A DNA stretch of 64,000 bases from an uncultured delta proteobacterium (GTDB lineage: Bacteria; Desulfobacterota; RBG-13-43-22): contig CAWJJC010000027.1 in the NCBI GenBank assembly GCA_963843145.1, positions 288,001-352,000 on the forward strand. Reading direction: 5' to 3'. The notes under the pieces were generated by a model. It worked only from the letters and a program-made list of their open reading frames with translations, was not told the DNA's origin and did not search any database. The position numbers were made by a program, and so were the translations under genes. Positions 1-64,000 of this stretch are shown here, piece after piece; position 1 is the first letter of the stretch; every line of letters begins with the position of its first letter.

Positions 1-788
1 TCGGCCGGTTTAGGATGGCGTCGGATGTTTTTCAAAATCTGACAGCAATCCCCGCAACAAAGGCAGATATTAATAATCTTTTTAGCGTTGGTCGGCTGTA
101 GTACCAGACCTTCCTCTTCCGCTTTCTTAAGAATCCCCAGGGCTTCCTCCTGATCGATAACCCGACCGATTCCGTTTTTTTCATAGTAGTGCGCTCCGCC
201 GGAGAATACCAGACAGGTCTCCACCGATTTTCCGCAACCCTTACCGACCAGGGCATGTTCTTTCCGGCAAATGCAGGGAGCGACCAGGATCTTGCTCTGC
301 GCTTCGATCAGGCGCCGGGCTTCATCATAGGGCAGGACCGACCCCTCCCCTTGAAGACTGGCCCCGATGGGGATGGTCCGCAACTGCTGGGTCTTCAAAC
401 GGGTCATGGAGCCAAATAGCGTGGGAATGTATTCATTCATGTCCTTAATAAGTTCCAGATCCAGGTCATTGACGTGGTACTCCCAGATACCGATCACGTA
501 TTGAGCCGCCATGTAGAGCGGCCCCTCCGGCCGGTCGGCCCGAAGTATCAACCCCTTGAGGGACATCTCGGATAACTGGTCGGCCAGGTCCTCAACCGGA
601 CGCCCGGCGCGCTCGGCAATCTGCTCCACCGTTTCCGGAGCCATTTGGAGCAGACAGGCCAGTTCGGCCTCTCCCTCAGTAAATAAACGCCTGAGAATAC
701 GCAGTTCCACCCCGGACTCGGTTCGAGGAAAACCCGCCGGTAACCGATCCAAATGATTAGCCAACTTTTCATACAGCCCCTCGGTCAT
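1..788 (-). CDS. 4Fe-4S binding (ferredoxin-like) protein, runs off the window start
   Basis: Not in the ORF track. Manual translation from ATG 788 (GGAGG upstream): MTEGLYEKLANHLDRLPAGFPRTESGVELRILRRLF...APCICRKEH...CGKSVETCLVF...NICLCCGDCCQIL, the Cys pattern of deltaproteobacterial Fe-S proteins. Confidence 0.8.
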   Translation of the reverse strand, partial: MTEGLYEKLANHLDRLPAGFPRTESGVELRILRRLFTEGEAELACLLQMAPETVEQIAERAGRPVEDLADQLSEMSLKGLILRADRPEGPLYMAAQYVIGIWEYHVNDLDLELIKDMNEYIPTLFGSMTRLKTQQLRTIPIGASLQGEGSVLPYDEARRLIEAQSKILVAPCICRKEHALVGKGCGKSVETCLVFSGGAHYYEKNGIGRVIDQEEALGILKKAEEEGLVLQPTNAKKIINICLCCGDCCQILKNIRRHPKPA

Positions 789-1052
789 AATTCCTCCTGA
801 ACAATATTTATTCATCGGTTTCTCAACTGGTAAGAACTACCGTCTTTATCCCGAACCGTCAAGGAATTTTTACCCTTTCACGAAGAGATGGAGTCGCGAA
901 GGATTCGTCCTTTAAAGGTGAAGGGTTCAGGGTGGCCGTTCGAGACTTTTTAGGAACATATTTTAGGTTAGCCTTCAGGGGAGTCCGTCTTGCTATAATA
1001 AAATTTAGGCCATGTCTTTTGGTGAGCTTAAAATTTCTTCAAGGAGGAAACC

Positions 1053-2363
1053 ATGAATCAAGCCGCCCTGGATCCTCAGTTGCCCTTGATGCAGGAGGCC
1101 GACCTGCGCGACAAGGTCGTCCTGCTGCGGGTCGATCACAACGTGGTCAAAAAGGGCCTCATTCGCGACCCCTACCGGATCGAACAAACCTTCGGCACCC
1201 TCTATAACATCGTCGAGCGCGGAGGCCGTCCTATCCTGATGACCCATGTGGGTCGCCCCAAAGACAAGAAGACGGGGGAAATCGCCTGTACCCCGGACAG
1301 CGCCGTTGAACCCATCGTCCGCTACCTGGAACAGAAGCTGCACACCTCCTTTCATATTCCTTCCTTTCCCGCGGAAGGGGCCAAGGGGATCCCCCACCTG
1401 GATACCTCTGTCAACCTGGCGATCAAGGAACTGCGGGGACATAAAACCGGGGGGATTTATCTTCCCAACACCCGTTGGTTCCAGGGCGAGGAGAGCAAAG
1501 GACCGGAGCGGGAGGCCTTCACCCGGCAACTGGCCGGGCTGGCCGACGTCTATATCAACGACGCCTTCGGCTCTTGGCAATCCCATGCCTCCACCGTAGA
1601 CATCACCCGTTATCTGCCCTCCTATGCCGGTTTCCTGATGCAAAAAGAGATCAGCAACCTGGACCGGGTCCTGAATCCGGACCGTCCTTTTCTGGCCGTA
1701 GTGGCCGGAGCCAAATACGACACCAAAATCGGGCCCCTCAATAAACTCTATGAAAAGGTCGATCACCTGATTCTGGGAGGAGTGATCTACAATACCTACC
1801 TGGCGGCCAAAGGAGGGGTGAACATCGCCGGGGTTTCCGACAGTGATGTCCAGGCCGCCCAAGCCCTGGTGGCTATGGATGCCCGGGAGAAGAAAATCGT
1901 CGAACTGCCGCAGGTAGTTGAGAGCCAGTCCCTGGAGCCGCCCTTTCAGGGCCAATTCCGAACCATCCCGGTCGGAGAATTGAAACCCGGGCAGCGGTAC
2001 GGTTACTTGCTCGATATTGCCCCGGAGTCTTTTGAGGACCCGCGGGTCAAGGAAGTCCTCCTGGCGGCCAAGACCATCTTCGTCAACGCCGTCATGGGGT
2101 ACACTCCTCACTTCACCGAAGGCTCCAAGGCCCTGGACCAGGCTATCGACAAAAACCGGACGGCCTATAAGATGTACGGGGGCGGCGACACCCTCCAGGA
2201 ATTCAAGGACCTCAACCCCGGGTTATATCTGAGCGTGATCGACAACACGCAATATTATTTCTTCACCGGCGGGGGAAGCGTGCTGACGGCTATTGAAGCC
2301 GGCACGCCCTACGGTCTCAAACCCGTACAGGCCCTGATGGAAAACGGCGGGAAGCAGCCCTGA
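1053..2363 (+). CDS. pgk: Phosphoglycerate kinase
   Basis: LLRVDHNV, MTHVGRPK, YINDAFG, AGAKYDTKI, GGGDT and TGGGS motifs; AGGAGG RBS. Confidence 0.93.
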   Translation: MNQAALDPQLPLMQEADLRDKVVLLRVDHNVVKKGLIRDPYRIEQTFGTLYNIVERGGRPILMTHVGRPKDKKTGEIACTPDSAVEPIVRYLEQKLHTSFHIPSFPAEGAKGIPHLDTSVNLAIKELRGHKTGGIYLPNTRWFQGEESKGPEREAFTRQLAGLADVYINDAFGSWQSHASTVDITRYLPSYAGFLMQKEISNLDRVLNPDRPFLAVVAGAKYDTKIGPLNKLYEKVDHLILGGVIYNTYLAAKGGVNIAGVSDSDVQAAQALVAMDAREKKIVELPQVVESQSLEPPFQGQFRTIPVGELKPGQRYGYLLDIAPESFEDPRVKEVLLAAKTIFVNAVMGYTPHFTEGSKALDQAIDKNRTAYKMYGGGDTLQEFKDLNPGLYLSVIDNTQYYFFTGGGSVLTAIEAGTPYGLKPVQALMENGGKQP

Positions 2364-2393
2364 TCCGGTGTTTGTATTAAACCTGAAAAGACG

Positions 2394-2532
2394 AACGTCG
2401 AACATCCAACATCCAACATCGAATGGTAAATAGGAAAGGATGATAAAATAGAAATAGCTGTCCCCTGCTCGGTCAGGGAGGTTGGTATTTCATTCGAGGT
2501 TGGGCGTTCAATGTTCGATGTTCGATGTTCAT
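2394..2532. repeat. Paired inverted arrays of the heptamer AACATCG/CGATGTT
   Basis: aacgtcgaacatccaacatccaacatcgaa followed by gttcaatgttcgatgttcgatgttc; the same family recurs at 3.9, 51.5 and 56.5 kb. Confidence 0.85.
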
Positions 2533-2573
2533 TCAGTTTGTAAACATAAACGAAGTTCTTTTGGAGGTACCCA

Positions 2574-3152
2574 ATGAAGGTCTTGGTCGTCTACGCCCAT
2601 CCCAATCCCGAATCTTTCAACCACGCCATTTTGGAAAGATTCGTTGAGGGTTTGCAATCCAAAAATCATGAGGTGGAAATCCTGGATCTGTACGCCCAGG
2701 GCTTCAATCCCCTCCTTTCGGCCACCGACCTGGCCTCCCTTCAAGCCGGAGAAACCCCGGCGGATATCCAATCCCAACAGGCCAAAGTGGCCCGGGCCGA
2801 AGGATTAGCCTTTATTTTTCCCATCTGGTGGTCCTCCATGCCCGCGATATTAAAAGGTTGGATCGATCGCGTCTTTTCCCTAGGCTTTGCCTATGCGTTT
2901 AGGGAGGAAGGACCGGTGGGGCTATTGAAACAGCAGAAAGCCTTGTTGATTACCACCTCGGGCGGCGACCAGGCCTTCTTTGATCACAGCGGGATACAAA
3001 AGGCCATCCAGATGACTATCGACCTTGGCATTTTTGGCTTTACCGGGATCCCTAAAATTCAGCACGAATTTTTCTATAATGTCGTTCAAATCGATCCGGC
3101 CACACGGGAAGCCTATCTGCAAGAGGCTTACTCTTTGGGCTTGGAGTTTTGA
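2574..3152 (+). CDS. NAD(P)H-dependent oxidoreductase, flavodoxin-like fold (MdaB/KefF family)
   Basis: VYAHPNPESFN, DLY, FPIWWSSMPAILKGWIDRV, ITTSGG. Confidence 0.9.
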   Translation: MKVLVVYAHPNPESFNHAILERFVEGLQSKNHEVEILDLYAQGFNPLLSATDLASLQAGETPADIQSQQAKVARAEGLAFIFPIWWSSMPAILKGWIDRVFSLGFAYAFREEGPVGLLKQQKALLITTSGGDQAFFDHSGIQKAIQMTIDLGIFGFTGIPKIQHEFFYNVVQIDPATREAYLQEAYSLGLEF

Positions 3153-3167
3153 GGCGGGACGGTCCTG

Positions 3168-3911
3168 GTGCTCGAACACACCTTCGTACATATCCCGGGT
3201 ATTGGGTCGAAGACCGAGCAGGGAATTTGGTCCAAGGGGCTGCTAACCTGGGAGGATTTTTTGCGATACGATGGGGAGGTCTTTTCCGGGGAACGGGACC
3301 GTTTCATCCGTCGTGAACTGGAGGCCTCGCAGGCCCACCGGGAAGATCTTGATTTCTTCTGGCAGCGCCTGCCACCGAGTGAAAAATGGCGGCTCTATAC
3401 GGCCTTTCGGCACCAAGCGGTCTATCTGGACATCGAGACCACCGGAAGTTTTCAGGGAATCGATGAAATCACCCTGATCGGAATATATGACGGCCAACAA
3501 GTCCGGACCTTCATCAACGGGAGCACCCTGGATGAATTTGAAACGGCGCTCGCTCCTGATGCCTTGCTCATCACTTACAACGGGAGCGGGTTCGATCTCC
3601 CTTTCATCCGCCGCTGGTTTCGTCACCTTCACTTGCCTCCGGCCCATATCGACCTGCGGCACCTGCTCCATCGGTTGGGGTACCGGGGGGGTCTCAAGGC
3701 GATTGAAAAACAGGTGGGCATCTCCCGGGACCCCGATCTGGATGGTCTAGACGGCTTTGACGCGGTGATGCTCTGGAAGGCCTATCAGTGGGGCGACGAA
3801 CCCTCTTTACAACGCCTGATCCGTTACAATACCCTGGATATCGTCAACCTGGAACCCCTGATGGAACTCTGTTTTCGAAGACTGAGAAACGCCCTGGAGG
3901 CGTTTCCCTAA
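3168..3911 (+). CDS. RNase H-like (YprB-type) exonuclease with N-terminal HhH
   Basis: HIPGIG, YLDIETTG, TYNGSGFDLPF, GGLKAIEK, YNTLD. Confidence 0.88.
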   Translation: MLEHTFVHIPGIGSKTEQGIWSKGLLTWEDFLRYDGEVFSGERDRFIRRELEASQAHREDLDFFWQRLPPSEKWRLYTAFRHQAVYLDIETTGSFQGIDEITLIGIYDGQQVRTFINGSTLDEFETALAPDALLITYNGSGFDLPFIRRWFRHLHLPPAHIDLRHLLHRLGYRGGLKAIEKQVGISRDPDLDGLDGFDAVMLWKAYQWGDEPSLQRLIRYNTLDIVNLEPLMELCFRRLRNALEAFP

Positions 3912-3922
3912 TACTGGTGATG

Positions 3923-4029
3923 AACATTGAACATCGAACGTCCAACATTGAATGTTTAATGGGAAAAGAGTTGGAGGTTTTGTTTTTCATTCGATGTTGA
4001 ATGTTCGATGTTCAATGTTCGATGTTCAT
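3923..4029. repeat. Paired inverted AACATCG heptamer arrays
   Basis: aacattgaacatcgaacgtccaacattgaa ... ttcgatgttgaatgttcgatgttcaatgttcgatgttc between convergent genes. Confidence 0.85.
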
Positions 4030-4118
4030 TTTGTTTGTAATCGGTATCCTTCGCTCCCCTTGGAGTTCCGTAATCGTACACCTACTCGTACACGCAAATC
4101 TACCCTTGTGCCCCGCCT

Positions 4119-6639
4119 CTAGGGTTTGGGCAAAGAACCCAGCACCCGGCTTAATTCCTCCAGGGTATAAGGCTTGGCCATAACCCCTTTGAACCCGTGG
4201 GCCTGGTAGTCGGACATGACCGGGTCTGAGGAATACCCGCTGGAGGCAATGGCCCGTACCTCAGGATCAAATTCCAACAGTTTTTGTAACGCTTCCAAGC
4301 CGCCCATCCCGCCGGCTATGGTTAAATCCATAATCAAAAGATCAAAAGGTTGATCGATCTTTTTGGCCACCCGATAAATTTTAACCGCCTCGGCGCCGTC
4401 CTGCGCCTGCGCCACTTCAAAGCCCAGACGAGTAAGCATTTCTCCCAGGACTTCCCGGACAATGGCTTCGTCATCCATCACCAGGATTCGTCCCTGTCCC
4501 CTGACCAAAGGTAAAGACGTCTCTTCCTGAACCGCCGGAGTCTTCCCGGAGGCCGGCAGGGTGAGGCGAAAAGTAGCCCCTTTCCTGGGTTCCGATTCCA
4601 CCGTGATCAAACCGTCGTGTCTTTTAAGAATGGAATAAACCGTAGACAACCCCAGACCGCTGGCTCCCGGTTTGGTGCTAAAAAATGGATCAAAAACCTT
4701 GGAAAGGTTTTCTTTGGGGATCCCGATCCCCTGATCGCTAAACCAGATCTGGACATAGCGCCCTTCCCGGAGCGAAATCCCCTCCCCGGCGGTTATGGTT
4801 TTGTTTTCCATCCCCACCTGAAAAATCCCTCCTTCGGGCATAGCCTCGTCGGCGTTGATCACCAGGTTATGGATGACCTGCTGGAACTGACCCTGGTCAA
4901 AATCGACCGCCCAGATGTCGGCTGGAATGAGAAATTCCGCTTTCAACTTCGAGCCGCGCAGGGCAAAGGTAACCGCCTCCTGGACATATTCAGCCATGGA
5001 GGCCGTGGTTTTGACCGGCGCGCCTCCCCGGGAAAAGGTCAGTAACTGCTGGGTTAGTTCCCTGGCCAGATAAGAAGCCTTCTCGGCCTCATCCAAACGT
5101 TTTCGGACTTTTTCCGCGTCCTGAGCAAACATCTTGGCCAGGGAAATATTGCCCATAATGCCCGTCAAAATATTATTAAAATCGTGGGCGATGCCGCCGG
5201 CCAGGACCCCGATGGATTTAAGCTTTTCATATTTGAGCAATTCATCCGACAATCGCTGTTCATCCGTTATATCCCGGAAAACCAGCACCACGCCGATCAT
5301 GTTTCCGTTCCTGTCGCGGATCGGTGCTCCGCTGTCGGCGATTATTCTTTCCCGCCCGTTCCGATTGATCAGCACAGAAGGGGCCGCCAATAGTTCCGTT
5401 TGGCCGCTCAAAAGTACTTTTTCCACCGGGTTCTGGCACCGGTCCCGAGTCTTTTCGTCGACCAGGCAAAAAACCTCCTGCAATGACCGGCCGAAAGCCT
5501 CCTCCTGGCTCCAACCGGTCTGGTTTTCCGCTACCTGGTTGAGCATGACCACCCGCCCTTCCATATCCGTGGTGATCACGCCGTCCCCGATGGAGCGCAA
5601 GGTGACCGCCAGCCGTTCTTTTTCAGCCGCCAGTTCCTCCTCGGCCTTTTTCCGTTCGGAAATTTCCTCCACAATGCCCATGGCTCCCCTGATTCTCCCT
5701 TCCCGGCTGAACAGCGGGGCCGTGCGCATGGAGATTGAAATGTCGGCCGGGCCGGTGGTGGCGGAATAGGGTCCTTCGTAATACCCCGGCGTCCCGGCGA
5801 TGGCCATTTCTAGAGAAGGCAGCACTCTCTGGTCTTTCAAGGTTTTCATATCCAGATTGAGCAATTTTTCCCGGGTTGATCGAAGAATGGACTACAAAAC
5901 GATCGTTGCAGTCCGTGATATGCAACCGATGGTCATAATGAAAAACACCTACCGGAGATTGTTCAAAGAGCAGCCGATAGCGTTCCTCCTTCTCCTGAAG
6001 GTCCGACTCGGCCTTTCGGTAATCACTGATGACCCCCATCAGGGTCCGGGTTTCTTTATTGATCAATTGCCCCAATTTGGCGATCAATTCATTTTCGGAA
6101 TCTTCATGGGCGGCTACCGTGAGATTGCCGCCGGCGATCCGATTCAGGGTATCGTAGTGCTGACAAAGGCCCATGGCCAGCTCATGACTCTGGTCGACCA
6201 TTTCCTGCACGCTTTCACCCATCTGGTTGAGAACCTCTTCCAATTTTACCAGCATTTCATTGGGGCTGACTATTTTCACCCGGGCGGTCGGATCGCCCAG
6301 ACAGAGTTTCCGGACCATCTCCACGCTCTGCGAAAGGCCGATGCCCAAATCCAGATTCATGGCCTGCAATTCCCCATCCCGGTCCCGCAGTGCCCTCGTG
6401 ACCTCCTTGAATTGAAGGCCGACGACTCGCAGGATCTCCTCCAGGTCAGAAGGGTCGACCGTTTGTTTGAAATACTGGCATTCCAGGCACATTTCCATTT
6501 TTTCGATGAACAGCCCCTGGATCTCATTCCGGCAACAGGTCCCGGAACTCAGCCAGCAGCGGAACTCCTTCCGGATAAGAACCGGGCAGTTCTGTTCCGA
6601 ACAGCTAAAAAAATCCCAACAGTTGGTCCTCTCGGCCAT
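4119..6639 (-). CDS. Soluble hybrid histidine kinase: Cys-rich two-CW-like domain, HAMP-like repeats, PAS, PAS, HisKA/HATPase, REC (frameshift near 5891)
   Basis: ORFs 5623..6669 and 4119..5864 join into CNDRFVAILRSTREKLLNLD if one base near 5891 is removed; GIAHDFNN, GLGL, VMDDE; start MAERTNCWDFF has an AGGAGG RBS. Confidence 0.85.
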
Positions 6640-6669
6640 GGCCGGCCTCCTTTTATTCACGCCTGACAA

Positions 6670-6894
6670 TCAAAACTGAATCTGAATCTTTTTCCGATAA
6701 CCGCCTTCTTCCCGCACCGAAAGCAGAGTCTTCTCGAGACGTTCACAATAGACTCGCACATCCCGTTCAAAGGTGGGGCAATCCCCCAGTACTTCCAGGA
6801 TATCCCCCGGATTTAGATCCGGAGAAAGCACGGCGATTTTAAGCACCGGCTGCGGGCATTTTAAACCCAGGGTATTCAGGGCCACCATTCCCAT
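6670..6894 (-). CDS. tusA: TusA/SirA family sulfur carrier protein
   Basis: LNTLGLKCPQP motif, GDILEVLGD; 74 aa. Confidence 0.85.
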   Translation of the reverse strand: MGMVALNTLGLKCPQPVLKIAVLSPDLNPGDILEVLGDCPTFERDVRVYCERLEKTLLSVREEGGYRKKIQIQF

Positions 6895-6977
6895 TTTATC
6901 CTCCTCGGTTCATCCCGGCCCCTGACCGGGGGAGAACACGTCAATAAGAAAATAGCCTCTTTGATCTACCACATAGC

Positions 6978-7025
6978 AAATAATCAATAATCAATTGATT
7001 ATTAACAATTGAATATTGATTATTA
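6978..7025. repeat. AT-rich AATAATC heptamer inverted repeat (second copy at about 18878-18913)
   Basis: aataatcaataatcaattgattattaacaattg versus ttattaataatcaataatcaattgttaattattaac. Confidence 0.6.
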
Positions 7026-8520
7026 GGTCAATCCCTCGTCTTACGTCTGCCCCCTTATTTCTAGGGCTTTGAGCTACCCGCCCCGGGCCGGGCTGCCCAG
7101 TAAAAAATTTCACGGTCAGGGGCAACTGCCCGGGCAGGCAATGGGTGGCGCAGGCCAGGCAGGGATCATAGGCCCGGTAAACCATTTCAATCTGGTTAAG
7201 TAAGTCCTCCGAGGCCTGTCCTTTGTGAATCAATCCCTTAGCCGCCTTTTCAATGGCTAAGCACAAAGCCGCCATGCTGTTCTGGGTGGCGACCAGCAGC
7301 TTCATCTCTTGTACCACCCCCCGGTCATCGGTCCGATAGTGATGGATCAAGGTGCCCCGCGAGGCCTCGCAGACCCCAATGCCTTCGCGGGGAACGGCCG
7401 AGGGGATTCTTCGGACCTCCGGGTTGGTGAGTTCCGGATCGGCCGCCAACTCCTGCATCCGCTCGGCGGCATAGAGGGTTTCGATCAATCGGGCCCAATG
7501 GTAGGCCAAAGTATGGTGGACCGGCCGGGCTCCAAAACGCGAGATCATCCGTTCATACTCGGCTTGGGCCTCCGGGGTGGCCATGCCCCGGGAGGCGTTT
7601 AAGCGGCCCAGAGGCCCCGCCCGATAGATCCCGTTGGCCTTTCCTTCAAACCACCCTTTCCAGCCGATGGCCTTCAGATACGGTATCCGACTGTACGTCC
7701 AAGGCTCCGTCCTTTCTCCCAGGTGCCGCGAATAATCCCCTGGTTGAAAACAAGCGAGTTCTTCTCCTTCCGGGTCCACCACGCGGAGCCGGCCGTCATA
7801 GAAATTGACCCGTTGGTCCTGATCGACCAGACCCAGGTAATAGGTGGACTGAATAAAAATGGGGTCCAGAAATTTGGCCCAAATTTTTTTATTTTCCAGC
7901 GTCTGATGAAACAACGTCAGGCTTTCTCTGGCCAGGTCCAGGGCCAAGGGGGCCACCCGGATAGCTTCGGCCCGATCTTCCTGGTCCAGGGTTTTGGACA
8001 CTCCCCCCGGAAGGCCCACGACCGGGTAAAGGGGACCGCCGCTCAATCGGGTTTGAAGGCCCCGGACTTCTTTTCTAACTTGAATAACCTTTTCCCCCAA
8101 AGACCGGCCGACCCGTTTCATGACGCCCAGGAAGTTCCTTTCAGCGACGGGGGTCTCCTCACCCAGAAGCAGGTCGCATCCGCCCAGGAAGTAGAAATGG
8201 AGCAGATGGTCTTCAAAAATAAAGGCATTGAGAATCAACTCCCGAATTTTACGGGCCGCCGGCGGCGGAGCCACCTGAAACAAGTCGTCCAGGGCCTTAC
8301 TGGAGGCCAAGTGATGGGCGGTGGGGCAAACCCCACAGATTTTCTGGGTCAGCACCGGCAGCTCTTCGGCGGCCCGCCCTTCGCAAAATTTCTCGAAACC
8401 CCGCAAATCCGTGCTCTGAAAATAGGCCCGCTCGACCTCCCCCCGGTCATCCAGAAAAATGGAAATTTTTCCCTGACCTTCCAGGCGGGTCAAGGGGTCG
8501 ATGTCGATGCGTTTACCCAT
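6991..8520 (-). CDS. mvhA: [NiFe] hydrogenase large subunit, Mvh/group 3c type
   Basis: TRLEG, RGFEKF, KICGVCPTAH (L1), RAYDPCLACATH (L2) plus a C-terminal extension; the exact C-terminus is uncertain. Confidence 0.88.
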   Translation of the reverse strand: MGKRIDIDPLTRLEGQGKISIFLDDRGEVERAYFQSTDLRGFEKFCEGRAAEELPVLTQKICGVCPTAHHLASSKALDDLFQVAPPPAARKIRELILNAFIFEDHLLHFYFLGGCDLLLGEETPVAERNFLGVMKRVGRSLGEKVIQVRKEVRGLQTRLSGGPLYPVVGLPGGVSKTLDQEDRAEAIRVAPLALDLARESLTLFHQTLENKKIWAKFLDPIFIQSTYYLGLVDQDQRVNFYDGRLRVVDPEGEELACFQPGDYSRHLGERTEPWTYSRIPYLKAIGWKGWFEGKANGIYRAGPLGRLNASRGMATPEAQAEYERMISRFGARPVHHTLAYHWARLIETLYAAERMQELAADPELTNPEVRRIPSAVPREGIGVCEASRGTLIHHYRTDDRGVVQEMKLLVATQNSMAALCLAIEKAAKGLIHKGQASEDLLNQIEMVYRAYDPCLACATHCLPGQLPLTVKFFTGQPGPGRVAQSPRNKGADVRRGIDLIINIQLLIIN

Positions 8521-9469
8521 GAATTTTTTCTTTTACCTTGTGAGGAACCAGCGCTGCCGACAGCGAATACTGATAAGCCAGACCAACCGGGTCAATCCAG
8601 CCTTCCCTGAACTTCTGGAGAGCCTCTTCATCTGCGGCCTCACTCAAGGAAGCCAAAAAGGAAACCACCTTGGCCCCCTGGTCTTTCACCAATTCCAGAG
8701 GACCGAAACAGCCCCGGCAGGGCATGTTGGCGTTAAGGCAGCGGCCGGCACACCCCCCCCGAGTGGCCGGGCCCAGGCAAATGAGGCCTTCGGCCAGGAA
8801 ACAGCGGGACGGGTCCCAGATCTTTTGATGCAGACGACCAAAGGCATTCCAGGAAATCTTCTGCGGCCGGCTTTCCTTCCGGACGCAATAATGGCACAGG
8901 GCTTTGGGTTCACCGAAAACCCACCCTGGGGGGGGAAGCCGGTTCTCCAGGATGGCGGCCAGGACCTGGCGGTTCCAATCCGGGGTGGGCGGGCAGCCAG
9001 GGATGTAATAATCCACCGGAATCACCTGGTCTAAGGTTTTGACCCTGGAAGTTAGGCCCGGCAACGAGGGTTCTTGATTCGGCCGGGCATTTTCCGGGAC
9101 CGACCCCGGAGGTCTTTCCTGTTCACGGCCAGCCAGGATCTCCTCAGGGCCAAACAAATTCGCTAAGCCCACAACACCCCCTAAATGGGCGCAGGTTCCG
9201 TGGGCCACGATGAATTGCGATTTCTGGCGCAACAACCGAACGGTTTCCTCGTGTTCATCCAGGCGAATGGCCCCATTAATCCAAGAGGCTAAAAGGGCGC
9301 CATCCGCCAAGCGATCCAGGCGCTCCTTTTTATAATCCAAGGCAATCGGCCAGTATATGATTTCCGCCTCCCGGGTCAAGGACAGCAGGTCCGGCCCCAG
9401 GTCTAAAAGCGATTCTTCACAACCGCCGCAACTGGAGGTCCAGGTAAAAGCGATCTTGGGTTTTCCCAT
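8513..9469 (-). CDS. mvhG: [NiFe] hydrogenase small subunit, MvhG type
   Basis: SCGGCEES, GTCAHLGG, PGCPP, CLGPATRGGC, PCRGCFGP. Confidence 0.9.
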   Translation of the reverse strand: MGKPKIAFTWTSSCGGCEESLLDLGPDLLSLTREAEIIYWPIALDYKKERLDRLADGALLASWINGAIRLDEHEETVRLLRQKSQFIVAHGTCAHLGGVVGLANLFGPEEILAGREQERPPGSVPENARPNQEPSLPGLTSRVKTLDQVIPVDYYIPGCPPTPDWNRQVLAAILENRLPPPGWVFGEPKALCHYCVRKESRPQKISWNAFGRLHQKIWDPSRCFLAEGLICLGPATRGGCAGRCLNANMPCRGCFGPLELVKDQGAKVVSFLASLSEAADEEALQKFREGWIDPVGLAYQYSLSAALVPHKVKEKIHG

Positions 9470-9575
9470 AGTACTTACCTACCCCGAAAAACAACAAAAT
9501 GATATCCGTTATGATGTCTTCGTAAAAATCCCCAGGACTGTCTTTGCGAGGAGAGAAACGATTTTTTATAAGCAA

Positions 9576-9992
9576 CTATTTGTCTATTTCCAACGGGCCG
9601 GCATTCTGGATTTCTTCGGCCCATTGGGAGACAACCGTCGCGAATTTTTCGCCTTCCTGGGCGCTGATATTGGTCACTCTTAAGCGGAGGTCAGCAAAAC
9701 CCAATTGCCGCAGCAGGGGTTTCAAAAGTTCCGTCATCCGGATCATCTGAGCGTTTCCTTTCTGAAAATGGCAATGGCCCGGGGGACAACCGGCGATCAG
9801 CACCCCCTGAGCTCCCTGGCGGAAGGCCAACAGGACCCAGGCCGGGTCCATCCGGCCACTGCAAGGGAGACGGACGGCCTTAAAAAAGGGGGGAATGGTT
9901 TTACCCGCCCGGCCGGCGGCATCCGCCCCGGCATAGGCGCACCAGTCACATAAGAATCCGATCAACCGGGGTTCGAAACGTTCCCTCAACAC
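9576..9992 (-). CDS. mvhD: Methyl-viologen-reducing hydrogenase delta subunit (2Fe-2S)
   Basis: FLCDWCAYAGAD, LPCSGR, GCPPGHCHFQKGN. Confidence 0.92.
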   Translation of the reverse strand: MLRERFEPRLIGFLCDWCAYAGADAAGRAGKTIPPFFKAVRLPCSGRMDPAWVLLAFRQGAQGVLIAGCPPGHCHFQKGNAQMIRMTELLKPLLRQLGFADLRLRVTNISAQEGEKFATVVSQWAEEIQNAGPLEIDK

Positions 9993-11941
9993 AACAACCC
10001 TTTCACTTCCGCCGCGACCTGATCCACCTGAAAATGACGCGCCTCAATGGCTGCACTGGGACAGGCGGCGGCGCACAGGCCGCAGCCCCGGCACAAGGCC
10101 TCCCGGATCCGGGCCGCTCCTTCCCCCGGCCCAATTTCAATCGCCTGGTAAGGGCAGAGGTCGAGGCAGAGGTTGCACCCCGAACAGTTTTCTTCCCGGA
10201 CGACAGCCGTGGCTGTTTCCAGAATCAGCTTTTCACCGGGAATCAGTCGGGATAAAATCCGCCCGGCCGCGGCCTGGGCGTCCAGAATCGACTCGGGAAT
10301 AGTCTTCAGACCCCGGGCGCATCCGGCCGCAAAGATTCCCTCCACGACCGTGTCCACCGGTCCCCAGCGCATTTCCTCGGTCATCAAAAATCCTTCTTCC
10401 CCGAGGGGGATCTTCAGCCTTCCGGCCAATTCCCGGGATCCTTTAGACCCTCCCGGGGAGCCGCCGACGATGAGCAGGTCCATATAATCCAACTGGACTT
10501 CCCCCTGGCCGTTCCGGTACTCCAGCCGCACCTGGTTTTCTCTTTCAACCCATTGGATCGCGGCGGGATCGTTCAAGCGGATGAAGGACACCTCCGGTTC
10601 CCCCGATAGCCGTTGATAGCTCCAGTAAGCCTCCGGCCCCCATCCGGCCCGGTCCTCTAAATAAACCGAAACCCGGCTCTCGGGGATCTGGTCCCGGATC
10701 ATCCGGGCAAATTTAAAGGAAACCTCCAAAAAAACCGGGGGCACAACGCCCGACAGACCTGGGGTTTTCAAGCCGGAGCCGGCAAGAATCCCGATCCTCT
10801 GGGGGATCCGATCGGGGGGAGTCAGGATTCTTCCCGCGGTCGGTCCGTTGCTGTTTAACATCTCTTCCATCTCCATAGCGGAAAGGATTCGTCCTCTTTC
10901 AGCTCCCCGGATTGGCTTTAAAGAATCTTCATCGGTCAGGTCGAAACCGGTGGCTAGAACAATCGCCCCCACTTCTATTTCCAGCATCCCGTCTTCTTCC
11001 CCCAATTCAATGGCTCCGAAGGGGCAGGCCTCTTGGCAAGCCCGGCAGGGGTCCCCCTGAAAATGCCGGCAATAGGTCCGGTCGATGAAGGCGGCATTGG
11101 GCAAAGCGCCGGGCAGGGGTAAGCTGATGGCCTTCCTCCCGGGCCATCCTTTAAGTGGGGTTTGATCTATTTCCACCGGGCAGACTTCCAGGCAGGCCCC
11201 ACAGCCCAGGCAATTTTCCAGTTTGACCCCCCGGGCCCGGCGTTGCACGACGACCTCAAAATTTCCCCAAAACCCCCTGACCTGCCGTACCTGGCTCAAC
11301 AGGTGGACTTCGATCCGTTCCTGATGCATAACCGTATCCAGCAGCGGACTCAGCAGGCATGATCCGCATTCCATCTGAGGAAATATTTTTTCGTATAAAA
11401 CGGCTTTGCCCCCCACAAAAGGAGATTGTTCAACCAGATAAATCCGCCGTCCTTTCTGGGCCAAGTTCAGGGCGGCGGTTATCCCGGCGACACCGGCGCC
11501 GACCACCAGGACATCCGGGTTCATAGCGAGCTCTAAGGACGGGATCGGCTGATGGAGTCGAACTCTTTCCACAGCCGCCCGGATCAGCGACCGGGCTTTC
11601 TCCGTGGCCTCCGCCGGATCCGTGGTCACCCAGGCGCACTGCTCACGGAGATTGGCCATCTGTAGTTGATAGGGATTAAGGCCGGCCTTTTCGAGGACAC
11701 CCCGGAAGGTCGATTCATGCTCGCGAGGCGAACAGCCGCCCACCACGACCTTATCCAGGGCGGATTGTCGAATCTCCCGGGAAAGAAAGGATTGTCCCTC
11801 GGCCGAGCAGAGCAAGGTCTGGGTATGAACTTCAACCACTTCCGGCAACGTCCGGGCAAAGGAGGCCAATTCTTCCACCGGGATTTTTTCCCCGATGTTC
11901 GGCCCGCAGCTACAGATGAAAATGCCCAGTCTATCCGCCAT
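9986..11941 (-). CDS. hdrA: Heterodisulfide reductase subunit A-like flavoprotein (central Fe-S motif degenerate)
   Basis: CSCGPNI, GCSPREHE, NLREQCAW, GAGVAG, inserted and C-terminal 2x[4Fe-4S] ferredoxin motifs. Confidence 0.9.
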   Translation of the reverse strand: MADRLGIFICSCGPNIGEKIPVEELASFARTLPEVVEVHTQTLLCSAEGQSFLSREIRQSALDKVVVGGCSPREHESTFRGVLEKAGLNPYQLQMANLREQCAWVTTDPAEATEKARSLIRAAVERVRLHQPIPSLELAMNPDVLVVGAGVAGITAALNLAQKGRRIYLVEQSPFVGGKAVLYEKIFPQMECGSCLLSPLLDTVMHQERIEVHLLSQVRQVRGFWGNFEVVVQRRARGVKLENCLGCGACLEVCPVEIDQTPLKGWPGRKAISLPLPGALPNAAFIDRTYCRHFQGDPCRACQEACPFGAIELGEEDGMLEIEVGAIVLATGFDLTDEDSLKPIRGAERGRILSAMEMEEMLNSNGPTAGRILTPPDRIPQRIGILAGSGLKTPGLSGVVPPVFLEVSFKFARMIRDQIPESRVSVYLEDRAGWGPEAYWSYQRLSGEPEVSFIRLNDPAAIQWVERENQVRLEYRNGQGEVQLDYMDLLIVGGSPGGSKGSRELAGRLKIPLGEEGFLMTEEMRWGPVDTVVEGIFAAGCARGLKTIPESILDAQAAAGRILSRLIPGEKLILETATAVVREENCSGCNLCLDLCPYQAIEIGPGEGAARIREALCRGCGLCAAACPSAAIEARHFQVDQVAAEVKGLLC

Positions 11942-12338
11942 GAATCTATTTTCGGAATATTATAAAATTTCTTTAAATCCAAATGGTTGAATTGGTCTTG
12001 GCCCGCCTAAAAGTTAAAATATTTGGATTATGATAGGAGAAGAAAGGATTGTCAATCTTGTTTAAAATTCTCACTAAGCACCTAAAATCGAAGATCTGAC
12101 CAGCCGGGTATTCATTTGAAGCCATGAGCAAGAACAGGTTGTTCTATTCTTAAGAAAAATAGGTTGTTCGCCCTGCGGAGCGAGTGACCCCCATTCATGG
12201 CAGATTAATCTGGGAATTAGATAAAATTAGTAAGGAGTGCCGGCCAAGTTATCCTTGAATTTTCAACAAGTTCGTGGCATAATGACCATGATCGACGTTC
12301 CGAAACTAATTTAATAGGGGCAAAATTTACCCAGACAA

Positions 12339-14409
12339 ATGAATACTATCAAAACCTACTGCTCCCGCATGGATCACGGGGGCTGTGGCCTGCGGGTCAC
12401 GGTGGATCAAGGTAAAATCGTCAAAGTGCAGGGGGATCCCCAGTCCCCCAACAGCTTCGGCTATATCTGTCCCAAAGGCCTGGCCGGGGCCGCGCGGAAC
12501 ACCCACCCCGACCGGCTGACTACCCCGCTGATCCGGGAAGGCGATCGAGGAGCGGGCCGTTGGAAGGCCGTATCCTGGCCCGAGGCCCTGGAATTTATCG
12601 CCGGTCATTTGAATAAGATCCGGGAAGACTATGGCCCCCAAGCCGTGGTCTTCGCCCAGGGGGCGCCTAAAGGGCTGGAACATTTTGTCCTGATCCGCCT
12701 GGCCAACGTCTTCGGTTCCCCCAACGTCAGCGGCCCCCAGAACGTCTGCCACCTGCCCCGGGAACTGGCCGGAGTCATGACCGTCGGGTTTTTCCCGGTC
12801 CCGGACTATGATTCCCCCACGAGTCTAATCCTGAACTGGGGCAGCAACCTGCTGAAAACCAACGAGGAAGGCATCATTGCCTCCCGGCTGGTAGGCTCGC
12901 TGAAACGGGGGGCGGACCTGATCGTCATCGACCCCCGGCGTACCCACCTGGCCGAAATAGCCCAGAGTCACCTGCAGCTCCGTCCCGGGAGCGACGGGAT
13001 TCTGGCCCTCGGTCTGCTGCGAGTTATCCTGCGGGATGGCCTTTATGACCGAGAGTTCGTGGACCATTGGACCGTGGGTTTCGAGGAACTTAAGCAGCAG
13101 GTGGAACCCTATACGCCCGAACGGGTAGCCGAGCTGACCTGGCTCGAACCCCAGGAGATCCTCCACACCGCCTGGACTTACGCCACCTCCAAGCCGGCCT
13201 TGATTCAATGGGGAAACGCCCTCGAACATACGGAGAACAGCTTTCAGACCTGCCGGGCTGTACTCTGCCTCATGGCCGTGACCGGGAATTTGGACGTGCC
13301 GGGAGGGAATATCCTGCCGGAAATGCCCCCGGTGGCCCGCCTGGCTGATTTCGTCAAGGCTTCGCTCCTGCCGGATAAGGTTCAAAAAATGATCAGCCGG
13401 CACTATAAGCTCGCCCCTAATTTCATGATCGTTCCTCCCCCTCTGGTCCTGCAAGCCATTCGTCAGGCCAGGCCCTATCCGGTCCGGGCCATGTACGTCC
13501 AGGTGTCTAATCCCCTGCTGACCTACAGCCAGGCCCGGGAAACCTACGAGGCCTTAAAGGAGTTGGATTTCCTGGTGGTGGCGGATATCTTCATGACCCC
13601 TTCGGCTGCCCTGGCCGACGTGGTCCTCCCGGCCGCCACGGGTTTTGAATTTGACGACCTCGGCCACTATGGTCTGGCCCACGGGTGGATTTCGGCCAGG
13701 CCGAAGGTTGTTGATCCCCCGGGAGAGGCTTGGCCGGACATCCGGATCTTAAGCGAACTGGGGCGGGCCCTCGGCCACGGCGAACATTTCTGGGAGGATT
13801 ATCGCCAGGCCCTGGATGAGGTCCTGGCCCCATCCGGCCTGACTTATGAAAGATTCAAGGACCAGGGGCTGCTGAAAGGAAATATAAATTACTTTAACTA
13901 TCAGTCCAAAGGATTTAAAACTACAACACAAAAAGTAGAACTTTATTCAGCCCAGCTTTCTAAATGGGGCTTCGACCCGCTGCCGTCCTGCCCGGACCCC
14001 GTTCCGCCCAGTCTGGAATATCCGCTGCTGGCCACCAGCCGGAAGAGCCCTTATTTCTTCCATTCCGCCTATCGCCAGATAGAGTCTTTGAGAAAAAAGC
14101 ACCCGGACCCGGTAATCGAAATTCATCCCCTGGCGGCCCGGATTCTCGGTCTTCAGGACGGCGAATGGGCGGCCATCATCACCCCTCAGGGAAGAATTAC
14201 CCAGAAGGTCCGCTTCACCGAGGCCATCGATCCCCGGGTGGTCTATGTCGATTACGGCTGGTGGTTTCCAGAGGTCGGGCCGGAGCGGCTTTTTGACTGG
14301 GACCGATCCAATATCAATATCCTCACAGCCAATAGTCCTTTGAGGCCGGGAAATGGGAACCCCCTGCCTCCGCGCTTTTCCCTGCCGGGTAGAAAAATTA
14401 GACCTATGA
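12339..14409 (+). CDS. Molybdopterin-dependent oxidoreductase (DMSO reductase family); frameshift near 14343
   Basis: CSRMDHGGCG...CPKG, HPDRL, VIDPR, ADVVLPA, molybdopterin-binding C-terminal domain; removing one base gives the terminus NSPLGREMGTPCLRAFPCRVEKLDL*. Confidence 0.88.
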
Positions 14410-14423
14410 AAAGGACCTAGAGG

Positions 14424-15953
14424 CTAGGCCGGTTTATCCACTCCAATAAAATCGGCACTCACACAAATCCGATTCCGGCCACGACGCTTGGCCTCATACA
14501 AGGATTGGTCGGCGAGTTTGACCAATTCGTCTTTGGAGAGTTTGGATGCCGCTTGAAAGAAAGACAGGCCGAAACTCATGGTCACTTTGATAGGCCTTCC
14601 CTCATGCTCCACCACCTGAGACTCGACCAATTTCCTTAACCGCTCCACCACCGCCAGGGCTTCAGTGAATGGGGTCTCCGGCAGCAGGATACCGAATTCC
14701 TCTCCTCCATAACGGGCAACGATATCCGCGGTCCTGAGGAGGCTATTGAAACCGAGGGCGAGTTGACGCAGCACTTCATCGCCGGCGGGATGGCCGAAGG
14801 TATCGTTGACGTTTTTAAAATAATCAATATCGGCCAGGACCAGGGTCAAGGGGAGACGGTAGCGCAGGGCCCTCTGGTATTCCTGGTTGAGAAAATAGTA
14901 AAAACTTTTGTAATTAAAGAGCCCGGTCAAACCGTCCCGCATGACCTCGTCTTTCAGCGATTTAACCCGTTTCTGGTTTTCCAGCAACTCCTGCAAAAAG
15001 CGGTCGGAGATATGGATCAATTCCGTGCGGGCTTCATCGATTAATTTCAAGTAAGCCCCATCGGTTTCTAACTGGACTTCAAATAGATCGGATATCTCAT
15101 TAATATGCAGGAGTGCTTCTTCCAGCAGACTATCTGCCGGGATCTTTTGGTCAAAACCCCATTTGGTCAGATAACTCTTCATGGCTCCCAAGGAAAGGAT
15201 CCTCTTGCCGGAAAAGAATTCCACCGCCTGGGAGGCAATGAACAAGATCTTACCCAGCGTGTTGGCCGGTTTCATTGTGCCTTCAATCTGATCGGGAAAA
15301 TGGTGGATCTGGACGGATTCATAAAAAAACTTGGGCAACCCCCACTGCTTAATCAAGGCCCCTCCCAATTCCATGTGCGTGAAGCCCAGGATCTGCTTTT
15401 CCGCCTCATAATATTCGCACAGCGTATCCCTCCGCTCTTTGAGGACCAGGTGGTATTGTTTCGGCAGGGATCGGTTCAGACCCAGGCGTCCGATTTCATG
15501 AAGCAATCCTAAGGTGAAACTGTCTTCGGTCATGGAAGGAATAACTTCCTTGGCCAGCATTCGGCAAACCACGGCGGACATTACCGAATCCCTCCAGAAT
15601 TCGGCGTAATTGAACTCATCCTTCGTATTTGGCTTTACCAGGCGTAGCAGAGAAAAACTCAAGGCCACTTTTTTTACCGTATTGAGTCCCAGTAGTTTCA
15701 CCGCGTGGGAGACGGAGGTCACCTTTACCGGCAGGGCGTAGAAGGCTGAGTTGATCAATCCCAGTATTTTCCCGGACAGCGGCGGGTCGAGGGAAAGTAT
15801 CTTCCCCAGTTCATCCAAATGGGTGTTTTCGTTTTTAACCGCCTCCAGGATGCTCAAAGCGATCCCTGGAAGGGTAGGCAGGCTCTCCTGGTGCTTCAAA
15901 AGATTTTCGATTGGAGACGGATTCATGGGACTTTGCTCAAGGGAATAGCTCAA
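14424..15953 (-). CDS. HDOD-GGDEF diguanylate cyclase
   Basis: LPTLP, DPPLSGKIL, GLLHEIG (HDOD); DGLTGLFN, DIDYFKNVND, RYGGEEF. Confidence 0.92.
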   Translation of the reverse strand: MSYSLEQSPMNPSPIENLLKHQESLPTLPGIALSILEAVKNENTHLDELGKILSLDPPLSGKILGLINSAFYALPVKVTSVSHAVKLLGLNTVKKVALSFSLLRLVKPNTKDEFNYAEFWRDSVMSAVVCRMLAKEVIPSMTEDSFTLGLLHEIGRLGLNRSLPKQYHLVLKERRDTLCEYYEAEKQILGFTHMELGGALIKQWGLPKFFYESVQIHHFPDQIEGTMKPANTLGKILFIASQAVEFFSGKRILSLGAMKSYLTKWGFDQKIPADSLLEEALLHINEISDLFEVQLETDGAYLKLIDEARTELIHISDRFLQELLENQKRVKSLKDEVMRDGLTGLFNYKSFYYFLNQEYQRALRYRLPLTLVLADIDYFKNVNDTFGHPAGDEVLRQLALGFNSLLRTADIVARYGGEEFGILLPETPFTEALAVVERLRKLVESQVVEHEGRPIKVTMSFGLSFFQAASKLSKDELVKLADQSLYEAKRRGRNRICVSADFIGVDKPA

Positions 15954-16004
15954 TCCTCCAGGAATGGATTTCAGGAATGATAAAATAGTTTCCTTTGAGC
16001 TTTA

Positions 16005-16020
16005 TGCACAAATTTTGCCA
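16005..16020 (-). promoter_or_regulatory. Putative sigma54 (-24/-12) promoter of the HDOD-GGDEF gene
   Basis: Minus strand TGGCAAAATTTGTGCA, GG-N10-GC spacing, about 50 bp upstream of the ORF. Confidence 0.55.
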
Positions 16021-16369
16021 AGTCTCGGAAATATCATCTGGCGCTGAAGATGATTCAGCCAAGGGACAAAGATTTTAATTTTATTATGTTTAAACAAGAG
16101 GTTGCCTGTCGTCAGGCGCAGTGTTGTTTAAAATGAAGCCTGCCCCTGATTGAATAGAACAGAGGAAAGGACTTTCAGATTGTCATTTTTATGACATTCC
16201 GGATCCTGACAGGGAGGTTTTCCCATTTTGGCTTGATCTTCGCCGACAATTCCTGCACAATTCAAAATCCAAAGGAAAAATGATTTTAGTCCACTTTGGA
16301 GAGCGGAAGGATTTCAGATGAGTTCCCTTGTTCCAGATGCCCAGGCGATAGTTGGGTAGGATTTCCCCG

Positions 16370-17437
16370 ATGCCCCCTACTATCAGAAAACGATCCCAGA
16401 AAACCGGGCTGCCGCCGGGGGCCTTAATCCACGTAGGCGAGCAGAAGAGCGAGCGCACCCGCATCACCCTGCTGGAATACGACGAGCAGCGGGTTGAGGA
16501 AAAAGAGCTGCCGGTGGTTGACGAATGCCTCCTCTTCAAGGAAAAGAAATCCGTCACCTGGATCAACGTGACCGGCTTACACCAGGTCGAACTCCTGGAA
16601 AGATTAAACGGCTGCTTCGGGCTCCATCCCCTGGTCCTGGAGGACATTTTAAATACGGATCAGCGCCCCAAGACGGAGGACTTCGGCGACTATCTCTATA
16701 TCGTCCTGAGGATGCTGGACCTGGATAAAAAGGATGAAAACGCCATTATCAGTGAGCAGATCAGCCTGATTCTGGGAGAGAATTTTGTACTCTCCTTTCA
16801 GGAAAGGGAGGGGAACCTGTTTGACCCCTTGCGGGAACGCATCCGCAACGGCAAGGGTCGGTTGAGAAAAATGGGCCCCGACTACCTGGTTCACGCCCTG
16901 CTGGACGCCGTGGTGGACCAGTATTTCGTGGTCCTGGAGAAACTGGGAGAACGGATAGAATTCCTGGAGGAGGAACTGGTTACATCGCCTACCCCTTCGA
17001 CCCTGCAGATCCTCCACAAACTGAAACGGGAGATGATCTTTTTAAGGAAGTCGGTCTGGCCCCTGCGAGAGGTGATCGGGACGCTGGAACGGGGGGAGTC
17101 TTCTCTGATCAAAGCCTCCACCAATCTGTATTTGCGGGACATCTACGACCACACCATTCAGGTCATCGATACTATCGAAACGTTTCGCGACATGCTTTCC
17201 GGTATGCTCGATATTTATCTCTCCAGCATCAGCAACCGCATGAATGAGATCATGAAAGTCCTGACCATCATCGCCACCATCTTTATTCCCTTGACCTTCA
17301 TCGTCGGCTTGTACGGCATGAATTTCAAATATATGCCGGAGTTGGAGTGGCCCTGGGGGTATCCCGCGGTCCTGCTGCTGATGCTGGGGATTACGGTCTT
17401 TATGCTGTTTTATTTCAGACGGAAAAAATGGCTTTAG
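16370..17437 (+). CDS. corA: Magnesium/cobalt transporter CorA
   Basis: GLPPG N-terminus, LHPLVLEDI, QRPK, YGMNFKYMPEL. Confidence 0.95.
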   Translation: MPPTIRKRSQKTGLPPGALIHVGEQKSERTRITLLEYDEQRVEEKELPVVDECLLFKEKKSVTWINVTGLHQVELLERLNGCFGLHPLVLEDILNTDQRPKTEDFGDYLYIVLRMLDLDKKDENAIISEQISLILGENFVLSFQEREGNLFDPLRERIRNGKGRLRKMGPDYLVHALLDAVVDQYFVVLEKLGERIEFLEEELVTSPTPSTLQILHKLKREMIFLRKSVWPLREVIGTLERGESSLIKASTNLYLRDIYDHTIQVIDTIETFRDMLSGMLDIYLSSISNRMNEIMKVLTIIATIFIPLTFIVGLYGMNFKYMPELEWPWGYPAVLLLMLGITVFMLFYFRRKKWL

Positions 17438-17476
17438 TATGCAAATAAAGGCTCGGTAGTTATTCCAGCTCCCTTG

Positions 17477-17553
17477 AAATCCTCCTAAATCCCCCTTTGC
17501 CAAAGGGGGACTTGGACTCCCCCCTTAGAAAAAGGGGGGCAGGGGGGGATTTT
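17477..17553. repeat. Palindromic REP-like element
   Basis: aaatcctcctaaatccccctttgccaaaggggga...cccccttagaaaaaggggggcaggggggatttt, nested inverted repeats. Confidence 0.7.
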
Positions 17554-17580
17554 CGTCCTGTCGGGGCAGGCTACGCCGAA

Positions 17581-18738
17581 ATGAAATTCTTTAAAATCAT
17601 CTTCAAAAATACCCTGCGCCACAAATTGCGCACCGGCCTGACCGTGCTGGGCATCGCCGTCGCCCTGTTGGCCTTTTGCCTGCTGCGAACAATCATCCAG
17701 GCCTGGTACGCCGGAGTGGAGGCTTCTTCGGCCAACCGCATGATCACGCGGAACGCCGTCTCGCTGATCTTTCCCCTACCCCTATCCTATCTCCCCAAAA
17801 TCCGGCAGATACCGGAAGTACGCAACGTTTCCTACGCCAACTGGTTCGGCGGGATCTACATCGATGAAAAACATTTTTTTCCTCAATTTGCCATTGACTC
17901 CCAAAACTTTTTCAACCTCTATCCCGAGATCAGCATTCCTCCGGAGCAGAAGGCCGCCTTTTTAAGAGAGCGGAATTCCTGCCTCGCGGGCCGAAAGTTG
18001 GCCGCCAAATACCAATGGAAAATCGGAGAGGTCATTCCCCTCCGCGGGGTCATCTTTCCGGGCAATTGGGAGTTTGTCCTCCGGGGGATCTATCGGGGGG
18101 CCCAGAAAACCGTGGATGAGACCCAATTCTTCTTTCATTGGGACTACCTTAACGAGCAGGTTAAAAAAGTCTCCCCGACCCGGGCCAACCAGGTGGGCTG
18201 GTATGTGATCCAGTTGAAGGATCCCTTTAAAGCCCCCGAGGTGACTCGGATCGTGGACCAGGGCTTTAAGAATTCCCTGGCCGAGACCTTGACGGAAACG
18301 GAAAAGGCCTTTCAGTTGGGTTTCGTGGCCATGACCGAGGCGATCGTGGTCTCCATCCAGGTGATTTCCATCGTGGTAATCGTCATCATTATGATCGTCT
18401 TAGCCAACACCATGGCCATGACCGCCCGCGAACGGATCGGGGAATATGCCATCCTGAAAACCCTGGGATTCGGGCCCGGGTACATCCTCTGGCTGATTGC
18501 CGGGGAATCGCTTTTGATCGCCCTGGCCGGCGGGTTACTGGGAATACTCCTGACTTACCCGACGGTTCAAGTGGTGGGTAAACCGTTGGCCACATTTTTT
18601 CCAATCTTCATTGTCACCGCCAAAACCCTTTGGCTGGCCATTGGAGCTTCGGCACTGGTGGGTTTGGCGGCGGCCGTCTTCCCGGTCTGGCGGGCGTCCA
18701 CTATCCGCATTGCCGATGGCTTGCGGGGGATTGGGTAA
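17581..18738 (+). CDS. ABC transporter permease, MacB/FtsX family
   Basis: KNTLRHKLRTGLT, periplasmic domain, RERIGEYAILKTLGF, four TM helices. Confidence 0.9.
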   Translation: MKFFKIIFKNTLRHKLRTGLTVLGIAVALLAFCLLRTIIQAWYAGVEASSANRMITRNAVSLIFPLPLSYLPKIRQIPEVRNVSYANWFGGIYIDEKHFFPQFAIDSQNFFNLYPEISIPPEQKAAFLRERNSCLAGRKLAAKYQWKIGEVIPLRGVIFPGNWEFVLRGIYRGAQKTVDETQFFFHWDYLNEQVKKVSPTRANQVGWYVIQLKDPFKAPEVTRIVDQGFKNSLAETLTETEKAFQLGFVAMTEAIVVSIQVISIVVIVIIMIVLANTMAMTARERIGEYAILKTLGFGPGYILWLIAGESLLIALAGGLLGILLTYPTVQVVGKPLATFFPIFIVTAKTLWLAIGASALVGLAAAVFPVWRASTIRIADGLRGIG

Positions 18739-19003
18739 TTTTTTTAGGTAAATCCTCGGCAGGATTCAAGGGTTCAAGCGTAGGGGTGGGGACTTCGGCG
18801 AGCTCAGTCGAGCCGTTAATCCCCACAGCACCACAGCCGGGGGGAACTACCGGCGGGGTTCTCTTACGAAAAGGCAAATTATTAATAATCAATAATCAAT
18901 TGTTAATTATTAACCGTTCGTTTCTGTTTCATACTAAGTCAAACAATAATACAGTACGCCTAACTCCTTACGCCTTGCGACTCACGAATAGAAAGGAATC
19001 TTT

Positions 19004-19813
19004 ATGACCCTACCATACACCCCCTTTGTGGCGGTTGATTTTTCTTTAATCGATCAGCGGATTTTTTACCCACGGCGTGACCCGCACGCCCGGCCTCCCG
19101 TCGGGGCGGAAGATCATTCTTTCCCGGTCGAGCCGGGAATTGAAATCGGAGGCCGCTTTTACCTGGCGGAACCTTCCGGACCCCATATTTTATTTTTCCA
19201 TGGCAACGGGGAAATCGCCTCCGATTACGACGAACTTGGTCCTTTGTACAACCGCTGGGGAATAAGCCTTTTGGTGGCGGACTACCGGGGCTATGGAAAA
19301 AGCCAGGGGACGCCTTCCGTAACCACCCTGCTCCCCGACGCCCTGGCGGTCTTCGACCAGGTGCTCGACTGGAGAAAGGAACAGCAGCGCACCGGCCCCT
19401 TCCTGGTCATGGGCCGCTCCCTGGGCAGCGCCCCGGCCATTGAAATCGCTTACCGGCGCAAGGAAAAAATCGCCGCGCTGATCCTGGACAGCGCCTTTGC
19501 CTATTCCCTGCCCCTCCTCAAACTGATCGGCATCCCGGTGGAAGACTTGGGACTTCGTGAAGAAGACGGTTTCAAAAATTATGAAAAAATATTTTTTATT
19601 TCCAAACCCACTTTGCTGATCGCCGGACAGCAGGATGAACTGATCCCGCCGACCGAGTCCGAAACCCTCCTGCAGAATTCCGGGGCCCACCGGAAAGAAC
19701 TGACCCTGGTCCCCGGCGCGGGGCACAACGATATCTTCGCCCGCTGCGGAGAGGGCTATTTTGAGCTGGTGGCCCGCTTCACCAAACCGTTTATGAGGAA
19801 ACAAAAAAAATAG
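19004..19813 (+). CDS. Alpha/beta hydrolase
   Basis: FHGNGE, DYRGYG, GRSLG nucleophile elbow, AGHND. Confidence 0.9.
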   Translation: MTLPYTPFVAVDFSLIDQRIFYPRRDPHARPPVGAEDHSFPVEPGIEIGGRFYLAEPSGPHILFFHGNGEIASDYDELGPLYNRWGISLLVADYRGYGKSQGTPSVTTLLPDALAVFDQVLDWRKEQQRTGPFLVMGRSLGSAPAIEIAYRRKEKIAALILDSAFAYSLPLLKLIGIPVEDLGLREEDGFKNYEKIFFISKPTLLIAGQQDELIPPTESETLLQNSGAHRKELTLVPGAGHNDIFARCGEGYFELVARFTKPFMRKQKK

Positions 19814-20063
19814 GGACGACAGAAAGATTACCTGCTAGTCCTTCCGGCAAAAAAACTCTGGAACCTGCCGATTACTGGTGGAAATATGGTAGAAAAGGCA
19901 AGGCAGCCTTGACATTGAACCCGGAGTGGCAACGCCCCTTTTCGCAATAGCCGCCTTTTCCCTTTGGCCTGGCACAGAGCTTATCCCTATGCTTTAATAT
20001 GAAGATACCCTCCAGATGGGTACGGCAGCCTATAGCCCAGGATGTGGAGCGCGCTTTAGCGCG

Positions 20064-22259
20064 TCAGCCAATCCGTTTCATGAGTCGTGCAGGTCGAGCG
20101 CCGATCGAGCCGGTTGGTAGTGGAGTCCTCCTAACCGGCTGACAATGATGCGCAGGGGACTTGCCCGTTTGAGGGGATGCGGGTCTTGACCGCTCAACGA
20201 TTGGGCCGGTTCCCTTGCCTTTTTCCAGTGCTGTTCTGACTTTGTAGGCCAGGTCCCTCATCGAGAAGGGCTTGGGGATAAACTGTACACCTTCCTCGAT
20301 CATGCCCCGCTGGGCGATCACGTCAGCGGTGTAGCCGGACATAAACAGGCACTTAATCCCCGGTCTGATTTTCTTAACTTCTTCCGCCAAGTGCCGGCCG
20401 CTCATTTCGGGCAGGATAACATCGGTCAACAGCAGGTGGATCTCCCCGGTGTATTCCTCAAGCAAATGCAGGGCCTCCCCCGGTGCGCCTGCGGACAGTA
20501 CGGTATAGCCCAACTTCTCGAGGATCTCGCTGGCGAGCTTGAGCAGTGAGACCTCGTCCTCCACCACCAGCACGGTCTCGCCGCGGCTTAGCGGGAACTC
20601 GCCCTCGCTGTCCTTCTGAGTCTCGACGGTCTGGCCCGCCTGCCGGGGCAGATAAATTTTAAAGGTCGTTCCTTCCCTTGGTTCACTGTAGACGTTGATG
20701 AAGCCGTTGTTCTGCTTGACGATGCCGTAAACCGTGGCCAGCCCCAAACCGGTTCCCTGCCCTACTTCCTTGGTAGTAAAAAACGGCTCAAAAATCCGGT
20801 CGAGGGTTTTCTTATCCATGCCGCAGCCATCGTCGCTTACGGCCAGCAGCGCATACTCCCCCGTCACAAACCCCGGGTGATCGGCGCAGTAGGCCTGGTC
20901 AAAGGCGGCATTTCCCGTTTCGATGGTCACCTTGCCGACTTGGGCAATGGCGTCCCGGGCGTTGACCAACAGATTGGCCAGGAGCTGTTCGATCTGGGTG
21001 GGGTCCATCTTGACCGGCCACAGGCCCGACCCCGGCAGGAAAACAAGATCGAGGTCTTCGCCGATCAGCCGCCTGAGCATCTTGAGCATAGCCTCCACGG
21101 TCTGGTTCAGGTCGAGCACCTTTGGGTCGATCGTCTGCTTGCGGGCAAAGGCCAGCAATTGCCGAATGATGCCTGTGGAACGCCTGACGGCATTCAAGAT
21201 TTCCTCGAGATAGGCATGAACGGGATGGTCCGGTTCCACCTTGCCCAGTGCCATCTCCGCATAACCGAGAATCACGCCGAGTATGTTGTTGAAATCATGG
21301 GCCACGCCGCCCGCCAGCCGACCTACCGCTTCCAACTTCTGGGAGTGGTTTAATTGCAACTGCAACTTCTCTCGCTCCTCCTCGGCTTGCTTGCGCTGGG
21401 TTGTGTCGCGAATATTACATTGCACTACACTTGACCTGTCAACGAGATAGATATCCGAATTGATACGCTTCCCAGACTTGGCTGTTATCGTGATATCCTT
21501 GTAAGTGATAATGCCCCTCAGGTCTAATTTGTTAAGTACTCCTGTAAAATCCAGCAGATCGATCATAACACCAATATCTTCCAGCTTACCGCCTATGAGT
21601 TCCTTTGCGGAAAATCCCAACATCTCTTCGGTGGCCTTATTAAAATTGGTTATTTTCCCTTCGCTTTTCTCGAGAAGCACGATCCCGTCGCTTGCCGTCT
21701 CAAAAAGCCGTCTGAATAGTTCTTCAGAGTCTCCTAAAATCTTTTCCCGGTGCTGGCGTTCGGTGATGTCCTCAATAGCCAGGAGGATGATCCCCTCTTT
21801 TCCCGACTCACTTTCAATCTGCCTGGCATTCAAAAGCAATATGCGCCTGCCCAGGGTATCAAAATCGTATTCAACCACAAAGTTATCAAAGGCCGTCTTT
21901 TGAGGAAGGATGGTTTCCAGCAGTTTCCGCAACTCAGGGATATCCCATTGTTTATTTCCCAGGTCATAAATTAACTGCCCCTTAGTCTCTTCCGCTTTTA
22001 CCTTGAAGCGTTCATAGAAGGACCGGTTGGCGGAAATCACCCTAAGATTTTGATTCAAAACGATTAAGGGTTCATGCAGGGTGTTGAGGATGCTCTCGGC
22101 ATAGCGCTTGGCCTCCTCAACCGCAAGCTCGACCGACCTATTCTCGCTTAGTAATTCTTCCAGCGCGACATTTTGCGCACGCAATTCGGTCAATTCATGA
22201 AAGAGTTGCTCTCTTGTTTTACCATCATCTTTCATTCGGCTCTGATTCTGGATAGGCAT
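20064..22259 (-). CDS. PAS-PAS hybrid histidine kinase with REC
   Basis: [32 protein letters not shown]; low-complexity C-terminal tail. Confidence 0.9.
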
Positions 22260-22294
22260 AGTTCACCTCTTTTCCTTTTCCGCTAAGATTGGTT

Positions 22295-22597
22295 TTAAAC
22301 GGAACGGAAACTTTCCCTGGTCTCGCTCAACTTGGCCTTGACGCTGTCTCCTTGTTCTACTCCGAAAGTACTCTCGGTTTTTATATCCGTAAACAGCGGC
22401 AAGGGCATTTGACCATTGATTCGCTCCTGCATCCCAATAAAAATGATTCCTAATCGCCTTCCTTCTTTTTCGAGCTTTTTGATCAGGTCCTTTTCCCGGG
22501 GCTTGGCCGCGTTTCTTTTTTGGTGTCCGATCCTCGCGCGCTTGCCGTCCTCAGGTCGGGTCAAGACTGCTGAAACTGCCTGGCTTTTATCGTCCAT
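22295..22597 (-). CDS. Hypothetical protein downstream of gvpJ
   Basis: 100-aa ORF with GGAGG RBS, co-oriented with the gvp cluster. Confidence 0.55.
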   Translation of the reverse strand: MDDKSQAVSAVLTRPEDGKRARIGHQKRNAAKPREKDLIKKLEKEGRRLGIIFIGMQERINGQMPLPLFTDIKTESTFGVEQGDSVKAKLSETRESFRSV

Positions 22598-22638
22598 GTC
22601 ATTCCTCCAGGTTTAGTTCTATGGTTTTGCCTTTTCAC

Positions 22639-22938
22639 TTAGACGGCGGCCTCCAGCCTGGCTATTCTTTCCTCCATCTTACCCCAAGAGCTTGTTTCCT
22701 GTGCTAACTGGGCCTTAGAGCTGAAGGCCGGGTTGTTTACCCACCAGTCCATGCCCATTTCCTTGGCTTTATCAACGGAACAGATAACCAGTCGGATCTG
22801 GATCGTCAGCAACTCGACGTCGACGAGGTTGATCCTGATATCGCCGGCGATAACGATGCCTTTGTCCAGGATCCTTTCGAGAAGATCCGCCAAGTTCGTA
22901 CTTTCCAGAGAATGTCGAGCGCCGCGTTGGATTGCCAT
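22639..22938 (-). CDS. gvpJ: Gas vesicle protein GvpJ (GvpA family)
   Basis: [19 protein letters not shown]...VELLTIQIRLVICSVDKAKEMGMDWW. Confidence 0.88.
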   Translation of the reverse strand: MAIQRGARHSLESTNLADLLERILDKGIVIAGDIRINLVDVELLTIQIRLVICSVDKAKEMGMDWWVNNPAFSSKAQLAQETSSWGKMEERIARLEAAV

Positions 22939-22966
22939 TTTCTTTTCCCCCTTTTTCAACCGCCTG

Positions 22967-23368
22967 CTATAAGATTTTCCCCAAAGGTCCCAAATCCAAA
23001 TTCAAATCCTCTTCTTCGAGACCGAATTCGCAGGAGATCCTTTTAATTTCCTCGGACTGCCGCATCAGGGTGAACCCGAGACGCTCAATCTCTTCATCCG
23101 TAAGGCCTCCCCCCTCAATCCTGCGGATCGCCTGCTTCTCCAGCAGTTCGTGGAGGAGTTTGACCACGGTCAGCACAAGTTGCGCCAGGCCATTTTTCTT
23201 TTTATCATGATCGAGGTTCAGCCGCCTTGAAGATACCCCCATGGCCCGCGGCGCCATGGTTTTTGCAAAATCGCTTATGGCCGGCGACTCCACCCTCCTT
23301 AAAAGACGCGAGGGGTCTCCTAACTCCTGACTCCTAACTCCTAACTCCTCACCTGTGCTCATGTTCAT
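22967..23368 (-). CDS. gvpK: Gas vesicle protein GvpK
   Basis: GLAQLVLTVVKLLHELLEKQAIRR...EEIERLG...DLNLDLGPLG. Confidence 0.93.
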   Translation of the reverse strand: MNMSTGEELGVRSQELGDPSRLLRRVESPAISDFAKTMAPRAMGVSSRRLNLDHDKKKNGLAQLVLTVVKLLHELLEKQAIRRIEGGGLTDEEIERLGFTLMRQSEEIKRISCEFGLEEEDLNLDLGPLGKIL

Positions 23369-23559
23369 CGTACCAGCCCTTCCTCCCGCCGGGCCGTTTC
23401 CACAGAGGTCAGGATGACCTGCAGGCCCAAGTAAACCAGATCGATGTCCGCGACCGAGATCATGACATCGCCCACGATCACAGCGCCCTTATTGAGGACC
23501 CGGTCCAGGACCTCGCAAAGACTCACGTGCTCCTTTTCATCCAGGGCATAATCAGGCAT
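23365..23559 (-). CDS. Gas vesicle protein, GvpA family (GvpS/GvpM-like)
   Basis: SLCEVLDRVLNKGAVIVGDVMISVADIDLVYLGLQVILTS. Confidence 0.88.
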   Translation of the reverse strand: MPDYALDEKEHVSLCEVLDRVLNKGAVIVGDVMISVADIDLVYLGLQVILTSVETARREEGLVR

Positions 23560-25639
23560 AGTGCACTTTACTTTCTATGATTTCGGGTTTGATTCGAATG
23601 CCTATATTTTCGATGTTTTTCGCGGTCTCCGGATTTTTGCCGATGCCCGCCCTGGCCCGCCCCTGAGGGAGGAGGGAACGACGACTTTTCCCCAATCTAC
23701 TTTTATCGTGGGAGGGATAAAGAAGCTGCCCGAGGGCCTGGAGATTTTCGATTCCCCGGGGATCGCTCTGCCAAAACACCACTGTCCGGCTTAGGCCGGA
23801 GAAAGCCGAGGCAAACCGGTCCTGGACGGCGGACTCCCGACGGAAAAGAGACGCGCAGAGGGGATCAAGGTCTTCGGGCGTGGCCATGTTCAAAAAAAGG
23901 CCGGCAACCGGAATGCCCAGACGTCCACAGGCGGCCACCAGATCCTTCGTTTCCGCCAAGGACATCTCCGAGAGGATACTGACGGGGTAAAGGGCCGCTT
24001 GGGCCGGATCGCGCAAAATTGCCCGCAAACGCTTAAGGTCCTTGGATAGTCTGACCAGGCGTTGAGAAATCACCGGCAATTGGAAGATTTTCCGGTACTT
24101 CAGCAAGAGATTAAATAACGCCTTCAACCATTTTTCGATGTTCTCCGGCAATTCCAAAAGTCGGATCAGGTGACCTGTCGGCGCCGCGTCGAGGACCAGG
24201 AGATCGTAGCCCTTCGGGGTCAGGAAATCCATCACCGCCGCCAAAGCCATTAGTTCATCGATCCCCGGGGGCGACAGGTCCATAATCCGTTCCATGACCT
24301 CCCGATCAAAAGCCAAATCGAGATTCGGCATCAACTGCGAGAGAAATTGCGACAGGTCCTTCCGGTACTGATTTTTCAGGGCATCAAAATCGGCTCTGGC
24401 GTCCATTTCCATGGCCCAGAGCCCCGGCGCTGCCTGCTGTGGCTGGGGACCGAGCGGCAGGGCCAGACAATCGGCCAGGGAATGGGCGGGATCGGCGGAA
24501 AAAAGTAGAATTCGTTTTCCCGGATAGATCTCGGCCAGACGCAGTGCGGTGGCGCAAGCCAGGGTGGTCTTGCCGACCCCTCCTTTACCGGCAAAGACGA
24601 GCAGGGCCTTATCCGGCGGCGGCCAGGAGATCGGGTTGGTCACGCGCGGAGGTACCGGAGGCAGGAGCGGCTGTCCCTCCCCGGGAGACGGGGCCAATTC
24701 CCTCACCCCAGTCCAGAAGGACCGCAGTGCTTTCCGGCCTCTGATTTCCTGGGGAACCATGGGAATCCCCCAGAGCAGGAGGTCGGAAAAAGCCGGTTCG
24801 CCGAAGATGCGGGCCAACTCCCGCAACTGGTGTGAGCGGATTTGGCGGCAGAGCAAACACTTGCTTTCCGGATAAAGACGGTTGATGATCACATCCGTGA
24901 TGCCGATACCGCGGCGCCGCAATTCCCGGATCAGATCTCGAGTCTCCTCGATACACAGGGCCTCGGCCAGCATGACCGGGACAAAGAGGCAACGCTGGTG
25001 GTCCTTGAGGAGTTTTTCCGTTTCCTGGACGGAGGCGGCGAGTCCTTCGATGAAATGATCGAGATCATCCCGCTCATAGAATCCCCGGAAAAGTTTCTTC
25101 ATATAACGATGTTTGGCCAGGAGGGCGTCAAGGGCCTCCAGCCAGGTCCGAATCAGCGCGGGCATCTCCATGAGGCGCAGGGTATGTCCCGTCGGCGCCG
25201 TATCCATGATAATCCGATCATAGGTCCCTTGCTTGACCCAGCGGCTGATCTCCAGGAAGGCTATCAATTCATCCATTCCCGGAAGAGAAAGTCCCAAAAA
25301 GCGATTGAGGTCCTCCTCATCCAGGAAGGTCCCGCGGGAGGCGATTTCCATGAGCCGCTGTTTATTTTTTTCCTGGAAGGTGTTGAGCTGGGCCTGAGCG
25401 TCCAATTCCAGGACCTTCAGATTGGGCGGCGGCGTGGCCCCGGCGAAGCTGTCTTGAAGAGAATGGGCCGGATCGGTGGAGACCAGGAGCAGGGAGCTTT
25501 GGGAATATTGGACGGCGAGATCAAGCGCCGCGGCCGCCGCGGCCGTTGTTTTTCCCACCCCGCCTTTGCCGCCGAACAGCAGGACCTGCCTGTTTACCTC
25601 GGTCAAAAAACCCGGTTTCCCTGCCGCAGCGACCATCAA
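23552..25639 (-). CDS. Tandem-domain ArsA/Get3 (TRC40) family ATPase
   Basis: Two GKGGVGKTT Walker A motifs, two DPAHSL, DTAPTGH and DAAPTGH switch II motifs. Confidence 0.92.
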   Translation of the reverse strand: MMVAAAGKPGFLTEVNRQVLLFGGKGGVGKTTAAAAAALDLAVQYSQSSLLLVSTDPAHSLQDSFAGATPPPNLKVLELDAQAQLNTFQEKNKQRLMEIASRGTFLDEEDLNRFLGLSLPGMDELIAFLEISRWVKQGTYDRIIMDTAPTGHTLRLMEMPALIRTWLEALDALLAKHRYMKKLFRGFYERDDLDHFIEGLAASVQETEKLLKDHQRCLFVPVMLAEALCIEETRDLIRELRRRGIGITDVIINRLYPESKCLLCRQIRSHQLRELARIFGEPAFSDLLLWGIPMVPQEIRGRKALRSFWTGVRELAPSPGEGQPLLPPVPPRVTNPISWPPPDKALLVFAGKGGVGKTTLACATALRLAEIYPGKRILLFSADPAHSLADCLALPLGPQPQQAAPGLWAMEMDARADFDALKNQYRKDLSQFLSQLMPNLDLAFDREVMERIMDLSPPGIDELMALAAVMDFLTPKGYDLLVLDAAPTGHLIRLLELPENIEKWLKALFNLLLKYRKIFQLPVISQRLVRLSKDLKRLRAILRDPAQAALYPVSILSEMSLAETKDLVAACGRLGIPVAGLFLNMATPEDLDPLCASLFRRESAVQDRFASAFSGLSRTVVFWQSDPRGIENLQALGQLLYPSHDKSRLGKSRRSLLPQGRARAGIGKNPETAKNIENIGIRIKPEIIESKVHYA

Positions 25640-25706
25640 TCCTTACCCCCCGGTGAGTAGCCTTCAAAAATCCAAACAGGTTATTCATTTTGATTTTCAC
25701 TTCTAT

Positions 25707-25985
25707 CTAATGGATCACAAGACGCTCGTCTTCGCCGTCCTCTTCTTCCTCGCTGCCCTCCCCTTCCTTGATGGCGTCGAGCCGGTCGAGGAGGACCTTT
25801 TCCGCGGCGTCGAATTCCTCTTCAGTCATCTTGTCCGTTTCCAGCATCATATACAGTTCGCTCAACTGGGCGGTGATCCTGTCGGCCTCCCCGGCCTGTT
25901 CCTCCCGGGCGGCGTTGAGGATCTCGTTAAAGACCCAGTACAATCCCTTAAAGGGAGAGATCAAGATATCGTCGACGATGAACAT
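25707..25985 (-). CDS. gvpG: Gas vesicle protein GvpG
   Basis: DDILISPFKGLYWVFNEI...LSELYMMLE...EEEFDAAEKVLLDRL. Confidence 0.88.
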   Translation of the reverse strand: MFIVDDILISPFKGLYWVFNEILNAAREEQAGEADRITAQLSELYMMLETDKMTEEEFDAAEKVLLDRLDAIKEGEGSEEEEDGEDERLVIH

Positions 25986-26016
25986 ATCGTTCCTCTCTTC
26001 CTGCCCGGACCGGTCC

Positions 26017-26778
26017 TCACAACCTCAGCTCCACGTCCACGAAGTGGTGAGGGGCCCAGGGGCCGTTGAAATCGAAGGAAAAATTGTTGTCGAACCCGCC
26101 GGCCGCCTCGAAGATGGCCGCCTCGAAGGCCTTCTCGACCACTTCCCGCTTTACCAGGCAGGCCAGGTTCATGACCTCTTGTTCGTTCCGGGAGATGTTC
26201 CTCTTGATTTCAGCACAGCAGGAAGACAGGATCGACTCGACTCTTTCCGTGTGTTCCTCCCGATCTTCCTGAAGGACCCGGTCGAAAAGACGCCCGACTT
26301 CGATTTTATCTTCCTGAGAGGGGACACGATTGCTGCCGAGGAAATGATCCCTGGCCGCCCGGATCTCGGCATGGGTGTTAACGAAATACTCAAAAATATT
26401 CGGCACATCCCAGCTCACCCGTAACCCCATCTCCACTTTGCCCTGCACCCGGCGAAGCTGTTCGGCGAATGCTTTCCGGTTCAGGGACAAGATGCGTTTG
26501 ATCTCCTTGGCCCCTTCGGCGATAATGCCGAAAGTGATGGGTAAGGGGGTCTCATCCGCCATGAGGCGTTTCAGAACGGCCTGGTGGGCCCCGATATGAC
26601 GGCGTTCCGGACGAATTTTCCCATTGCTGAAATTACTGACCACCGCGCCGACCTGGTTATCGGCTATGAGGAAGACCTGTTCTCCCTCGATGCCGATAGG
26701 ACCGTACTCCCGGTCCCCTGCCGCCGGGATGACGGCATAGAGATATTTCCCTTCCTTATTCGTTTTCACTGCGCCCAT
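26017..26778 (-). CDS. gvpF: Gas vesicle protein GvpF/GvpL family
   Basis: YLYAVI, HQAVL, PITFG, VEMGLRVSW, GPWAPHHFV. Confidence 0.92.
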   Translation of the reverse strand: MGAVKTNKEGKYLYAVIPAAGDREYGPIGIEGEQVFLIADNQVGAVVSNFSNGKIRPERRHIGAHQAVLKRLMADETPLPITFGIIAEGAKEIKRILSLNRKAFAEQLRRVQGKVEMGLRVSWDVPNIFEYFVNTHAEIRAARDHFLGSNRVPSQEDKIEVGRLFDRVLQEDREEHTERVESILSSCCAEIKRNISRNEQEVMNLACLVKREVVEKAFEAAIFEAAGGFDNNFSFDFNGPWAPHHFVDVELRL

Positions 26779-26947
26779 CTGGCCGTCTCCCTTATTCTAT
26801 TCCGACTCGGAATATACGCCTCGAACGGCTTCGCCGCCGGAGTCGCCCGGTCTACCGTCGTTGTTGTCGGCCGGGTCGCCTGCCCGGTACTTCGAGATTC
26901 CCAGCTCCGTGCGTTGACAGCCGGGCCGGCGGGAATGACTATCCGGT

Positions 26948-27130
26948 TTAAAGCTCGGCTTCGCCGTCACGCATCAGTTTAAGGAATTTGAGCGACCTGA
27001 GACGGCCTTCATCCAAACAAACCTCCAACAGGGCGCTGCAGACATAACACTTGATCTGCCCTGCGTAATCGCTGTAAACCTCATCATCCAGCTCCAGGCT
27101 GAAACCGCAGGATAGACAATTGATCTTCAT
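26948..27130 (-). CDS. Small zinc-ribbon protein (CxxC...CxxC)
   Basis: MKINCLSCGFSLELDDEVYSDYAGQIKCYVCSALLEV; AAGGAAGG RBS. Confidence 0.7.
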   Translation of the reverse strand: MKINCLSCGFSLELDDEVYSDYAGQIKCYVCSALLEVCLDEGRLRSLKFLKLMRDGEAEL

Positions 27131-27366
27131 GAGCTTATTTCCTTCCTTAATTGAAGTCGTTCCGCCTGCCCGCTCCATTGGTGGACCAGCCAGGAAAAAC
27201 GGATTCGCCGATTGACCAGGTCAGTGATTTCACGTCGGACCCGCCGCGCCTCTCCGGCGCCCAGGAAGAACCCCGAAGGCGTCCGGCAGGCCCGGTGACC
27301 CGGCAGGCAACGGTTCGTCGGAATGTGGTGTGAATCATAGATCGTCAGCATATCGTCCCCGCCCTT

Positions 27367-27691
27367 TCAGTATTTAATCTTGAATGGCCCTGTCGATGTT
27401 CGAGGCGCCACCGTCGTCGGAGGATCGTCTTGTGACCGGGGGGCGGCAGCGCCGAATCCCCTTGGCTTCCAGGGCCGTAACGATTCCCAGTCTTTCCGCC
27501 TCGATGTCTCGGAAGCGCTGATCAATATGCTGCACTTTTTCCAGGGCGCTCTGTTTCTCCTTTCCCCGACGGAACTTTTCCATTTCGAGGATACTGAGCT
27601 TCATATAAGCCTTGTAAGGAATCGTGCCTTCGTCCGCACGACCGGAGAGCGTTTTGATATCCTGTACGCCTCGCAAAATCTTCTTCGTCAT
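27367..27691 (-). CDS. GvpV-like gas vesicle accessory protein (frameshift near 27460)
   Basis: Directly after gvpN; AYMKLSILEMEKFRRGKE coiled coil; one G fewer in AAGGGGA gives the terminus PRTSTGPFKIKY*. Confidence 0.7.
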
Positions 27692-28686
27692 GGGCGTGCC
27701 TCTTTACCTTTCTCTTTGGTGGGTTTTGCGGACCCGCAGAAATGGTGGATCACTTCTTCCACCTTCTCCATCATAACCGGCTGACCGCCCCGGGTGACCT
27801 TGGCGGTATCCGTGGCCAGGACATCCCGGCAGATCATCTGAAAAAACAGATCATCCCCCCGAACGCGCCGTTTCTGAGAGGCCAGGATCCGGCCGATAGC
27901 GATCCCCGCCCGGATAGTGGGCCGATTATTATTTACCCCGAAATTCCTCAATTCCCTGACGATGTCCACAATCCGCTCGACATCTTCCCGAGGGAGTCCT
28001 GACTTTTTCATGACGATCAGGCGTTCCGTATCCCGGTCATAGTGCTCCAACTGGATAGTAATCAGACGGTCCATCAGGGCATCCTGCGTCTTGTGGACCC
28101 CGGCGTATTCTTCGGGGTTGGAGGTAAAGATCGCCCGGAACTCGGGATGCACGGCCATGTATCCCTCTCCGGAGCGGCGTAGTTTCGGCAGATTCAGAAT
28201 CCCTTCGGAAAGGACACTCAACAGGGGGTTGTTGGCTTCCGGACGGGAACGATTGAATTCATCATAAATGAGGATTTCCCCGGTCTGACAGGCGGTGGTC
28301 AACCGGTTGTCCACCCAAAGGCTTTTCATTTCTTCCTCGGTCTTCAGGACCGAGTGAATATAATTGTCGATCAGTTTATTTTTTCTATATCCGGCGTCCT
28401 TGCCGACGAGATCGGAACTGCCGAATTCATCATCCCCGTGGATCAGGGTGACGGGACGTCCCAGTTGGGAGGCCACATGAAAGGCCAGGGTCGTTTTTCC
28501 CGTCCCCGCTACCCCGGAAAAATGGACGGGATACCCGGCGACCAGATAGGCTAAGGCCCGCTGGGTGACTTGGTCCACATAGGGAGAAGAAACAAAGGTG
28601 TCGCCGGCCTCGGGCTGAATGCTGTCTTCCCCGACCGCTACGCGCACAGTGGACGTGCTGACCGCTCTTAAGACATTTTTAGACAT
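27688..28686 (-). CDS. gvpN: Gas vesicle AAA+ ATPase GvpN
   Basis: GYPVHFSGVAGTGKTT, YDEFNRSRPEANN, FTSNPEEYAGVH, DALMDR. Confidence 0.95.
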   Translation of the reverse strand: MSKNVLRAVSTSTVRVAVGEDSIQPEAGDTFVSSPYVDQVTQRALAYLVAGYPVHFSGVAGTGKTTLAFHVASQLGRPVTLIHGDDEFGSSDLVGKDAGYRKNKLIDNYIHSVLKTEEEMKSLWVDNRLTTACQTGEILIYDEFNRSRPEANNPLLSVLSEGILNLPKLRRSGEGYMAVHPEFRAIFTSNPEEYAGVHKTQDALMDRLITIQLEHYDRDTERLIVMKKSGLPREDVERIVDIVRELRNFGVNNNRPTIRAGIAIGRILASQKRRVRGDDLFFQMICRDVLATDTAKVTRGGQPVMMEKVEEVIHHFCGSAKPTKEKGKEARP

Positions 28687-29062
28687 GAACTTCCTTCTCC
28701 TTCCAGATTTGATCGATAGTCCACCCGGTTCCCCGGCATTTCAAACAAGCCATGGCCGGGGCCGAGGCATCATCGCCCGTCCCCCGGCACTGGGGACAGG
28801 AAACCATAGGCCCCGCGGGCCGGGAGACAACCCCCTTCCCGCCGCAGGTGGTGCAGGTAAGCGTCTTGATGGCCCCCGAACCTTGGCAATGGGCGCAAGG
28901 GGCATAGGGCGTCTGAACCCGGACCTTCCCGCTTCCCCCGCAAACGCAACAGGCCGAAAGGGAAGACATGATCGCGAAAGGATCTTTGCCCCGACCGCGA
29001 CAAAAGGCGCAAGTCAGTTCCTCAAATACCACCGGGTCACGGCTTATGCGTGCTTGGACCAT
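28679..29062 (-). CDS. Stand-alone DnaJ-type zinc finger protein
   Basis: Six CxxCxGxG repeats, no J-domain HPD motif. Confidence 0.85.
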   Translation of the reverse strand: MVQARISRDPVVFEELTCAFCRGRGKDPFAIMSSLSACCVCGGSGKVRVQTPYAPCAHCQGSGAIKTLTCTTCGGKGVVSRPAGPMVSCPQCRGTGDDASAPAMACLKCRGTGWTIDQIWKEKEVHV

Positions 29063-29270
29063 ACCAGCCTCCTGAAGAACCTTTTTCCGACCGGGGAAAT
29101 GCGGGGTTTACTTCCTGCCCCATTTCGCCCTGGTCATCGCTTGGGCGGGCTTTTCACCCCGTTACTCTTCTCTTTATGTTTCTGAAACGGCATCGAGGCG
29201 CTGACAGACGGCCGGGCCTTGCTCTTGGGGATTTTGACCACGGGGCTTCAGGCGCTGCGATGCCTTCTTT

Positions 29271-29588
29271 TCATCTGTTTTCGGGGTTTTCATGAAGGGG
29301 ACCGGGGGCTTTCCCGCCTTGAACTCCGGCGCTGCCGGTCTTCTCCGGGCTGCCTCCACTAGGCCACGGTTCCTTTTTCGGAACGGGCCGTGATTTTCCC
29401 GGACCCTCGCCGCGCCAGGCAAGCCGGGCGCCCCTCAGGTCGTCCGCCGTCTCCCGGCGCAAGGCCGCAACTGCCCTGGTCAGATCCCCGGCTCCGCGCG
29501 TCAAATTATTCATCAGCGCGCCCCGGGCGTCCCGCAGGGCTTCAACCTCCCTGCGCAACCGCGTCAGGTCATTCGTCAACTGACCCAT
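29271..29588 (-). CDS. GvpC-like helical protein, copy 2 (low-complexity tail probably frameshifted and extending to about 29160)
   Basis: MGQLTNDLTRLRREVEALRDARGALM...ETADDLRGARLAW; paralog of 29960..30241; follows gvpA. Confidence 0.65.
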   Translation of the reverse strand: MGQLTNDLTRLRREVEALRDARGALMNNLTRGAGDLTRAVAALRRETADDLRGARLAWRGEGPGKSRPVPKKEPWPSGGSPEKTGSAGVQGGKAPGPLHENPENR

Positions 29589-29637
29589 AATTATCCTCCT
29601 CCTTTGACTTTGATCTTTTTCCGCCACCAGGGCCCCT

Positions 29638-29666
29638 AAAAGGCGAGGGCTTTTGGAGCCCCCGCC
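29638..29666 (-). terminator. Rho-independent terminator/stability hairpin after gvpA copy 2
   Basis: Minus strand GGCGGGGGCT-CCAAA-AGCCCTCGCC-TTTT. Confidence 0.7.
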
Positions 29667-29689
29667 CCGCGGGAATCCTTCTTTCAGTC

Positions 29690-29908
29690 TTAGGCAGGAG
29701 CGGCGGCGCTGGCCGTCAACCCAATGGCCTCGGCATACTTGAGATAAGTTTCAACCGAAGCAATCACTACCCTGGCCTCGATGGAAAGCAGTTCAATACC
29801 CACCAGAGAGACCTTCACCCAGGCGTCGATCACGATACCCTTGTCCAGTATGCGGTCGACAACTTCTGCCAAACTGGATGAATCCGTTGATTTCTGAACC
29901 TTAGCCAT
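29690..29908 (-). CDS. gvpA: Major gas vesicle structural protein GvpA, copy 2
   Basis: [64 protein letters not shown]. Confidence 0.97.
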
Positions 29909-29959
29909 AATCATTTCCTCCTTTTAATTCACAACAGGGTTAGCGTTTCATGATTCCTT

Positions 29960-30241
29960 TTAAATGCACCAGGCCCGACGGGCGCCTGCCAGATCGGTGG
30001 CGGTCTCTTTTCTCATCCGGCCGACCTTTTTCTCGATGCCCGCTACGAAGGATCTCAGCTCTCTCTTGGTTTTTTTGGCCATGGCGGTGTGGGCCTTGGC
30101 GAAAGAAGCCTGCATGGCTGAAACCTCGGTGGCCAGATCCTTGGCCCCGCGCGCCAGATCCTGCATCAGCGCCCCCCGATCGCTCCGCAGAGCATCAACC
30201 TCTCCGCGTAAACGGGTCATGTCATCAGTCAGTTTTCCCAT
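29960..30241 (-). CDS. GvpC-like helical protein, copy 1
   Basis: Amphipathic helical 93-aa ORF directly after gvpA, at the position of gvpC in Serratia-type clusters. Confidence 0.7.
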   Translation of the reverse strand: MGKLTDDMTRLRGEVDALRSDRGALMQDLARGAKDLATEVSAMQASFAKAHTAMAKKTKRELRSFVAGIEKKVGRMRKETATDLAGARRAWCI

Positions 30242-30286
30242 ATTGATTTTCCTTCCTTTGATCTTTTCCTGAAACCAGGGACTTCG

Positions 30287-30315
30287 AAAAAGCGGGGGCC
30301 GGAAAAAGCCCCCGC
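30287..30315 (-). terminator. Rho-independent terminator/stability hairpin after gvpA copy 1
   Basis: Minus strand GCGGGGGC-loop-GCCCCCGC-TTTTT. Confidence 0.75.
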
Positions 30316-30339
30316 CCTATGGGAATCCTTCTTTCAGTC

Positions 30340-30558
30340 TTAGGCCGGGGCGGCGGCGCTGGCCGTCAACCCAATGGCCTCGGCATACTTGAGATACGTC
30401 TCAACCGAAGCAATCACTACCCTGGCCTCGATGGAAAGCAGCTCAATACCCACCAGAGATACCTTTACCCAGGCATCGATCACGATACCCTTGTCCAGTA
30501 TGCGGTCGACAACCTCTGCCAAACTGGATGAGTCCGTTGATTTCTGAACCTTAGCCAT
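30340..30558 (-). CDS. gvpA: Major gas vesicle structural protein GvpA, copy 1
   Basis: Protein identical to copy 2; AGGAGG RBS. Confidence 0.97.
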
Positions 30559-30633
30559 AATAATTTCCTCCTTTTGATGTGGTGATGATTTTTTTGAAAA
30601 ACAAGTGCAGGCCTGCCTGACATCCTTTAGTAA

Positions 30634-30649
30634 AGCAAGACGTGTGCCA
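30634..30649 (-). promoter_or_regulatory. sigma54 (-24/-12) promoter of the gvpA operon
   Basis: Minus strand TGGCACACGTCTTGCT, an exact match to TGGCAC-N5-TTGCW. Confidence 0.88.
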
Positions 30650-30853
30650 GTGCCCGAAAACTGGTTTCAGCCTGCCAGATCCGCTTCCCCAAAAGACGTC
30701 TTTCCCTGGCGGATGCTAACCGGAGAAGTTGGAACTGCCTGAAAAACCTGGTTTCTTCTAGGCGCGGGAAAAACGAAAAAGAAATTACCCGATCTTTTAG
30801 AAAGGGATCAATAGGTAAAGCAGGGGGAGGGGCTTCTCTTTTTAGCCGCTGTC

Positions 30854-30883
30854 TATGGAAGGCTATCTATGGAAGTTATTCCA
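30854..30883. promoter_or_regulatory. Putative enhancer (UAS): tandem TGGAA-N4-TTCCA palindromes
   Basis: tatggaaggctatctatggaagttattcca about 210 bp upstream of the sigma54 promoter; the same module occurs at 39321-39372. Confidence 0.65.
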
Positions 30884-31021
30884 GTTATGAAGGGCGGGCC
30901 ATACCTACTTAAAGCTATTTTAAATTCTTTTGAGGCGTTGCCCGTTCTTAAAAAAATATGCTGGCCTAACCCCTAACAGGGTTCAACCTGGAGATAAATT
31001 CTCAAATTATGGAGAGGGGAT

Positions 31022-31402
31022 CTACATCGCGGCGTGTAACTCAATGACCCGTTTGATTTCCTCGTGCGCGAAAGGCTTACCGATAAAGGCGGCGACCAGC
31101 CCTGATTGAATGGCCTCTTCGATGGACAGGTCATCCAGGTAAAAATAGGCGGAAACAATGACAATGGGCAGGCCGGGATGAGATTTCCGGATTTCCCGGG
31201 CCAGTTCGATCCCATCGAGGTCCGGAAGTTTGGCGTCTAGAAAGGCCATGCAAAAATTATATTTATCCGTCAGGGTCATGGCCTCCCCGGCGCTCTGGGC
31301 CTTCTGGCAGGCAAACCCGTTTTTCTTTAAAATATTTTCGATCACCCAACAGATTTCAGGTTCGTCATCGACCACCAGAAAAAGACCGTCTTCAGGACTC
31401 AT
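31022..31402 (-). CDS. Single-domain response regulator (GvrC-like position)
   Basis: LVVDDEPE, FLDAKLPDLDG, FIGKPF. Confidence 0.9.
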   Translation of the reverse strand: MSPEDGLFLVVDDEPEICWVIENILKKNGFACQKAQSAGEAMTLTDKYNFCMAFLDAKLPDLDGIELAREIRKSHPGLPIVIVSAYFYLDDLSIEEAIQSGLVAAFIGKPFAHEEIKRVIELHAAM

Positions 31403-32899
31403 GATGCACCTCAGGTTTAAAACGGATAGGCATTTTGAGGGTAAAGACACTTCCCCTGCCTTCCAGGCTCTCTACTTCAATGGTCCCCTTGTGCTGACGC
31501 ATGATGGAGTAGCAAATAGACAGGCCCAGGCCTGTCCCTTTGCCCGCCTGAGAAGTGGTGAAGAAAGGATCGAAGATTTTGTCGAGGTTTCCCTGGGAGA
31601 TCCCGCAACCCGTGTCGCTGATCTGTATCCGGACCTCGGAATCGACTGTCTGGACATCAATGTTCAACAGGCCCCCGTTGGGCATGGCGTTTATAGCGTT
31701 TAGAAAAAGATTCATGAATACCTGCTGCAGAAGCGTGACCGCACCATCCACCATCAGGGTCTCCTGGAAAAGAAGACCCTGATTTCGATCTTGTGAATCT
31801 TGGCATGGTGGGTAATCAGGGCCAGGGTTTCTTTGATCAGGGGAACGATATTCACTAGGGTAAACCGGGGCCTCGAAGAAGGGTAGGAATATTTGAGGAG
31901 ACTTTCGATGATCGCCGAGGTCCGCTGGATTCCTTTATAAATCTTTTCTGCGCATTCCCTGGGAAATTCCGGTAATCCCTCTTCTTCCATGAGAAACTGG
32001 GCCGAGGAATAACAAATGGCCAGGGGATTCCTGATTTCATGGGCGATGCCCCCGGCCATAACCCCCAGAGCGGCCATTTTTTGGGATTGAAGGAGTTCCA
32101 TTTCGAATTTCCTCTTTTCCGTCAAATCCCGGCCTACGGCCACGATACCTACTGTTTGATCGCTACTGTCCCTCAGGGGGGAGAAGACCCAGGATACCGG
32201 GATAAAAGTCGATCGGCTGGTTCTTAATAAACACTCCTTCATCCGGGCGCCCTTCCAGGTTTCGATACGGGGAAAAATCTCCTGGATTTCCTTTCGATCC
32301 TCGGCGGTACAGAAATCGGTAAAATCGCGTTCCCGCGCTTCCGCGGCGGAATAACCGGAAATTCTTTCGGCGGCGCCGTTCCAGGTCTGGATCCTGCCCT
32401 TTCGGTCCATGGACAAAATCAAATCATTGGCGCTCTCCACAATGCTGGCCAGATGACCTTCCACCCGTCGCATCTCCTCGCTGAGGCGCGCTTCCTCGGT
32501 CACATCATCCATCAGGAGGATAACCCCCTCCACCTTTTCCCGGGAGGAGAAGGGCAGGAGACTGTAGTAATAAATCCGGGTGGGCACCCCGGGGGCGCGG
32601 TAGGTCATCCGTTCTCCCTTGGCCGGTTGATTGGTTTCAATGACCTCTCGCATCCGCTTGCCGATGTCCATCTGTTCGAAGATCACGGGGGGAAAAACTT
32701 TTTCCAGTTTGTAGCCGAGGGTATTCGTTCGAGTCCTTTGACTCTTTTCGAGAAAATTGCGGTTGGCCGAGACAATACGCATGTCTGGACCAATCAGGAG
32801 GACGGATGAGGGTATGGCGTCCAGAAGCATGGTGTAGAGCTGCTCAAACTGGTCCGGAAATTCCTGGAGGGTCGGATCAGGGGGTTTGGATTTGATCAT
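31392..32899 (-). CDS. PAS-PAS histidine kinase (GvrB-like position), frameshift near 31770
   Basis: GIAHEIRNPL in 31754..32968; NAINAM, DTGCGI and GTGLGL in 31392..31754. Confidence 0.85.
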
Positions 32900-34436
32900 T
32901 CCTTCCCTTCCTGCCTCGATCCGACTTCTGGGCGGATGGTCCGGCGGGTGCGAGATCGGTGGCGACAAAATTATAAGGCGGCCAGGGACCGCTGATCAGG
33001 GCCTTGGCCTCTCCATCCTTCGGCATTCGCCGGAAGGCTTCCTGGAAGAGGCTGACTTTATTTCCCGGCACCAGGAAATAGAGGGACAAGATGACCGACC
33101 CGTTTTTGGCGGCCGTCTCGGTCCGGTGTCTGCCGTACAGACCGGAAAAGGCCTGGATGGTGCGATCCAGAAGCATCTGTTGCCGGCGGGAGTTCTCAGC
33201 CCTCATCCGGTAATGGGTCTTCCGCAGGGTGAGGTAATCCTGTCCGTTGACCGGCTGTTTTTCCGACGGTGACTCCACCGCCTCCTCGGGCAACAGGATA
33301 CGGATTCCCATTTCGACCCGACCGGCCAGTATATCGAGCAGCGCCTGGTATTGACGCCTCCTCTCTCCCAGGATCTTGCGGATCGCTTCCTTGCCGTTGA
33401 GGAAACAGCCGTAGCGCAGGGGAACAACCGCCTGCCGGCGATGAAGGTCCTCCATAACCCGGCTATAGATCAGGAGTTCGGAAACAGGGGGCGCCCCTTC
33501 CTCGGCCGACATCTCCGACACGGCGGCGCACAGGCCATGAACGGCGACGAAGGATATCTCCCGGCCCTTCACCCCCGTCAGAGGCCCGCCGGGGACGACC
33601 GGATCTTTGGTGATACCGTAGAGCAGATAGGTCATCATCCCTGACGTTTCGAGAACCGGGGCGAAGTGGTAAGGCGGCCAGGGACCGGAAAGCTCAAGCC
33701 GAAGCCCCTGGGCACCATGATCCCTGTTCCATTCGCCCAGCAGGCTTTCCAGGATATCTACGGATCGGTCGGGAACAAGAAAAGCGCCATGGAAAAACAT
33801 CTCACCGTCCATTCCCGTCACCTCCCGCGACAGGAGGCGACGTTCACTGAAAGACGAAGACGTCTCCTGAAAGATCCTCAGGATTTCCTCCCCTCTCTCC
33901 CTGAGCCGGGAGGTCAGCTCCCGCTCTACGGCCCCTTTGATTTTTTGTTCCAGAAAATAGCGCTTCCCCGGAGAAAGGCCGTCTAATTGTTCTTTTTCCG
34001 CCGCTAACCGCGCGTCCAGGATCTGCCTCCGGGCCTGCGGTTTGTCCACATAAGCCTTGAGGCTCCATTCCTTTTTCCCGGCCGTATCCCGGAAAAAGCT
34101 TGACCAGGTACCCTGATGCCGCCTCAGCGGCACCTCCAGCGCCTCGAGGGAAGAAAAGACCGTGCCAAAGCGAACGGGCAGCACGGGGACCTGCTCCATG
34201 ACGTCCATGATGACCGCCTCGTGACGCAGCGCCCGAGATCCGATCCAGGCCAGATCTTCCAGGCGGGTCTGGGCTTCCGGTCCGCAGAAATCCACCAAGG
34301 CGACCTCGGAGAAGATGGCGGCCACGTCCCCGACGATTTCGGCAGCGAGGGGATGCTCCCCGCCGATCCCCGTTCCCTTGACCTCCGGAAGAGGATTTCC
34401 CGGCGTCAGGCAAAAAAGATAGATTCCGGTGCTCAC
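32877..34436 (-). CDS. Two GvpF/GvpL domains read as one ORF (fusion, or two genes merged by an indel near 33640)
   Basis: Two units, each YL(F/L)...P(V/L)R(F/Y)G...SGPWPPY(H/N)F. Confidence 0.85.
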   Translation of the reverse strand: MSTGIYLFCLTPGNPLPEVKGTGIGGEHPLAAEIVGDVAAIFSEVALVDFCGPEAQTRLEDLAWIGSRALRHEAVIMDVMEQVPVLPVRFGTVFSSLEALEVPLRRHQGTWSSFFRDTAGKKEWSLKAYVDKPQARRQILDARLAAEKEQLDGLSPGKRYFLEQKIKGAVERELTSRLRERGEEILRIFQETSSSFSERRLLSREVTGMDGEMFFHGAFLVPDRSVDILESLLGEWNRDHGAQGLRLELSGPWPPYHFAPVLETSGMMTYLLYGITKDPVVPGGPLTGVKGREISFVAVHGLCAAVSEMSAEEGAPPVSELLIYSRVMEDLHRRQAVVPLRYGCFLNGKEAIRKILGERRRQYQALLDILAGRVEMGIRILLPEEAVESPSEKQPVNGQDYLTLRKTHYRMRAENSRRQQMLLDRTIQAFSGLYGRHRTETAAKNGSVILSLYFLVPGNKVSLFQEAFRRMPKDGEAKALISGPWPPYNFVATDLAPAGPSAQKSDRGRKGRNDQIQTP

Positions 34437-36568
34437 CCCATCCGCCCGCGCACTTCCTCCAGGGCCTCCTCGATATCCTCAGGCCGGATGAGGATTTCCG
34501 GTTCCCCGGCCCCGGACTTCTCCAGGGTCTTTACGGCCCGGCGAACCGCCGTCATGGCGGCTTGGCGCATGACCGCGGCGATGTCGGCCCCGGTGAAGCC
34601 TTCGGTCCTTTCTGCCAGTTTCGTGCTGTGAATATTTTTAGCTAGAGGTTTCTGACGAAAATGCACCACAAATATCTCCTTCCGATCTGCTTGGGTGGGC
34701 ACCATCATCTCGACAATATCGTCGAAGCGGCCCGGTCGGAGGACCGCGGCATCCAAAATATCTAAACGATTGGTCGCCCCCAGGACGAGAACTCCTCGAA
34801 GTTCGTCGATGCCGTCAAACTCAGCCAAAAACTGGCTGAGGATCCGTTCGGAGACATGGGAATCCGAAGCCCCGGCGCTCCGGGTCGGAACGAGCGCGTC
34901 GATCTCGTCAAAAAAGATGATGCAGGGCGCCGCCTGTCTGGCTTTGTGAAAGATCTCCCGGAGCCCCTTCTCCGACTCTCCGACCCATTTCGACATCAAG
35001 GCCGGCCCTTTGACGGAGATGAAATTTACCTGGCTTTCCGTGGCAATCGCCTTGGCCATCATCGTCTTGCCGCATCCCGGAGGACCGGCAAGAAGAATCC
35101 CCTTGGGCGGGGTCACGCCCCCCTTTTCAAAAAGGTGCGGATACTTCAGCGGCCACTCCACGGCCTCGACGAGGCGCTGTTTCAAAGAAGCGAGGCCTCC
35201 GACGTCTCCCCAGTGCACATTCGGAGATTCGACAAAGACCTCCCGGATGGCGGATGGTTCGATCTCCCGCAGGGCGGCCAGGAAGTCTTCCATGCGCACC
35301 TCGAGTTTCGAGAGGGTTTCGTAAGGAATCCCGGCCTGCCCGAAATCGATCTCCCCCATGATCTGGCGCAGGCAGCTCATGGCCGCTTCCCGGCAGAGGG
35401 CCTCTAAATCCGCTCCGACGAAACCGTGGGTGATTTCCGCCAGGTGATCCAGGTGGACGTCTTCGGCCAGGGGCATCCCCCGGCTGTGAATCTCCAGGAT
35501 CTCCAGACGGCCGCGCCGGTCCGGGATGGGAATAACGATCTCCCGGTCAAAGCGGCCCGGTCGCCGCAGGGCCGGGTCAAGGGCATTGGGAATATTGGTA
35601 GCGGCAATGACGATGACGTTCTGTCTCTTGTTCAGACCGTCCATGAGGGCCAGAAGCTGGGCGACGACCCTTTTTTCCACGTCCCCGACCACGTTTTCCC
35701 GGCGGGGGGCGATGGCGTCGATTTCGTCAAGAAAGAGGATGCTCGGTCCCTTCCGGGTCGCCTCTTCGAAGATCTTCCGCAGGTGGGCCTCGCTTTCACC
35801 ATAAAACTTGTGGATAATCTCCGGTCCGCTGATGGAAAAGAAATTGGCCTCCGTCTCGTGAGCAATGGCGCGGGCGATGAGGGTCTTCCCGCACCCCGGA
35901 GGACCATAGAGCAGCACTCCTTTGGGGGCATCGATCCCCAGGCGTTCAAAAACCTCGGGATAGCGCAGCGGCAGTTCAATCATCTCCCGGATGCGCTGAA
36001 GCTGGGATTTCAAACCGCCGATGTCTTCATAGGCCAGGGTCCTGCCGACCCCTTCTTCTCCTTGCGACTTGCCGATAACCAGAATGGTGGTCGGGTTGAT
36101 GATCACCGGCCCCTTGGGCGTCACGGATTCGACTTTGAAGAAAGCGGCCCGGCTGCCGAACAGGGCCGCCTGGATCTTGGCCCCCTCCATGACCGGCAGC
36201 CCATCGAGGAGGCTCCCGATGTATTTCAGGTCCCGCTCCGCCGGGGTGACGTTGGTCGGCGTCAGGACGATCCGTTCCGCCGGACGGCATTTCAATTTGC
36301 CGATTTTCACCATTTCATCAAGCCCGACGCCGGCGTTCTCCCGGGTCAATCCGTCCAGTTGGACTCGGGACTGGCCGCGGATTTCCTTAAAAGCGGGCAT
36401 GACTTTGCAGAGGGCCTTGCGCTTTCCCTCGACTTCCACCGTGTCGCCGACAGCCGCCTGGAGTCGATCGAGATCTTCCGGTCCCATCCGGGCTAAAGCG
36501 CGTCCGACGTCCTTGGTCAGGGCTTCGGTTACTTTCAGCTTGATGAACGGTTTTTCAGTCTCTTTCAT
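34433..36568 (-). CDS. CDC48/VCP family AAA+ ATPase (GvpZ-like position)
   Basis: N-domain plus two AAA modules: GPPGCGKT twice, FLDEID/FFDEID, LRRPGRFD. Confidence 0.95.
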   Translation of the reverse strand: MKETEKPFIKLKVTEALTKDVGRALARMGPEDLDRLQAAVGDTVEVEGKRKALCKVMPAFKEIRGQSRVQLDGLTRENAGVGLDEMVKIGKLKCRPAERIVLTPTNVTPAERDLKYIGSLLDGLPVMEGAKIQAALFGSRAAFFKVESVTPKGPVIINPTTILVIGKSQGEEGVGRTLAYEDIGGLKSQLQRIREMIELPLRYPEVFERLGIDAPKGVLLYGPPGCGKTLIARAIAHETEANFFSISGPEIIHKFYGESEAHLRKIFEEATRKGPSILFLDEIDAIAPRRENVVGDVEKRVVAQLLALMDGLNKRQNVIVIAATNIPNALDPALRRPGRFDREIVIPIPDRRGRLEILEIHSRGMPLAEDVHLDHLAEITHGFVGADLEALCREAAMSCLRQIMGEIDFGQAGIPYETLSKLEVRMEDFLAALREIEPSAIREVFVESPNVHWGDVGGLASLKQRLVEAVEWPLKYPHLFEKGGVTPPKGILLAGPPGCGKTMMAKAIATESQVNFISVKGPALMSKWVGESEKGLREIFHKARQAAPCIIFFDEIDALVPTRSAGASDSHVSERILSQFLAEFDGIDELRGVLVLGATNRLDILDAAVLRPGRFDDIVEMMVPTQADRKEIFVVHFRQKPLAKNIHSTKLAERTEGFTGADIAAVMRQAAMTAVRRAVKTLEKSGAGEPEILIRPEDIEEALEEVRGRMG

Positions 36569-36579
36569 AATCCCTCACT

Positions 36580-37269
36580 TTAGGTCTTTTCACATCGGAT
36601 GGTCACAATGCCGTTGTTGCAGGTTACCTTGATCCTCTCCTCGGAAAGGCTGTGACGCAACAGGATCTCTTTCCGGTATTTTTTCCCGCCTTTCTTGGCG
36701 AAGACCGTCAGGACGTCGTCCCGGACTTCAATTTTGATATCCTCCGGCCCCACCCCCGGCATTTCGGCGATCAAGGTGGTGCCGGACTCATCCTCGAAGA
36801 CATCGAGGGGAGGTTCGTGGATTTCCTGAACCACCGCCTCACCGGTTTTCTTGTCTTTGCGTATGTTGCCAAAAGGTTCCACCCGGATTTGATCGTCCTG
36901 GCCCCCTAAACCCGTTTTCATGGTAAATCCATAGACCCCTTTGAGGCCGCCTTCTTTTGACGAGAAGGTAAATTCCCCTTTATCAGACAGGGATTCCCCT
37001 TTTTCCGAAATAGCATTGAGCTTTTCAGCTATGTCCGTCAAACCGGTGAGGAACCGGCTGAAACGGTTCTCGCCGGCCGTCTTTTCCCCGCTTCCACGGT
37101 CCGCCCGGTCGCTCCCCGGACGGGAAGCCCGATCTCGAGCGTGCTTCTCTCCTGCCTCGGCCAGGTCCCCAAGGTTATTCAAAAATCCGGTCAGGCTATT
37201 AAAAACGCCGCCTCCAAATCCCGCTTGTTCCCCTTCGCCGTTTTTGAGGTCCGGCCTACGTTTTTTCAT
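36580..37269 (-). CDS. Hsp20/alpha-crystallin protein (GvpH-like)
   Basis: GVYGFT...EPFGN, EPPLDVFE, IAEMPGV, NNGIVTI. Confidence 0.85.
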   Translation of the reverse strand: MKKRRPDLKNGEGEQAGFGGGVFNSLTGFLNNLGDLAEAGEKHARDRASRPGSDRADRGSGEKTAGENRFSRFLTGLTDIAEKLNAISEKGESLSDKGEFTFSSKEGGLKGVYGFTMKTGLGGQDDQIRVEPFGNIRKDKKTGEAVVQEIHEPPLDVFEDESGTTLIAEMPGVGPEDIKIEVRDDVLTVFAKKGGKKYRKEILLRHSLSEERIKVTCNNGIVTIRCEKT

Positions 37270-38677
37270 TGGTTCCTCCGTTTATTCGGATTCCAAATTT
37301 TTTCACTTTCGTATGAATGGTCTTATAGTCGACCTTCAACAACCTGGCCGCCTGGGCCTTGTTTCCTCCTGTTGTTTTCAGCACTTCCGTGAGAACCTTT
37401 TTTTCCACGTCCAGAACGTTCATTCGAACAATTTCGGCGAGGGACGTATGCTCCCAAGGCGTTCTCTGAACCTTCGAGGCATAGGCCATTTCCGGCGCCG
37501 AAGCCCGCTTGATGCTGAGATTCTTTTCGGTGATCACCTCCTTGACCACCAGGGCGGCCTGCCGGATTACCGATCGGAGCTGGCGGACATTTCCCGGCCA
37601 GTCATAAGACATCAAGGTCTCCACCGCCCCGTCCGTGAAACCCTTGACCAACTTGTTCAATTCGATATTGGCCAGATCCAGAAAACGCTTGGCCAGGTAA
37701 GGAATATCGTCTTTTCTCTCTCGGAGGGGGGGGATAATAATCGTAAACTCGCTCAGACGGTAATAGAGATCCTTTCGAAAAGTACCCGCAGCACTCATTT
37801 GCTGAAGGTCCTGATTGGTCGCCACGATGATCCGGATATCCACGTCCACGGGTTTCGACCCGCCGATCCGATAGAGCTTCCGATCTTGAATAACCCGGAG
37901 GAACTTCGCCTGAGAACCGGGGGGCATATTGGCGATCTCATCCATGAACAGGGTCCCGCCGTGGGCCAGTTCAAACTTGCCAATTTTCTGGCGCTCCGCT
38001 CCGGTGAACGATCCCTTTTCATGACCAAACAGTTCGCTCTCCAACAGCGGTTCGGGAATGGCACCGCAATCCACCGGCATAAAGGTCGCGTCCCTCCGCT
38101 GGCTGTCTTCATGTATGGCCTCGGCAACCAGTTCTTTTCCCGTGCCCGTCTCGCCCAGGATGACCACAGAGAAGTCCGATTTCGATACCCGGTGGACCTC
38201 GGCCACAAGCCGGCTGACCATTTCGCTGGGTCCCATGCGCTGGATAAGGCCAAAGTTTCCCTGATAGCCGTCTTTTTTGGATTTCAGGGCCCTCTTTAAT
38301 TTTCCTTCCGCCAGGGCGCGGCGGGTAATCCTGACCACCTCGTCATTGTCGAAGGGTTTGGACAAATAATCAAAGGCCCCTATCTTTATGGCCTCCACGG
38401 CCTGGTGAATATCGGCGTAGGCCGTGACCAGCACCACCGGCAGGTCGTCGTCAATGGTCTTAATTTTTTTCAGGACCTCCATGCCGTTGAGGCCAGGCAT
38501 GCGGATATCCAGGAGCACGGCATCCGGGGTATCGAATAAAATCCTCTGGATGGCCTGATCTCCGTCAGGAGCGGTGATGACTTTGATTCCCTCATTTTCC
38601 AGGATATGGATCAGAATCTTTCTGATTCCCTCTTCATCATCGACGACCAGAATACGTCCTATAAAATCATCCTTCAT
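37256..38677 (-). CDS. NtrC-family sigma54-dependent response regulator (GvrA-like)
   Basis: REC domain, GETGTGKE, ESELFGHEKGSFTGA, WPGNVRQL, Fis-type HTH. Confidence 0.95.
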   Translation of the reverse strand: MKDDFIGRILVVDDEEGIRKILIHILENEGIKVITAPDGDQAIQRILFDTPDAVLLDIRMPGLNGMEVLKKIKTIDDDLPVVLVTAYADIHQAVEAIKIGAFDYLSKPFDNDEVVRITRRALAEGKLKRALKSKKDGYQGNFGLIQRMGPSEMVSRLVAEVHRVSKSDFSVVILGETGTGKELVAEAIHEDSQRRDATFMPVDCGAIPEPLLESELFGHEKGSFTGAERQKIGKFELAHGGTLFMDEIANMPPGSQAKFLRVIQDRKLYRIGGSKPVDVDIRIIVATNQDLQQMSAAGTFRKDLYYRLSEFTIIIPPLRERKDDIPYLAKRFLDLANIELNKLVKGFTDGAVETLMSYDWPGNVRQLRSVIRQAALVVKEVITEKNLSIKRASAPEMAYASKVQRTPWEHTSLAEIVRMNVLDVEKKVLTEVLKTTGGNKAQAARLLKVDYKTIHTKVKKFGIRINGGTNEKT

Positions 38678-38678
38678 A

Positions 38679-39293
38679 TCATCTTTTTCCTTTATTTGAA
38701 GGACGATTAATGGGATAAAGAATATGAATATCTTCCGGCAGGAAATCGGCAACATTATGCAGCATCCCCAGGAAAAGGATGCCTGTCTCCCCCGCCTGCA
38801 GGGTCGTTGCGATCCTCGACGCAATGAACGCGTCCCGCTTCCTCAGCAGAAGATCACTGGCCGCCTTTTGACTGGCCTCGATCTCGATGGCCTTTTTTAC
38901 CTCGCCGGATTCGAGAACCTTTTTGATGAGCCGATACTCTTCGATGAGCAGTTCCGCCGATTCCGTGCCCATGATCGTCGCCCCTTTTTCCATAAGGCGG
39001 ACCAAGAGTTGGTGATTGGGACTTCCTTTTCTTGCTATTTCAGTTATTATCTCCATCTCTTTATCACACACCGGCAGGCCATCCTGGTAAACGCGGGTTT
39101 GTCCATAGGAAAGAGAAAGGGTATCGAGGGTGTCTTCTATGCCGGACCAAAACTTTTCGATAAGCTGGTGTTTACGTCTCCAGGTTCGCTCACCGAGCTT
39201 TTGGAGGGTGACCTTTTTGACCGATTCGCTCAGTGTCCCCATATCTGACTCGGTGTGGACAATAGGAATGTAGATAAGCGTTCTGGAAGTCAT
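38679..39293 (-). CDS. Conserved-looking hypothetical protein, possible TraB/TIKI/ChaN-like fold
   Basis: IPIVH, VYQDG, RDAFIASRI, LFLGMLH; first gene of the regulatory operon. Confidence 0.65.
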   Translation of the reverse strand: MTSRTLIYIPIVHTESDMGTLSESVKKVTLQKLGERTWRRKHQLIEKFWSGIEDTLDTLSLSYGQTRVYQDGLPVCDKEMEIITEIARKGSPNHQLLVRLMEKGATIMGTESAELLIEEYRLIKKVLESGEVKKAIEIEASQKAASDLLLRKRDAFIASRIATTLQAGETGILFLGMLHNVADFLPEDIHILYPINRPSNKGKR

Positions 39294-39320
39294 GGCTCCT
39301 TCGCCCGATACTGTGGGATA

Positions 39321-39372
39321 TATGGAATCTCTTCTATGGAAAACGTTCCATCATAATATGGAATATGTTCCA
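39321..39372. promoter_or_regulatory. Three TGGAA-N4-TTC(C/T)A palindromes upstream of the regulatory operon
   Basis: TGGAATCTCTTCTA (39323), TGGAAAACGTTCCA (39337), TGGAATATGTTCCA (39359). Confidence 0.65.
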
Positions 39373-39574
39373 GCAGGTCAACCATATTCAGGAAATATTG
39401 AGAATAATTTCGCTGATTTTATCTGGTCCTATCGCCCATTCCTCGCTGGGCGAAAGCCTGATGACCCTGTAATATTGCATGAATCATGCCTTCTTTCCGT
39501 CAGTCCTGTATAGGCTGGAATCCGGAGTTTACTTAACCCGTATCCACCCGGAGGCTGAAAGCGTTGGTCACTTT

Positions 39575-41110
39575 TCATGGTTGGCAAAGAGGCAGCTCAA
39601 TGATGAAGGATGTCCCTCCCAGGGTATTGTTTTCCGCGTGAATCGTCCCGCCGTGCTCCCGGATGATCCCTTTGCAGACAGACAAACCCAGTCCGGTGCC
39701 CTCTCCCGGATCTTTGGTAGTAAAGAACGGCTCGAAAATCAGGCCCAAGTTTTCCGCAAGAATACCCTGGCCGTTATCCGCAACGGTCAGGAGGACAGAA
39801 GGCCTGTTCGAAGAAATTCCCGGACGGTGGACCGTAATAATCAGCCGTTTCTGTCGATTGCCGGCCATCGCGGCACAGGCGTTGCGGATAAGGTTGAAAA
39901 CCACTTCCACCAGCCGGGCGCTTTCCATTTTTACCGGTATGACCTCCGGCGGGGCATGGTACTCAACCTGGACCCGATCATCTTTAATCTTGAGCTCCGC
40001 CATTTGCAGACCCCGGTCGATGACCTGGCGGAGGTCGCCGCCAATAAGCCTCGTTGATTCTTTAGCGGAGGATTGACGCAAGTCATGGACAATCTTTACA
40101 ATTCGCTTTATCTGTTCCCGGCTGATCTGCAGGTTTTCTCTGGCCCCTGGCGAAAGGGGTTCTTCTTCCAGAAATTGAAGCCGCGAGGAGATGATGCTGG
40201 CGGGATTGAGGATTTCATGGGCAACGCCGGCGGCCAAGCGTCCGACAGCCGCATCCCTTTCGATCTGGATCAGCAGGTCTTTTGTCTTCTGCAAATGGTC
40301 CAATGTCTCCGTCAGTTTCTCCTCCGCCTGCTTGCGCCCGGTAATGTCTTTTGATACAACAACGACTTCTGAAATTTCTCCAGCGTGCTTCCGATCCCTT
40401 ATCGGGGTGAAGGTACGGAGAAAATACCTCCCATCCCTTTCACTTCGGTATTCTTGAGTGATCGGTTCACCCATTTTAAATACTTTTCTCATCGTTTCCG
40501 CAAAGTCGTTTGAGTTCTCCCGGGAGTGAAATTTGCTGTATCTTTTGCCGACAATATCCTTTAATGGAAGCCCAAATCTCTGCCGGTGTCCTTCATTCAT
40601 GAATAAATACTCGCCTTCCCGGTTTACTAAATACATGGAATCTATGGAAGACGCTAATAACCGGTATTTCTCCAGACTCTGGGCCAATAGCTCCTCTGTC
40701 TTTCTCCTTTCCTGCTCCACCCTGGAGGTATATAGGGCTATTTCGATATTGACTTTGATCTCACTGCTCTGAAAGGGTTTGAGTATATAACCAAAAGGAT
40801 TGACCAATTTAGCCCGTTCCACCCATTCCCGGTCCGCATAGGCCGTGACAAAGATCACCGGGATTCCCCAACGGGAGCGAATGAGGGCCGCGGCCTCGAT
40901 CCCGTCCATTTGACCTTTCAGAACGATGTCCATGAGGACGAGGTCCGGAGATTCCCGCTCCACCACTTCCAGAGACTTTTTCGCCGAATCCACACAAACA
41001 ATGGCCCTATATCCCAACTGCTCCACGCAGGATTTGAGATCAACGGCAATAACGCCCTCATCTTCCACAATCAGGATTTTGGGTTGGGTTGCTGCTTGCT
41101 GTTCAGTCAT
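39575..41110 (-). CDS. REC-PAS histidine kinase
   Basis: IVEDE, LMDIVLKG, GVAHEILNP, GTGLGL. Confidence 0.9.
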   Translation of the reverse strand: MTEQQAATQPKILIVEDEGVIAVDLKSCVEQLGYRAIVCVDSAKKSLEVVERESPDLVLMDIVLKGQMDGIEAAALIRSRWGIPVIFVTAYADREWVERAKLVNPFGYILKPFQSSEIKVNIEIALYTSRVEQERRKTEELLAQSLEKYRLLASSIDSMYLVNREGEYLFMNEGHRQRFGLPLKDIVGKRYSKFHSRENSNDFAETMRKVFKMGEPITQEYRSERDGRYFLRTFTPIRDRKHAGEISEVVVVSKDITGRKQAEEKLTETLDHLQKTKDLLIQIERDAAVGRLAAGVAHEILNPASIISSRLQFLEEEPLSPGARENLQISREQIKRIVKIVHDLRQSSAKESTRLIGGDLRQVIDRGLQMAELKIKDDRVQVEYHAPPEVIPVKMESARLVEVVFNLIRNACAAMAGNRQKRLIITVHRPGISSNRPSVLLTVADNGQGILAENLGLIFEPFFTTKDPGEGTGLGLSVCKGIIREHGGTIHAENNTLGGTSFIIELPLCQP

Positions 41111-41193
41111 AGAGGTCCCCCCTGAATTGGGTTTTGCTGTTCAACGGTCGGAGTTCGGCAACAGACAGGACCCGGTACTCAGTGTCCTCAACG

Positions 41194-42692
41194 CTATTTT
41201 TTCGGAAAGGTGACTCGAAATTCTGTTCCCCCCTCCTGGTGGATCGTGATAGTACCCTCCAACTGTTGGACCAGGGCCATTACCAGTTGAAAACCCGTGG
41301 AAGCCGTCTGCTGAAAATCCACCTCGCCGGGAAAATCGATACCGTTATCCCCGACCGATAGCCGGATCATCCCCTCATCAACCAGGGCTAACTCCACCCG
41401 GATTTCACCCCCCCCTCCTGCCGGAAAGCCGTGCTTCAGGGCATTGGTTACCAGTTCATTGATGATCAACCCTAAAGGGATGGCTTTATCAATACCGACC
41501 TGGACTTCCTCGACCTCGATTTTAAGATCCACTCCATCCAGATTAGCCCCGTAGGAATAAAATAGACTGCTGCTCAGGTTTCGAAGATAATCGGCCATCT
41601 CGATCCGGGCCAGGTCCGAAGATCCGGTAAAGCTTCTCGTGCACCAGGGCCATGGACTGGATGCGGTCGTGGGTTTGCTTAAAAGCCTCTAGGACCTCGG
41701 GGTCCTTGATCTTCCTGGTCTGTAGATTCAACAGACTTTGAATCACCTGCAAATTGTTCTTCACCCGGTGATGGATCTCCTTGAGCATGGTCTCCTTCTC
41801 CAGAAGCGACGCCTTGAGCTTTTCCTCCACCTGTTTGCGCTCGGTGATGTCGATATAGCTGTATCGGATAGCCTGCGGTCAGCAGACGGCAATCGGACTA
41901 ACCGCGTTCACAGATAGATCCTTTCCTTCGCCATTATGGATCGCCCTTTCAGTCACCACCTTTCTCTAGCCATGGTACCTTTCGATGTTCTTTTTTATGC
42001 TCTCGGAGATGGGGCGTCCATCAGGCTGGATCGGCGCATAGAAACCTTGCGGTCCAACCTTGAGTAATTCAGGGCTATATCCGAACAGCTTTTCGGCTTG
42101 GGCATTGGCCGAAATAAACCGATTTTCATCGACGTCGAAAACTAGGATAGCTTCCGGCGCCTGTTCCAATAACAAGCGAAACCGCTCCTCGCTCTCCCGC
42201 ACTCTCCTCCGCCTGCTTGCGTTCGGTGATGTCCACTATCACGCCAAGCAGCCCCGCCACTTCACCTTTAGCATTTGTGAAAGTCGCCTTGTTGAAGATA
42301 ACGTTGCGGCGTATTCCATTTGAAGATGCGACTGAAGTTTCGTAGCTTTGCACACCGGGGTTGTTGAGCAACTCCTTGTCGGCCCTCTCGTAAATCTCAG
42401 CCAAGTCCGGAGGTGAAATGTCATACACTGTCTTTCCGATGATTTGATCCAGCGGCCGCCCCCAGAGTCGCTCAAGCGCCTTATTGCCTCCACGATAGAT
42501 GCCGTCTGCATCTTTGTAAAAGATAGGAGAAGGAATCGCATCCATCAACATCTGTTGGAACAGTATGTTGTTTTGGATTACTTCTTCCGCCTGCTTGCGC
42601 TCGCTATCTGAATTTTCGAGTTCAGCAATCCTCCAGCGAAGATTTTCCACTTCCTCTAGCAGTTGTTCTTTGGACTTCCTGTAATCGTTCAT
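41194..42692 (-). pseudogene. PAS-PAS-HisKA_2 sensor kinase split by several frameshifts
   Basis: Consecutive fragments 42126..42692, 41966..42202, 41543..41830 ([12 protein letters not shown]) and 41194..41598 (NELVTNALKH, DNG). Confidence 0.8.
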
Positions 42693-42724
42693 TCCTTACA
42701 TCCCCAATGGAGGCATTCACCATA

Positions 42725-42756
42725 AAAAACCCCATCTCTCTATTGAGAAATGGGGT
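42725..42756 (-). terminator. Terminator-like hairpin in the leader of the kinase gene
   Basis: Minus strand ACCCCATTTCTC-AATA-GAGAGATGGGGT-TTTTT. Confidence 0.55.
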
Positions 42757-43208
42757 CCGTTATTCTTTCATTTGACTTCCTTTTTATGAAGGTGACATCA
42801 AGAAAACATTTGATTTCACAAATACCAATTCTTTTTATACCATAACATCAGCAATTTTCAAATAATTTCCTTCAGGTACCCCCCCGGCTTTGCCGGAGGT
42901 CCATGACTGGGGTCCTGGATCGCAGGGAGCCTTGCAGGCCTGTCTCCCCTGTTCATCACTGGAATCCAAGCTATTTTTTTCTATTTTTCAATCAACGGAA
43001 GAGAGGTCTTCCCCTCGTAAGCCGGGCAGAAAACAGTCGTGGAAGAGGAAGTCGAAGTACCATCCCCCATATAGGCATTCGCCGTCAATAAAAAGGACCT
43101 GAACACAGTTCGGGTTCCTCATCTGGAGGGTGACCGAAGCCGCCTGGGCGAGCTCGCCGGGAAACCGCAAGACCGTGATCAGACCAACCAACAGAAAAAG
43201 GTTGTTCA

Positions 43209-43289
43209 CCCTTTTGGGTGGGTAGACACAATATGTGGTAGCTTAGACTGAATTCGGGCCTCCGTGGCCGCCGGGTCTCGGCGAAAGGG
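43209..43289. repeat. 81-bp dispersed repeat, copy A (copy B at 54244..54324)
   Basis: Gapless alignment, about 66/81 identical by hand count; CCCTTTTG...CGAAAGGG ends. Confidence 0.75.
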
Positions 43290-43412
43290 ATTCCCACCTT
43301 GCTTTTTAGGTTCTAACCCGACCCTTATGTTTTCAAATCTTCCAGGAGGCAGGTCCGGCCTGGGAGGCACCAAGAAACACGGAGTTTGGGCCTGCTCTAA
43401 ATAAAATTATAT

Positions 43413-43952
43413 TTGCGGGCCATGCGCGCCATCGAGATCTGCAAAACCGCTGCCCTGGGTGGCCATAAGGATCAATGCGACCACTGCGGTCATCTGGATA
43501 TATCCTATAACTCCTGCCGGAACCGGCACTGCCCCAAATGCCAGACGTTACGGAAAGAGCAATGGATCGAGGCGCGCGGTCAGGACCTCCTGAAAAGACA
43601 ACCTGTCCGGTCTGTCAAAAAGGCAAAATGTCCCGGATAGCGGTATTGCTTCCCTATCGAAGCCACAGCCCCTAGCTATTCAGAGAAGTCCTATGATCCA
43701 TTTACAAACCAACCCTCCCGCTTCCTGCGAAAAGGGCACCCTGTTTCGCCAGGGCTTCCTATGGCCAAAATCCATACATTACCACTTCCCCCGATCAGCA
43801 ATGGCCCAATCGATACCGTTACCGGCACCTAGGACCAACCAGTTCCAGTCCCTAAACGAAGGCCATCCGCCTGGCAGACCCTCTCCACTAGGAAATAAAC
43901 TGCGAAGACAGGATTGAATCCCCATAGGAGGCGGCAGCGGCTCCGTTCTTCA
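43413..43952 (+). mobile_element. Internally deleted IS91-family element remnant
   Basis: Transposase zinc-binding N-terminus (CKTAALGGH...CDHC...YNSCRNRHCPKCQ) abutting a C-terminal CPVCQKGKM fragment; terminus-like ATTGAATCCCCATAG...GCGGCTCCGTTC. Confidence 0.75.
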
Positions 43953-44099
43953 TGCGTCAATCCAAAATTGCTCTCCAGGCTTTGGATATCTTCATATTCT
44001 TCCCTTGAGCAACTTTGAATTGACGCTTATTCGAAATATGGGCAAAATGGTTGGCCTACCCCGGACTTAACTCGTGGTCCTTCCTTCGGGTTTAACTCA

Positions 44100-44312
44100 G
44101 AGATCCTTCTCTATTCTGCTGTTCTCAACGGTTTGGTCGCACCTCCATTAATTGCTGTGTTGCTGTTCATCTGCAACAACCGTAATATTGTTGGCAAGAA
44201 TGCGAACGGATGGCTATCAAATACTCTTGGGTGGCAAGCCGTGGTTCTCATGTCCTTACCAGGAGAACTTTTGATCTGGTCGCTCTTCACTCACCACCGA
44301 GAAATTGCATGA
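44100..44312 (+). pseudogene. C-terminal fragment of an NRAMP-family divalent metal transporter
   Basis: Manual translation EILLYSAVLNGLVAPPLIAVLLFICNNRNIVGKNANGWLSNTLGW...*; no start codon and no upstream part. Confidence 0.65.
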
Positions 44313-44352
44313 TTAAAGTGGCAGTAATCAGATACGTTCCAATCAAGAACCC

Positions 44353-45282
44353 TTATCCTCCTAATTGGCGTTCGTCCCTTGGTCGCCATGCCTCCGCCTC
44401 TATGAATACACGCTTCACCTGCGGATAGGCTTCCCTAATCTTTCTATCCAACCCAACCACAGCCTTCTCGATTTCGTTTGCGGAGGCAGGGTCCGTGAAA
44501 TCGACACTTATGTTGACCAGTATGAAATCCGGTCCCATGTGCATGGTCAGTATTTCGTTGACGTGTTGAATTTCCCCGCATGAACCTGCGATGTCCCGTA
44601 TTCCTTTCACAACTTCTCGGTTGGCGCCTTCTCCTATCAAGAGGCCTTTTGTTTCATAAGCAAGAAAAGTCGCCGTTGCAGCGAGGATGAAGCCTATGAT
44701 GATTGACGCTGAGGCGTCAAAACGCGGGTTTCCGGTGGCGTGGCTGAGATAGATGCCGGCAAACGCGACGGCAAGGCCAAGAAGAGCCGCCGAATCCTCA
44801 AGGAGGACAACGAAAATGGAAGGGTCTTTGCTCCGGTGGACGGCCTCAAGGTAGTCCCTTTTTCCCTTTCCTTTGGAGAATTCTCTCAGTGAGATAAACC
44901 AGGTTGCCCCTTCAAACACCATAGATATAATTATGACCACATAGTTGACAGTAGGGTTTAGGATGGGACGAGGTGCAGCGAGGCGATGGATGCCCTGGTA
45001 TATTGAAAGACCGGCACCCACGCCGAATATCTGAATGGCAACGATAAAACTCCAGAAGTAGACTTCTTTACCATGACCGAAGGGGAATCGTTCATCGGCC
45101 GGCATCTTCGCCTGTCGTAATCCGTATAATATGAGAAGTTGGTCGCCCGTATCGACAACGGAATGAATTGCCTCCGAAAGCATTGCGGAACTGCCCGTTG
45201 TGAGAGCGGCAATGAACTTCGTCACCCCAACGAAACAGTTCCCGATTAGCGCAGCATAGACTACTTTCTTGCGAGATTCCAA
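44353..45282 (-). CDS. Cation diffusion facilitator (CDF) transporter
   Basis: AALIGN, SEAIHSVVD, PFGHGKEVYFW, LEDSAAL, RVFIEAE; start position approximate. Confidence 0.9.
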   Translation of the reverse strand: MESRKKVVYAALIGNCFVGVTKFIAALTTGSSAMLSEAIHSVVDTGDQLLILYGLRQAKMPADERFPFGHGKEVYFWSFIVAIQIFGVGAGLSIYQGIHRLAAPRPILNPTVNYVVIIISMVFEGATWFISLREFSKGKGKRDYLEAVHRSKDPSIFVVLLEDSAALLGLAVAFAGIYLSHATGNPRFDASASIIIGFILAATATFLAYETKGLLIGEGANREVVKGIRDIAGSCGEIQHVNEILTMHMGPDFILVNISVDFTDPASANEIEKAVVGLDRKIREAYPQVKRVFIEAEAWRPRDERQLGG

Positions 45283-45670
45283 AGTATTTGAAAAGAATTT
45301 CCTTTTTGGTGGTAACAGTATAAGAAAAGATAAAAACACGGTCAACGAGAAAAATAGGCGAAAGGCAAGGGGACAAAAGGGGCCTTTTGAAGAACAAGGA
45401 CGCTGGGAATCCGATGAGTCTATCTGGAGTTCTAGAGATGGTTTGAGGGGGCTACGTTTTGTTTGCCAATGATTAAATCTTCTACCTGGTTGATAACAAT
45501 TTCGGTTTGTACTCTTCCGTTTTAATCAAAATGGAAATTTGAGGAAACAGAAAGGAAGCGGTATTGGGGGATACCGGACAATGAGTTGCTTTCCGTTATA
45601 CCCGGTATTATACTTTTAACAGCAACTATAGGTCCCTCGTGTAGACCTTCTGAGAAGCGGAGATAAGCAG

Positions 45671-46252
45671 ATGACAATTGAGTATGTGATCTTGAACTAT
45701 GGGTATGTGGCGTTGGTTATCGGCACATTCTTGGAAGGAGAAAGCATCTTGATTGTCGCGGGTTTTGCAGTACACCTTGGATACCTAAAGTTGCCGTGGG
45801 TTATACTATGCGCCTTCGCGGGGACGGTGGCGAGTGATCAACTTTATTTCTTTCTTGGGCGAGTGAAGGGTGAAGCGTTCCTGCAGAGACGGCCTCGTTG
45901 GAAGATAAAGGTTAAACGGGTTTGGAAGCTTCTCGACCAGTACCGGACGCTCTTGGTTATCGGATTTCGTTTTGTGTACGGTCTTCGTACCGTGACACCT
46001 TTCGCAATTGGCCTGAGCAACATCCGCACGAGCCGTTTTATTGTTCTCAATATGATGGGGGGGATCGCCTGGTCAGTTGTTGTGGCCCTTGTCGGTTACT
46101 TTTTCGGAGCCGCAGCAAGGGCAGTCGAGATCGATGTTAAGAAGTACGCTCACTGGATCATTGCTGGAATGCTTTTAACCGCCGCTGTAGTCTGGATAAT
46201 CTATTTCTTCCACAAGAGGAAAAAGGATCGGACAGAACATCGGCCTGTTTAA
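45671..46252 (+). CDS. DedA family membrane protein
   Basis: GTFLEGE, DQLYFFLGR, FRFVYGLRT. Confidence 0.9.
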   Translation: MTIEYVILNYGYVALVIGTFLEGESILIVAGFAVHLGYLKLPWVILCAFAGTVASDQLYFFLGRVKGEAFLQRRPRWKIKVKRVWKLLDQYRTLLVIGFRFVYGLRTVTPFAIGLSNIRTSRFIVLNMMGGIAWSVVVALVGYFFGAAARAVEIDVKKYAHWIIAGMLLTAAVVWIIYFFHKRKKDRTEHRPV

Positions 46253-46372
46253 AGGGAATGGTGATAGCAGCCAGAAGCCGGAGTATCCCAATAATCTGCT
46301 CCGACGTATAATGCCTTTATATCCCTCCTTATCTTTGAATAGCTTGGACCATAATAAGGGGTAAGGTAGCCT

Positions 46373-46594
46373 CTACCATGTGTGCCGACTTTTCTCAGCT
46401 TCCCCGATCATCTTTCTGGCTTGGGTTACGATAGTCCGTACCTTTTGTGGGTTCATCCCCGCTATTCTCTCTAACCCTTTTATTTCTGCACCAGCAACCT
46501 TGGCAATTGTGTCATAGCCTGATTCGACCAAGCGCCGCGATAGAACTTCCCCTATCCCTTCGAGCTTTTGAAGCTCTTTCATTTGTTCTTTCAT
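46373..46594 (-). CDS. Small helix-hairpin-helix domain protein
   Basis: LEGIGEVLSRRLVESGY, LERIAGM. Confidence 0.7.
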   Translation of the reverse strand: MKEQMKELQKLEGIGEVLSRRLVESGYDTIAKVAGAEIKGLERIAGMNPQKVRTIVTQARKMIGEAEKSRHTW

Positions 46595-46693
46595 AGCATC
46601 TCCCATGATTTTTCATTAGTCGCCAACTAACGTAAACATTAAAATGCAAAGGGGAGGCTCGCTGTCTCCCCTTTTCCTGATATAACCGGATTC

Positions 46694-46903
46694 TTACTCC
46701 GTCGTTTCTGTCTTTGTCTTTGTTGTGGTGGTCTTCATCTTCCTCGTTTTACCCCTGGTGACTGAAAAGGCCATCATCTTGCCGTCTTTCTCCCTGTACT
46801 TCACCGTGACCATGTCGCCGGCCTTCGCCTCGCCCTTCATCTTGACGTTTGAAACATCGAAGGTCATCTCGCCCTTCCTACCTTTCACGGTCATACCAGT
46901 CAT
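46694..46903 (-). CDS. Small Lys-rich OB-fold-like protein, probably N-terminally truncated
   Basis: TVKGRKGEMTFDV...KAGDMVTVKYREKDGKMMA. Confidence 0.5.
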   Translation of the reverse strand: MTGMTVKGRKGEMTFDVSNVKMKGEAKAGDMVTVKYREKDGKMMAFSVTRGKTRKMKTTTTKTKTETTE

Positions 46904-46968
46904 CTCCTTACAAGCCACACGATTACTAAAATAACTATAATCGTTCCAACTACACCCAAGCCCAACAT
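46900..46968 (-). CDS. 22-aa single-TM small protein
   Basis: MLGLGVVGTIIVILVIVWLVRR*, preceded by AAGGAGGTGAT. Confidence 0.55.
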   Translation of the reverse strand: MLGLGVVGTIIVILVIVWLVRR

Positions 46969-47593
46969 AGTATCACCTCCTTAAAACCGAGCTTACTGAT
47001 TTAATTCCATCGGTAGTTCGGCCTTATCTTGAGAGACCCGCCGCTTGTCTCCTTCACACGGAATGTTTAGCTCCCTCAGTATAGGATTTTAATTTGACTG
47101 CTGGGTTAGCATCCCCCTCTTCATCCTTATGGAACCGGTTGTGAAGCAATCATCCAACTTCATGGGCTTCTCAGAAGGTACTTTCATTCGTCTGATTACC
47201 AGAATCATAGATCATAGAAAATTGATATTGCAAAGAGATTGCCAAAACTTCGAAAAAAGGGGAAACTTGGAATCTGGCTTGATATCGGGAGCTTGATTAA
47301 CCGGAGAGAATGGTACCGAAGGTTGAACCGATAAGTTTGACCTCTATATCTGGTGGAACCTCCATATTTGGTGGGAAACTTTGAGGGGTGCCGAACAGAA
47401 AGGAAGCTGAGAATCTGAGTAGTTTATCTGAAGTTTGAAGGCTTTAGGTTTGGGTGGGGGTCATTGGGTTGGTTTGACGATGGTTAAAATTATTAGCTAC
47501 CTTGTAATTGATTACCATTTGAACACTTCCGAATTTTATGAAATAGCAATTGGATGATTTCAGAACTTTAATAATCAACTGGTATAGAAAAAA

Positions 47594-48430
47594 TCAGCCC
47601 AATACCCGCAGTCGGATCCAGGACAGGAGAAAAAGCAGACAACTGATCAGGATGATGGTGGCCCCGGCCGGGGTGTCCAGGTAGAAGGAGAGCAGGATGC
47701 CGGTGAGGCCGGAGAAGGAGGCGGCGCCTACGGCGATCCAGAACAAACTGGCTATTCCCTGAGCCAGGTTCCGGGCCGTGGCCGCCGGGATGACCAGCAG
47801 AGCGGTCACCATAAAAAGGCCCACGGCCCGAAGGCTGAAAGTCACTACCAGGGCCAGCAGGACGGCAAACAGGTATTCCGTTCTTCCGGCGGCGATCCCC
47901 CGGGAGGCGGCCAGATTCGTATTCAGGCTGATCAGAATCAGGCGGTTGAACCAACCGGCCATAAGGAAGAAAATCACCCCCCCCACCAGAAAAAGCAAAA
48001 TCAATTCCTCGTCGGTCAGGGACAGAATCGCCCCATACAAGTAGGCATCAAAGTTCCGGGTTTCCTGCCGGACGAAAAGCAGGGTTATCCCTATGGCCAC
48101 CAGGCCCGAAAGAATGACGCTGATGATCGTATCCGAGGAGAGCTCGGACCGGCTCTTCAAGTAGGTGATAAACAGCCCCGACAAGACTCCCAGCCCGATC
48201 ACCGAATAAAAAGGATCCAGCCCGAAAAGGATCCCCAAGGCCACCCCGGTGAAGGTGGAGTGGCTGATGGCATCCGAAAAAAAAGCCATCCGGAAATTGA
48301 CCACATGCACCCCCATGACGGCGCACAGCGGGGCAATGACCCCCATGGCCAGCACGGCCCGCCACATGAAGGAAAATTGGGCCCATTCGAAGGGGACCCA
48401 GGATTGGAGGGCGGCATAGAGGGGGTCCAT
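47594..48430 (-). CDS. Zn/Mn ABC transporter permease (ZnuB-like)
   Basis: MAFFSDAISHSTFTGVA, LVIPAATA, DTPAGATI. Confidence 0.92.
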   Translation of the reverse strand: MDPLYAALQSWVPFEWAQFSFMWRAVLAMGVIAPLCAVMGVHVVNFRMAFFSDAISHSTFTGVALGILFGLDPFYSVIGLGVLSGLFITYLKSRSELSSDTIISVILSGLVAIGITLLFVRQETRNFDAYLYGAILSLTDEELILLFLVGGVIFFLMAGWFNRLILISLNTNLAASRGIAAGRTEYLFAVLLALVVTFSLRAVGLFMVTALLVIPAATARNLAQGIASLFWIAVGAASFSGLTGILLSFYLDTPAGATIILISCLLFLLSWIRLRVLG

Positions 48431-48512
48431 ATTCAACCAACCAGGGAGAAGGGAGAAGAGAGAAGGAAGAGAGGAGAAAGGAGATGGAAGAGGGAAGATG
48501 AAAATCTCATGT

Positions 48513-49337
<825 letters not shown>

Positions 49338-49347
49338 AATGGCCTCC

Positions 49348-50337
49348 TTAGCGAAATATTCTTTTCATGGCTTCCAGGTTGGCTCTCATCACCCGTTCAT
49401 AGGTGCCGGCAGCCGGCTGACCGGTAGCCACGGGGTCCAGAAGAAGAATCGGGGTCCCGGTTTCCCGGGCCAGAGTCCGGGCAGTCTTATCGGAATACTG
49501 GGGTTCGGTGATAATGGCCGTCACCCCGTCCTTTTTGATCACCCGGATCAACCGGACCATCTCCCGCGGAGAGGGCTCCACGCCGGGGGCCGATTGGATC
49601 GACCCCACATCCTGCCAACCCAGGTCTCGGGCCAGATAATCGAAACTGTTGTGAACGGTCAAAACCTTTTTATTCCGGGACCGGCCCACCAGAGACTTCA
49701 TTTCCTCAAACAAGTTCTCCAGCTTCAGTTGATACGCCTTTCCGTTGGCCCGATAAAGCTCGGCTCGACCCGGATCAATCCGGGCCAGGCCCTCGGCGAT
49801 GGCCTTGACCATCAAGGCCGCCTGTTTCGGCGAGACCCAGGCATGCCCGTTCACCGCGTCTTCCGCGTCGGAAAGATCGTGGCTGACCGAGCGTTTTCTC
49901 TTTTCAGGCGGATGATCGGTATCCGGTCCTTTCAAAGGCACTATCCCTTCCGTAGCGATAATCCACTGGACTCGAGGATGGGCCTGCTTGAGGGGTTTGG
50001 TCAAGAATTCTTCCAGGCCCAACCCATTAACGATGATCACCTCAGCTTGAGCAATTCGCTTCATTTCCCCGGGGGTTAAATCATAGTCGTGGGGACAACC
50101 CAGATTGGGAGGCAAAAGCATCTCCACCCGGACCCCGGGGGCCTTACCCACCACATTCAAGGTAAAAATGGTCACCGGCAGGGTCGTAGTAACGATTCGC
50201 AAGGGGATTGCATTCTTTTTACCCTCCACCGCCTGGGCGGCAAGGAGATTTGGAAACATGAGTCCGAGAGCTAATAGCCAGACCAGGAAGGCCTTAGGGC
50301 TTACCATCTTCTTTAGAATCCCCGCTATCCTGTTCAT
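49348..50337 (-). CDS. Zn/Mn ABC transporter substrate-binding protein (ZnuA-like)
   Basis: Signal peptide, CPHDYDLTP, NGLGLE, HAWVSP, HNSFDY. Confidence 0.92.
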   Translation of the reverse strand: MNRIAGILKKMVSPKAFLVWLLALGLMFPNLLAAQAVEGKKNAIPLRIVTTTLPVTIFTLNVVGKAPGVRVEMLLPPNLGCPHDYDLTPGEMKRIAQAEVIIVNGLGLEEFLTKPLKQAHPRVQWIIATEGIVPLKGPDTDHPPEKRKRSVSHDLSDAEDAVNGHAWVSPKQAALMVKAIAEGLARIDPGRAELYRANGKAYQLKLENLFEEMKSLVGRSRNKKVLTVHNSFDYLARDLGWQDVGSIQSAPGVEPSPREMVRLIRVIKKDGVTAIITEPQYSDKTARTLARETGTPILLLDPVATGQPAAGTYERVMRANLEAMKRIFR

Positions 50338-50423
50338 ACGACTCCTTTCTAATTGGATAAACCGCTTGATTTATACAATCTATTTAATAGAATATATTTA
50401 TTGAAAATCGTCAAGGATTTTGT

Positions 50424-51512
50424 ATGACCCTTTCTGCCTCGAATCATGATCGCCTGCTGGAAGAGATCCTCCCGGTCATTCAGAAAAATTGCCGGATCTC
50501 CGATGCCACCCATAGCGGCTTTTATTCCCTTTGCGGGTTGTTTCTGCGTTTGAAAGATCAATTCCTCCTGGAAAAGGATCTGCCCCCCTGGACCGAAACC
50601 GATAAGACGGCCTTGATGGCCTGGATCGAGGCCCGGGAAAACCTCTGGCTCAGCCATCTGGACCTACCTTTTGAGGACCTCACCCTGCAAGGTCGGGGTT
50701 TCGGTTTCCTGGACAATCAGCGGATCAACGACCTCATTTTACCCCAGGGGCTCTATTACGGGGCCGGGTTGGGACGGGGTTTGAAACCGACTTTTTTTCT
50801 GGGGGAAGTGATCGAGCAAAGGAAGTTTGGCAGTTATACGGTCATCACCCTGGATCGGGAATATGCCAGCGACCTGCTGGTGACCCCAGCCGTTCGACGG
50901 GGGAAATGGATCATCCTGCGCTTGAACCCTTTGCGTTTTCTCCTTTGGGGGAAGATCCAGGAAATAGAACACCTGGAACGGGAGGCGACCAAAGCGGCCC
51001 TGGCCTATTACGGCTGGGACCCGGACCAGCCGACTGAAGCCCAGTTGGAGCGCCTGGTCCGTGAAGAAATCGAGGCGGTCCTCTTGCATGAGATTGGGGA
51101 AGGGCGGGACCGGACCCTGCCTTTCAGGTTCTGGACCAACCTCTTGCGCCTTTTTCCCCACAGCCGCCTGGAAATCTATCTGCGCAGTTTGAAAGACCTG
51201 TTAGGGGACACCCACCCGGCCGGCCCGCTGCGCCACATGGTCCAAAACCGGAAGGCCGGCTCCTGGGCTTTTTATGTTTCCAACTTGAAAGGCATGGCTC
51301 GGCTGATTGTTCCGGAAATCGTCGAGGCCTTCTATTCCTTCCAAAAAAATCCCGATTGGGGAGAGATTGAACAAACCCGCCGCAAAATCCGCCGTCGATT
51401 AGTCGCTCAAGGGAACCGGATTCGGGCTTTGGCCGCTGACTTGCTTCCTGGCCACCCCGGCGGATTCCAGCAGGCTTTTGAGGAGGAATTTATGAAGCCC
51501 CTTAAGATATAA
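50424..51512 (+). CDS. Sfum_1244-family conserved protein
   Basis: QKNCRISDA...YSLCGLFLRL, YGAGLG...KPTFFL, LHEIGE. Confidence 0.7.
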   Translation: MTLSASNHDRLLEEILPVIQKNCRISDATHSGFYSLCGLFLRLKDQFLLEKDLPPWTETDKTALMAWIEARENLWLSHLDLPFEDLTLQGRGFGFLDNQRINDLILPQGLYYGAGLGRGLKPTFFLGEVIEQRKFGSYTVITLDREYASDLLVTPAVRRGKWIILRLNPLRFLLWGKIQEIEHLEREATKAALAYYGWDPDQPTEAQLERLVREEIEAVLLHEIGEGRDRTLPFRFWTNLLRLFPHSRLEIYLRSLKDLLGDTHPAGPLRHMVQNRKAGSWAFYVSNLKGMARLIVPEIVEAFYSFQKNPDWGEIEQTRRKIRRRLVAQGNRIRALAADLLPGHPGGFQQAFEEEFMKPLKI

Positions 51513-51520
51513 AGAAAGAT

Positions 51521-51720
51521 GAACATCGAACATCGAACGTCCAACATCGAATGTTGAATGTAATATTTTTTGACGCTTCGGCATTTTCGGTGGGTACCCC
51601 CCCAGATTTGTTATGGCCCGATTTCAGTTTAATCTGCCAGAAATCGTGACCGCCCGCCCAAAAGGACGAACAACTAATTTTTTTTCATTCGATGTTGGAC
51701 GTTCGATGTTCGATGTTCAT
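51521..51720. repeat. Paired inverted AACATCG heptamer arrays
   Basis: gaacatcgaacatcgaacgtccaacatcgaa ... ttcgatgttggacgttcgatgttcgatgttc. Confidence 0.85.
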
Positions 51721-51756
51721 TTAGGCGCGGCGCCTGTCCCACCTCGGCGCCCTACG

Positions 51757-52215
51757 CTACAATAGCGACCGGATCAGCCGCTCGATCTCGTTCTTGGGCA
51801 GGGCCCCTACCTGGCGGTTGACTAATTGCCCCCCTTTAAAAAAAAGGAGCGTCGGGATGCTCTGAATTTGAAATTGCCCGGCGATCCTCTGATTCTGATC
51901 CGTGTTCAATTTGGCGATTTTAACCCGTCCGGCGTATTCCCCGGCCAATTGGTCCATGATCGGCCCTACCGTTCGGCAGGGGCCGCACCAGGGGGCCCAG
52001 CAGTCCACCAGCACCGGTCCCGTGTGCTGGATCACTTCCCGGGCAAAGGTCTGGTCGCTCACTTCCACCGGGCGACCCGGAAAAGACCCTGCCGCCGGCA
52101 ATGGAGTTTTGCATTTACCGCAAACCGCCCGGTCCTTTTGCCGGGCCGCGGGAATTCTATTTTTTGCCCCGCATCGGGGACAAGGAACAATAAGCGTATC
52201 ACCGGTCATGGCCAC
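51757..52215 (-). CDS. trxC: Thioredoxin 2 with N-terminal zinc ribbon
   Basis: CPRCGAKNR...CGKC, WAPWCGPC. Confidence 0.92.
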   Translation of the reverse strand: MAMTGDTLIVPCPRCGAKNRIPAARQKDRAVCGKCKTPLPAAGSFPGRPVEVSDQTFAREVIQHTGPVLVDCWAPWCGPCRTVGPIMDQLAGEYAGRVKIAKLNTDQNQRIAGQFQIQSIPTLLFFKGGQLVNRQVGALPKNEIERLIRSLL

Positions 52216-52272
52216 CCCCTTGATTGCTTTAATTAATAGAAAGTAAGAATGGTTGGACTCAAAATCAAGATA

Positions 52273-53169
52273 TTATCTTTTATTGACCCAATAAATCCCC
52301 ACGGAGATCAGGGCCAGGGAGATCAGCAGGGAGAGGCTGATCGGTTCCCCCAACAACAGGCTGCTGAGGAAGACCCCGGAGATGGGAGTAAAAAAGGAAA
52401 AAGCGGCCAACGTGGTGGCGGGGTAGATATGCAAAAGATAAAACCAGGCCCAGTAACTCAACCAGGCCACGATAATCGTTTGATAAAATAGTGAAAGAAG
52501 TATCGTTTGATCGAGATACCGGATGGGACTCCCCTCCAGGAAGAAACTCAAGCCAAACAGGACCGGAGCGGAAAACAACAGTTGATAGATCAGGGTTTGA
52601 AAGGCGCTGCAGGAGCGGATCAGAAATTTTTTGATATACAGCGTGGTGGCTGCCCAGCCCAACGCGCCCAGCAGGACATAAAAATCTCCCTTCAAGACGG
52701 TGGCCGAAAAATGCCGCAAGCCTTCCGAGAAGGCGAAGGCCAGTCCGGTAAAAGCCAGGAGCAATCCCGCGAACCGCTTCCAGCTCAGACGATCCCCCGG
52801 AAGGAAGTAATGCGCCCCCAGGGCCACCCAGAAGGGATGGGTGTACAGGAAGATATAAGCCCGGCCGGCAAAGGTATAGCGTTGGGACAAGTAAATAAAG
52901 GCGAACTCCACCCCGAAAAGCACCCCCACAATAACCGCGTGCATTTTATTGAAGGCCGGTGGGAAGACCCGCTCTTTCCGAATACGCATCCAGAAATACA
53001 TCAGACCGGCGGCCACCAGGGAACGCAGTCCCGCCGTGAACATCGGGGCCATTCCCCGGTTGGTGAATTTGATGGCCGCCATGTTCCCGCCCCAGAGGGT
53101 GCAGAGGATCAGCAGAATGACAACGGCTTTCCAGTCCAAATGGGTTTTTTGCGTATAGAGGGAGGACAT
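52273..53169 (-). CDS. DMT/EamA family transporter
   Basis: About ten TM helices in two EamA repeats. Confidence 0.9.
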   Translation of the reverse strand: MSSLYTQKTHLDWKAVVILLILCTLWGGNMAAIKFTNRGMAPMFTAGLRSLVAAGLMYFWMRIRKERVFPPAFNKMHAVIVGVLFGVEFAFIYLSQRYTFAGRAYIFLYTHPFWVALGAHYFLPGDRLSWKRFAGLLLAFTGLAFAFSEGLRHFSATVLKGDFYVLLGALGWAATTLYIKKFLIRSCSAFQTLIYQLLFSAPVLFGLSFFLEGSPIRYLDQTILLSLFYQTIIVAWLSYWAWFYLLHIYPATTLAAFSFFTPISGVFLSSLLLGEPISLSLLISLALISVGIYWVNKR

Positions 53170-53207
53170 GAGGGAAGGAGACGGGTGGTTTTACGTATGG
53201 GGTCCTT

Positions 53208-53332
53208 AAATCCGAAATCCGAAACACGAAATCCGAAACAAGCACGAAGGTCCAAAATCCAAATGATCAAAACAAAAACGTTTCGAATTTTGAGGTTTGG
53301 GCATTTGAATTTGTTTCGAGTTTCCGATTTTG
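53208..53332. repeat. Inverted AAATCCG heptamer array
   Basis: aaatccgaaatccgaaacacgaaatccgaaac ... tttgtttcgagtttccgatttt. Confidence 0.7.
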
Positions 53333-53345
53333 TTTTCTAATTTAA

Positions 53346-53391
53346 TTTTTTTGAGGCCCCCTTCGGTTAGCCTCGGGAGGCTTCAAAAAAA
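53346..53391. terminator. Bidirectional Rho-independent terminator after tatD
   Basis: tttttttgaggcccccttcggttagcctcgggaggcttcaaaaaaa. Confidence 0.65.
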
Positions 53392-54132
53392 TTAGACGAT
53401 ACCAAAAATATTCCGGGCGTTCTGATTGGTCCTTAAAACGACTTCTTCCGGATCCATCCGCTTAATCCGGGCCAGCTCGGTCAAGCTCTGGATCACCTGG
53501 GCCGGCCGGGCTTCCACCCCCTGATAGCGCACCGGAGAATCGGTTTCCAGCAGTATCTGTTTGAGGGGCGTGACGGCTACGGCTTCCTGGTGTTTGGGAC
53601 TGTAGGCCAGCGCCGGAGTGGCGGAGATGGAATATCCCTGGAGCAAAAGGTTCTTCAGGACTTCTATCGGGCCGCTGTACCAATGAAAAATGGCCTGGGT
53701 GAGGTCATTCTTCCGGACCAGCTCATAGCTCTCCTCATGGGCCAACCGAGAATGGATGATAACCGGCTTTTTTCTTTTCCAGGCCAGATCCAACAGGTCC
53801 TGAAAAACCAGATATTGCAATTCTTTTTCCACCGGGACCTTAAAATCCAGCCCTATTTCACCTAACGCCACGACCTGATCCAGATGCTCTTGAATAAACA
53901 GCAGATTGTCCCGCACCCCCGACAAGGTTATTTTCCAGGGGTGGTAGCCGATAGCCGGATAAACGAAGCCGGGATAGCGGCGGGCCAGGTCCAGGATCTT
54001 TTTGTTGGAGACTAAATCCATGCCCACGGCCACAATGGCCGCGACATTGGCCTCGCGAGCTTCTTGGAGGACCCGGTCCGGATCAGGGAATTCGTCCAGA
54101 TGGACATGCGTATCAATGACCGGGATATTCAT
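53392..54132 (-). CDS. tatD: TatD family hydrolase
   Basis: IDTHVHL, GYHP, GEIGLD, IIHSR, FHWY, LETDSP. Confidence 0.92.
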   Translation of the reverse strand: MNIPVIDTHVHLDEFPDPDRVLQEAREANVAAIVAVGMDLVSNKKILDLARRYPGFVYPAIGYHPWKITLSGVRDNLLFIQEHLDQVVALGEIGLDFKVPVEKELQYLVFQDLLDLAWKRKKPVIIHSRLAHEESYELVRKNDLTQAIFHWYSGPIEVLKNLLLQGYSISATPALAYSPKHQEAVAVTPLKQILLETDSPVRYQGVEARPAQVIQSLTELARIKRMDPEEVVLRTNQNARNIFGIV

Positions 54133-54243
54133 TGTTGGGCTTTTTGCGAGATTCTCATGGATTAACTATAGTATTCCCCGTCCGAATTCGCAACCCAATT
54201 ATCCGTTACGGCGGGACCGACCGGTTGTCTTTTTGTCGCTTCG

Positions 54244-54324
54244 CCCTTTTGGGTGGGTGGCCACAATACAGGGTAGCCCAGTCTTAAATCGGAACTGTGT
54301 GGCCGCCGGGCCTCGGCGAAAGGG
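54244..54324. repeat. 81-bp dispersed repeat, copy B, folding into a long hairpin
   Basis: CCCTTTTG/CGAAAGGG and GGTGGCCACA/TGTGGCCGCC stems. Confidence 0.75.
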
Positions 54325-54333
54325 TTTTCCTCC

Positions 54334-56472
54334 TTATTTAACCACAAACGCCACGGAATCGACGAGACGGTTTTCCCGGTCCACCAGGGACAATACAAAT
54401 TTCCCGCGCTCCGGTTTCCATAAAAACAGCGGATCGGAATTGCCGGTCTTCCGGTCGTTTATCACCCACTCGTACGGGTGGGTGGGAGGCTGAAATTGAA
54501 AAGGGACCCGCTGCAGGTCTTCCGGGATTTCGGGATCGAGGCTGATCAGCGTATCCGGGGCCGGGTAGATGATCCGGGGTTTCTGATAGTTCGTATCCAG
54601 CCGGACGGGGAAAACCGGTTCGCTGCCCTTTAGAAACCGCTCTTCTCTTGGCGGTTCCAGGTCCTGATGATAGGAAACCCGGGCCGCCGTCACCCCGGCG
54701 GATAATCGGGGAGGGTTGGAAGGCCGGTTGGCGTGCAGGGTATTCATCATCTCCAGCCAGACCGGCGCCGCTCCGGATACACCGCTCACATTTTTCATCG
54801 GCTCCCCGGAAAAATTCCCCACCCAGACCCCCACCGTATATTTCTCCGAATATCCCAGACACCAGTTATCGCGCATGTCCTTGCTGGTCCCGGTCTTGAC
54901 GGCGGTCCAAAACCGGGTGGACAAAGAATTTTCAAGTCCGAAGGTGATGCTTCGAGCTTCCCGGTCGGCCAGGATATGGGAGACGATCCAGGCCGCGTTT
55001 TTATCGAAGACCCGCACCGGATTTCCCGTCTTTTGATCCGGGCGGAGTTTCAGTTCACTCCATTGCCCCCCATTGGCCAGGGTTCGATAGGCGTTAGCCA
55101 GTTCGCGGAGGGTAATGTCCGCCGAGCCGAGGGCCAGAGAATACCCGTAATAGTCCGCCTCTTCGGTCAGGCTGTCAAAGCCCAACTGCTTGAGCCGGTC
55201 CCTAAAGGGCTGGAGGCCGACCAGCAGCAGGGTCCGGACCGCGGGGATATTGATCGAGGCTGAGAGTGCCGTCCGGACACTCACCGGACCTCTGAATAAA
55301 TGGTCATAATTTTGGGGAACATAAAGCCCCGTTGCCGTGGGCACCTGGAGCGGGGAATCATCGAGGAGCGAGGCCGGGGTCAGGAGTCCTTTTTCAATGG
55401 CCAACCCGTACAGAAAGGGTTTGAGCGTTGATCCGGCCTGTCTTCGGGCGGTGACCCCATCCACCCAGGAGGCGCTGGCGGTCGGCCCGCTGTTCCCCAC
55501 ATAGGCCAGGATTTCACCCGTCCCATTGTCGATGACCAGAACCGCCCCATCGGAGACCCGGCCGTCCTTTAAGCTACCCAAGGCTTGGTTCAGCGTTTCC
55601 AGGGCCAACCGTTGCAACCGGCCGTCAATGGTGGAAACGACTCTGGTTTCCCCATCCTGCATCAGGATCCGGGCCGCCTGGGGGGCCAGGGCGGCTGCGG
55701 GTCTTATCCGGTAAGCGGTTCGCAACCGTTCATCGGCCAGGGCTTTAATCGTCGGAGCGGCAGTCGCTGCGCCCAGGGACTGCCCCAGGAAACAGGCCCG
55801 CTTGATGATACGGTCTACGGGGGCATTGGGCGCGGTAATGAGTGCGGCCAGGATCAAGGATTCGGCTTCGTTCAATCCGCTGGGTTCTTTGTCGAAAAGC
55901 CCCCGGGAGGCGGCGGACAACCCCTGCAATTCAACCCGGTAGGAAACCAGGTTGACATAGGCTTCGAGAATCTGTTCCTTGGACCAGGTCTTTTCCAGCT
56001 CCAGGGCGGCCAGCATCTGGTTCCATTTCTGTTTTAAAGTCCTCCTCCCCTTCCGAGGTTTGAGCCTTTTCTGGAGCAGACCGGAAAGCTGCATGGTGAT
56101 CGTGCTGCCACCCCTCTTCCGCTCCGCCAACGGATTTTCTAAAGCGGAGGCGGCCAATCCCAACCAGTCCACTCCATGATGCCGATAAAACCGCCGATCT
56201 TCCGCCCCCAGGAGCGCCTGAAGGAAGGCCGGAGAAATCTCTTTCCAGGAGACCCAGGCCAGCCTCCGGCCCTGCTTATCAATCCTCAACTCCTGAATGA
56301 CCTGTCCTTGTCGGTCGAGAAGCAGGGCATCCGATTTTTTATAGGCATTTTTAACCGTTTCAAAGGAGGGCGATTTCTGAAGATCGGCCGCGCTGATCAA
56401 ACAAATCCCCAGCCCGACCAGGAGAATAACCAGGGAAAGCGCGACCCATTTCAGTATTCGGGACTTATTCAT
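54334..56472 (-). CDS. pbpC: Penicillin-binding protein 1C
   Basis: EDRRFYRHHGVD, GGSTITMQ, GSTLKPF, SIN, KTGTS, C-terminal PBP1C domain. Confidence 0.95.
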   Translation of the reverse strand: MNKSRILKWVALSLVILLVGLGICLISAADLQKSPSFETVKNAYKKSDALLLDRQGQVIQELRIDKQGRRLAWVSWKEISPAFLQALLGAEDRRFYRHHGVDWLGLAASALENPLAERKRGGSTITMQLSGLLQKRLKPRKGRRTLKQKWNQMLAALELEKTWSKEQILEAYVNLVSYRVELQGLSAASRGLFDKEPSGLNEAESLILAALITAPNAPVDRIIKRACFLGQSLGAATAAPTIKALADERLRTAYRIRPAAALAPQAARILMQDGETRVVSTIDGRLQRLALETLNQALGSLKDGRVSDGAVLVIDNGTGEILAYVGNSGPTASASWVDGVTARRQAGSTLKPFLYGLAIEKGLLTPASLLDDSPLQVPTATGLYVPQNYDHLFRGPVSVRTALSASINIPAVRTLLLVGLQPFRDRLKQLGFDSLTEEADYYGYSLALGSADITLRELANAYRTLANGGQWSELKLRPDQKTGNPVRVFDKNAAWIVSHILADREARSITFGLENSLSTRFWTAVKTGTSKDMRDNWCLGYSEKYTVGVWVGNFSGEPMKNVSGVSGAAPVWLEMMNTLHANRPSNPPRLSAGVTAARVSYHQDLEPPREERFLKGSEPVFPVRLDTNYQKPRIIYPAPDTLISLDPEIPEDLQRVPFQFQPPTHPYEWVINDRKTGNSDPLFLWKPERGKFVLSLVDRENRLVDSVAFVVK

Positions 56473-56490
56473 AGTATCATTTGACGTATT

Positions 56491-57000
56491 GAACGTCGAA
56501 CATCCAACATCGAACATCGAACATCGAATGAAGGTTTGTTTTTCGTAGGGCCGGCGACCCCGCCGGCCGGCTGAGTGAGGGATAGGGTGCCCTGCACATC
56601 CAAGGTAAGGCTACGGCGACGGTGACCAAATCCGGCCCCGATTTGGGCGGCGAGGTCGCCGCCCCTACGAAAGACCACTTCGTCATTCGGGATTCGAAGT
56701 CGGAAATTCGAAATTCGTTTCTATTTTCATACTAACCCCCCATGCCCGGGGCGGGCACCCACGAAGCATGAAAATACATGGACTTGCCAGCAAAGACGTC
56801 ATTGCGAGGAGTGGAGCGACGAAGCAATCCCCCAACTGGCTCCCGGGTTCCTCTAAGCTGTCGATGGGGATTGCTTCGCTCCGCTCGCAATGACCGGAGC
56901 TGGGGCTATTTTCGTATTAAACCCCCATGCCCGCGGGCGGGCGCCCAAACGCATGAAAATATTTCAATAAATACTCACAGCCGAGGGCGGCTGTGCTACA
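56491..57000. repeat. Composite cluster of several REP/palindromic element families
   Basis: AACATCG array; CGTAGGG...CCCTACG pair; 55-bp direct repeats 56722-56776 and 56907-56961 flanking GTCATTGCGAG...CTCGCAATGAC; CACAGCCGAGGGCGGCTGTG. Confidence 0.8.
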
Positions 57001-57038
57001 TTATGCTGTGGCCACCCTCCAGGAGGGTGAACAACCCA

Positions 57039-60000
57039 TCATTTTTTTATCTCCATCTTCCGGTTCGGCAGTTCTCCGAACATCTCCGGGGAATAGAGGG
57101 CCTCGGCCCGGGTTTCCGGCAAATAAAAGAGGCCTTCATTATTGAGCCGGAGGGTGTATTCCACCGTCCATTTCCCCTTGGGGACAAATTCGTAATAAAC
57201 CCTCAACGCTTCAAAAGAACGTTCCCGGAAAGCCTCCCAGGGCCGGCCCTGCTCCTGCTCGCCCCCGGAGAGCAGACTTGAATCCCTTCCCAGACCGCTG
57301 CCGAGTATCAGCGCCCCTCCGGGGATGGGATCACTGACCACGACCCAGGTCCGATCCGCCTGGGATTCCAATTCGATCCGCACCCGGATCACGTCGCCCT
57401 TGCTCCAAAGGCCCTTAATTTTTTGCTCCATCGGAATGAGCGTCTTTTTGATGGCATACCCGGTGAAAAAAGGCTGCTTCAAAGGGATGGCCGCCCGGCT
57501 GGTGACAATGGCCCAGGGGTTTCCGGCGCCTTTATGAGTAATTTGAAGGGCTTCTCTCTTTTTGCCCCAAGGAAAGGCGATCTCCCCTCCGGCCGGGTTC
57601 TTCCTCCAGTCCAGCGTTTGCGTTTTATTCGAGAGCGCCGCCTCGGTGAAACCGGTGACGGGTCCCGATTCGTGGATCGCCCCGAATTTTTCCAGGGCCA
57701 GCAGGCCCCAGGCATTGGCCGGGGTCGTATCCCAGTGTCCCCTTTTCATTCGCTCCAACAGACCCCGAACCATTCGGGGCTGATCTTCCTTCCAGCCCTC
57801 CAAAGGGAGGGTGGTCAGCAGCGCCCTGACGGCATTGGTGTCCGGGCTGGCCATGAGCCACCAAAGATTGTCCGTCTTTTCGCTGGAAAAGCCCAAAAGG
57901 GTTCCCTGGAGATTCATCCGCGAGCGGAGGCTTTGCTCGGCTTCCCTCAGTTTTTTCAGCCGGTCGGGGAGCTCTTTAACCCGCTGCAGGACGTTTATCC
58001 AGTCCAGGACCGCCGAGGTGGGCCAGAGCGAAGGTTCCGGGACAATGGTGGTCAGCAGCCCGGCGGGTGCTTCTCCGTAACGGGAAAGGGCCTCCATGGC
58101 GGACAGTTTCCTTAAGGTCAGGTCGGCCGCCGGCCAAACGGACTGCCGGATGACCCGTCCTTCGATGAAGGCTTTAAGCCCCTGGAGCATCTGTTTTCTC
58201 AACGGGCCGGGGATCTCCTGCCCGGCCTCCTGGCTGATGGAGAGCACGTAGGCCGTCAGGACCTCGCTTCCCTGTTTCATGTTGGGAAAATATTTGGCCA
58301 GGCCCTGATCGTCGAGATAGGAAGGGAGTTCTGCCATCAGGGACGGCCAGGCCTCCTTTTCCCGCGCCACGATAGCCTTGGAGAGTTTCTGTTCCAGGCA
58401 AAGGTAGGGGTATTTTTTCATGTACTCGATCAGGGCGCCAAGACCCTCCAGCAATTTAGGCTTCAACGCCAGGCGGGTCCCGCCCCGGCCGGGAACAGCG
58501 TCTCCGGGCATCTCCACCTCCAAACGCACCGGATCCTTGAGCTGAAAAAGGGTGGCCTGAACGGTTCGCACCGAAACGGCGGGGGCTATTTTCTGGGAGA
58601 CCTTGATCCGGTCCCGGGCGGTCCCTCCCACTTCCTGGATCAAGGCCTCGTAGTCCGTTCTTTCAATCCCCAGGGGCGCGGTAACCTCCCAGCCGATTTC
58701 TTTGGCCTCACCGGCCGGGATGGTTTCTTTGACCGGTTCTCTGGCTTGTTTTCCCCGGACATCCTGCATCGCCAGGGCGGCCTCCACCCGCATTTCTCTG
58801 GTAGAGGCGTTCCGCACGGTGAAGCCGGCCCAAAAACGGTCCCCTTCCCGCACCAGCGGGGGGATCCCCGAGAGAATCATCAGTTCCTGGGCGGCCCGGA
58901 TGCTGGTGCCACCCGTCCCAAAATAACCTGCTCCTCCGTTGGCCACCGCCGTTATTCGGAAGGAGGTCAGGGAATCGTTGAGGGGAAACTTTACCTCGGC
59001 TTCGCCGTTTTCATCCAAAAGCACCACCCCTTTCCAGTAGACAAGGGTATTGAACAATTCCCGGGTGAACTGCCTTCCACCGCCGCCTCCGTGCGGGAGG
59101 GCCTTGCGGCCGAAATGCCTTTTCCCGATCACCATCATCTGGGCGGTGGCCGTCTCCACGTCGCACCCGGCCCGCTTCATCATCGCCTCCAGCAGTTTCC
59201 AACTTTCATTGGGCTTCAGCTCCAACAGGCCTTCATCGACCACGGCCACAGCCGCTTCACTTCCTGGGGGAGGCGGCTTCCCGTCGGCGGTTCTGACCCT
59301 TATCCGGACCGCCACGGTTTCCCGGGCCGTATAGGTTTTCTTATCCGACGACACCTCCACCTTCAACTCGTGGGCCTTCCAGCCCACCCGGATCTCAGTC
59401 AGACCCAGTTTGTAGGCGGGCTTCCCCGGATCAAAGGCGGCGGTCGGCCGGCTCCCGGTAACCCGGCCTCTAACCACCAGGGCGGAGATAAATACATTGG
59501 GCGCGTAATTCGCTTTCACCGGAATTTCTACCATGGGATTCGCCCGGGAAAGTCTCTTGATATAGGCTTCCAGGACCCCTTCCCGTTCCACGGTAATCAG
59601 GGCCGTGGCCTCCCGAAAAGGCAGCTTCACCTGAAAGCGGGCCTGTTCGCCGGGCTCCCATTGTCTCTTATCCGGAAGGATATCCATGCGGTCATCGTTT
59701 CGGGCTTCCAACCAAAGGTCGTCCTTCCCGGGAATCCAGATCTCCAGGTGCGTCAGGGCCCGGGGGCCTGATTCGCCGGAGACTTCGGCCTGAATGAGCA
59801 GCGAACCGGTAACGGGCGATGGGGCGTCAACGTGCAAAATCCCGTTTCGGTCTGTTTTGCCCTGAAAATGCGGGCCGATTTCCTTAATCTCGTTTACATG
59901 TTCGTAGGCATAAAATCCTCCAGCCAGGCGTTTCCGGTGAGAATAGGTTTTTCTCTGAAAGAGGGTCGTCTTCACCTCCACAGCGGGCCTCGGCCGGCCT

Positions 60001-62752
60001 TTCAAATCCAGGACCACCACCTGATAGCTGAGAGAAGCCGCGGAAGGCTCCCGGACACCGAGGGTGATCCCCACCAGCCAAGGAGCAGGATAGGTGGGGA
60101 TTCGAGTAGCCACGGTTTGCATTTCCCCGTTGGGGTCCCGGAATTCAAGTTCGGCCAGGAGATCCAGCGGGGTATCGGCGGCCGGGAGTCCTGATAGCCT
60201 CGTTCGGGCCCCGCCTTGTTTATCCAGGGTCAGTTCCCGGGTCTGAAGAACTTTCCTTTTTTGCTGAGCGCCGGGATCTCCCGACCCTTCTTCCTCCTCC
60301 TCTAAGGTCACGTCAGACCGCTCGAATTTTTCCAGGCCGGTTTTAACTCCACCATTGGAAAAAATCGTTTCTTCATAATCCGGAAAAACGATCGATCGGG
60401 GTTGAATTTCTGTGCGGATCTTTACCGGCAGATGGGCGGCCCCGCCTCCGGAGAGAAAGCTGACCGCCAGGTCCACCTCCAGCTCCCGGGCGTTGACCAC
60501 TGGTTCTCGGGGGCCCTGGATGACCGCCTTCATCAAGGGGACACGGAATTCCTCCACCCGGAAAGATCCGCTGGAGATTCTTGAACCGGAACCGGGACGC
60601 GCCGGGTCGGAGGGGACAGACAGGTAAACTTCATAGGTCCCTAATTTGGCCCGTTCCGGTATCTTGAAAACGGTCTCGGCCGTCCCATTGGCCCGCCACT
60701 TCAGAGGAAACACGGTCGGCTGATTACTGCCCGTCTGTTCCACCACCACTTCCTTAAGCTCCTTGATTTCCGGGGGGATGAAAAGCCCCTTGGGGGAGCG
60801 ACGTCGAACCAGGTGCTTCATATGGACTTCTTCCCCGGCTCGAAAAAGGGTGCGGTCCAAAACCGTGTGGGCCAAAACACCCAGCCGGTCATCGGAGGTC
60901 CCGGTGGGAACATTAAACCGCCAGGGTTCTATCCCCTGGTTCCAACTGGAATGGGTGAAGGTCAGGTCCTGTCCGGCCCTGGCAAAAACAAATAGGCCTC
61001 CCCGGAGTCCGGAAAGGGCCGGGGTATATTCTTCTACTTCCTCCTTGTCCGAACAGCGGCGGAGACTGTCCTCGGAAGGCAGAGGGATTGCGATTTTAGC
61101 CAGTCCGCGTTCATCGGTTTTCCCCTCCCAGAGACGTTTTCCCGCGCAGTCCCGGAGGGTGACCGCGGCCTCCTTTACCGGTTCCCCTTTATCCAGCGTA
61201 GTCACCCAGACCAGGGAGGAAGCCTTACCCCATTTTAGATGGGCCGACAAGTTGGTCACCAGAGCGGCGGTCGGCACATACATAGGCGCCGGCCTGGCCA
61301 ACAGACGGGATCCCAAGATAGCGCTCTCCAGTTCCACCACAAAAAAACCAGGCGCTGGGAGAGGAATGCCGATCACTTCAAATTCTTTTGGGCCTCCGGG
61401 TTTTGGGAGGGTCAGCTTTTGAATTTTTTCCCGCCCCTTCAGGAGAGATGTTTTCCTTTTTGCCTTTCTGAGGATGTTCAACCATTCAATGATCTTTTCT
61501 TCTTCATTCCCCCGGACCTGCAAAAGGTTCCCTTTTATCTTTAAGTCGGCGCTCTGGCTCTCCCCTTTCCCCGCCCCGCCGGCTTCCGCCGGCTCTTGGG
61601 TGCCGGTCATCCGGGCCAGGACCTCGGCCTCCAGGTTTCTCACGGTCACCGGCAGCAGAGGGGTCTCCTCCGATTCGATAATCCCAAATCGGGCGGCGAA
61701 CTTGGCCAGCGAAGGATAGCGATCGGTTTTCACAGCAAGCGGGAATTTGTCCTGATTGGTCAGGGGCCGTCCTGAATCGTCTTTAATATTTTTGGGCAGG
61801 TGCAACGTCAAGGATTGATTTTCCGGGAAAGGACCCTCAAAAACGACCCGGTCTACATAGGAACCGGATTCCCACGGTTCTTTGGGCTTCCATATTTTTC
61901 CGCTTTTACTTTTCAGCCTGATCTCCCGGGCTGTATCCCAGGCCACCGGCGCGGAGAAATTCAAGGTCAACGGCAAAAGCGGAATGAAGCCCATGGCGGG
62001 TTTCTCTTTTTTCCCTGATACCTTGGCCAAAAATAGTTCCCGTGTTTTAAAAACCAGGACCTGGTCATGGGTACTGGGAACACCACTGGCCGACCGGACC
62101 CCTTTTCCCCAGATGATCTTGACTTCCGATTCCGGCGGAAAGGTTTGCCGACATTGAAAAACGAGGGTGGGCCCCGGGTCTTTTCTAACTTTTAAGGACT
62201 CAAATAATTTTTCTTTTTCCGGACCCTGGATCAGCCTCAGGCCCACCCGTTCCTGAACCCCTTCCACCGAGCAGTAGACCGCTTTCAGAATCGAGGCCGC
62301 CTCAGGTTCCGCATCCAGGGAGAAGATAAAGACCTGACGTTCATCGATCCGCTGACTCCCTTCTTCCGGCCTGGAGGCCCGGACCGCCGGACCGCCTGTA
62401 TTGAAGGAAAACTTTTTTTGACCGCCGAGAGTCTCTCCGGCCAGGGTTTTCAGATCCGGCTTGAGGATGAATTCGCAGACCTGCCCGGCGGGCAGGTCCC
62501 GCTCAAAGTCATAGACCCAATTCTTGCCGTCCACCCACCGCCCCCGGCCTTTTTCAGCGCATTCGATGGAAAAAGGATCTTCCAGGCGGGGATCTCCGAA
62601 AGGCACCATGGGTTCGGAAAAACGGACCGTCACCTGCCGGACCTCTTTGGCCTCACCCTGGGGGAAAAAAGCTGCACCTGAGCCGCTTCCCCGGCAAAAA
62701 CAAAGCCGGCGAAAAGCAACCCGACAGCCAGAACCTTACACAGGATTTTCAT
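57039..62752 (-). CDS. Bacterial alpha-2-macroglobulin (frameshift near 62662)
   Basis: MG domains, thioester motif YPYLCLEQ, adjacent to pbpC; the signal peptide MKILCKVLAVGLLFAGFVFA joins the ORF if one C is added in the CCCCC run. Confidence 0.92.
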
Positions 62753-63070
62753 ATCCACCTCGATCCTTTGATTAAGCTGAATGATATCAGAACGGTTTAT
62801 TATTGGCAACGCCCTCTATGAAAACGGAATTCGAGCGGATTTACCTCCGCCGGCTAACCAAAATTGGTTAGGGTCTGACTGAAAAGCAGGCACCGGGTCT
62901 TAGCCCGTCGAAGGGGGATCAGTTCTGGACAGGCGTTCTAGACGTTTGACGGCGGTCTTGAATCGCTAATAGCGATAGTTAGGGCGAAGGCTGCAACGCA
63001 GCCCTCCGGTTTTGATCAGGATTTTAAAAGATATTAACAGTTAGAACCGACTATCCCCTGGCCTTCCTAT

Positions 63071-63155
63071 CGTCATTCCCGCAGCGATTTTGGGCGGGAA
63101 TCCAGTCCATGTCTGGTGCGATGCTGGATCCCCGATTAAAACACTCGGGGATGAC
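63071..63155. repeat. GTCATTCCCG-type palindromic element
   Basis: cgtcattcccgc...gcgggaatccag...ctggatccccg...cggggatgacg. Confidence 0.75.
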
Positions 63156-63375
63156 GGTCGGGGTATGAACAGACTATTTTGAGACCCTTAATAAAGGGCC
63201 GAGGGATGGAAATCAGATACGGGCAGGGAAGGGTTTCATTACACCTTAAACGAGGAAGCGACTATTCTTTCTTCTCCGGAGAGGGCGGGCTTGACGCCCG
63301 CCCACATTCCAAGGAGGGATACCCCCCTCCCCCAAATAGGAGAAAATTTCTTCTGCTTATTTTGAAATTGAGGGC

Positions 63376-63702
63376 CTAAGCACAACTGCCGCCGCTGACA
63401 TCCTTTCTATCAAACACCCAAGTATTGTTCGTCTTCTTAAAGGTCAGCTTAATCTGCTTGTTGGTGTCACCCTCAAAATTCCCGCAGAACCAGGTCAATT
63501 CCCGGAAATCCGTCCCCTGGGTCGGGATGGTATAATCCCGGGAGGTGTTGGCGTTATGGATTATGGTGCTGCCGCTAATCGTGTATTGAACATTCACATT
63601 GGCAAAACCTCCTCCGGAGGAAGAGCTGGAATTACAACCGGTCAAGACCAGGGCCAGGCCCAAAAGCAGGGCGATGGCAATTAGAATTTGTGTTCTTTTC
63701 AT
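63376..63702 (-). CDS. Hypothetical lipoprotein
   Basis: Signal peptide with lipobox LTGC, Ser/Gly linker, AGGAGG RBS. Confidence 0.8.
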   Translation of the reverse strand: MKRTQILIAIALLLGLALVLTGCNSSSSSGGGFANVNVQYTISGSTIIHNANTSRDYTIPTQGTDFRELTWFCGNFEGDTNKQIKLTFKKTNNTWVFDRKDVSGGSCA

Positions 63703-63806
63703 TTTGATTATCCTCCTTTTTTTGAATTAGACATTTGCAGGGATAGACGACCGTAACTCAGTAAAGTTAAAAAGCATACTTCACTAATGATGGATTCGCC
63801 AATAGC

Positions 63807-63886
63807 CGTCACCCCGGTGAAAACCGGGGTCCAGTGATTTCATAACTAGTTGAATCTACTGGATTCCGACTTTTGTCGGAATGACG
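63807..63886. repeat. GTCA...TGAC palindromic element
   Basis: cgtcaccccggtgaaaaccggggtccag...ctggattccgacttttgtcggaatgacg. Confidence 0.75.
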
Positions 63887-64000
63887 AAAGCGGTCTTTCG
63901 GTGACTTTTTGCGAAATCATCACTAATTACCCGGCTATTTTTCTCGTTTTAAGAATGGCCTCTCCCCGGTTCTCTGAAGATTATTACCGACCGGTTGTGA

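Follow-up and report, generated by a model that had tools for sequence, protein, structure and literature searches.

A hydrogenase-HdrA gene row followed by a three-cysteine TusA-family gene and a hybrid histidine kinase gene in an uncultured member of the Desulfobacterota

What could a hydrogenase and HdrA be doing in a gene row that lacks HdrB and HdrC and ends in a TusA-family protein and a sensor kinase? This question is raised by a locus in the window, the 64,000-nucleotide stretch of DNA from an uncultured delta proteobacterium that we analysed; the coordinates given below are window positions, all of them on the minus strand. Pfam and NCBIfam searches established the gene content of the whole row on this strand, hdrA, mvhD, mvhG, mvhA, tusA and a soluble hybrid kinase, the same six co-oriented genes that the initial annotation had named. 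They are tightly spaced, as had also been described: hdrA and mvhD overlap by 7 bp and mvhG and mvhA by 8 bp, and mvhD is separated from mvhG by 106 bp, mvhA from tusA by 96 bp and tusA from the kinase by 0-30 bp. About 90 bp upstream of hdrA there is a promoter-like site (12027..12055; TTGACA-17-CATAAT, 11/12 matches), which is a consensus match only. The reported absence of hdrB, hdrC and a maturation protease from the neighbourhood held as well: neither hdrB nor hdrC is found in the locus or on its contig, C27, where the CCG/HdrB search gave 0 matches and the genome's 44 were all on other contigs, and the only two HycI matches of the genome lie on contig C20. All genes of the row are under purifying selection (dN/dS 0.09-0.40). 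No RNA run was found to contain the row. Judged by sequence, MvhAGD is a group 3c-type [NiFe] hydrogenase joined with HdrA, and without HdrBC, to a two-gene signalling cassette; this cassette pairs a three-Cys protein of the TusA family with a cytoplasmic transducer, which in the window is a two-CW/di-HAMP/PAS hybrid histidine kinase. Our literature searches found no published description of a hydrogenase-HdrA-TusA-kinase arrangement.

The metal-binding cysteines of the three hydrogenase subunits are all retained. mvhA, coding for the [NiFe] large subunit (6991..8520; 509 aa; VhuA, 327.8 bits), has both NiFe cysteine motifs (Cys62/65 and Cys454/457); the small subunit gene mvhG (8513..9469; 318 aa; VhuG, 175 bits) keeps 12/12 conserved Cys columns and mvhD, coding for the [2Fe-2S] subunit (9576..9992; 138 aa; PF02662, E = 3e-41; FlpD, 140.6 bits), keeps its five conserved cysteines. 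MvhA was the only group 3-like large subunit detected when the genome was searched with PF00374, and Mvh may therefore well carry metabolic flux. Following DPCxxCxxH, MvhA has a C-terminal tail of 49 residues (6994..7140) that is divergent within the genus, being 35 aa long in L081 and 14 aa in L082. This extension is absent in five clade members (L004, L008, L018, L029 and L041, the last from the cultured Desulfosarcina widdelii PP31), and tails shorter than 11 aa were found in none of 58 MvhA proteins unlinked to tusA. In the portion of PMC7294309 available, an H2-sensing regulatory hydrogenase is likewise described as lacking the extension, and so are many non-sensing hydrogenases.

The first gene, hdrA (9986..11941; 651 aa), codes for an HdrA1-type flavoprotein, which scored 527.6 and 446 bits against the NCBIfam HdrA2 and HdrA models, each under the equivalog cut-off, and aligned over its full length with the solved HdrA 8rvu (E = 1e-133). 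Five of its six clusters retain their cysteine sets, and the FAD-region lysine equivalent to K409 and the C192/C195 pair are also kept; a redox-active role for the Cys pair beside the FAD of methanogen HdrA is proposed in the available portions of PMC13518236 and PMC13580544. The exception is the [4Fe-4S] cluster of the thioredoxin-reductase domain, where G, V, F and L stand at the positions of the four cysteines (residues 388-405; 10727..10780). The same loss is seen in L081 and L082, from the same genus, and the cysteines are kept in 14/15 tusA-linked HdrA and in 27/27 others. The other reading frames do not carry the missing motif either, and independent short-read contigs span 10571-10960 with no indel. 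By elimination from published descriptions, we infer that the lost cluster is the one passing electrons towards HdrC.

The product of tusA (6670..6894; 74 aa; PF01206, 53.4 bits vs a cut-off of 28.6) has three cysteines, C13 within CPxP, C39 within GDCPTFE and C50, all invariant in 46 sequences, and C39 stands where E. coli TusA has Asp45. This three-Cys TusA is a distinct subfamily. A census of 401 genomes of the phylum, with membership set at 46% identity or more, found 12 such genes in 10 genomes, all adjoining Mvh/HdrA genes and a transducer (7), a transducer only (3) or Mvh/HdrA genes only (2). No DsrE, rhodanese, LbpA or HdrB gene adjoins the window's tusA. Furthermore, among 80 related MvhA loci tusA comes directly after hydrogenase/HdrA genes in 15, and these include 11/11 rows of the window's own MvhA clade; separate MvhA lineages show the linkage too, with the genes in either order. 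Related genomes are non-independent samples in these counts; on the MvhA tree, the tusA label needs 2 to 4 changes vs a shuffled mean of 14.9; chance does not account for the link. The tusA-transducer pair beside hdrA/mvh, on whose conservation the initial annotation had staked its idea, is kept in several lineages. In addition, an HdrB-like gene occurs in 0/21 tusA-linked loci vs 15/65 others, so that HdrBC looks dispensable here. Gene arrangements vary: L029 has mvhGA-tusA-kinase with neither hdrA nor mvhD nearby, tusA is present with no transducer after it in L004, L018 and L022, L083, L085 and L088 each have a TusA-transducer pair but lack a hydrogenase within 10 kb, and L089 and L090 are Mvh-HdrA-TusA operons that lack a transducer. 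Both links can therefore exist separately, and H2 is not the sole possible input.

The last gene does code for a soluble hybrid kinase preceded by TusA, as initially described; in the window its coding sequence is divided between two ORFs that overlap (5623-6669 and 4119-5864), and is not one frame. A single extra base at approximately 5893, which two relatives in the genus do not have and which is seen as a one-base gap in blastn against the 96%-identical L001, breaks the frame, and the kinase of L082 is a single intact frame of 860 codons. The likely start codon is the ATG at 6639. Pfam and NCBIfam recognized two-CW, PAS, HisKA, HATPase and REC domains, with PAS, HisKA, HATPase_c and the receiver within 4119..5892. 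The Cys-rich two-CW domain (residues 16-70; 6460..6624) scored 30.9 bits with NF045718, under the cut-off of 35, and across 75 aligned relatives six of its cysteines are invariant (C17, C23, C28, C38, C61 and C64) and a seventh, C46, almost invariant. As a general sensor domain, two-CW is present in 136/401 genomes, chiefly in small proteins, and it is absent from five TusA-paired transducers. The Cys-rich kinase had been proposed as a possible reader of the TusA state; its pairing with TusA stands, but the conserved reader would be a di-HAMP-like module and not two-CW. Alignments and an AF2 model place this input module, the predicted TusA docking site, at residues 100-218 (6016..6372), with a helix-connector-helix-connector-helix layout (mean pLDDT 89.8) whose best structural likeness is the Aer2 poly-HAMP (TMt 0.62, rmsd 3.2-3.3 A). 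It gets no Pfam HAMP score and has its own conserved motif, SHE..A.GL.EH. By sequence comparison, the module is common to TusA-paired transducers, namely kinases, MCPs and one STAS protein. Its profile found 11 genes in the 401 genomes, nine of them adjoining a three-Cys TusA, and across the 80 loci it matched only genes just downstream of tusA; since the profile was built from TusA-adjacent proteins, only the few extra matches and the MCP of L003, which lay outside the profile-building set and matched with E = 1.8e-26, are informative. The outputs attached to the module are kinases, MCPs accompanied by che operons and a partner-switching set of STAS/SpoIIE type, and GGDEF outputs were seen among the best 150 database matches.

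The initial annotation had also proposed modelling HdrA, TusA and the kinase N-domain together, and in a model of the last two TusA was predicted to bind the kinase input region. Two copies of kinase residues 1-225 with two of TusA scored 0.74, vs 0.01 for the best of three controls, which is above a pass mark reached by 116/157 solved complexes and 2/215 mismatched pairs, although we used custom alignments and two copies per chain and the tool was calibrated otherwise. The runs had at least 94% of contacts in common, with a partner pLDDT of at least 89. The predicted interface comprises TusA residues 12-25, 39-41 and 45-53 and kinase residues 121-127, 156-176 and 193-198, and takes in the invariant residues of both TusA and the module. 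TusA is thus predicted to place its cysteine face across the dimeric di-HAMP-like module.

We tentatively favour the reading that the kinase responds to the thiol or persulfide state of TusA, which Mvh-HdrA would set. TusA would be the hinge, a dedicated partner of transducers bearing the di-HAMP-like input module. H2 would be oxidised by Mvh, and MvhG and then MvhD would pass electrons to the flavin of HdrA. HdrA, acting as a thioredoxin-reductase-like enzyme with the C192/C195 pair retained beside its flavin, could then determine whether TusA is in a thiol, disulfide or persulfide state, and this would govern whether or how the module is bound and thereby kinase activity. H2 dependence, the direction of signalling, the chemistry of TusA and the HdrA-TusA contact are the parts that we infer.

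A less probable reading is a catabolic, H2-oxidising Mvh-HdrA in which the sulfane sulfur or disulfide of TusA is a high-potential acceptor replacing HdrBC and the heterodisulfide, ferredoxin possibly being reduced as well, while the transducer is a general cytoplasmic sulfane-sulfur or thiol-redox sensor that reports on this acceptor and not on H2. The hydrogenase-free TusA-transducer pairs fit it, as do the transducer-less L089, which, like the MCP-containing L091, encodes a HycI protease of its own and an MvhA whose tail is normal, the finding of no group 3-like hydrogenase other than Mvh in the genome, and a canonical tusA-mvhD-hdrA-hdrA-hdrC-hdrB-dsrE cluster (L096) in the same genome; relays from TusA/DsrE into Hdr-like complexes are an established feature of sulfur oxidisers, according to the available part of PMC11094781. 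However, no disulfide-reducing site is known without HdrB, in the genus the flavin domain of HdrA has lost its Fe-S exit, the MvhA of five clade members is extension-less, and in G066 phosphorelay genes are interleaved with those of the hydrogenase subunits (tusA-kinase-GGDEF-mvhG-kinase-REC-mvhA-hdrA-mvhD). These features weaken a purely catabolic role.

It is improbable that this is an ordinary bifurcating hydrogenase, in which HdrA-MvhDGA works with HdrBC, HdrD or another acceptor module encoded elsewhere and tusA and the kinase are neighbours, at most transcriptional regulators. The genome does hold the 44 CCG-domain and 15 MvhD-like matches elsewhere, 50/65 unlinked MvhA loci also have no nearby HdrB-like gene by the same test, and HdrA retains the K409-equivalent Lys and the cysteines of its other clusters, but the recurrent tusA linkage, the near one-to-one co-occurrence of the TusA and module families, the passing TusA-kinase complex model and the cluster cysteines missing in the window, L081 and L082 all speak against it. 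Lastly, a system being lost by the genus is very improbable: the frameshifted kinase, the HdrA lacking one cluster, the degenerate MvhA tail, 16 altered highly conserved MvhA columns, the long MvhA-tree branch (0.6) of the window and L001 and, in L001/L081, a different kinase indel and split hdrA and mvhG frames would agree with decay, but purifying selection acts on all the genes and also on the portion of the kinase that follows the break (dN/dS 0.09-0.11), the L082 kinase is intact, the hydrogenase metal ligands are kept and the L001/L081 split frames probably fit assembly errors.

The signalling reading has a close parallel in the group 2b H2 sensors HoxBC-HoxJ and HupUV-HupT, where a cytoplasmic [NiFe] hydrogenase is likewise encoded with a soluble histidine kinase. 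As in HoxC, the large subunit stops at the last His in the five extension-less clade members, and L029 consists only of small and large subunits, TusA and a kinase; the window's own MvhA, in contrast, retains its tail. The large subunit here is VhuA/MvhA-like and not group 2b, MvhD and HdrA are usually present, TusA intervenes between hydrogenase and transducer, and outputs include MCPs and STAS proteins, with GGDEF among database matches. HoxJ uses a PAS domain, whereas the predicted contact here is the di-HAMP module. Compared with methanogen MvhAGD-HdrABC (PDB 5ODC, 8RVU), the locus has the same MvhA, MvhG, MvhD and HdrA subunit families, with the FAD region and adjacent Cys pair of HdrA, but differs in lacking HdrB and HdrC in locus and contig, in the thioredoxin-reductase-domain cluster lost in the genus and in the added tusA and transducer.

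Small accessory proteins such as Sda, KipI, FixT and PII (on NtrB) gate histidine kinases. Here too a small separate protein is predicted to bind and modulate a non-catalytic region of the kinase, but in this case a thiol protein with the TusA fold would bind a HAMP array, and TusA also serves MCP and STAS transducers, the GGDEF forms of the module being known from database matches only. Aer2 of Pseudomonas aeruginosa (PDB 3LNR/4I3M) is similarly a cytoplasmic receptor in which HAMP units are concatenated ahead of PAS/output domains, although the window's module is unscored by Pfam HAMP, carries its own motif and is itself the predicted docking site of a partner. sHdr systems also encode a CPxP-bearing TusA-family protein with Hdr-type proteins, as far as the available part of PMC11094781 describes them; unlike in their TusA/DsrE relay, the TusA found here has the third invariant Cys at the Asp45 position, adjoins no DsrE, rhodanese, LbpA or HdrB and pairs with signal transducers. 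The recurrence of TusA and a sensor kinase behind hydrogenase-HdrA genes in many anaerobes points to an undescribed form of hydrogen or sulfur/redox sensing.

The six genes of the cluster are encoded one behind another on the minus strand of the window: hdrA (9986-11941), mvhD (9576-9992), mvhG (8513-9469), mvhA (6991-8520), tusA (6670-6894) and a hybrid kinase gene running from 6669, or more likely from an ATG at 6639, to 4119. hdrA, mvhG and mvhA were assigned by Pfam/NCBIfam family matches, mvhD by Pfam PF02662 (140.6 bits), tusA by PF01206 (53.4 bits against a gathering score of 28.6) and the kinase by its Pfam domains. hdrA and mvhD overlap by 7 bp and mvhG and mvhA by 8 bp; 106 bp separate mvhD from mvhG, 96 bp mvhA from tusA and 0-30 bp tusA from the kinase gene. 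A strong promoter-like site was found about 90 bp upstream of hdrA; terminator-like sites were at chance level (13 found against 14.3 expected) and are uninformative on transcript ends, and no RNA run was listed as containing the locus. MvhA has both nickel-binding motifs, the N-terminal RxCGxC (Cys62/65) and the C-terminal DPCxxCxxH (Cys454/457), and every aligned relative conserves these cysteines. The best NCBIfam matches were VhuA (327.8 bits), VhuG (175.1 bits) and VhuD (90.1 bits), all below the equivalog or exception cut-offs (800, 450 and 215), and full-length HdrA and MvhD (PF02662) are encoded together with the hydrogenase; on these sub-cut-off matches and this gene context the enzyme is probably of group 3c. 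Elsewhere in the genome the [NiFe] large subunits found were a group 1-like enzyme on contig C20 and a group 4-like gene on C25, MvhA being otherwise the sole one, and both HycI protease matches were on C20. A molybdopterin oxidoreductase gene (12339-14420, plus strand, 693 aa) diverges from hdrA and is followed by an HDOD-GGDEF protein gene (14424-15953, minus strand); both are kept beside the operon in same-genus loci only, and the oxidoreductase was rejected as a member of the system.

The pairing of tusA with a transducer beside hdrA and mvh, which the initial annotation had put forward as part of a candidate sensing operon, recurs elsewhere. Among the best 80 of at least 597 loci related by MvhA, tusA directly follows the hydrogenase/HdrA genes in 15, and in nine of these a same-strand transducer gene comes right after tusA (L001, L002, where only its start is present, L003, L005, L008, L017, L023, L029 and L041). 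The transducers with a readable C-terminus in L001, L008, L029 and L041 are hybrid kinases, those of L003 and L005 are methyl-accepting chemotaxis proteins (MCPs) followed by che genes, and in L002, L017 and L023 the contig ends before any kinase domain. Of the other loci, L043 has a convergent MCP by tusA, L021 a fragment of no assignable kind, L004, L018 and L022 no transducer after tusA, and L020 ends too early. The MCP after tusA in L003 (7774-9357) carries a PAS domain with a short Cys-rich stretch at residues ~70-90, seen by eye, that may be a metal or redox site. Two gene orders were found among the tusA-linked loci, hdrA-mvhD-mvhG-mvhA-tusA and mvhG-mvhA-hdrA-mvhD-tusA; in addition, L029 reads mvhG-mvhA-tusA-kinase, with neither hdrA nor mvhD within 9 kb upstream, and one genome (G066) interleaves both sets on one strand as kinase-tusA-kinase-GGDEF-mvhG-kinase-REC-mvhA-hdrA-mvhD. 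On an MvhA tree of 80 rows, from which the fragment L019 was left out, the supported clade of the window holds 11 rows, all with tusA, and three more tusA-linked groups lie elsewhere; the tusA label requires four changes, at least two of them forced by supported branches, against a mean of 14.9 for shuffled labels. Sampling covered the best 80 MvhA loci and 401 genomes of the phylum, and many of the loci come from contigs of metagenome-assembled genomes, with taxon labels that are possibly mistaken.

The tusA products share three invariant cysteines, C13 (CPxP, here within LKCPQP), C39 (GDCPTFE) and C50; compared with E. coli TusA, C13 corresponds to Cys19 and C50 to Cys56, while C39 stands in place of Asp45. 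This three-Cys subfamily comprises 919 clusters at E <= 1e-10, of which the best 120 are all at least 66% identical to the TusA of the window and almost all 74 residues long, and a search for TusA fusions returned one 131-aa protein and no domain fusions. Our census of the 401 genomes found 12 genes of at least 46% identity in 10 genomes, including the one under study, and then a gap, the remaining matches reaching at most 41%. Seven of the 12 adjoin both Mvh/HdrA and a transducer (the window, L081, L082, L084, L087, L091 and L086/L098), three a transducer without Mvh/HdrA (L083, L085, which is inside a che operon, and L088) and two Mvh/HdrA without a transducer (L089 and L090). By gene linkage TusA has two sorts of partner, HdrA/Mvh and the di-HAMP transducers described below, and wherever both occur it lies between them. 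Three of these paralogues occur in a single genome (G255), where L083, L085 and L089 encode proteins 74%, 62% and 55% identical to the TusA of the window; two are paired with di-HAMP kinases, one of them inside the che operon, and the third ends an mvhGA-hycI-hdrA-mvhD cluster. The genome under study has four or five further TusA-family genes, one of them heading a canonical hdr cluster (L096), and the TusA of the window is therefore a specialised paralogue.

The TusA-paired transducers have in common a module of about 120 residues made of two helix-connector-helix units, with the conserved motifs GLSEVFEAL..GDP.VRI and SHE.A.GL.EH.D.L.R...GDL.AR. The AlphaFold2 model of the module (residues 100-218 of the kinase) has a mean pLDDT of 89.8 and shows the two units; Pfam HAMP gave no match on the kinase at E <= 0.01, Foldseek against the PDB gave nothing at E <= 0.001, and the nearest fold was the Aer2 poly-HAMP (TMt 0.62, but Foldseek E 0.08-0.7). 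A profile of the module matched 11 genes in the 401 genomes, nine of them adjoining a three-Cys TusA; as the profile was built from TusA-adjacent proteins these nine are matched by construction, and what is informative is the scarcity of other matches, together with the L003 result given below. The two extra matches were a che-operon kinase of G066, 15 kb from tusA, and, weakly, an MCP of G039. Furthermore, the L003 MCP, outside the profile-building set, matched at E = 1.8e-26, and across the 80 MvhA loci there was no match among genes not directly downstream of tusA. Among 1.84 billion representatives 868 matched the module at E <= 0.001, 191 of them at E <= 1e-30; by output, the best 150 were 78 kinases, 13 GGDEF proteins and 4 MCPs, the other 55 being partial or of another kind. 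In L087 a TusA-adjacent protein has a single unit of the module joined to a STAS domain, and the genes after it encode another STAS protein and a SpoIIE phosphatase. The Cys-rich two-CW domain N-terminal to the module was rejected as the reader of TusA: it is absent from five paired transducers (L083, L086, L088, L087 and L005) and common elsewhere, occurring in 136 of the 401 genomes, mainly in small proteins. On the kinase, two-CW (NF045718) scored 30.9 bits against a cut-off of 35 and 33.1 bits in the genome search, with a Cys pattern invariant in 75 relatives, and it was found upstream of the module in 70 of the best 150 module matches by single-sequence phmmer. The two other two-CW proteins of the genome (131 and 151 aa; C25, L092:2999-10352, and C21, L093:9176-9628) have an N-terminal part that looks helix-turn-helix-like by eye and has no Pfam match, and one of their genes lies about 2 kb downstream of a group 4-like hydrogenase/Nuo-like membrane cluster.

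A direct contact between TusA and the module is predicted. Two copies of kinase residues 1-225 (75-row alignment) modelled with two copies of TusA gave a complex score of 0.74, whereas the best of three controls scored 0.01; 116 of 157 solved complexes reached the pass mark, as did 2 of 215 mismatched pairs, in a calibration whose set-up differs from that of this job, which used its own alignments and two copies per chain. The three runs agreed in at least 94% of contacts, with partner pLDDT of at least 89. On TusA the predicted face comprises residues 12-25, 39-41 and 45-53, with each of the three cysteines in or next to it, and on the module residues 121-127, 156-176 and 193-198; in the model the interface takes in the most conserved positions of both partners, each TusA contacts both kinase protomers, and the two-CW domain is not among the listed interface residues. 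We know of no solved TusA-HAMP complex, so the model's pass is unlikely to reproduce a structure already solved.

As the simplest account we favour, with a little less than even confidence, the reading that TusA is a small protein messenger, its cysteine state set by Mvh-HdrA or by other chemistry and read by the di-HAMP array. In the H2-linked versions Mvh-HdrA would set this state, in the hydrogenase-free versions other cellular chemistry would do so, and binding of TusA to the di-HAMP array would read it out. The Cys pair beside the FAD of HdrA, C192/C195, is retained, and two recent structure papers propose such a pair to be redox-active or ligand-binding (PMC13580544, PMC13518236); HdrA could thus conceivably react directly, by thiol-disulfide chemistry, with a protein like TusA. 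At ten positions of HdrA (143, 149, 165, 184, 206, 278, 280, 296, 560 and 569 in window numbering) a residue is found in at least 85% of the tusA-linked and at most 25% of the other HdrA sequences, and several of these flank the FAD motif and the C192/C195 loop. The fuller proposal, which we regard as tentative and on balance doubtful, is an undescribed cytoplasmic pathway in which an HdrBC-less group 3c hydrogenase-HdrA would write the thiol or persulfide state of TusA according to H2 and cellular reductant, and di-HAMP receptors would read TusA directly and pass the signal to phosphorelays, chemotaxis and partner-switching, as well as to c-di-GMP synthesis if the GGDEF forms pair likewise.

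The main alternative, though one to which we give limited credence, is that Mvh-HdrA serves catabolism and has sulfur carried on TusA as its acceptor; the TusA-transducer contact would be kept, and the signal would be the state of the acceptor and not H2. 

In sequence the MvhA of the window falls outside the HupV/HoxC family, its best matches being the VhuA, NiFeSe and Frh families and no sensor family. Five relatives within its clade (L004, L008, L018, L029 and L041) have an MvhA that stops exactly at DPCxxCxxH, as against none of 58 unlinked MvhA sequences with a tail shorter than 11 residues; within the genus of the window the tails are 49 (the window), 35 and 14 residues long and differ in sequence. 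The H2-sensing regulatory hydrogenase likewise has no C-terminal extension, but many other hydrogenases are without one too (PMC7294309). By this analogy the five relatives are a faint pointer to sensing; unlike them and the group 2b regulatory enzyme, the MvhA of the window has its 49-aa tail.

A second alternative, which we consider improbable, is an ordinary bifurcating enzyme served by a distant HdrBC. Contig C27 has no CCG/HdrB match, and a partner encoded elsewhere is possible; by single-sequence search an HdrB-like gene was found in none of 21 tusA-linked loci against 15 of 65 other loci, related loci being non-independent. In addition, the window and its two congeners (L081 and L082) lack HdrA cysteines 388, 400, 404 and 405, which are kept in 14 of 15 other tusA-linked and 27 of 27 unlinked HdrA sequences, while the Cys sets of the other five of the six [4Fe-4S] clusters are present in the window's HdrA. 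A local double frameshift was rejected as the origin of this loss, the motif being in no other frame, and independent short-read contigs over the stretch have no indels. The lost cysteines belong to the thioredoxin-reductase domain, immediately ahead of the Lys that corresponds to K409; this domain binds FAD and one Fe-S cluster (PMC12054007). Three further papers assign HA3/A3 to a terminal domain that is mobile, HA5/HA6 to the branch leading to ferredoxin and HA4 to the route leading from FAD to HdrC/HdrB (PMC12350162, PMC13580544, PMC13518236). By elimination from these, the cluster lost would be HA4, the exit towards HdrBC. 

The genome has a second Hdr cluster, all on one strand (G000:C22:115284-121341; L096:6284-12341), with a canonical tusA, an mvhD-like gene, a 448-aa HdrA-like gene, a 637-aa hdrA, a 111-aa ORF, an hdrC-like gene, hdrB (CCG) and a dsrE-like gene; its make-up suggests an HdrABC supplied by a sulfur relay. 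On C16 (L097:4260-7167) a further TusA-family gene adjoins that of an Hdr-type protein: a 183-aa ORF, this gene and those of a membrane protein and of a 417-aa Cys-rich protein lie near a CCG-domain match. Five of 15 MvhD/FlpD matches in the genome have one in-frame TGA each (e.g. G000:C27:461274-461642 and C20:527526-527885) and are possibly selenocysteine-containing MvhD paralogues.

Lastly, a decaying locus is very improbable: the kinase gene of the window is broken, but all metal ligands of MvhA, MvhG and MvhD are kept and dN/dS values lie at 0.16-0.40 in the enzyme genes and at 0.15-0.24 in tusA. The kinase consists of two overlapping ORFs in which HisKA, HATPase_c and receiver domains are all present by Pfam but not in one open frame, and compared with the 96%-identical L001 the window has one extra base at ~5893, L001 itself having a different indel farther upstream in the gene. 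The frame is intact in L082 (one of 860 codons), L008, L029 and L041, and downstream of the break dN/dS is 0.11 against L081 and 0.09 against L082, and the gene is therefore functional in this lineage. Either the break arose very recently or the assembly is wrong at this point; among the public short-read contig pieces listed (4 runs) none crosses 5893, the nearest beginning at 5909. Read through the break by analogy with L082, L008 and L041, the architecture would be two-CW, di-HAMP-like module, PAS, PAS, HisKA, HATPase and REC.

To our knowledge, H2 sensors have been characterised only among the group 2b regulatory hydrogenases, in aerobic or facultative H2 oxidisers, and little is known of how strict anaerobes detect H2 or the redox and sulfur state of their cytoplasm. 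No description of the tusA-kinase-hydrogenase arrangement was found in open-access text. The system is a testable candidate, with three purifiable parts and a cultured carrier, Desulfosarcina widdelii PP31 (L041). The reading of TusA as a messenger offers a likely role for the three-Cys TusA subfamily, for an unnamed input module and for bacterial HdrA-Mvh clusters without HdrBC, and a TusA-fold protein on a HAMP array, as predicted by the complex model, would be a new kind of receptor input. If true, the fuller pathway proposed above would amount to a protein-borne redox messenger joining H2 metabolism to behaviour in anaerobes.

Follow-up and report, generated by a model that had tools for sequence, protein, structure and literature searches.

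Gas vesicle (gvp) genes of Serratia sp. ATCC 39006 represent a two-operon 'proteobacterial' type of cluster. As set out in the accessible portions of the published descriptions, its operons run gvrA-gvpH-Z-F2-F3-gvrB-gvrC and gvpA1-C-N-V-F1-G-..-A2-K-..-A3 (PMC9501494, PMC4982088), and GvrA acts together with sigma-54 at a -24/-12 element before gvpA1 (PMC4982088, PMC11778176). In the same portion of PMC4982088 (2016), gvrB and gvpV are both needed for full gas vesicles, several gvp genes of unknown function are dispensable, and an inverted operon order is described for Desulfomonile tiedjei and Psychromonas ingrahamii. The association of ArsA with gvp genes was already published in 2010 (PMC2963123). 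The cluster of Desulfocicer (Desulfobacterium) vacuolatum, according to the accessible part of PMC10344784, was screened as an acoustic reporter and produced gas vesicles in E. coli.

We analysed a stretch of 64 kb (the window) from an anaerobic Syntrophales-like bacterium. Pfam and NCBIfam profile searches identified a full gvp gene set on the minus strand at 22639-39293. All the genes listed in the first-pass annotation were found in their places on that strand, and the family matches bore out its claim of a complete cluster. The genome has four genes with a Gas_vesicle domain, all of them inside this locus. The same architecture, with the same gene order, was found at 60 loci from many anaerobe lineages, including D. 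vacuolatum, whose locus (L042) is of the same cluster type as that of the window. The locus is therefore a complete gas vesicle gene set of a type already described, the anaerobe variant of the two-operon type, which is common in Syntrophales, Desulfobacterales and others. As had been proposed, the gene order within its two blocks agrees with that published for Serratia; Cdc48, GvpV and the GvpC-like protein were equated with the Serratia genes of those names by position, not by sequence. That the blocks are swapped is correct for the window, but such an order is already in print for D. tiedjei and P. ingrahamii in the portion of the 2016 report cited above. Likewise, the suggestion of a candidate acoustic reporter comes after the screening of the D. 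vacuolatum member of this type. We consider it likely that this is a single chromosomal locus of the Serratia type, that the real cluster is intact, and that its helper genes form a chaperone set.

The regulatory operon runs in the order unk204-gvrA (NtrC)-sHsp-Cdc48-GvpF/L x2-kinase-receiver. Its features and those directly upstream are:

39575..41110, minus strand: flanking hybrid sensor kinase, REC-PAS-HisKA-HATPase, 511 aa (Pfam domains)
39353..39381, minus strand: weak sigma-70-like promoter candidate TTGACC-17-TATTAT, ~60 nt before unk204
38679..39293, minus strand: unk204, 204-aa protein, first gene of the operon (homologues, predicted fold)
37256..38677, minus strand: gvrA, NtrC-type sigma-54 activator with receiver, AAA+ sigma-54 interaction domain and Fis-type HTH (Pfam)
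36580..37269, minus strand: small heat shock protein (sHsp, Hsp20) at the GvpH position (PF00011, 28 bits, cut-off 20.8)
34433..36568, minus strand: CDC48-family double-ring AAA+ ATPase at the Serratia gvpZ position (TIGR01243, 899.8 bits, cut-off 802.65)
32877..34436, minus strand: gvpF2 and gvpF3 fused in a single 519-aa frame (PF06386 in two stretches, 310 bits)
31392..32968, minus strand: gvrB sensor kinase, PAS-PAS-HisKA and HATPase_c, split into 404 + 120 aa (Pfam)
31022..31450, minus strand: gvrC, single-domain response regulator (PF00072, 75.1 bits)

The hybrid kinase has syntenic copies (64-72% identity) directly upstream of unk204 in three close relatives (L061-L063), and probably neighbours the gvp cluster on its upstream side, beyond the range first annotated. 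The sigma-70-like candidate has 10 of 12 positions matching, but sites like it were no more frequent in the region than in shuffles (11 vs 9.0 +/- 3.1). No match to unk204 was found in Pfam or NCBIfam. It has 966 homologues, and all those that carry a name are called 'hypothetical'. Its structure model (pLDDT 87.7) gave ChaN 2g5g (Z 9.7), HopBA1 (Z 8.1) and EreC (Z 6.4) as top fold matches. Among 41 relatives the gene was found in nine, precisely those with GvpN over the cut-off. It ends 1 nt before the gvrA ATG and precedes gvrA in four of the five genomes searched, D. vacuolatum included. unk204 is a gvp-specific family with a predicted ChaN/TIKI/TraB-like fold.

The likely start of gvrA, judged from its sequence, is the ATG at 38677, and the protein scored 226 bits for Sigma54_activat, 110.7 for Response_reg and 40.9 for HTH_8. 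The sHsp reached 113 bits against NF041800, under the cut-off of 140. The Cdc48 protein contains CDC48_N, CDC48_2 and two AAA domains (Pfam) and is 65-92% identical to its counterparts in related loci. Two GvpF/L genes had been annotated next; both domains are present, but as one fused frame, since the stop codon at the junction is absent in the window, while the genes are separate in 18/18 relatives. Alignment to relatives placed the gvrB split at a one-base frame change near 31761-31765. In relatives gvrB is one frame of 493-543 aa (6/6 read), with the junction unbroken in 29/29, and gvrC is syntenic in related loci. A neighbouring kinase gene (41194-42692) is broken up as well, into four pieces.

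Between the two blocks lie the elements that may control gvpA:

30853..30882, minus strand: conserved dyad GGAAT-N4-ATTCC, then a second TTCCATAG (conserved alignment block)
30634..30649, minus strand: sigma-54 -24/-12 element TGGCAC-N5-TTGCT, 75 nt before gvpA1

The -24/-12 element is the sole perfect match to TGGCAC-N5-TTGCW in the window, and a similar element (at least 9/11 positions) stands 66-103 nt before gvpA in 20/30 loci, compared with 1.7% of random 250-nt windows. rpoN was found in the genome. The proposal of a sigma-54-driven structural block is upheld by these results. The dyad emerged from an alignment of the regions upstream of gvpA from the window and seven relatives; it is a candidate enhancer site to which GvrA may bind.

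After the promoter, the structural block follows in the order gvpA-C-A-C-ZnF-N-V-orf74-Zn ribbon-F-G-ArsA/Get3-like-S-K-J:

30340..30558, minus strand: gvpA1, major shell protein (PF00741, 63.5 bits)
29960..30241, minus strand: GvpC-like gene, 93 aa (by position only)
29690..29914, minus strand: gvpA2, protein identical to gvpA1 (Pfam, translation)
29110..29627, minus strand: second GvpC-like gene, degraded, open frame 118 aa (frame-by-frame alignment)
28679..29062, minus strand: ZnF, 127-aa zinc-finger protein (PF00684, 43.6 bits, cut-off 32.7)
27688..28686, minus strand: gvpN, AAA+ ATPase (TIGR02640, 337.1 bits, cut-off 266.8)
27370..27691, minus strand: gvpV-position gene, frameshifted (homologue alignment)
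27127..27351, minus strand: orf74, small basic protein, missing from the first-pass list (conserved frames)
26948..27130, minus strand: Zn ribbon, 60 aa, two CXXC pairs (PF13717, 21.8 bits, below the cut-off of 30.3)
26017..26778, minus strand: gvpF1, 253 aa (PF06386, 201.9 bits)
25707..25985, minus strand: gvpG (PF05120, 49.9 bits, cut-off 30.6)
23552..25639, minus strand: tandem (pseudo-dimeric) ArsA/Get3-family ATPase, 695 aa, two P-loops (PF02374, 376 bits, two stretches)
23365..23559, minus strand: gvpS, GvpM/GvpA2-like (PF00741, 61.2 bits)
22967..23368, minus strand: gvpK (PF05121, 110.7 bits)
22639..22959, minus strand: gvpJ, GvpA3-like, last of the operon (PF00741, 63.5 bits)

GvpA scored 135.5 bits against NF006874 (cut-off 100) and matched the solved gas vesicle shell protein PDB 8gbs (E 4.3e-32). 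gvpA2 lies in a tandem duplication (650 nt) that covers the A-C unit, with a 272-nt repeat 94% identical, and gvpA occurs in two copies in 10/31 loci. Both copies are intact, and their protein is identical to those of several relatives. The two genes annotated as gvpC stand at the expected positions, but they are GvpC-like by position only: neither matched Pfam Gas_vesicle_C, and the 93-aa gene had no Pfam family over the cut-off. A homologue of the latter follows gvpA in 24/31 loci, and a weak Atlas lead connects it with a cluster in which 24% of members carry Gas_vesicle_C (score 0.89). The second GvpC-like gene has an in-frame deletion in its interior, and its K/E/P-rich tail contains three or more frame changes; relatives have frames of 201-292 aa at this position. 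In 43/43 loci the interval from gvpN to gvpF1 contains a gvpV homologue. In the window gvpV is frameshifted at a C6 run (27438-27443), which puts the conserved C-terminus ...GPFKIKY in another frame, and matches to homologues of 105-112 aa extend over only ~81% of the frame found here. The top NCBIfam match of gvpS was halo_gas_GvpM.

Four further genes stand among these. ZnF carries six CXXCXGXG motifs, of the kind that make up the cysteine-rich domain of DnaJ, but has no J domain, and its end overlaps the gvpN start. It has 187 homologues, is present in 18/31 related loci, and strong matches lie beside gvpN in 8/9 gvpN-positive relatives. The stop of orf74 overlaps the start of the Zn ribbon gene (ATGA); 19 homologous frames of 64-91 aa, mostly 74-75, begin ML(T)I.DS.HI.TNR, and the gene occurs in 20/43 loci. 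Its model is one long helix (residues 30-73) with a low-confidence N-terminus. The Zn ribbon, whose likely start is MKINC, is kept between gvpV and gvpF1 in 35/43 loci. The ArsA-like protein scored 381 bits against TIGR00345 (cut-off 135) but only 181 against the arsenical-pump equivalog TIGR04291 (cut-off 650), and its nearest solved structure was ARSA1 5zme (E 5.5e-52). GvpG is upstream of it in 53/54 loci and GvpS, whose start its end overlaps, downstream in 48/49. With such frequencies for the ArsA-like gene, the Zn ribbon, ZnF and unk204, the 'at least four' components that had been taken as additions turned out to be regular constituents of a cluster type that is widespread.

By analogy with Serratia, the first operon would supply unk204, GvrA, the sHsp, the Cdc48-type unfoldase, two GvpF/L proteins, GvrB and GvrC; a sigma-70-type promoter probably drives it. 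GvrB and GvrC would control GvrA, which would bind the upstream dyad and open the sigma-54 promoter before gvpA. Family membership shows that the second operon provides GvpA from two identical copies, small GvpC-like proteins, GvpN, GvpV, GvpF1, GvpG, GvpS, GvpK and GvpJ. Its four helpers, ZnF, orf74, the Zn ribbon and the tandem ArsA/Get3-family ATPase, may join the sHsp and Cdc48 in maintaining the solubility of the GvpA-family subunits, which are very hydrophobic, and in passing them to the growing vesicle. Conservation points to this role, and a chaperone and quality-control set is the most likely reading of these genes. The individual helper roles are predictions from family and synteny. 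On the opposite view, an intact cluster builds gas vesicles while the ArsA-like gene, ZnF, orf74, the Zn ribbon and unk204 are passengers or regulators unrelated to assembly, such as metal or redox handling genes carried along with the locus. By tblastn, ZnF is absent in 13/31, orf74 in 23/43 and the Zn ribbon in 8/43 related loci; ZnF shifts position in L041, L042 and L055; and the dispensable Serratia genes offer a precedent. However, ZnF stays tied to the cluster even where it has moved, the ArsA-like gene keeps its gvpG-gvpS slot across many lineages, the co-occurrence of unk204 with gvpN is perfect over the 41 genomes, and no ars, acr3 or cstA genes were found near the cluster. We regard passengers as very improbable.

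The annotation had also called the system functional. This is not borne out as stated, for gvrB and gvpV are frameshifted in the assembly, though assembly error is the likelier cause. If these breaks, those of the second gvpC-like gene and the lost F2-F3 stop were real, the cluster would be a decaying remnant, making no normal gas vesicles or only small bicones as in Serratia gvpV mutants. The window alone has the split kinase (0/29 relatives) and the fused F2-F3 (0/18), the kinase next door is fragmented too, and 16 kb of the cluster contain at least five frame changes, where the genome-wide rate predicts 1.5 (Poisson P = 0.017). The internal deletion in the second GvpC-like gene is explained by no sequencing error. 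Moreover, gvpN over the cut-off was not found in the three congeners searched (77, 90 and 94% complete), so the cluster is patchily distributed and may be in the course of being lost. Against decay, frame changes relative to a related genome affect 7/94 conserved long genes of this draft (97.9% complete, 6.9% contaminated), with 10 changes over 109.9 kb, spread across six contigs, far above expectation for a free-living 5.3-Mb bacterium; most defects are therefore probably assembly errors. A link of these changes to homopolymers was not significant (a run of at least 5 at 4/10 sites vs 30% of controls), but the gvpV break lies within its C6 run. Without the repetitive gvpC tail, two breaks remain against 1.4 expected (P = 0.41). 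The large genes (Cdc48, 711 aa; the ArsA-like gene, 695 aa; GvpN, GvpF1 and gvrA) are all intact and 66-95% identical to relatives, and both gvpA copies are undamaged. Decay is thus unlikely, if less so than passengers. Indel errors in a draft assembly of metagenome type most likely account for the gvrB and gvpV breaks and for some of the frame changes in the second gvpC-like gene, and the organism's real cluster is therefore probably intact.

New from the window are orf74, a previously missed 74-aa gene between gvpV and the Zn ribbon, and unk204, as a gvp-specific family of ChaN/TIKI-like predicted fold.

The genes of the gas vesicle (gvp) cluster were searched against Pfam and NCBIfam. From the head of the regulatory operon to the end of the structural one they are as follows.

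38679-39293, minus strand: unk204, the 204-aa protein at the operon head; no family in Pfam or NCBIfam.
37256-38677, minus strand: NtrC-type activator (gvrA), with a receiver, a sigma-54 interaction domain and a Fis-type helix-turn-helix (Pfam).
36580-37269, minus strand: Hsp20-domain protein (Pfam).
34433-36568, minus strand: CDC48-family double AAA+ ATPase; TIGR01243, 899.8 bits (cut-off 802.65).
32877-34436, minus strand: 519-aa frame with two GvpL_GvpF domains (Pfam).
31392-32968, minus strand: kinase (gvrB); PAS-PAS-HisKA in 404 aa, with an HATPase_c piece of 120 aa in another frame.
31022-31450, minus strand: lone receiver (gvrC; Pfam).
30634-30649, minus strand: sigma-54 site TGGCAC-N5-TTGCW, inside the 463-nt gap between the regulatory and structural blocks.
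30340-30558, minus strand: gvpA1; PF00741, 63.5 bits (cut-off 25), and NF006874, 135.5 (cut-off 100).
Between gvpA1 and gvpA2, minus strand: 93-aa GvpC-like gene.
29690-29914, minus strand: gvpA2, its protein identical to that of gvpA1.
After gvpA2, minus strand: second GvpC-like gene, 118 aa, related to the 93-aa gene.
Before gvpN, minus strand: ZnF, 127 aa, with six CXXCXGXG motifs (PF00684, the DnaJ cysteine-rich domain).
After ZnF, minus strand: gvpN; TIGR02640, 337 bits (cut-off 266.8).
After gvpN, minus strand: gvpV-position gene, 105 aa, assigned by position.
Between the gvpV-position gene and gvpF1, minus strand: orf74, a 74-aa gene overlooked in the first-pass annotation, then a zinc ribbon gene.
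Closing the structural block, minus strand: gvpF1, gvpG, the ArsA-like gene (695 aa), gvpS, gvpK and gvpJ, in this order (Pfam, NCBIfam).

The shell gene is present in two gvpA copies (Pfam, NCBIfam, PDB), and GvpA matched PDB 8gbs with an E-value of 4.3e-32. The assembly set was also found (TIGR02640, PF06386 three times, PF05120, PF05121 and PF00741 twice), with all Pfam cut-offs passed. The conserved gvp core is described as gvpN, gvpF/L, gvpG, gvpK and the GvpA-like gvpJ and gvpS(M) (PMC9501494). For the AAA+ protein, membership of the CDC48/VAT family was borne out by CDC48_N, CDC48_2, two AAA and two AAA_lid_3 domains (Pfam). The gvpA-C unit has been duplicated in tandem (650 nt), and over a 272-nt core the two copies are 94% identical. 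In the whole 5.35-Mb genome there are four genes with a Gas_vesicle domain, and all four lie inside this locus. A search of 20000-43000 against Rfam gave no match at E <= 0.1. Since each gene of the first-pass list was found at the minus-strand locus, the original observation was confirmed: the gene-by-gene identification in the first-pass annotation was accurate, as was its claim of a complete gvp cluster. To judge from its genes, the gas vesicle locus is genuine and complete, its architecture is a known one, and the genome that carries it is Syntrophales-like.

Some features of the surroundings were recorded as well. What looks like a broken insertion sequence lies ~4 kb upstream of the cluster region, at 43413-43917 (plus strand): a short frame encodes an IS91-type transposase zinc-binding domain (PF14319), and small frames without a family come after it. 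At 6991-11941 (minus strand) lie genes for NiFe hydrogenase large and small subunit-like proteins, an MvhD/FlpD-like protein and an HdrA-like flavoprotein with 4Fe-4S domains, adjoined by a TusA gene. Such a hydrogenase/MvhD/HdrA set is typical of a strict anaerobe that uses flavin-based electron bifurcation. A bacterial alpha-2-macroglobulin of 1864 aa adjoins a PBP1C-type penicillin-binding protein at 54334-62633 (minus strand), both intact; the pairing of these two is a known arrangement.

The two operons of Serratia sp. ATCC 39006 are reported as gvpA1-C-N-V-F1-G-W-A2-K-X-A3-Y and gvrA-gvpH-Z-F2-F3-gvrB-gvrC (PMC9501494, PMC4982088). Like Serratia, the window has two operons, an NtrC-type GvrA and a sigma-54 -24/-12 promoter before gvpA. 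Its regulatory order (NtrC, Hsp20, AAA+, two GvpF/L, kinase, receiver) was likened to that of Serratia by the order of families, namely an activator, a small heat-shock protein, one more gene, two GvpF/L, a kinase-type and a receiver-type protein. The backbone A-C-N-V-F-G-..-S(A2)-K-J(A3) is also common to both, with C and V likened by position. In contrast to Serratia, where the structural operon comes first, the regulatory operon of the window is upstream of the structural one, and it is opened by the extra gene unk204, before gvrA. The ArsA-like protein, a tandem ArsA/Get3-family ATPase, occupies the gvpW slot, and the positions of gvpX and gvpY hold no genes. Further differences are the interposed ZnF, orf74 and zinc ribbon genes and the doubled gvpA-C unit. 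The locus had initially been read as the Serratia gene order with its blocks swapped, and the families do follow that order; the inversion itself is already published. Delta-proteobacterial clusters are stated to share the Serratia pattern, and an inverted operon order is described for Desulfomonile tiedjei and Psychromonas ingrahamii (PMC4982088). Compared by its published description, D. tiedjei DCB-1 resembles the window as a deltaproteobacterium with the Serratia pattern and inverted operons (PMC4982088); it encodes a ZnF homologue, P0335, of 62% identity.

The motif TGGCAC-N5-TTGCW has a single perfect site in the 64-kb window, the one before gvpA1. A -24/-12 element agreeing at 9 or more of 11 positions was found 66-103 nt 5′ of gvpA in 20 of 30 related loci, while the same agreement was reached in 1.7% of random 250-nt windows. 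In an alignment of the sequence 5′ of gvpA from the window and seven relatives, the dyad GGAAT-N4-ATTCC (window ~30853-30882) and the ribosome-binding site were both conserved. An rpoN gene was found in the window genome, and the NtrC-family protein carries Sigma54_activat, Response_reg and HTH_8 domains. In Serratia, GvrA and sigma-54 are reported to act at the -24/-12 element before gvpA1, and rpoN mutants to be without gas vesicles (PMC4982088, PMC11778176). By analogy, the regulatory layout of the window matches the Serratia GvrA/sigma-54 model; GvrB and GvrC would control GvrA. Of the earlier proposal of a sigma54-driven structural block, the promoter element before gvpA was upheld; its activation by GvrA would follow the Serratia model. 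Scans for sigma-70 promoters and terminators gave nothing above shuffled sequences. Immediately 3′ of gvpJ, at 20064-22259 (minus strand), there is a 731-aa PAS-HisKA-HATPase-receiver hybrid kinase. In most of the 14 loci that match best (e.g., L038, L039, L040, L045, L027, L032, L033 and L050), a similar hybrid kinase, 32-53% identical to it over partial alignments, comes after gvpJ. This kinase may be a further regulatory input.

Related loci were collected by searching the ArsA-like protein against one genome per species, which returned 60 loci. The closest belong to metagenome-assembled genomes labelled Syntrophaceae, Syntrophus, Syntrophales or delta proteobacterium, with best-segment identities of the ArsA-like protein of up to 83%. 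Remoter ones are labelled Desulfobacterales, Desulfatiglandales, Geobacter, Victivallales/Lentisphaerae and Rectinemataceae, and also Rokubacteria/Methylomirabilota, Acidobacteria and Nitrospinia. One of the 60 comes from the isolate Desulfocicer vacuolatum DSM 3385. All window proteins were compared with these loci by tblastn, and a common, always co-directional architecture emerged. On the regulatory side the shared order is Cdc48, F2, F3, kinase, receiver; on the structural side it is gvpA, C, (A, C), ZnF, N, V, orf74, zinc ribbon, F1, G, ArsA-like, S, K, J. GvpG lies immediately 5′ of the ArsA-like gene in 53 of the 54 loci with enough upstream flank (in the exception, L004, it is ~670 nt away), and GvpS immediately 3′ in 48 of 49, the exception being L018. 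Between gvpN and gvpF1, the GvpV-position gene was present in 43/43 loci, the zinc ribbon in 35/43 and orf74 in 20/43. Among the 31 loci that span gvpA to gvpJ, 18 have ZnF, 24 a GvpC-like gene and 10 two gvpA copies. ZnF is mostly found just 5′ of gvpN, with other cluster positions in three loci (L041, L042, L055). In L018 (13194-17450), labelled Rectinemataceae, the ArsA-type cluster is without S-K-J after the ArsA-like gene, and a second, divergent set of gvpF, gvpJ, gvpA-like, gvpK and gvpF lies slightly downstream.

The D. vacuolatum locus (L042/L064) has the order Cdc48-F2-F3-kinase-receiver-gvpA-C-C-N-V-F-G-ArsA-like-S-K-J, like the window, with protein identities of 31-92%. It too has a 204-aa gene before gvrA (50% identity) and a ZnF gene (57% identity), but the latter is placed after gvpJ, whereas in the window it precedes gvpN. 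In further contrast to the window, orf74 and the zinc ribbon were not found there by tblastn, gvpA is present in one copy, and there is no strict GG-N10-GC element within 250 nt of gvpA. Hurt et al. 2023 expressed 15 clusters in E. coli, and the D. vacuolatum cluster is named among the gas vesicle producers (PMC10344784). The first-pass annotation had counted at least four uncharacterised added components; novelty of these extra genes did not hold, as they are conserved in the related loci, are partly in print and occur in a cluster for which expression has already been achieved.

The fetched flanks stop short of the head of the regulatory operon, and unk204 was therefore searched for in five source genomes instead. 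It was found in four of them, in each case directly 5′ of the NtrC-type gene and with a kinase further upstream; the 50% identical D. vacuolatum protein is one of these. A phylogenetic profile was then drawn over 41 genomes, i.e., the window's own and 40 relatives, which are kin and not independent, so that the co-occurrence counts are descriptive and carry no test. GvpN exceeded its curated cut-off in nine genomes: the window genome, 6/17 of the same family but another genus, and 2/20 from other families of the phylum. It did so in none of the three other species of the window genus (77, 90 and 94% complete). With E <= 1e-5, unk204 was detected in exactly the nine GvpN-positive genomes and in 0/32 of the others, and the distance between unk204 and gvpN was ~10 kb wherever both share a contig. 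Strong ZnF matches, adjoining gvpN, were obtained in 8 of these 9; the weak matches elsewhere were frames of ~370-396 aa, the size of DnaJ proper. On this distribution, unk204 is a gvp-linked gene and no chance neighbour.

All named proteins among the 966 homologues of unk204, which are of similar length, are called "hypothetical", and no Pfam domain was found in any of them. The AlphaFold2 model (34-row alignment) was confident, with a pLDDT of 87.7 and a pTM of 0.83. Foldseek of this model against the PDB gave nothing at E <= 0.001, the top row being ChaN with E 0.16. In the wide search with VIA-align, ChaN (2g5g) came first, with a Z of 9.7 over 155 aligned residues and an rmsd of 3.7, followed by HopBA1 (Z 8.1) and, lower, the C-terminal region of the Pasteurella toxin (Z 6.8), EreC (Z 6.4) and RRSP (Z 5.5). 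We take all five to belong to the TIKI/TraB/ChaN/erythromycin-esterase superfamily. H13 and H179 are invariant in the unk204 family and presumably compatible with the paired His motifs of that superfamily. The modelled fold is rated a lead towards a ChaN/TIKI/TraB/erythromycin-esterase-like protein, not an assignment of membership. The ATG of gvrA lies one base past the stop of unk204.

The ArsA-like protein passed the model of the GET3/TRC40/ArsA subfamily (TIGR00345, 381 bits against a cut-off of 135, in two stretches). The P-loop GKGGVGKTT is present in both halves and, like the CXXC pair (C261, C264), is invariant across 33 aligned sequences. An arsenical pump-driving ArsA was rejected, the score for TIGR04291 being 181 bits against a cut-off of 650, and no ars genes are found in the 64-kb window. 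ArsA homologues encoded outside an ars cluster are described as being without the metalloid-binding cysteines (PMC2963123). By sequence, the best solved relative is Chlamydomonas ARSA1 (PDB 5zme, E 5.5e-52, both halves matched), ahead of the arsenite-pump ArsA structures 9nbl and 1f48 (E 2.4e-39 and 2.7e-36). With Get3/TRC40 and ARSA1, which are targeting factors for tail-anchored proteins, the window protein shares the tandem P-loop domains. Unlike for Get3/TRC40, no membrane insertion machinery is encoded in the locus, and the putative clients, GvpA-family proteins, would belong to an organelle with a protein shell and no lipid. Prediction of a complex between the ArsA-like protein (33-row alignment, 2 ATP) and GvpS had a score of 0.00 and gave no answer either way.

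Two-domain ArsA homologues were described by Castillo and Saier 2010 from gvp clusters that also contain hsp20; in their proposal, these proteins supply the energy for a step in building the gas vesicle (PMC2963123). Among the papers found on gas vesicles together with ArsA, theirs alone addresses the association. Their "Cluster 4" and "Cluster 6" comprise 8 + 2 proteins from cyanobacteria, Bacteroidetes/Chlorobi, Acidobacteria and one deltaproteobacterium (PMC2963123). Like the window protein, these have two domains (~640 aa), and their genes are described as lying amid gvp genes and hsp20, away from ars genes. Compared with that sample, the fixed G-ArsA-S slot was documented here over 60 loci.

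In ZnF, the central cysteine-rich domain PF00684 stands alone (43.6 bits). A DnaJ/Hsp40 chaperone was rejected, since no J-domain hit appeared at E <= 0.01 (Pfam); the DnaJ equivalog models scored 32-40 bits against cut-offs of 338-556. Among the titles and abstract openings of the papers that a literature search matched, no DnaJ-type zinc-finger gene in gvp clusters was found. That orf74 is a real gene is shown by 19 homologous frames (64-91 aa, mostly 74-75) in which the start and motifs are conserved. It is modelled as one long helix preceded by a low-confidence N-terminus; Pfam, NCBIfam and the ESM Atlas gave no match. For both GvpC-like proteins, the cyanobacterial type of GvpC was rejected, as PF01304 (the 33-residue repeat family) had no hit at E <= 0.01. 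A PDB sequence search with them matched no GvpC and no other chain, and the ESM Atlas gave a weak lead (0.89) to a cyanobacterial cluster in which 24% of the members carry the GvpC family. The GvpV-position protein has 240 homologues, all named ones being "hypothetical", and is equated with GvpV of Serratia and Anabaena by position only.

Several genes of the cluster are broken or joined relative to their homologues, as assembly errors or true decay might cause. In the relatives, the gvrB kinase is one frame of 493-543 aa (6/6 read) and the junction is continuous in 29/29; the window is one base short near 31761-31765. GvpV homologues end in a conserved ...GPFKI(R/K)Y; past a C6 run (27438-27443), the window encodes this end in a different frame. 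This C-terminus being out of frame, the homologues cover just ~81% of the window frame. gvpF2 and gvpF3 are separate in 18/18 relatives, whereas the window runs through without a stop. The second GvpC-like gene has frames of 201-292 aa in three relatives; in the window an internal in-frame segment is lost and the tail wanders through three frames. Sequencing runs were searched for the region 29100-32000, and none contained half or more of its sampled words (best share 0.14). The contigs of four runs, short and of low depth, included none that spans the kinase break at 31761-31765 or the breaks in the gvpC2 tail. Two contigs from X5, a wetland metatranscriptome run, fell on the cluster, one on gvpA2 (29603-29843, 5 differences in 241 nt) and one on the 93-aa GvpC-like gene (30067-30293, 1 difference in 227 nt). 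They hint at a close relative's cluster in an RNA library, which is not proof of transcription.

The quality of the draft was measured with 245 open frames of at least 200 aa from 400 kb of a related genome (G002), of which 94 were kept as having an orthologue at >= 65% identity and >= 70% coverage, and 151 were dropped. The frame was changed in 7 of the 94 conserved genes of the window genome (G000), with 10 changes in 109.9 kb spread over six contigs (C5, C20, C22, C25, C27 and C28). Such a rate is far above the load of a free-living bacterium. The genome is 97.9% complete and 6.9% contaminated, in 32 contigs, and these figures suggest a metagenome-type assembly. At the genome rate, the 16-kb cluster would be expected to have 1.5 frame changes against the at least 5 seen (P = 0.017); when the repetitive gvpC tail was set aside, the count was 2 where 1.4 would be expected (P = 0.41). 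We conclude that the breaks in gvrB and gvpV do not exceed the genome-wide background and are probably assembly errors; the second GvpC-like gene is probably truly degraded. As causes of the genome-wide changes, methylation-linked basecalling at CCWGG (5/10 sites, the motif being common at 6.4 per kb; P = 0.12) and homopolymers (a run of 5 or more at 4/10 sites vs 30% of controls) were both rejected. Just upstream of the kinase that flanks the cluster, a PAS-PAS-HisKA_2-HATPase sensor kinase (41194-42692, minus strand) is split into four pieces (188, 78, 95 and 134 aa) that occupy different frames, either through further frame changes of the draft or as a real pseudogene. Owing to the frequent frame changes, gene calls in this genome need care and frameshift-aware handling.

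Taken by itself, the locus adds one further case to an architecture already known, and its useful yield is comparative. The co-occurrence of the anaerobe-type helpers (the Get3/ArsA-like ATPase, ZnF, orf74, the zinc ribbon and the ChaN/TIKI-like gene that opens the regulatory operon) with gvp genes has now been counted over 60 loci and 41 genomes. These helpers are obvious candidates for why many gvp clusters fail in foreign hosts, a failure that matters for acoustic reporter genes. The tandem Get3/ArsA-type ATPase, the J-domain-less ZnF, the Cdc48 unfoldase, the small heat-shock protein and unk204 might together serve the GvpA-family subunits, which are extremely hydrophobic, as a pathway dedicated to their proteostasis and delivery, a reading that we put forward tentatively and, taken as a whole, consider rather unlikely. 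As part of this same doubtful reading, unk204, which is coupled in translation to gvrA, could supply the GvrA/B/C switch with a signal-sensing or processing input. If the pathway does exist, bacteria would have recruited a Get3-type targeting factor to load proteins into a shell that is made of protein, free of lipid and facing gas, and not into a membrane.
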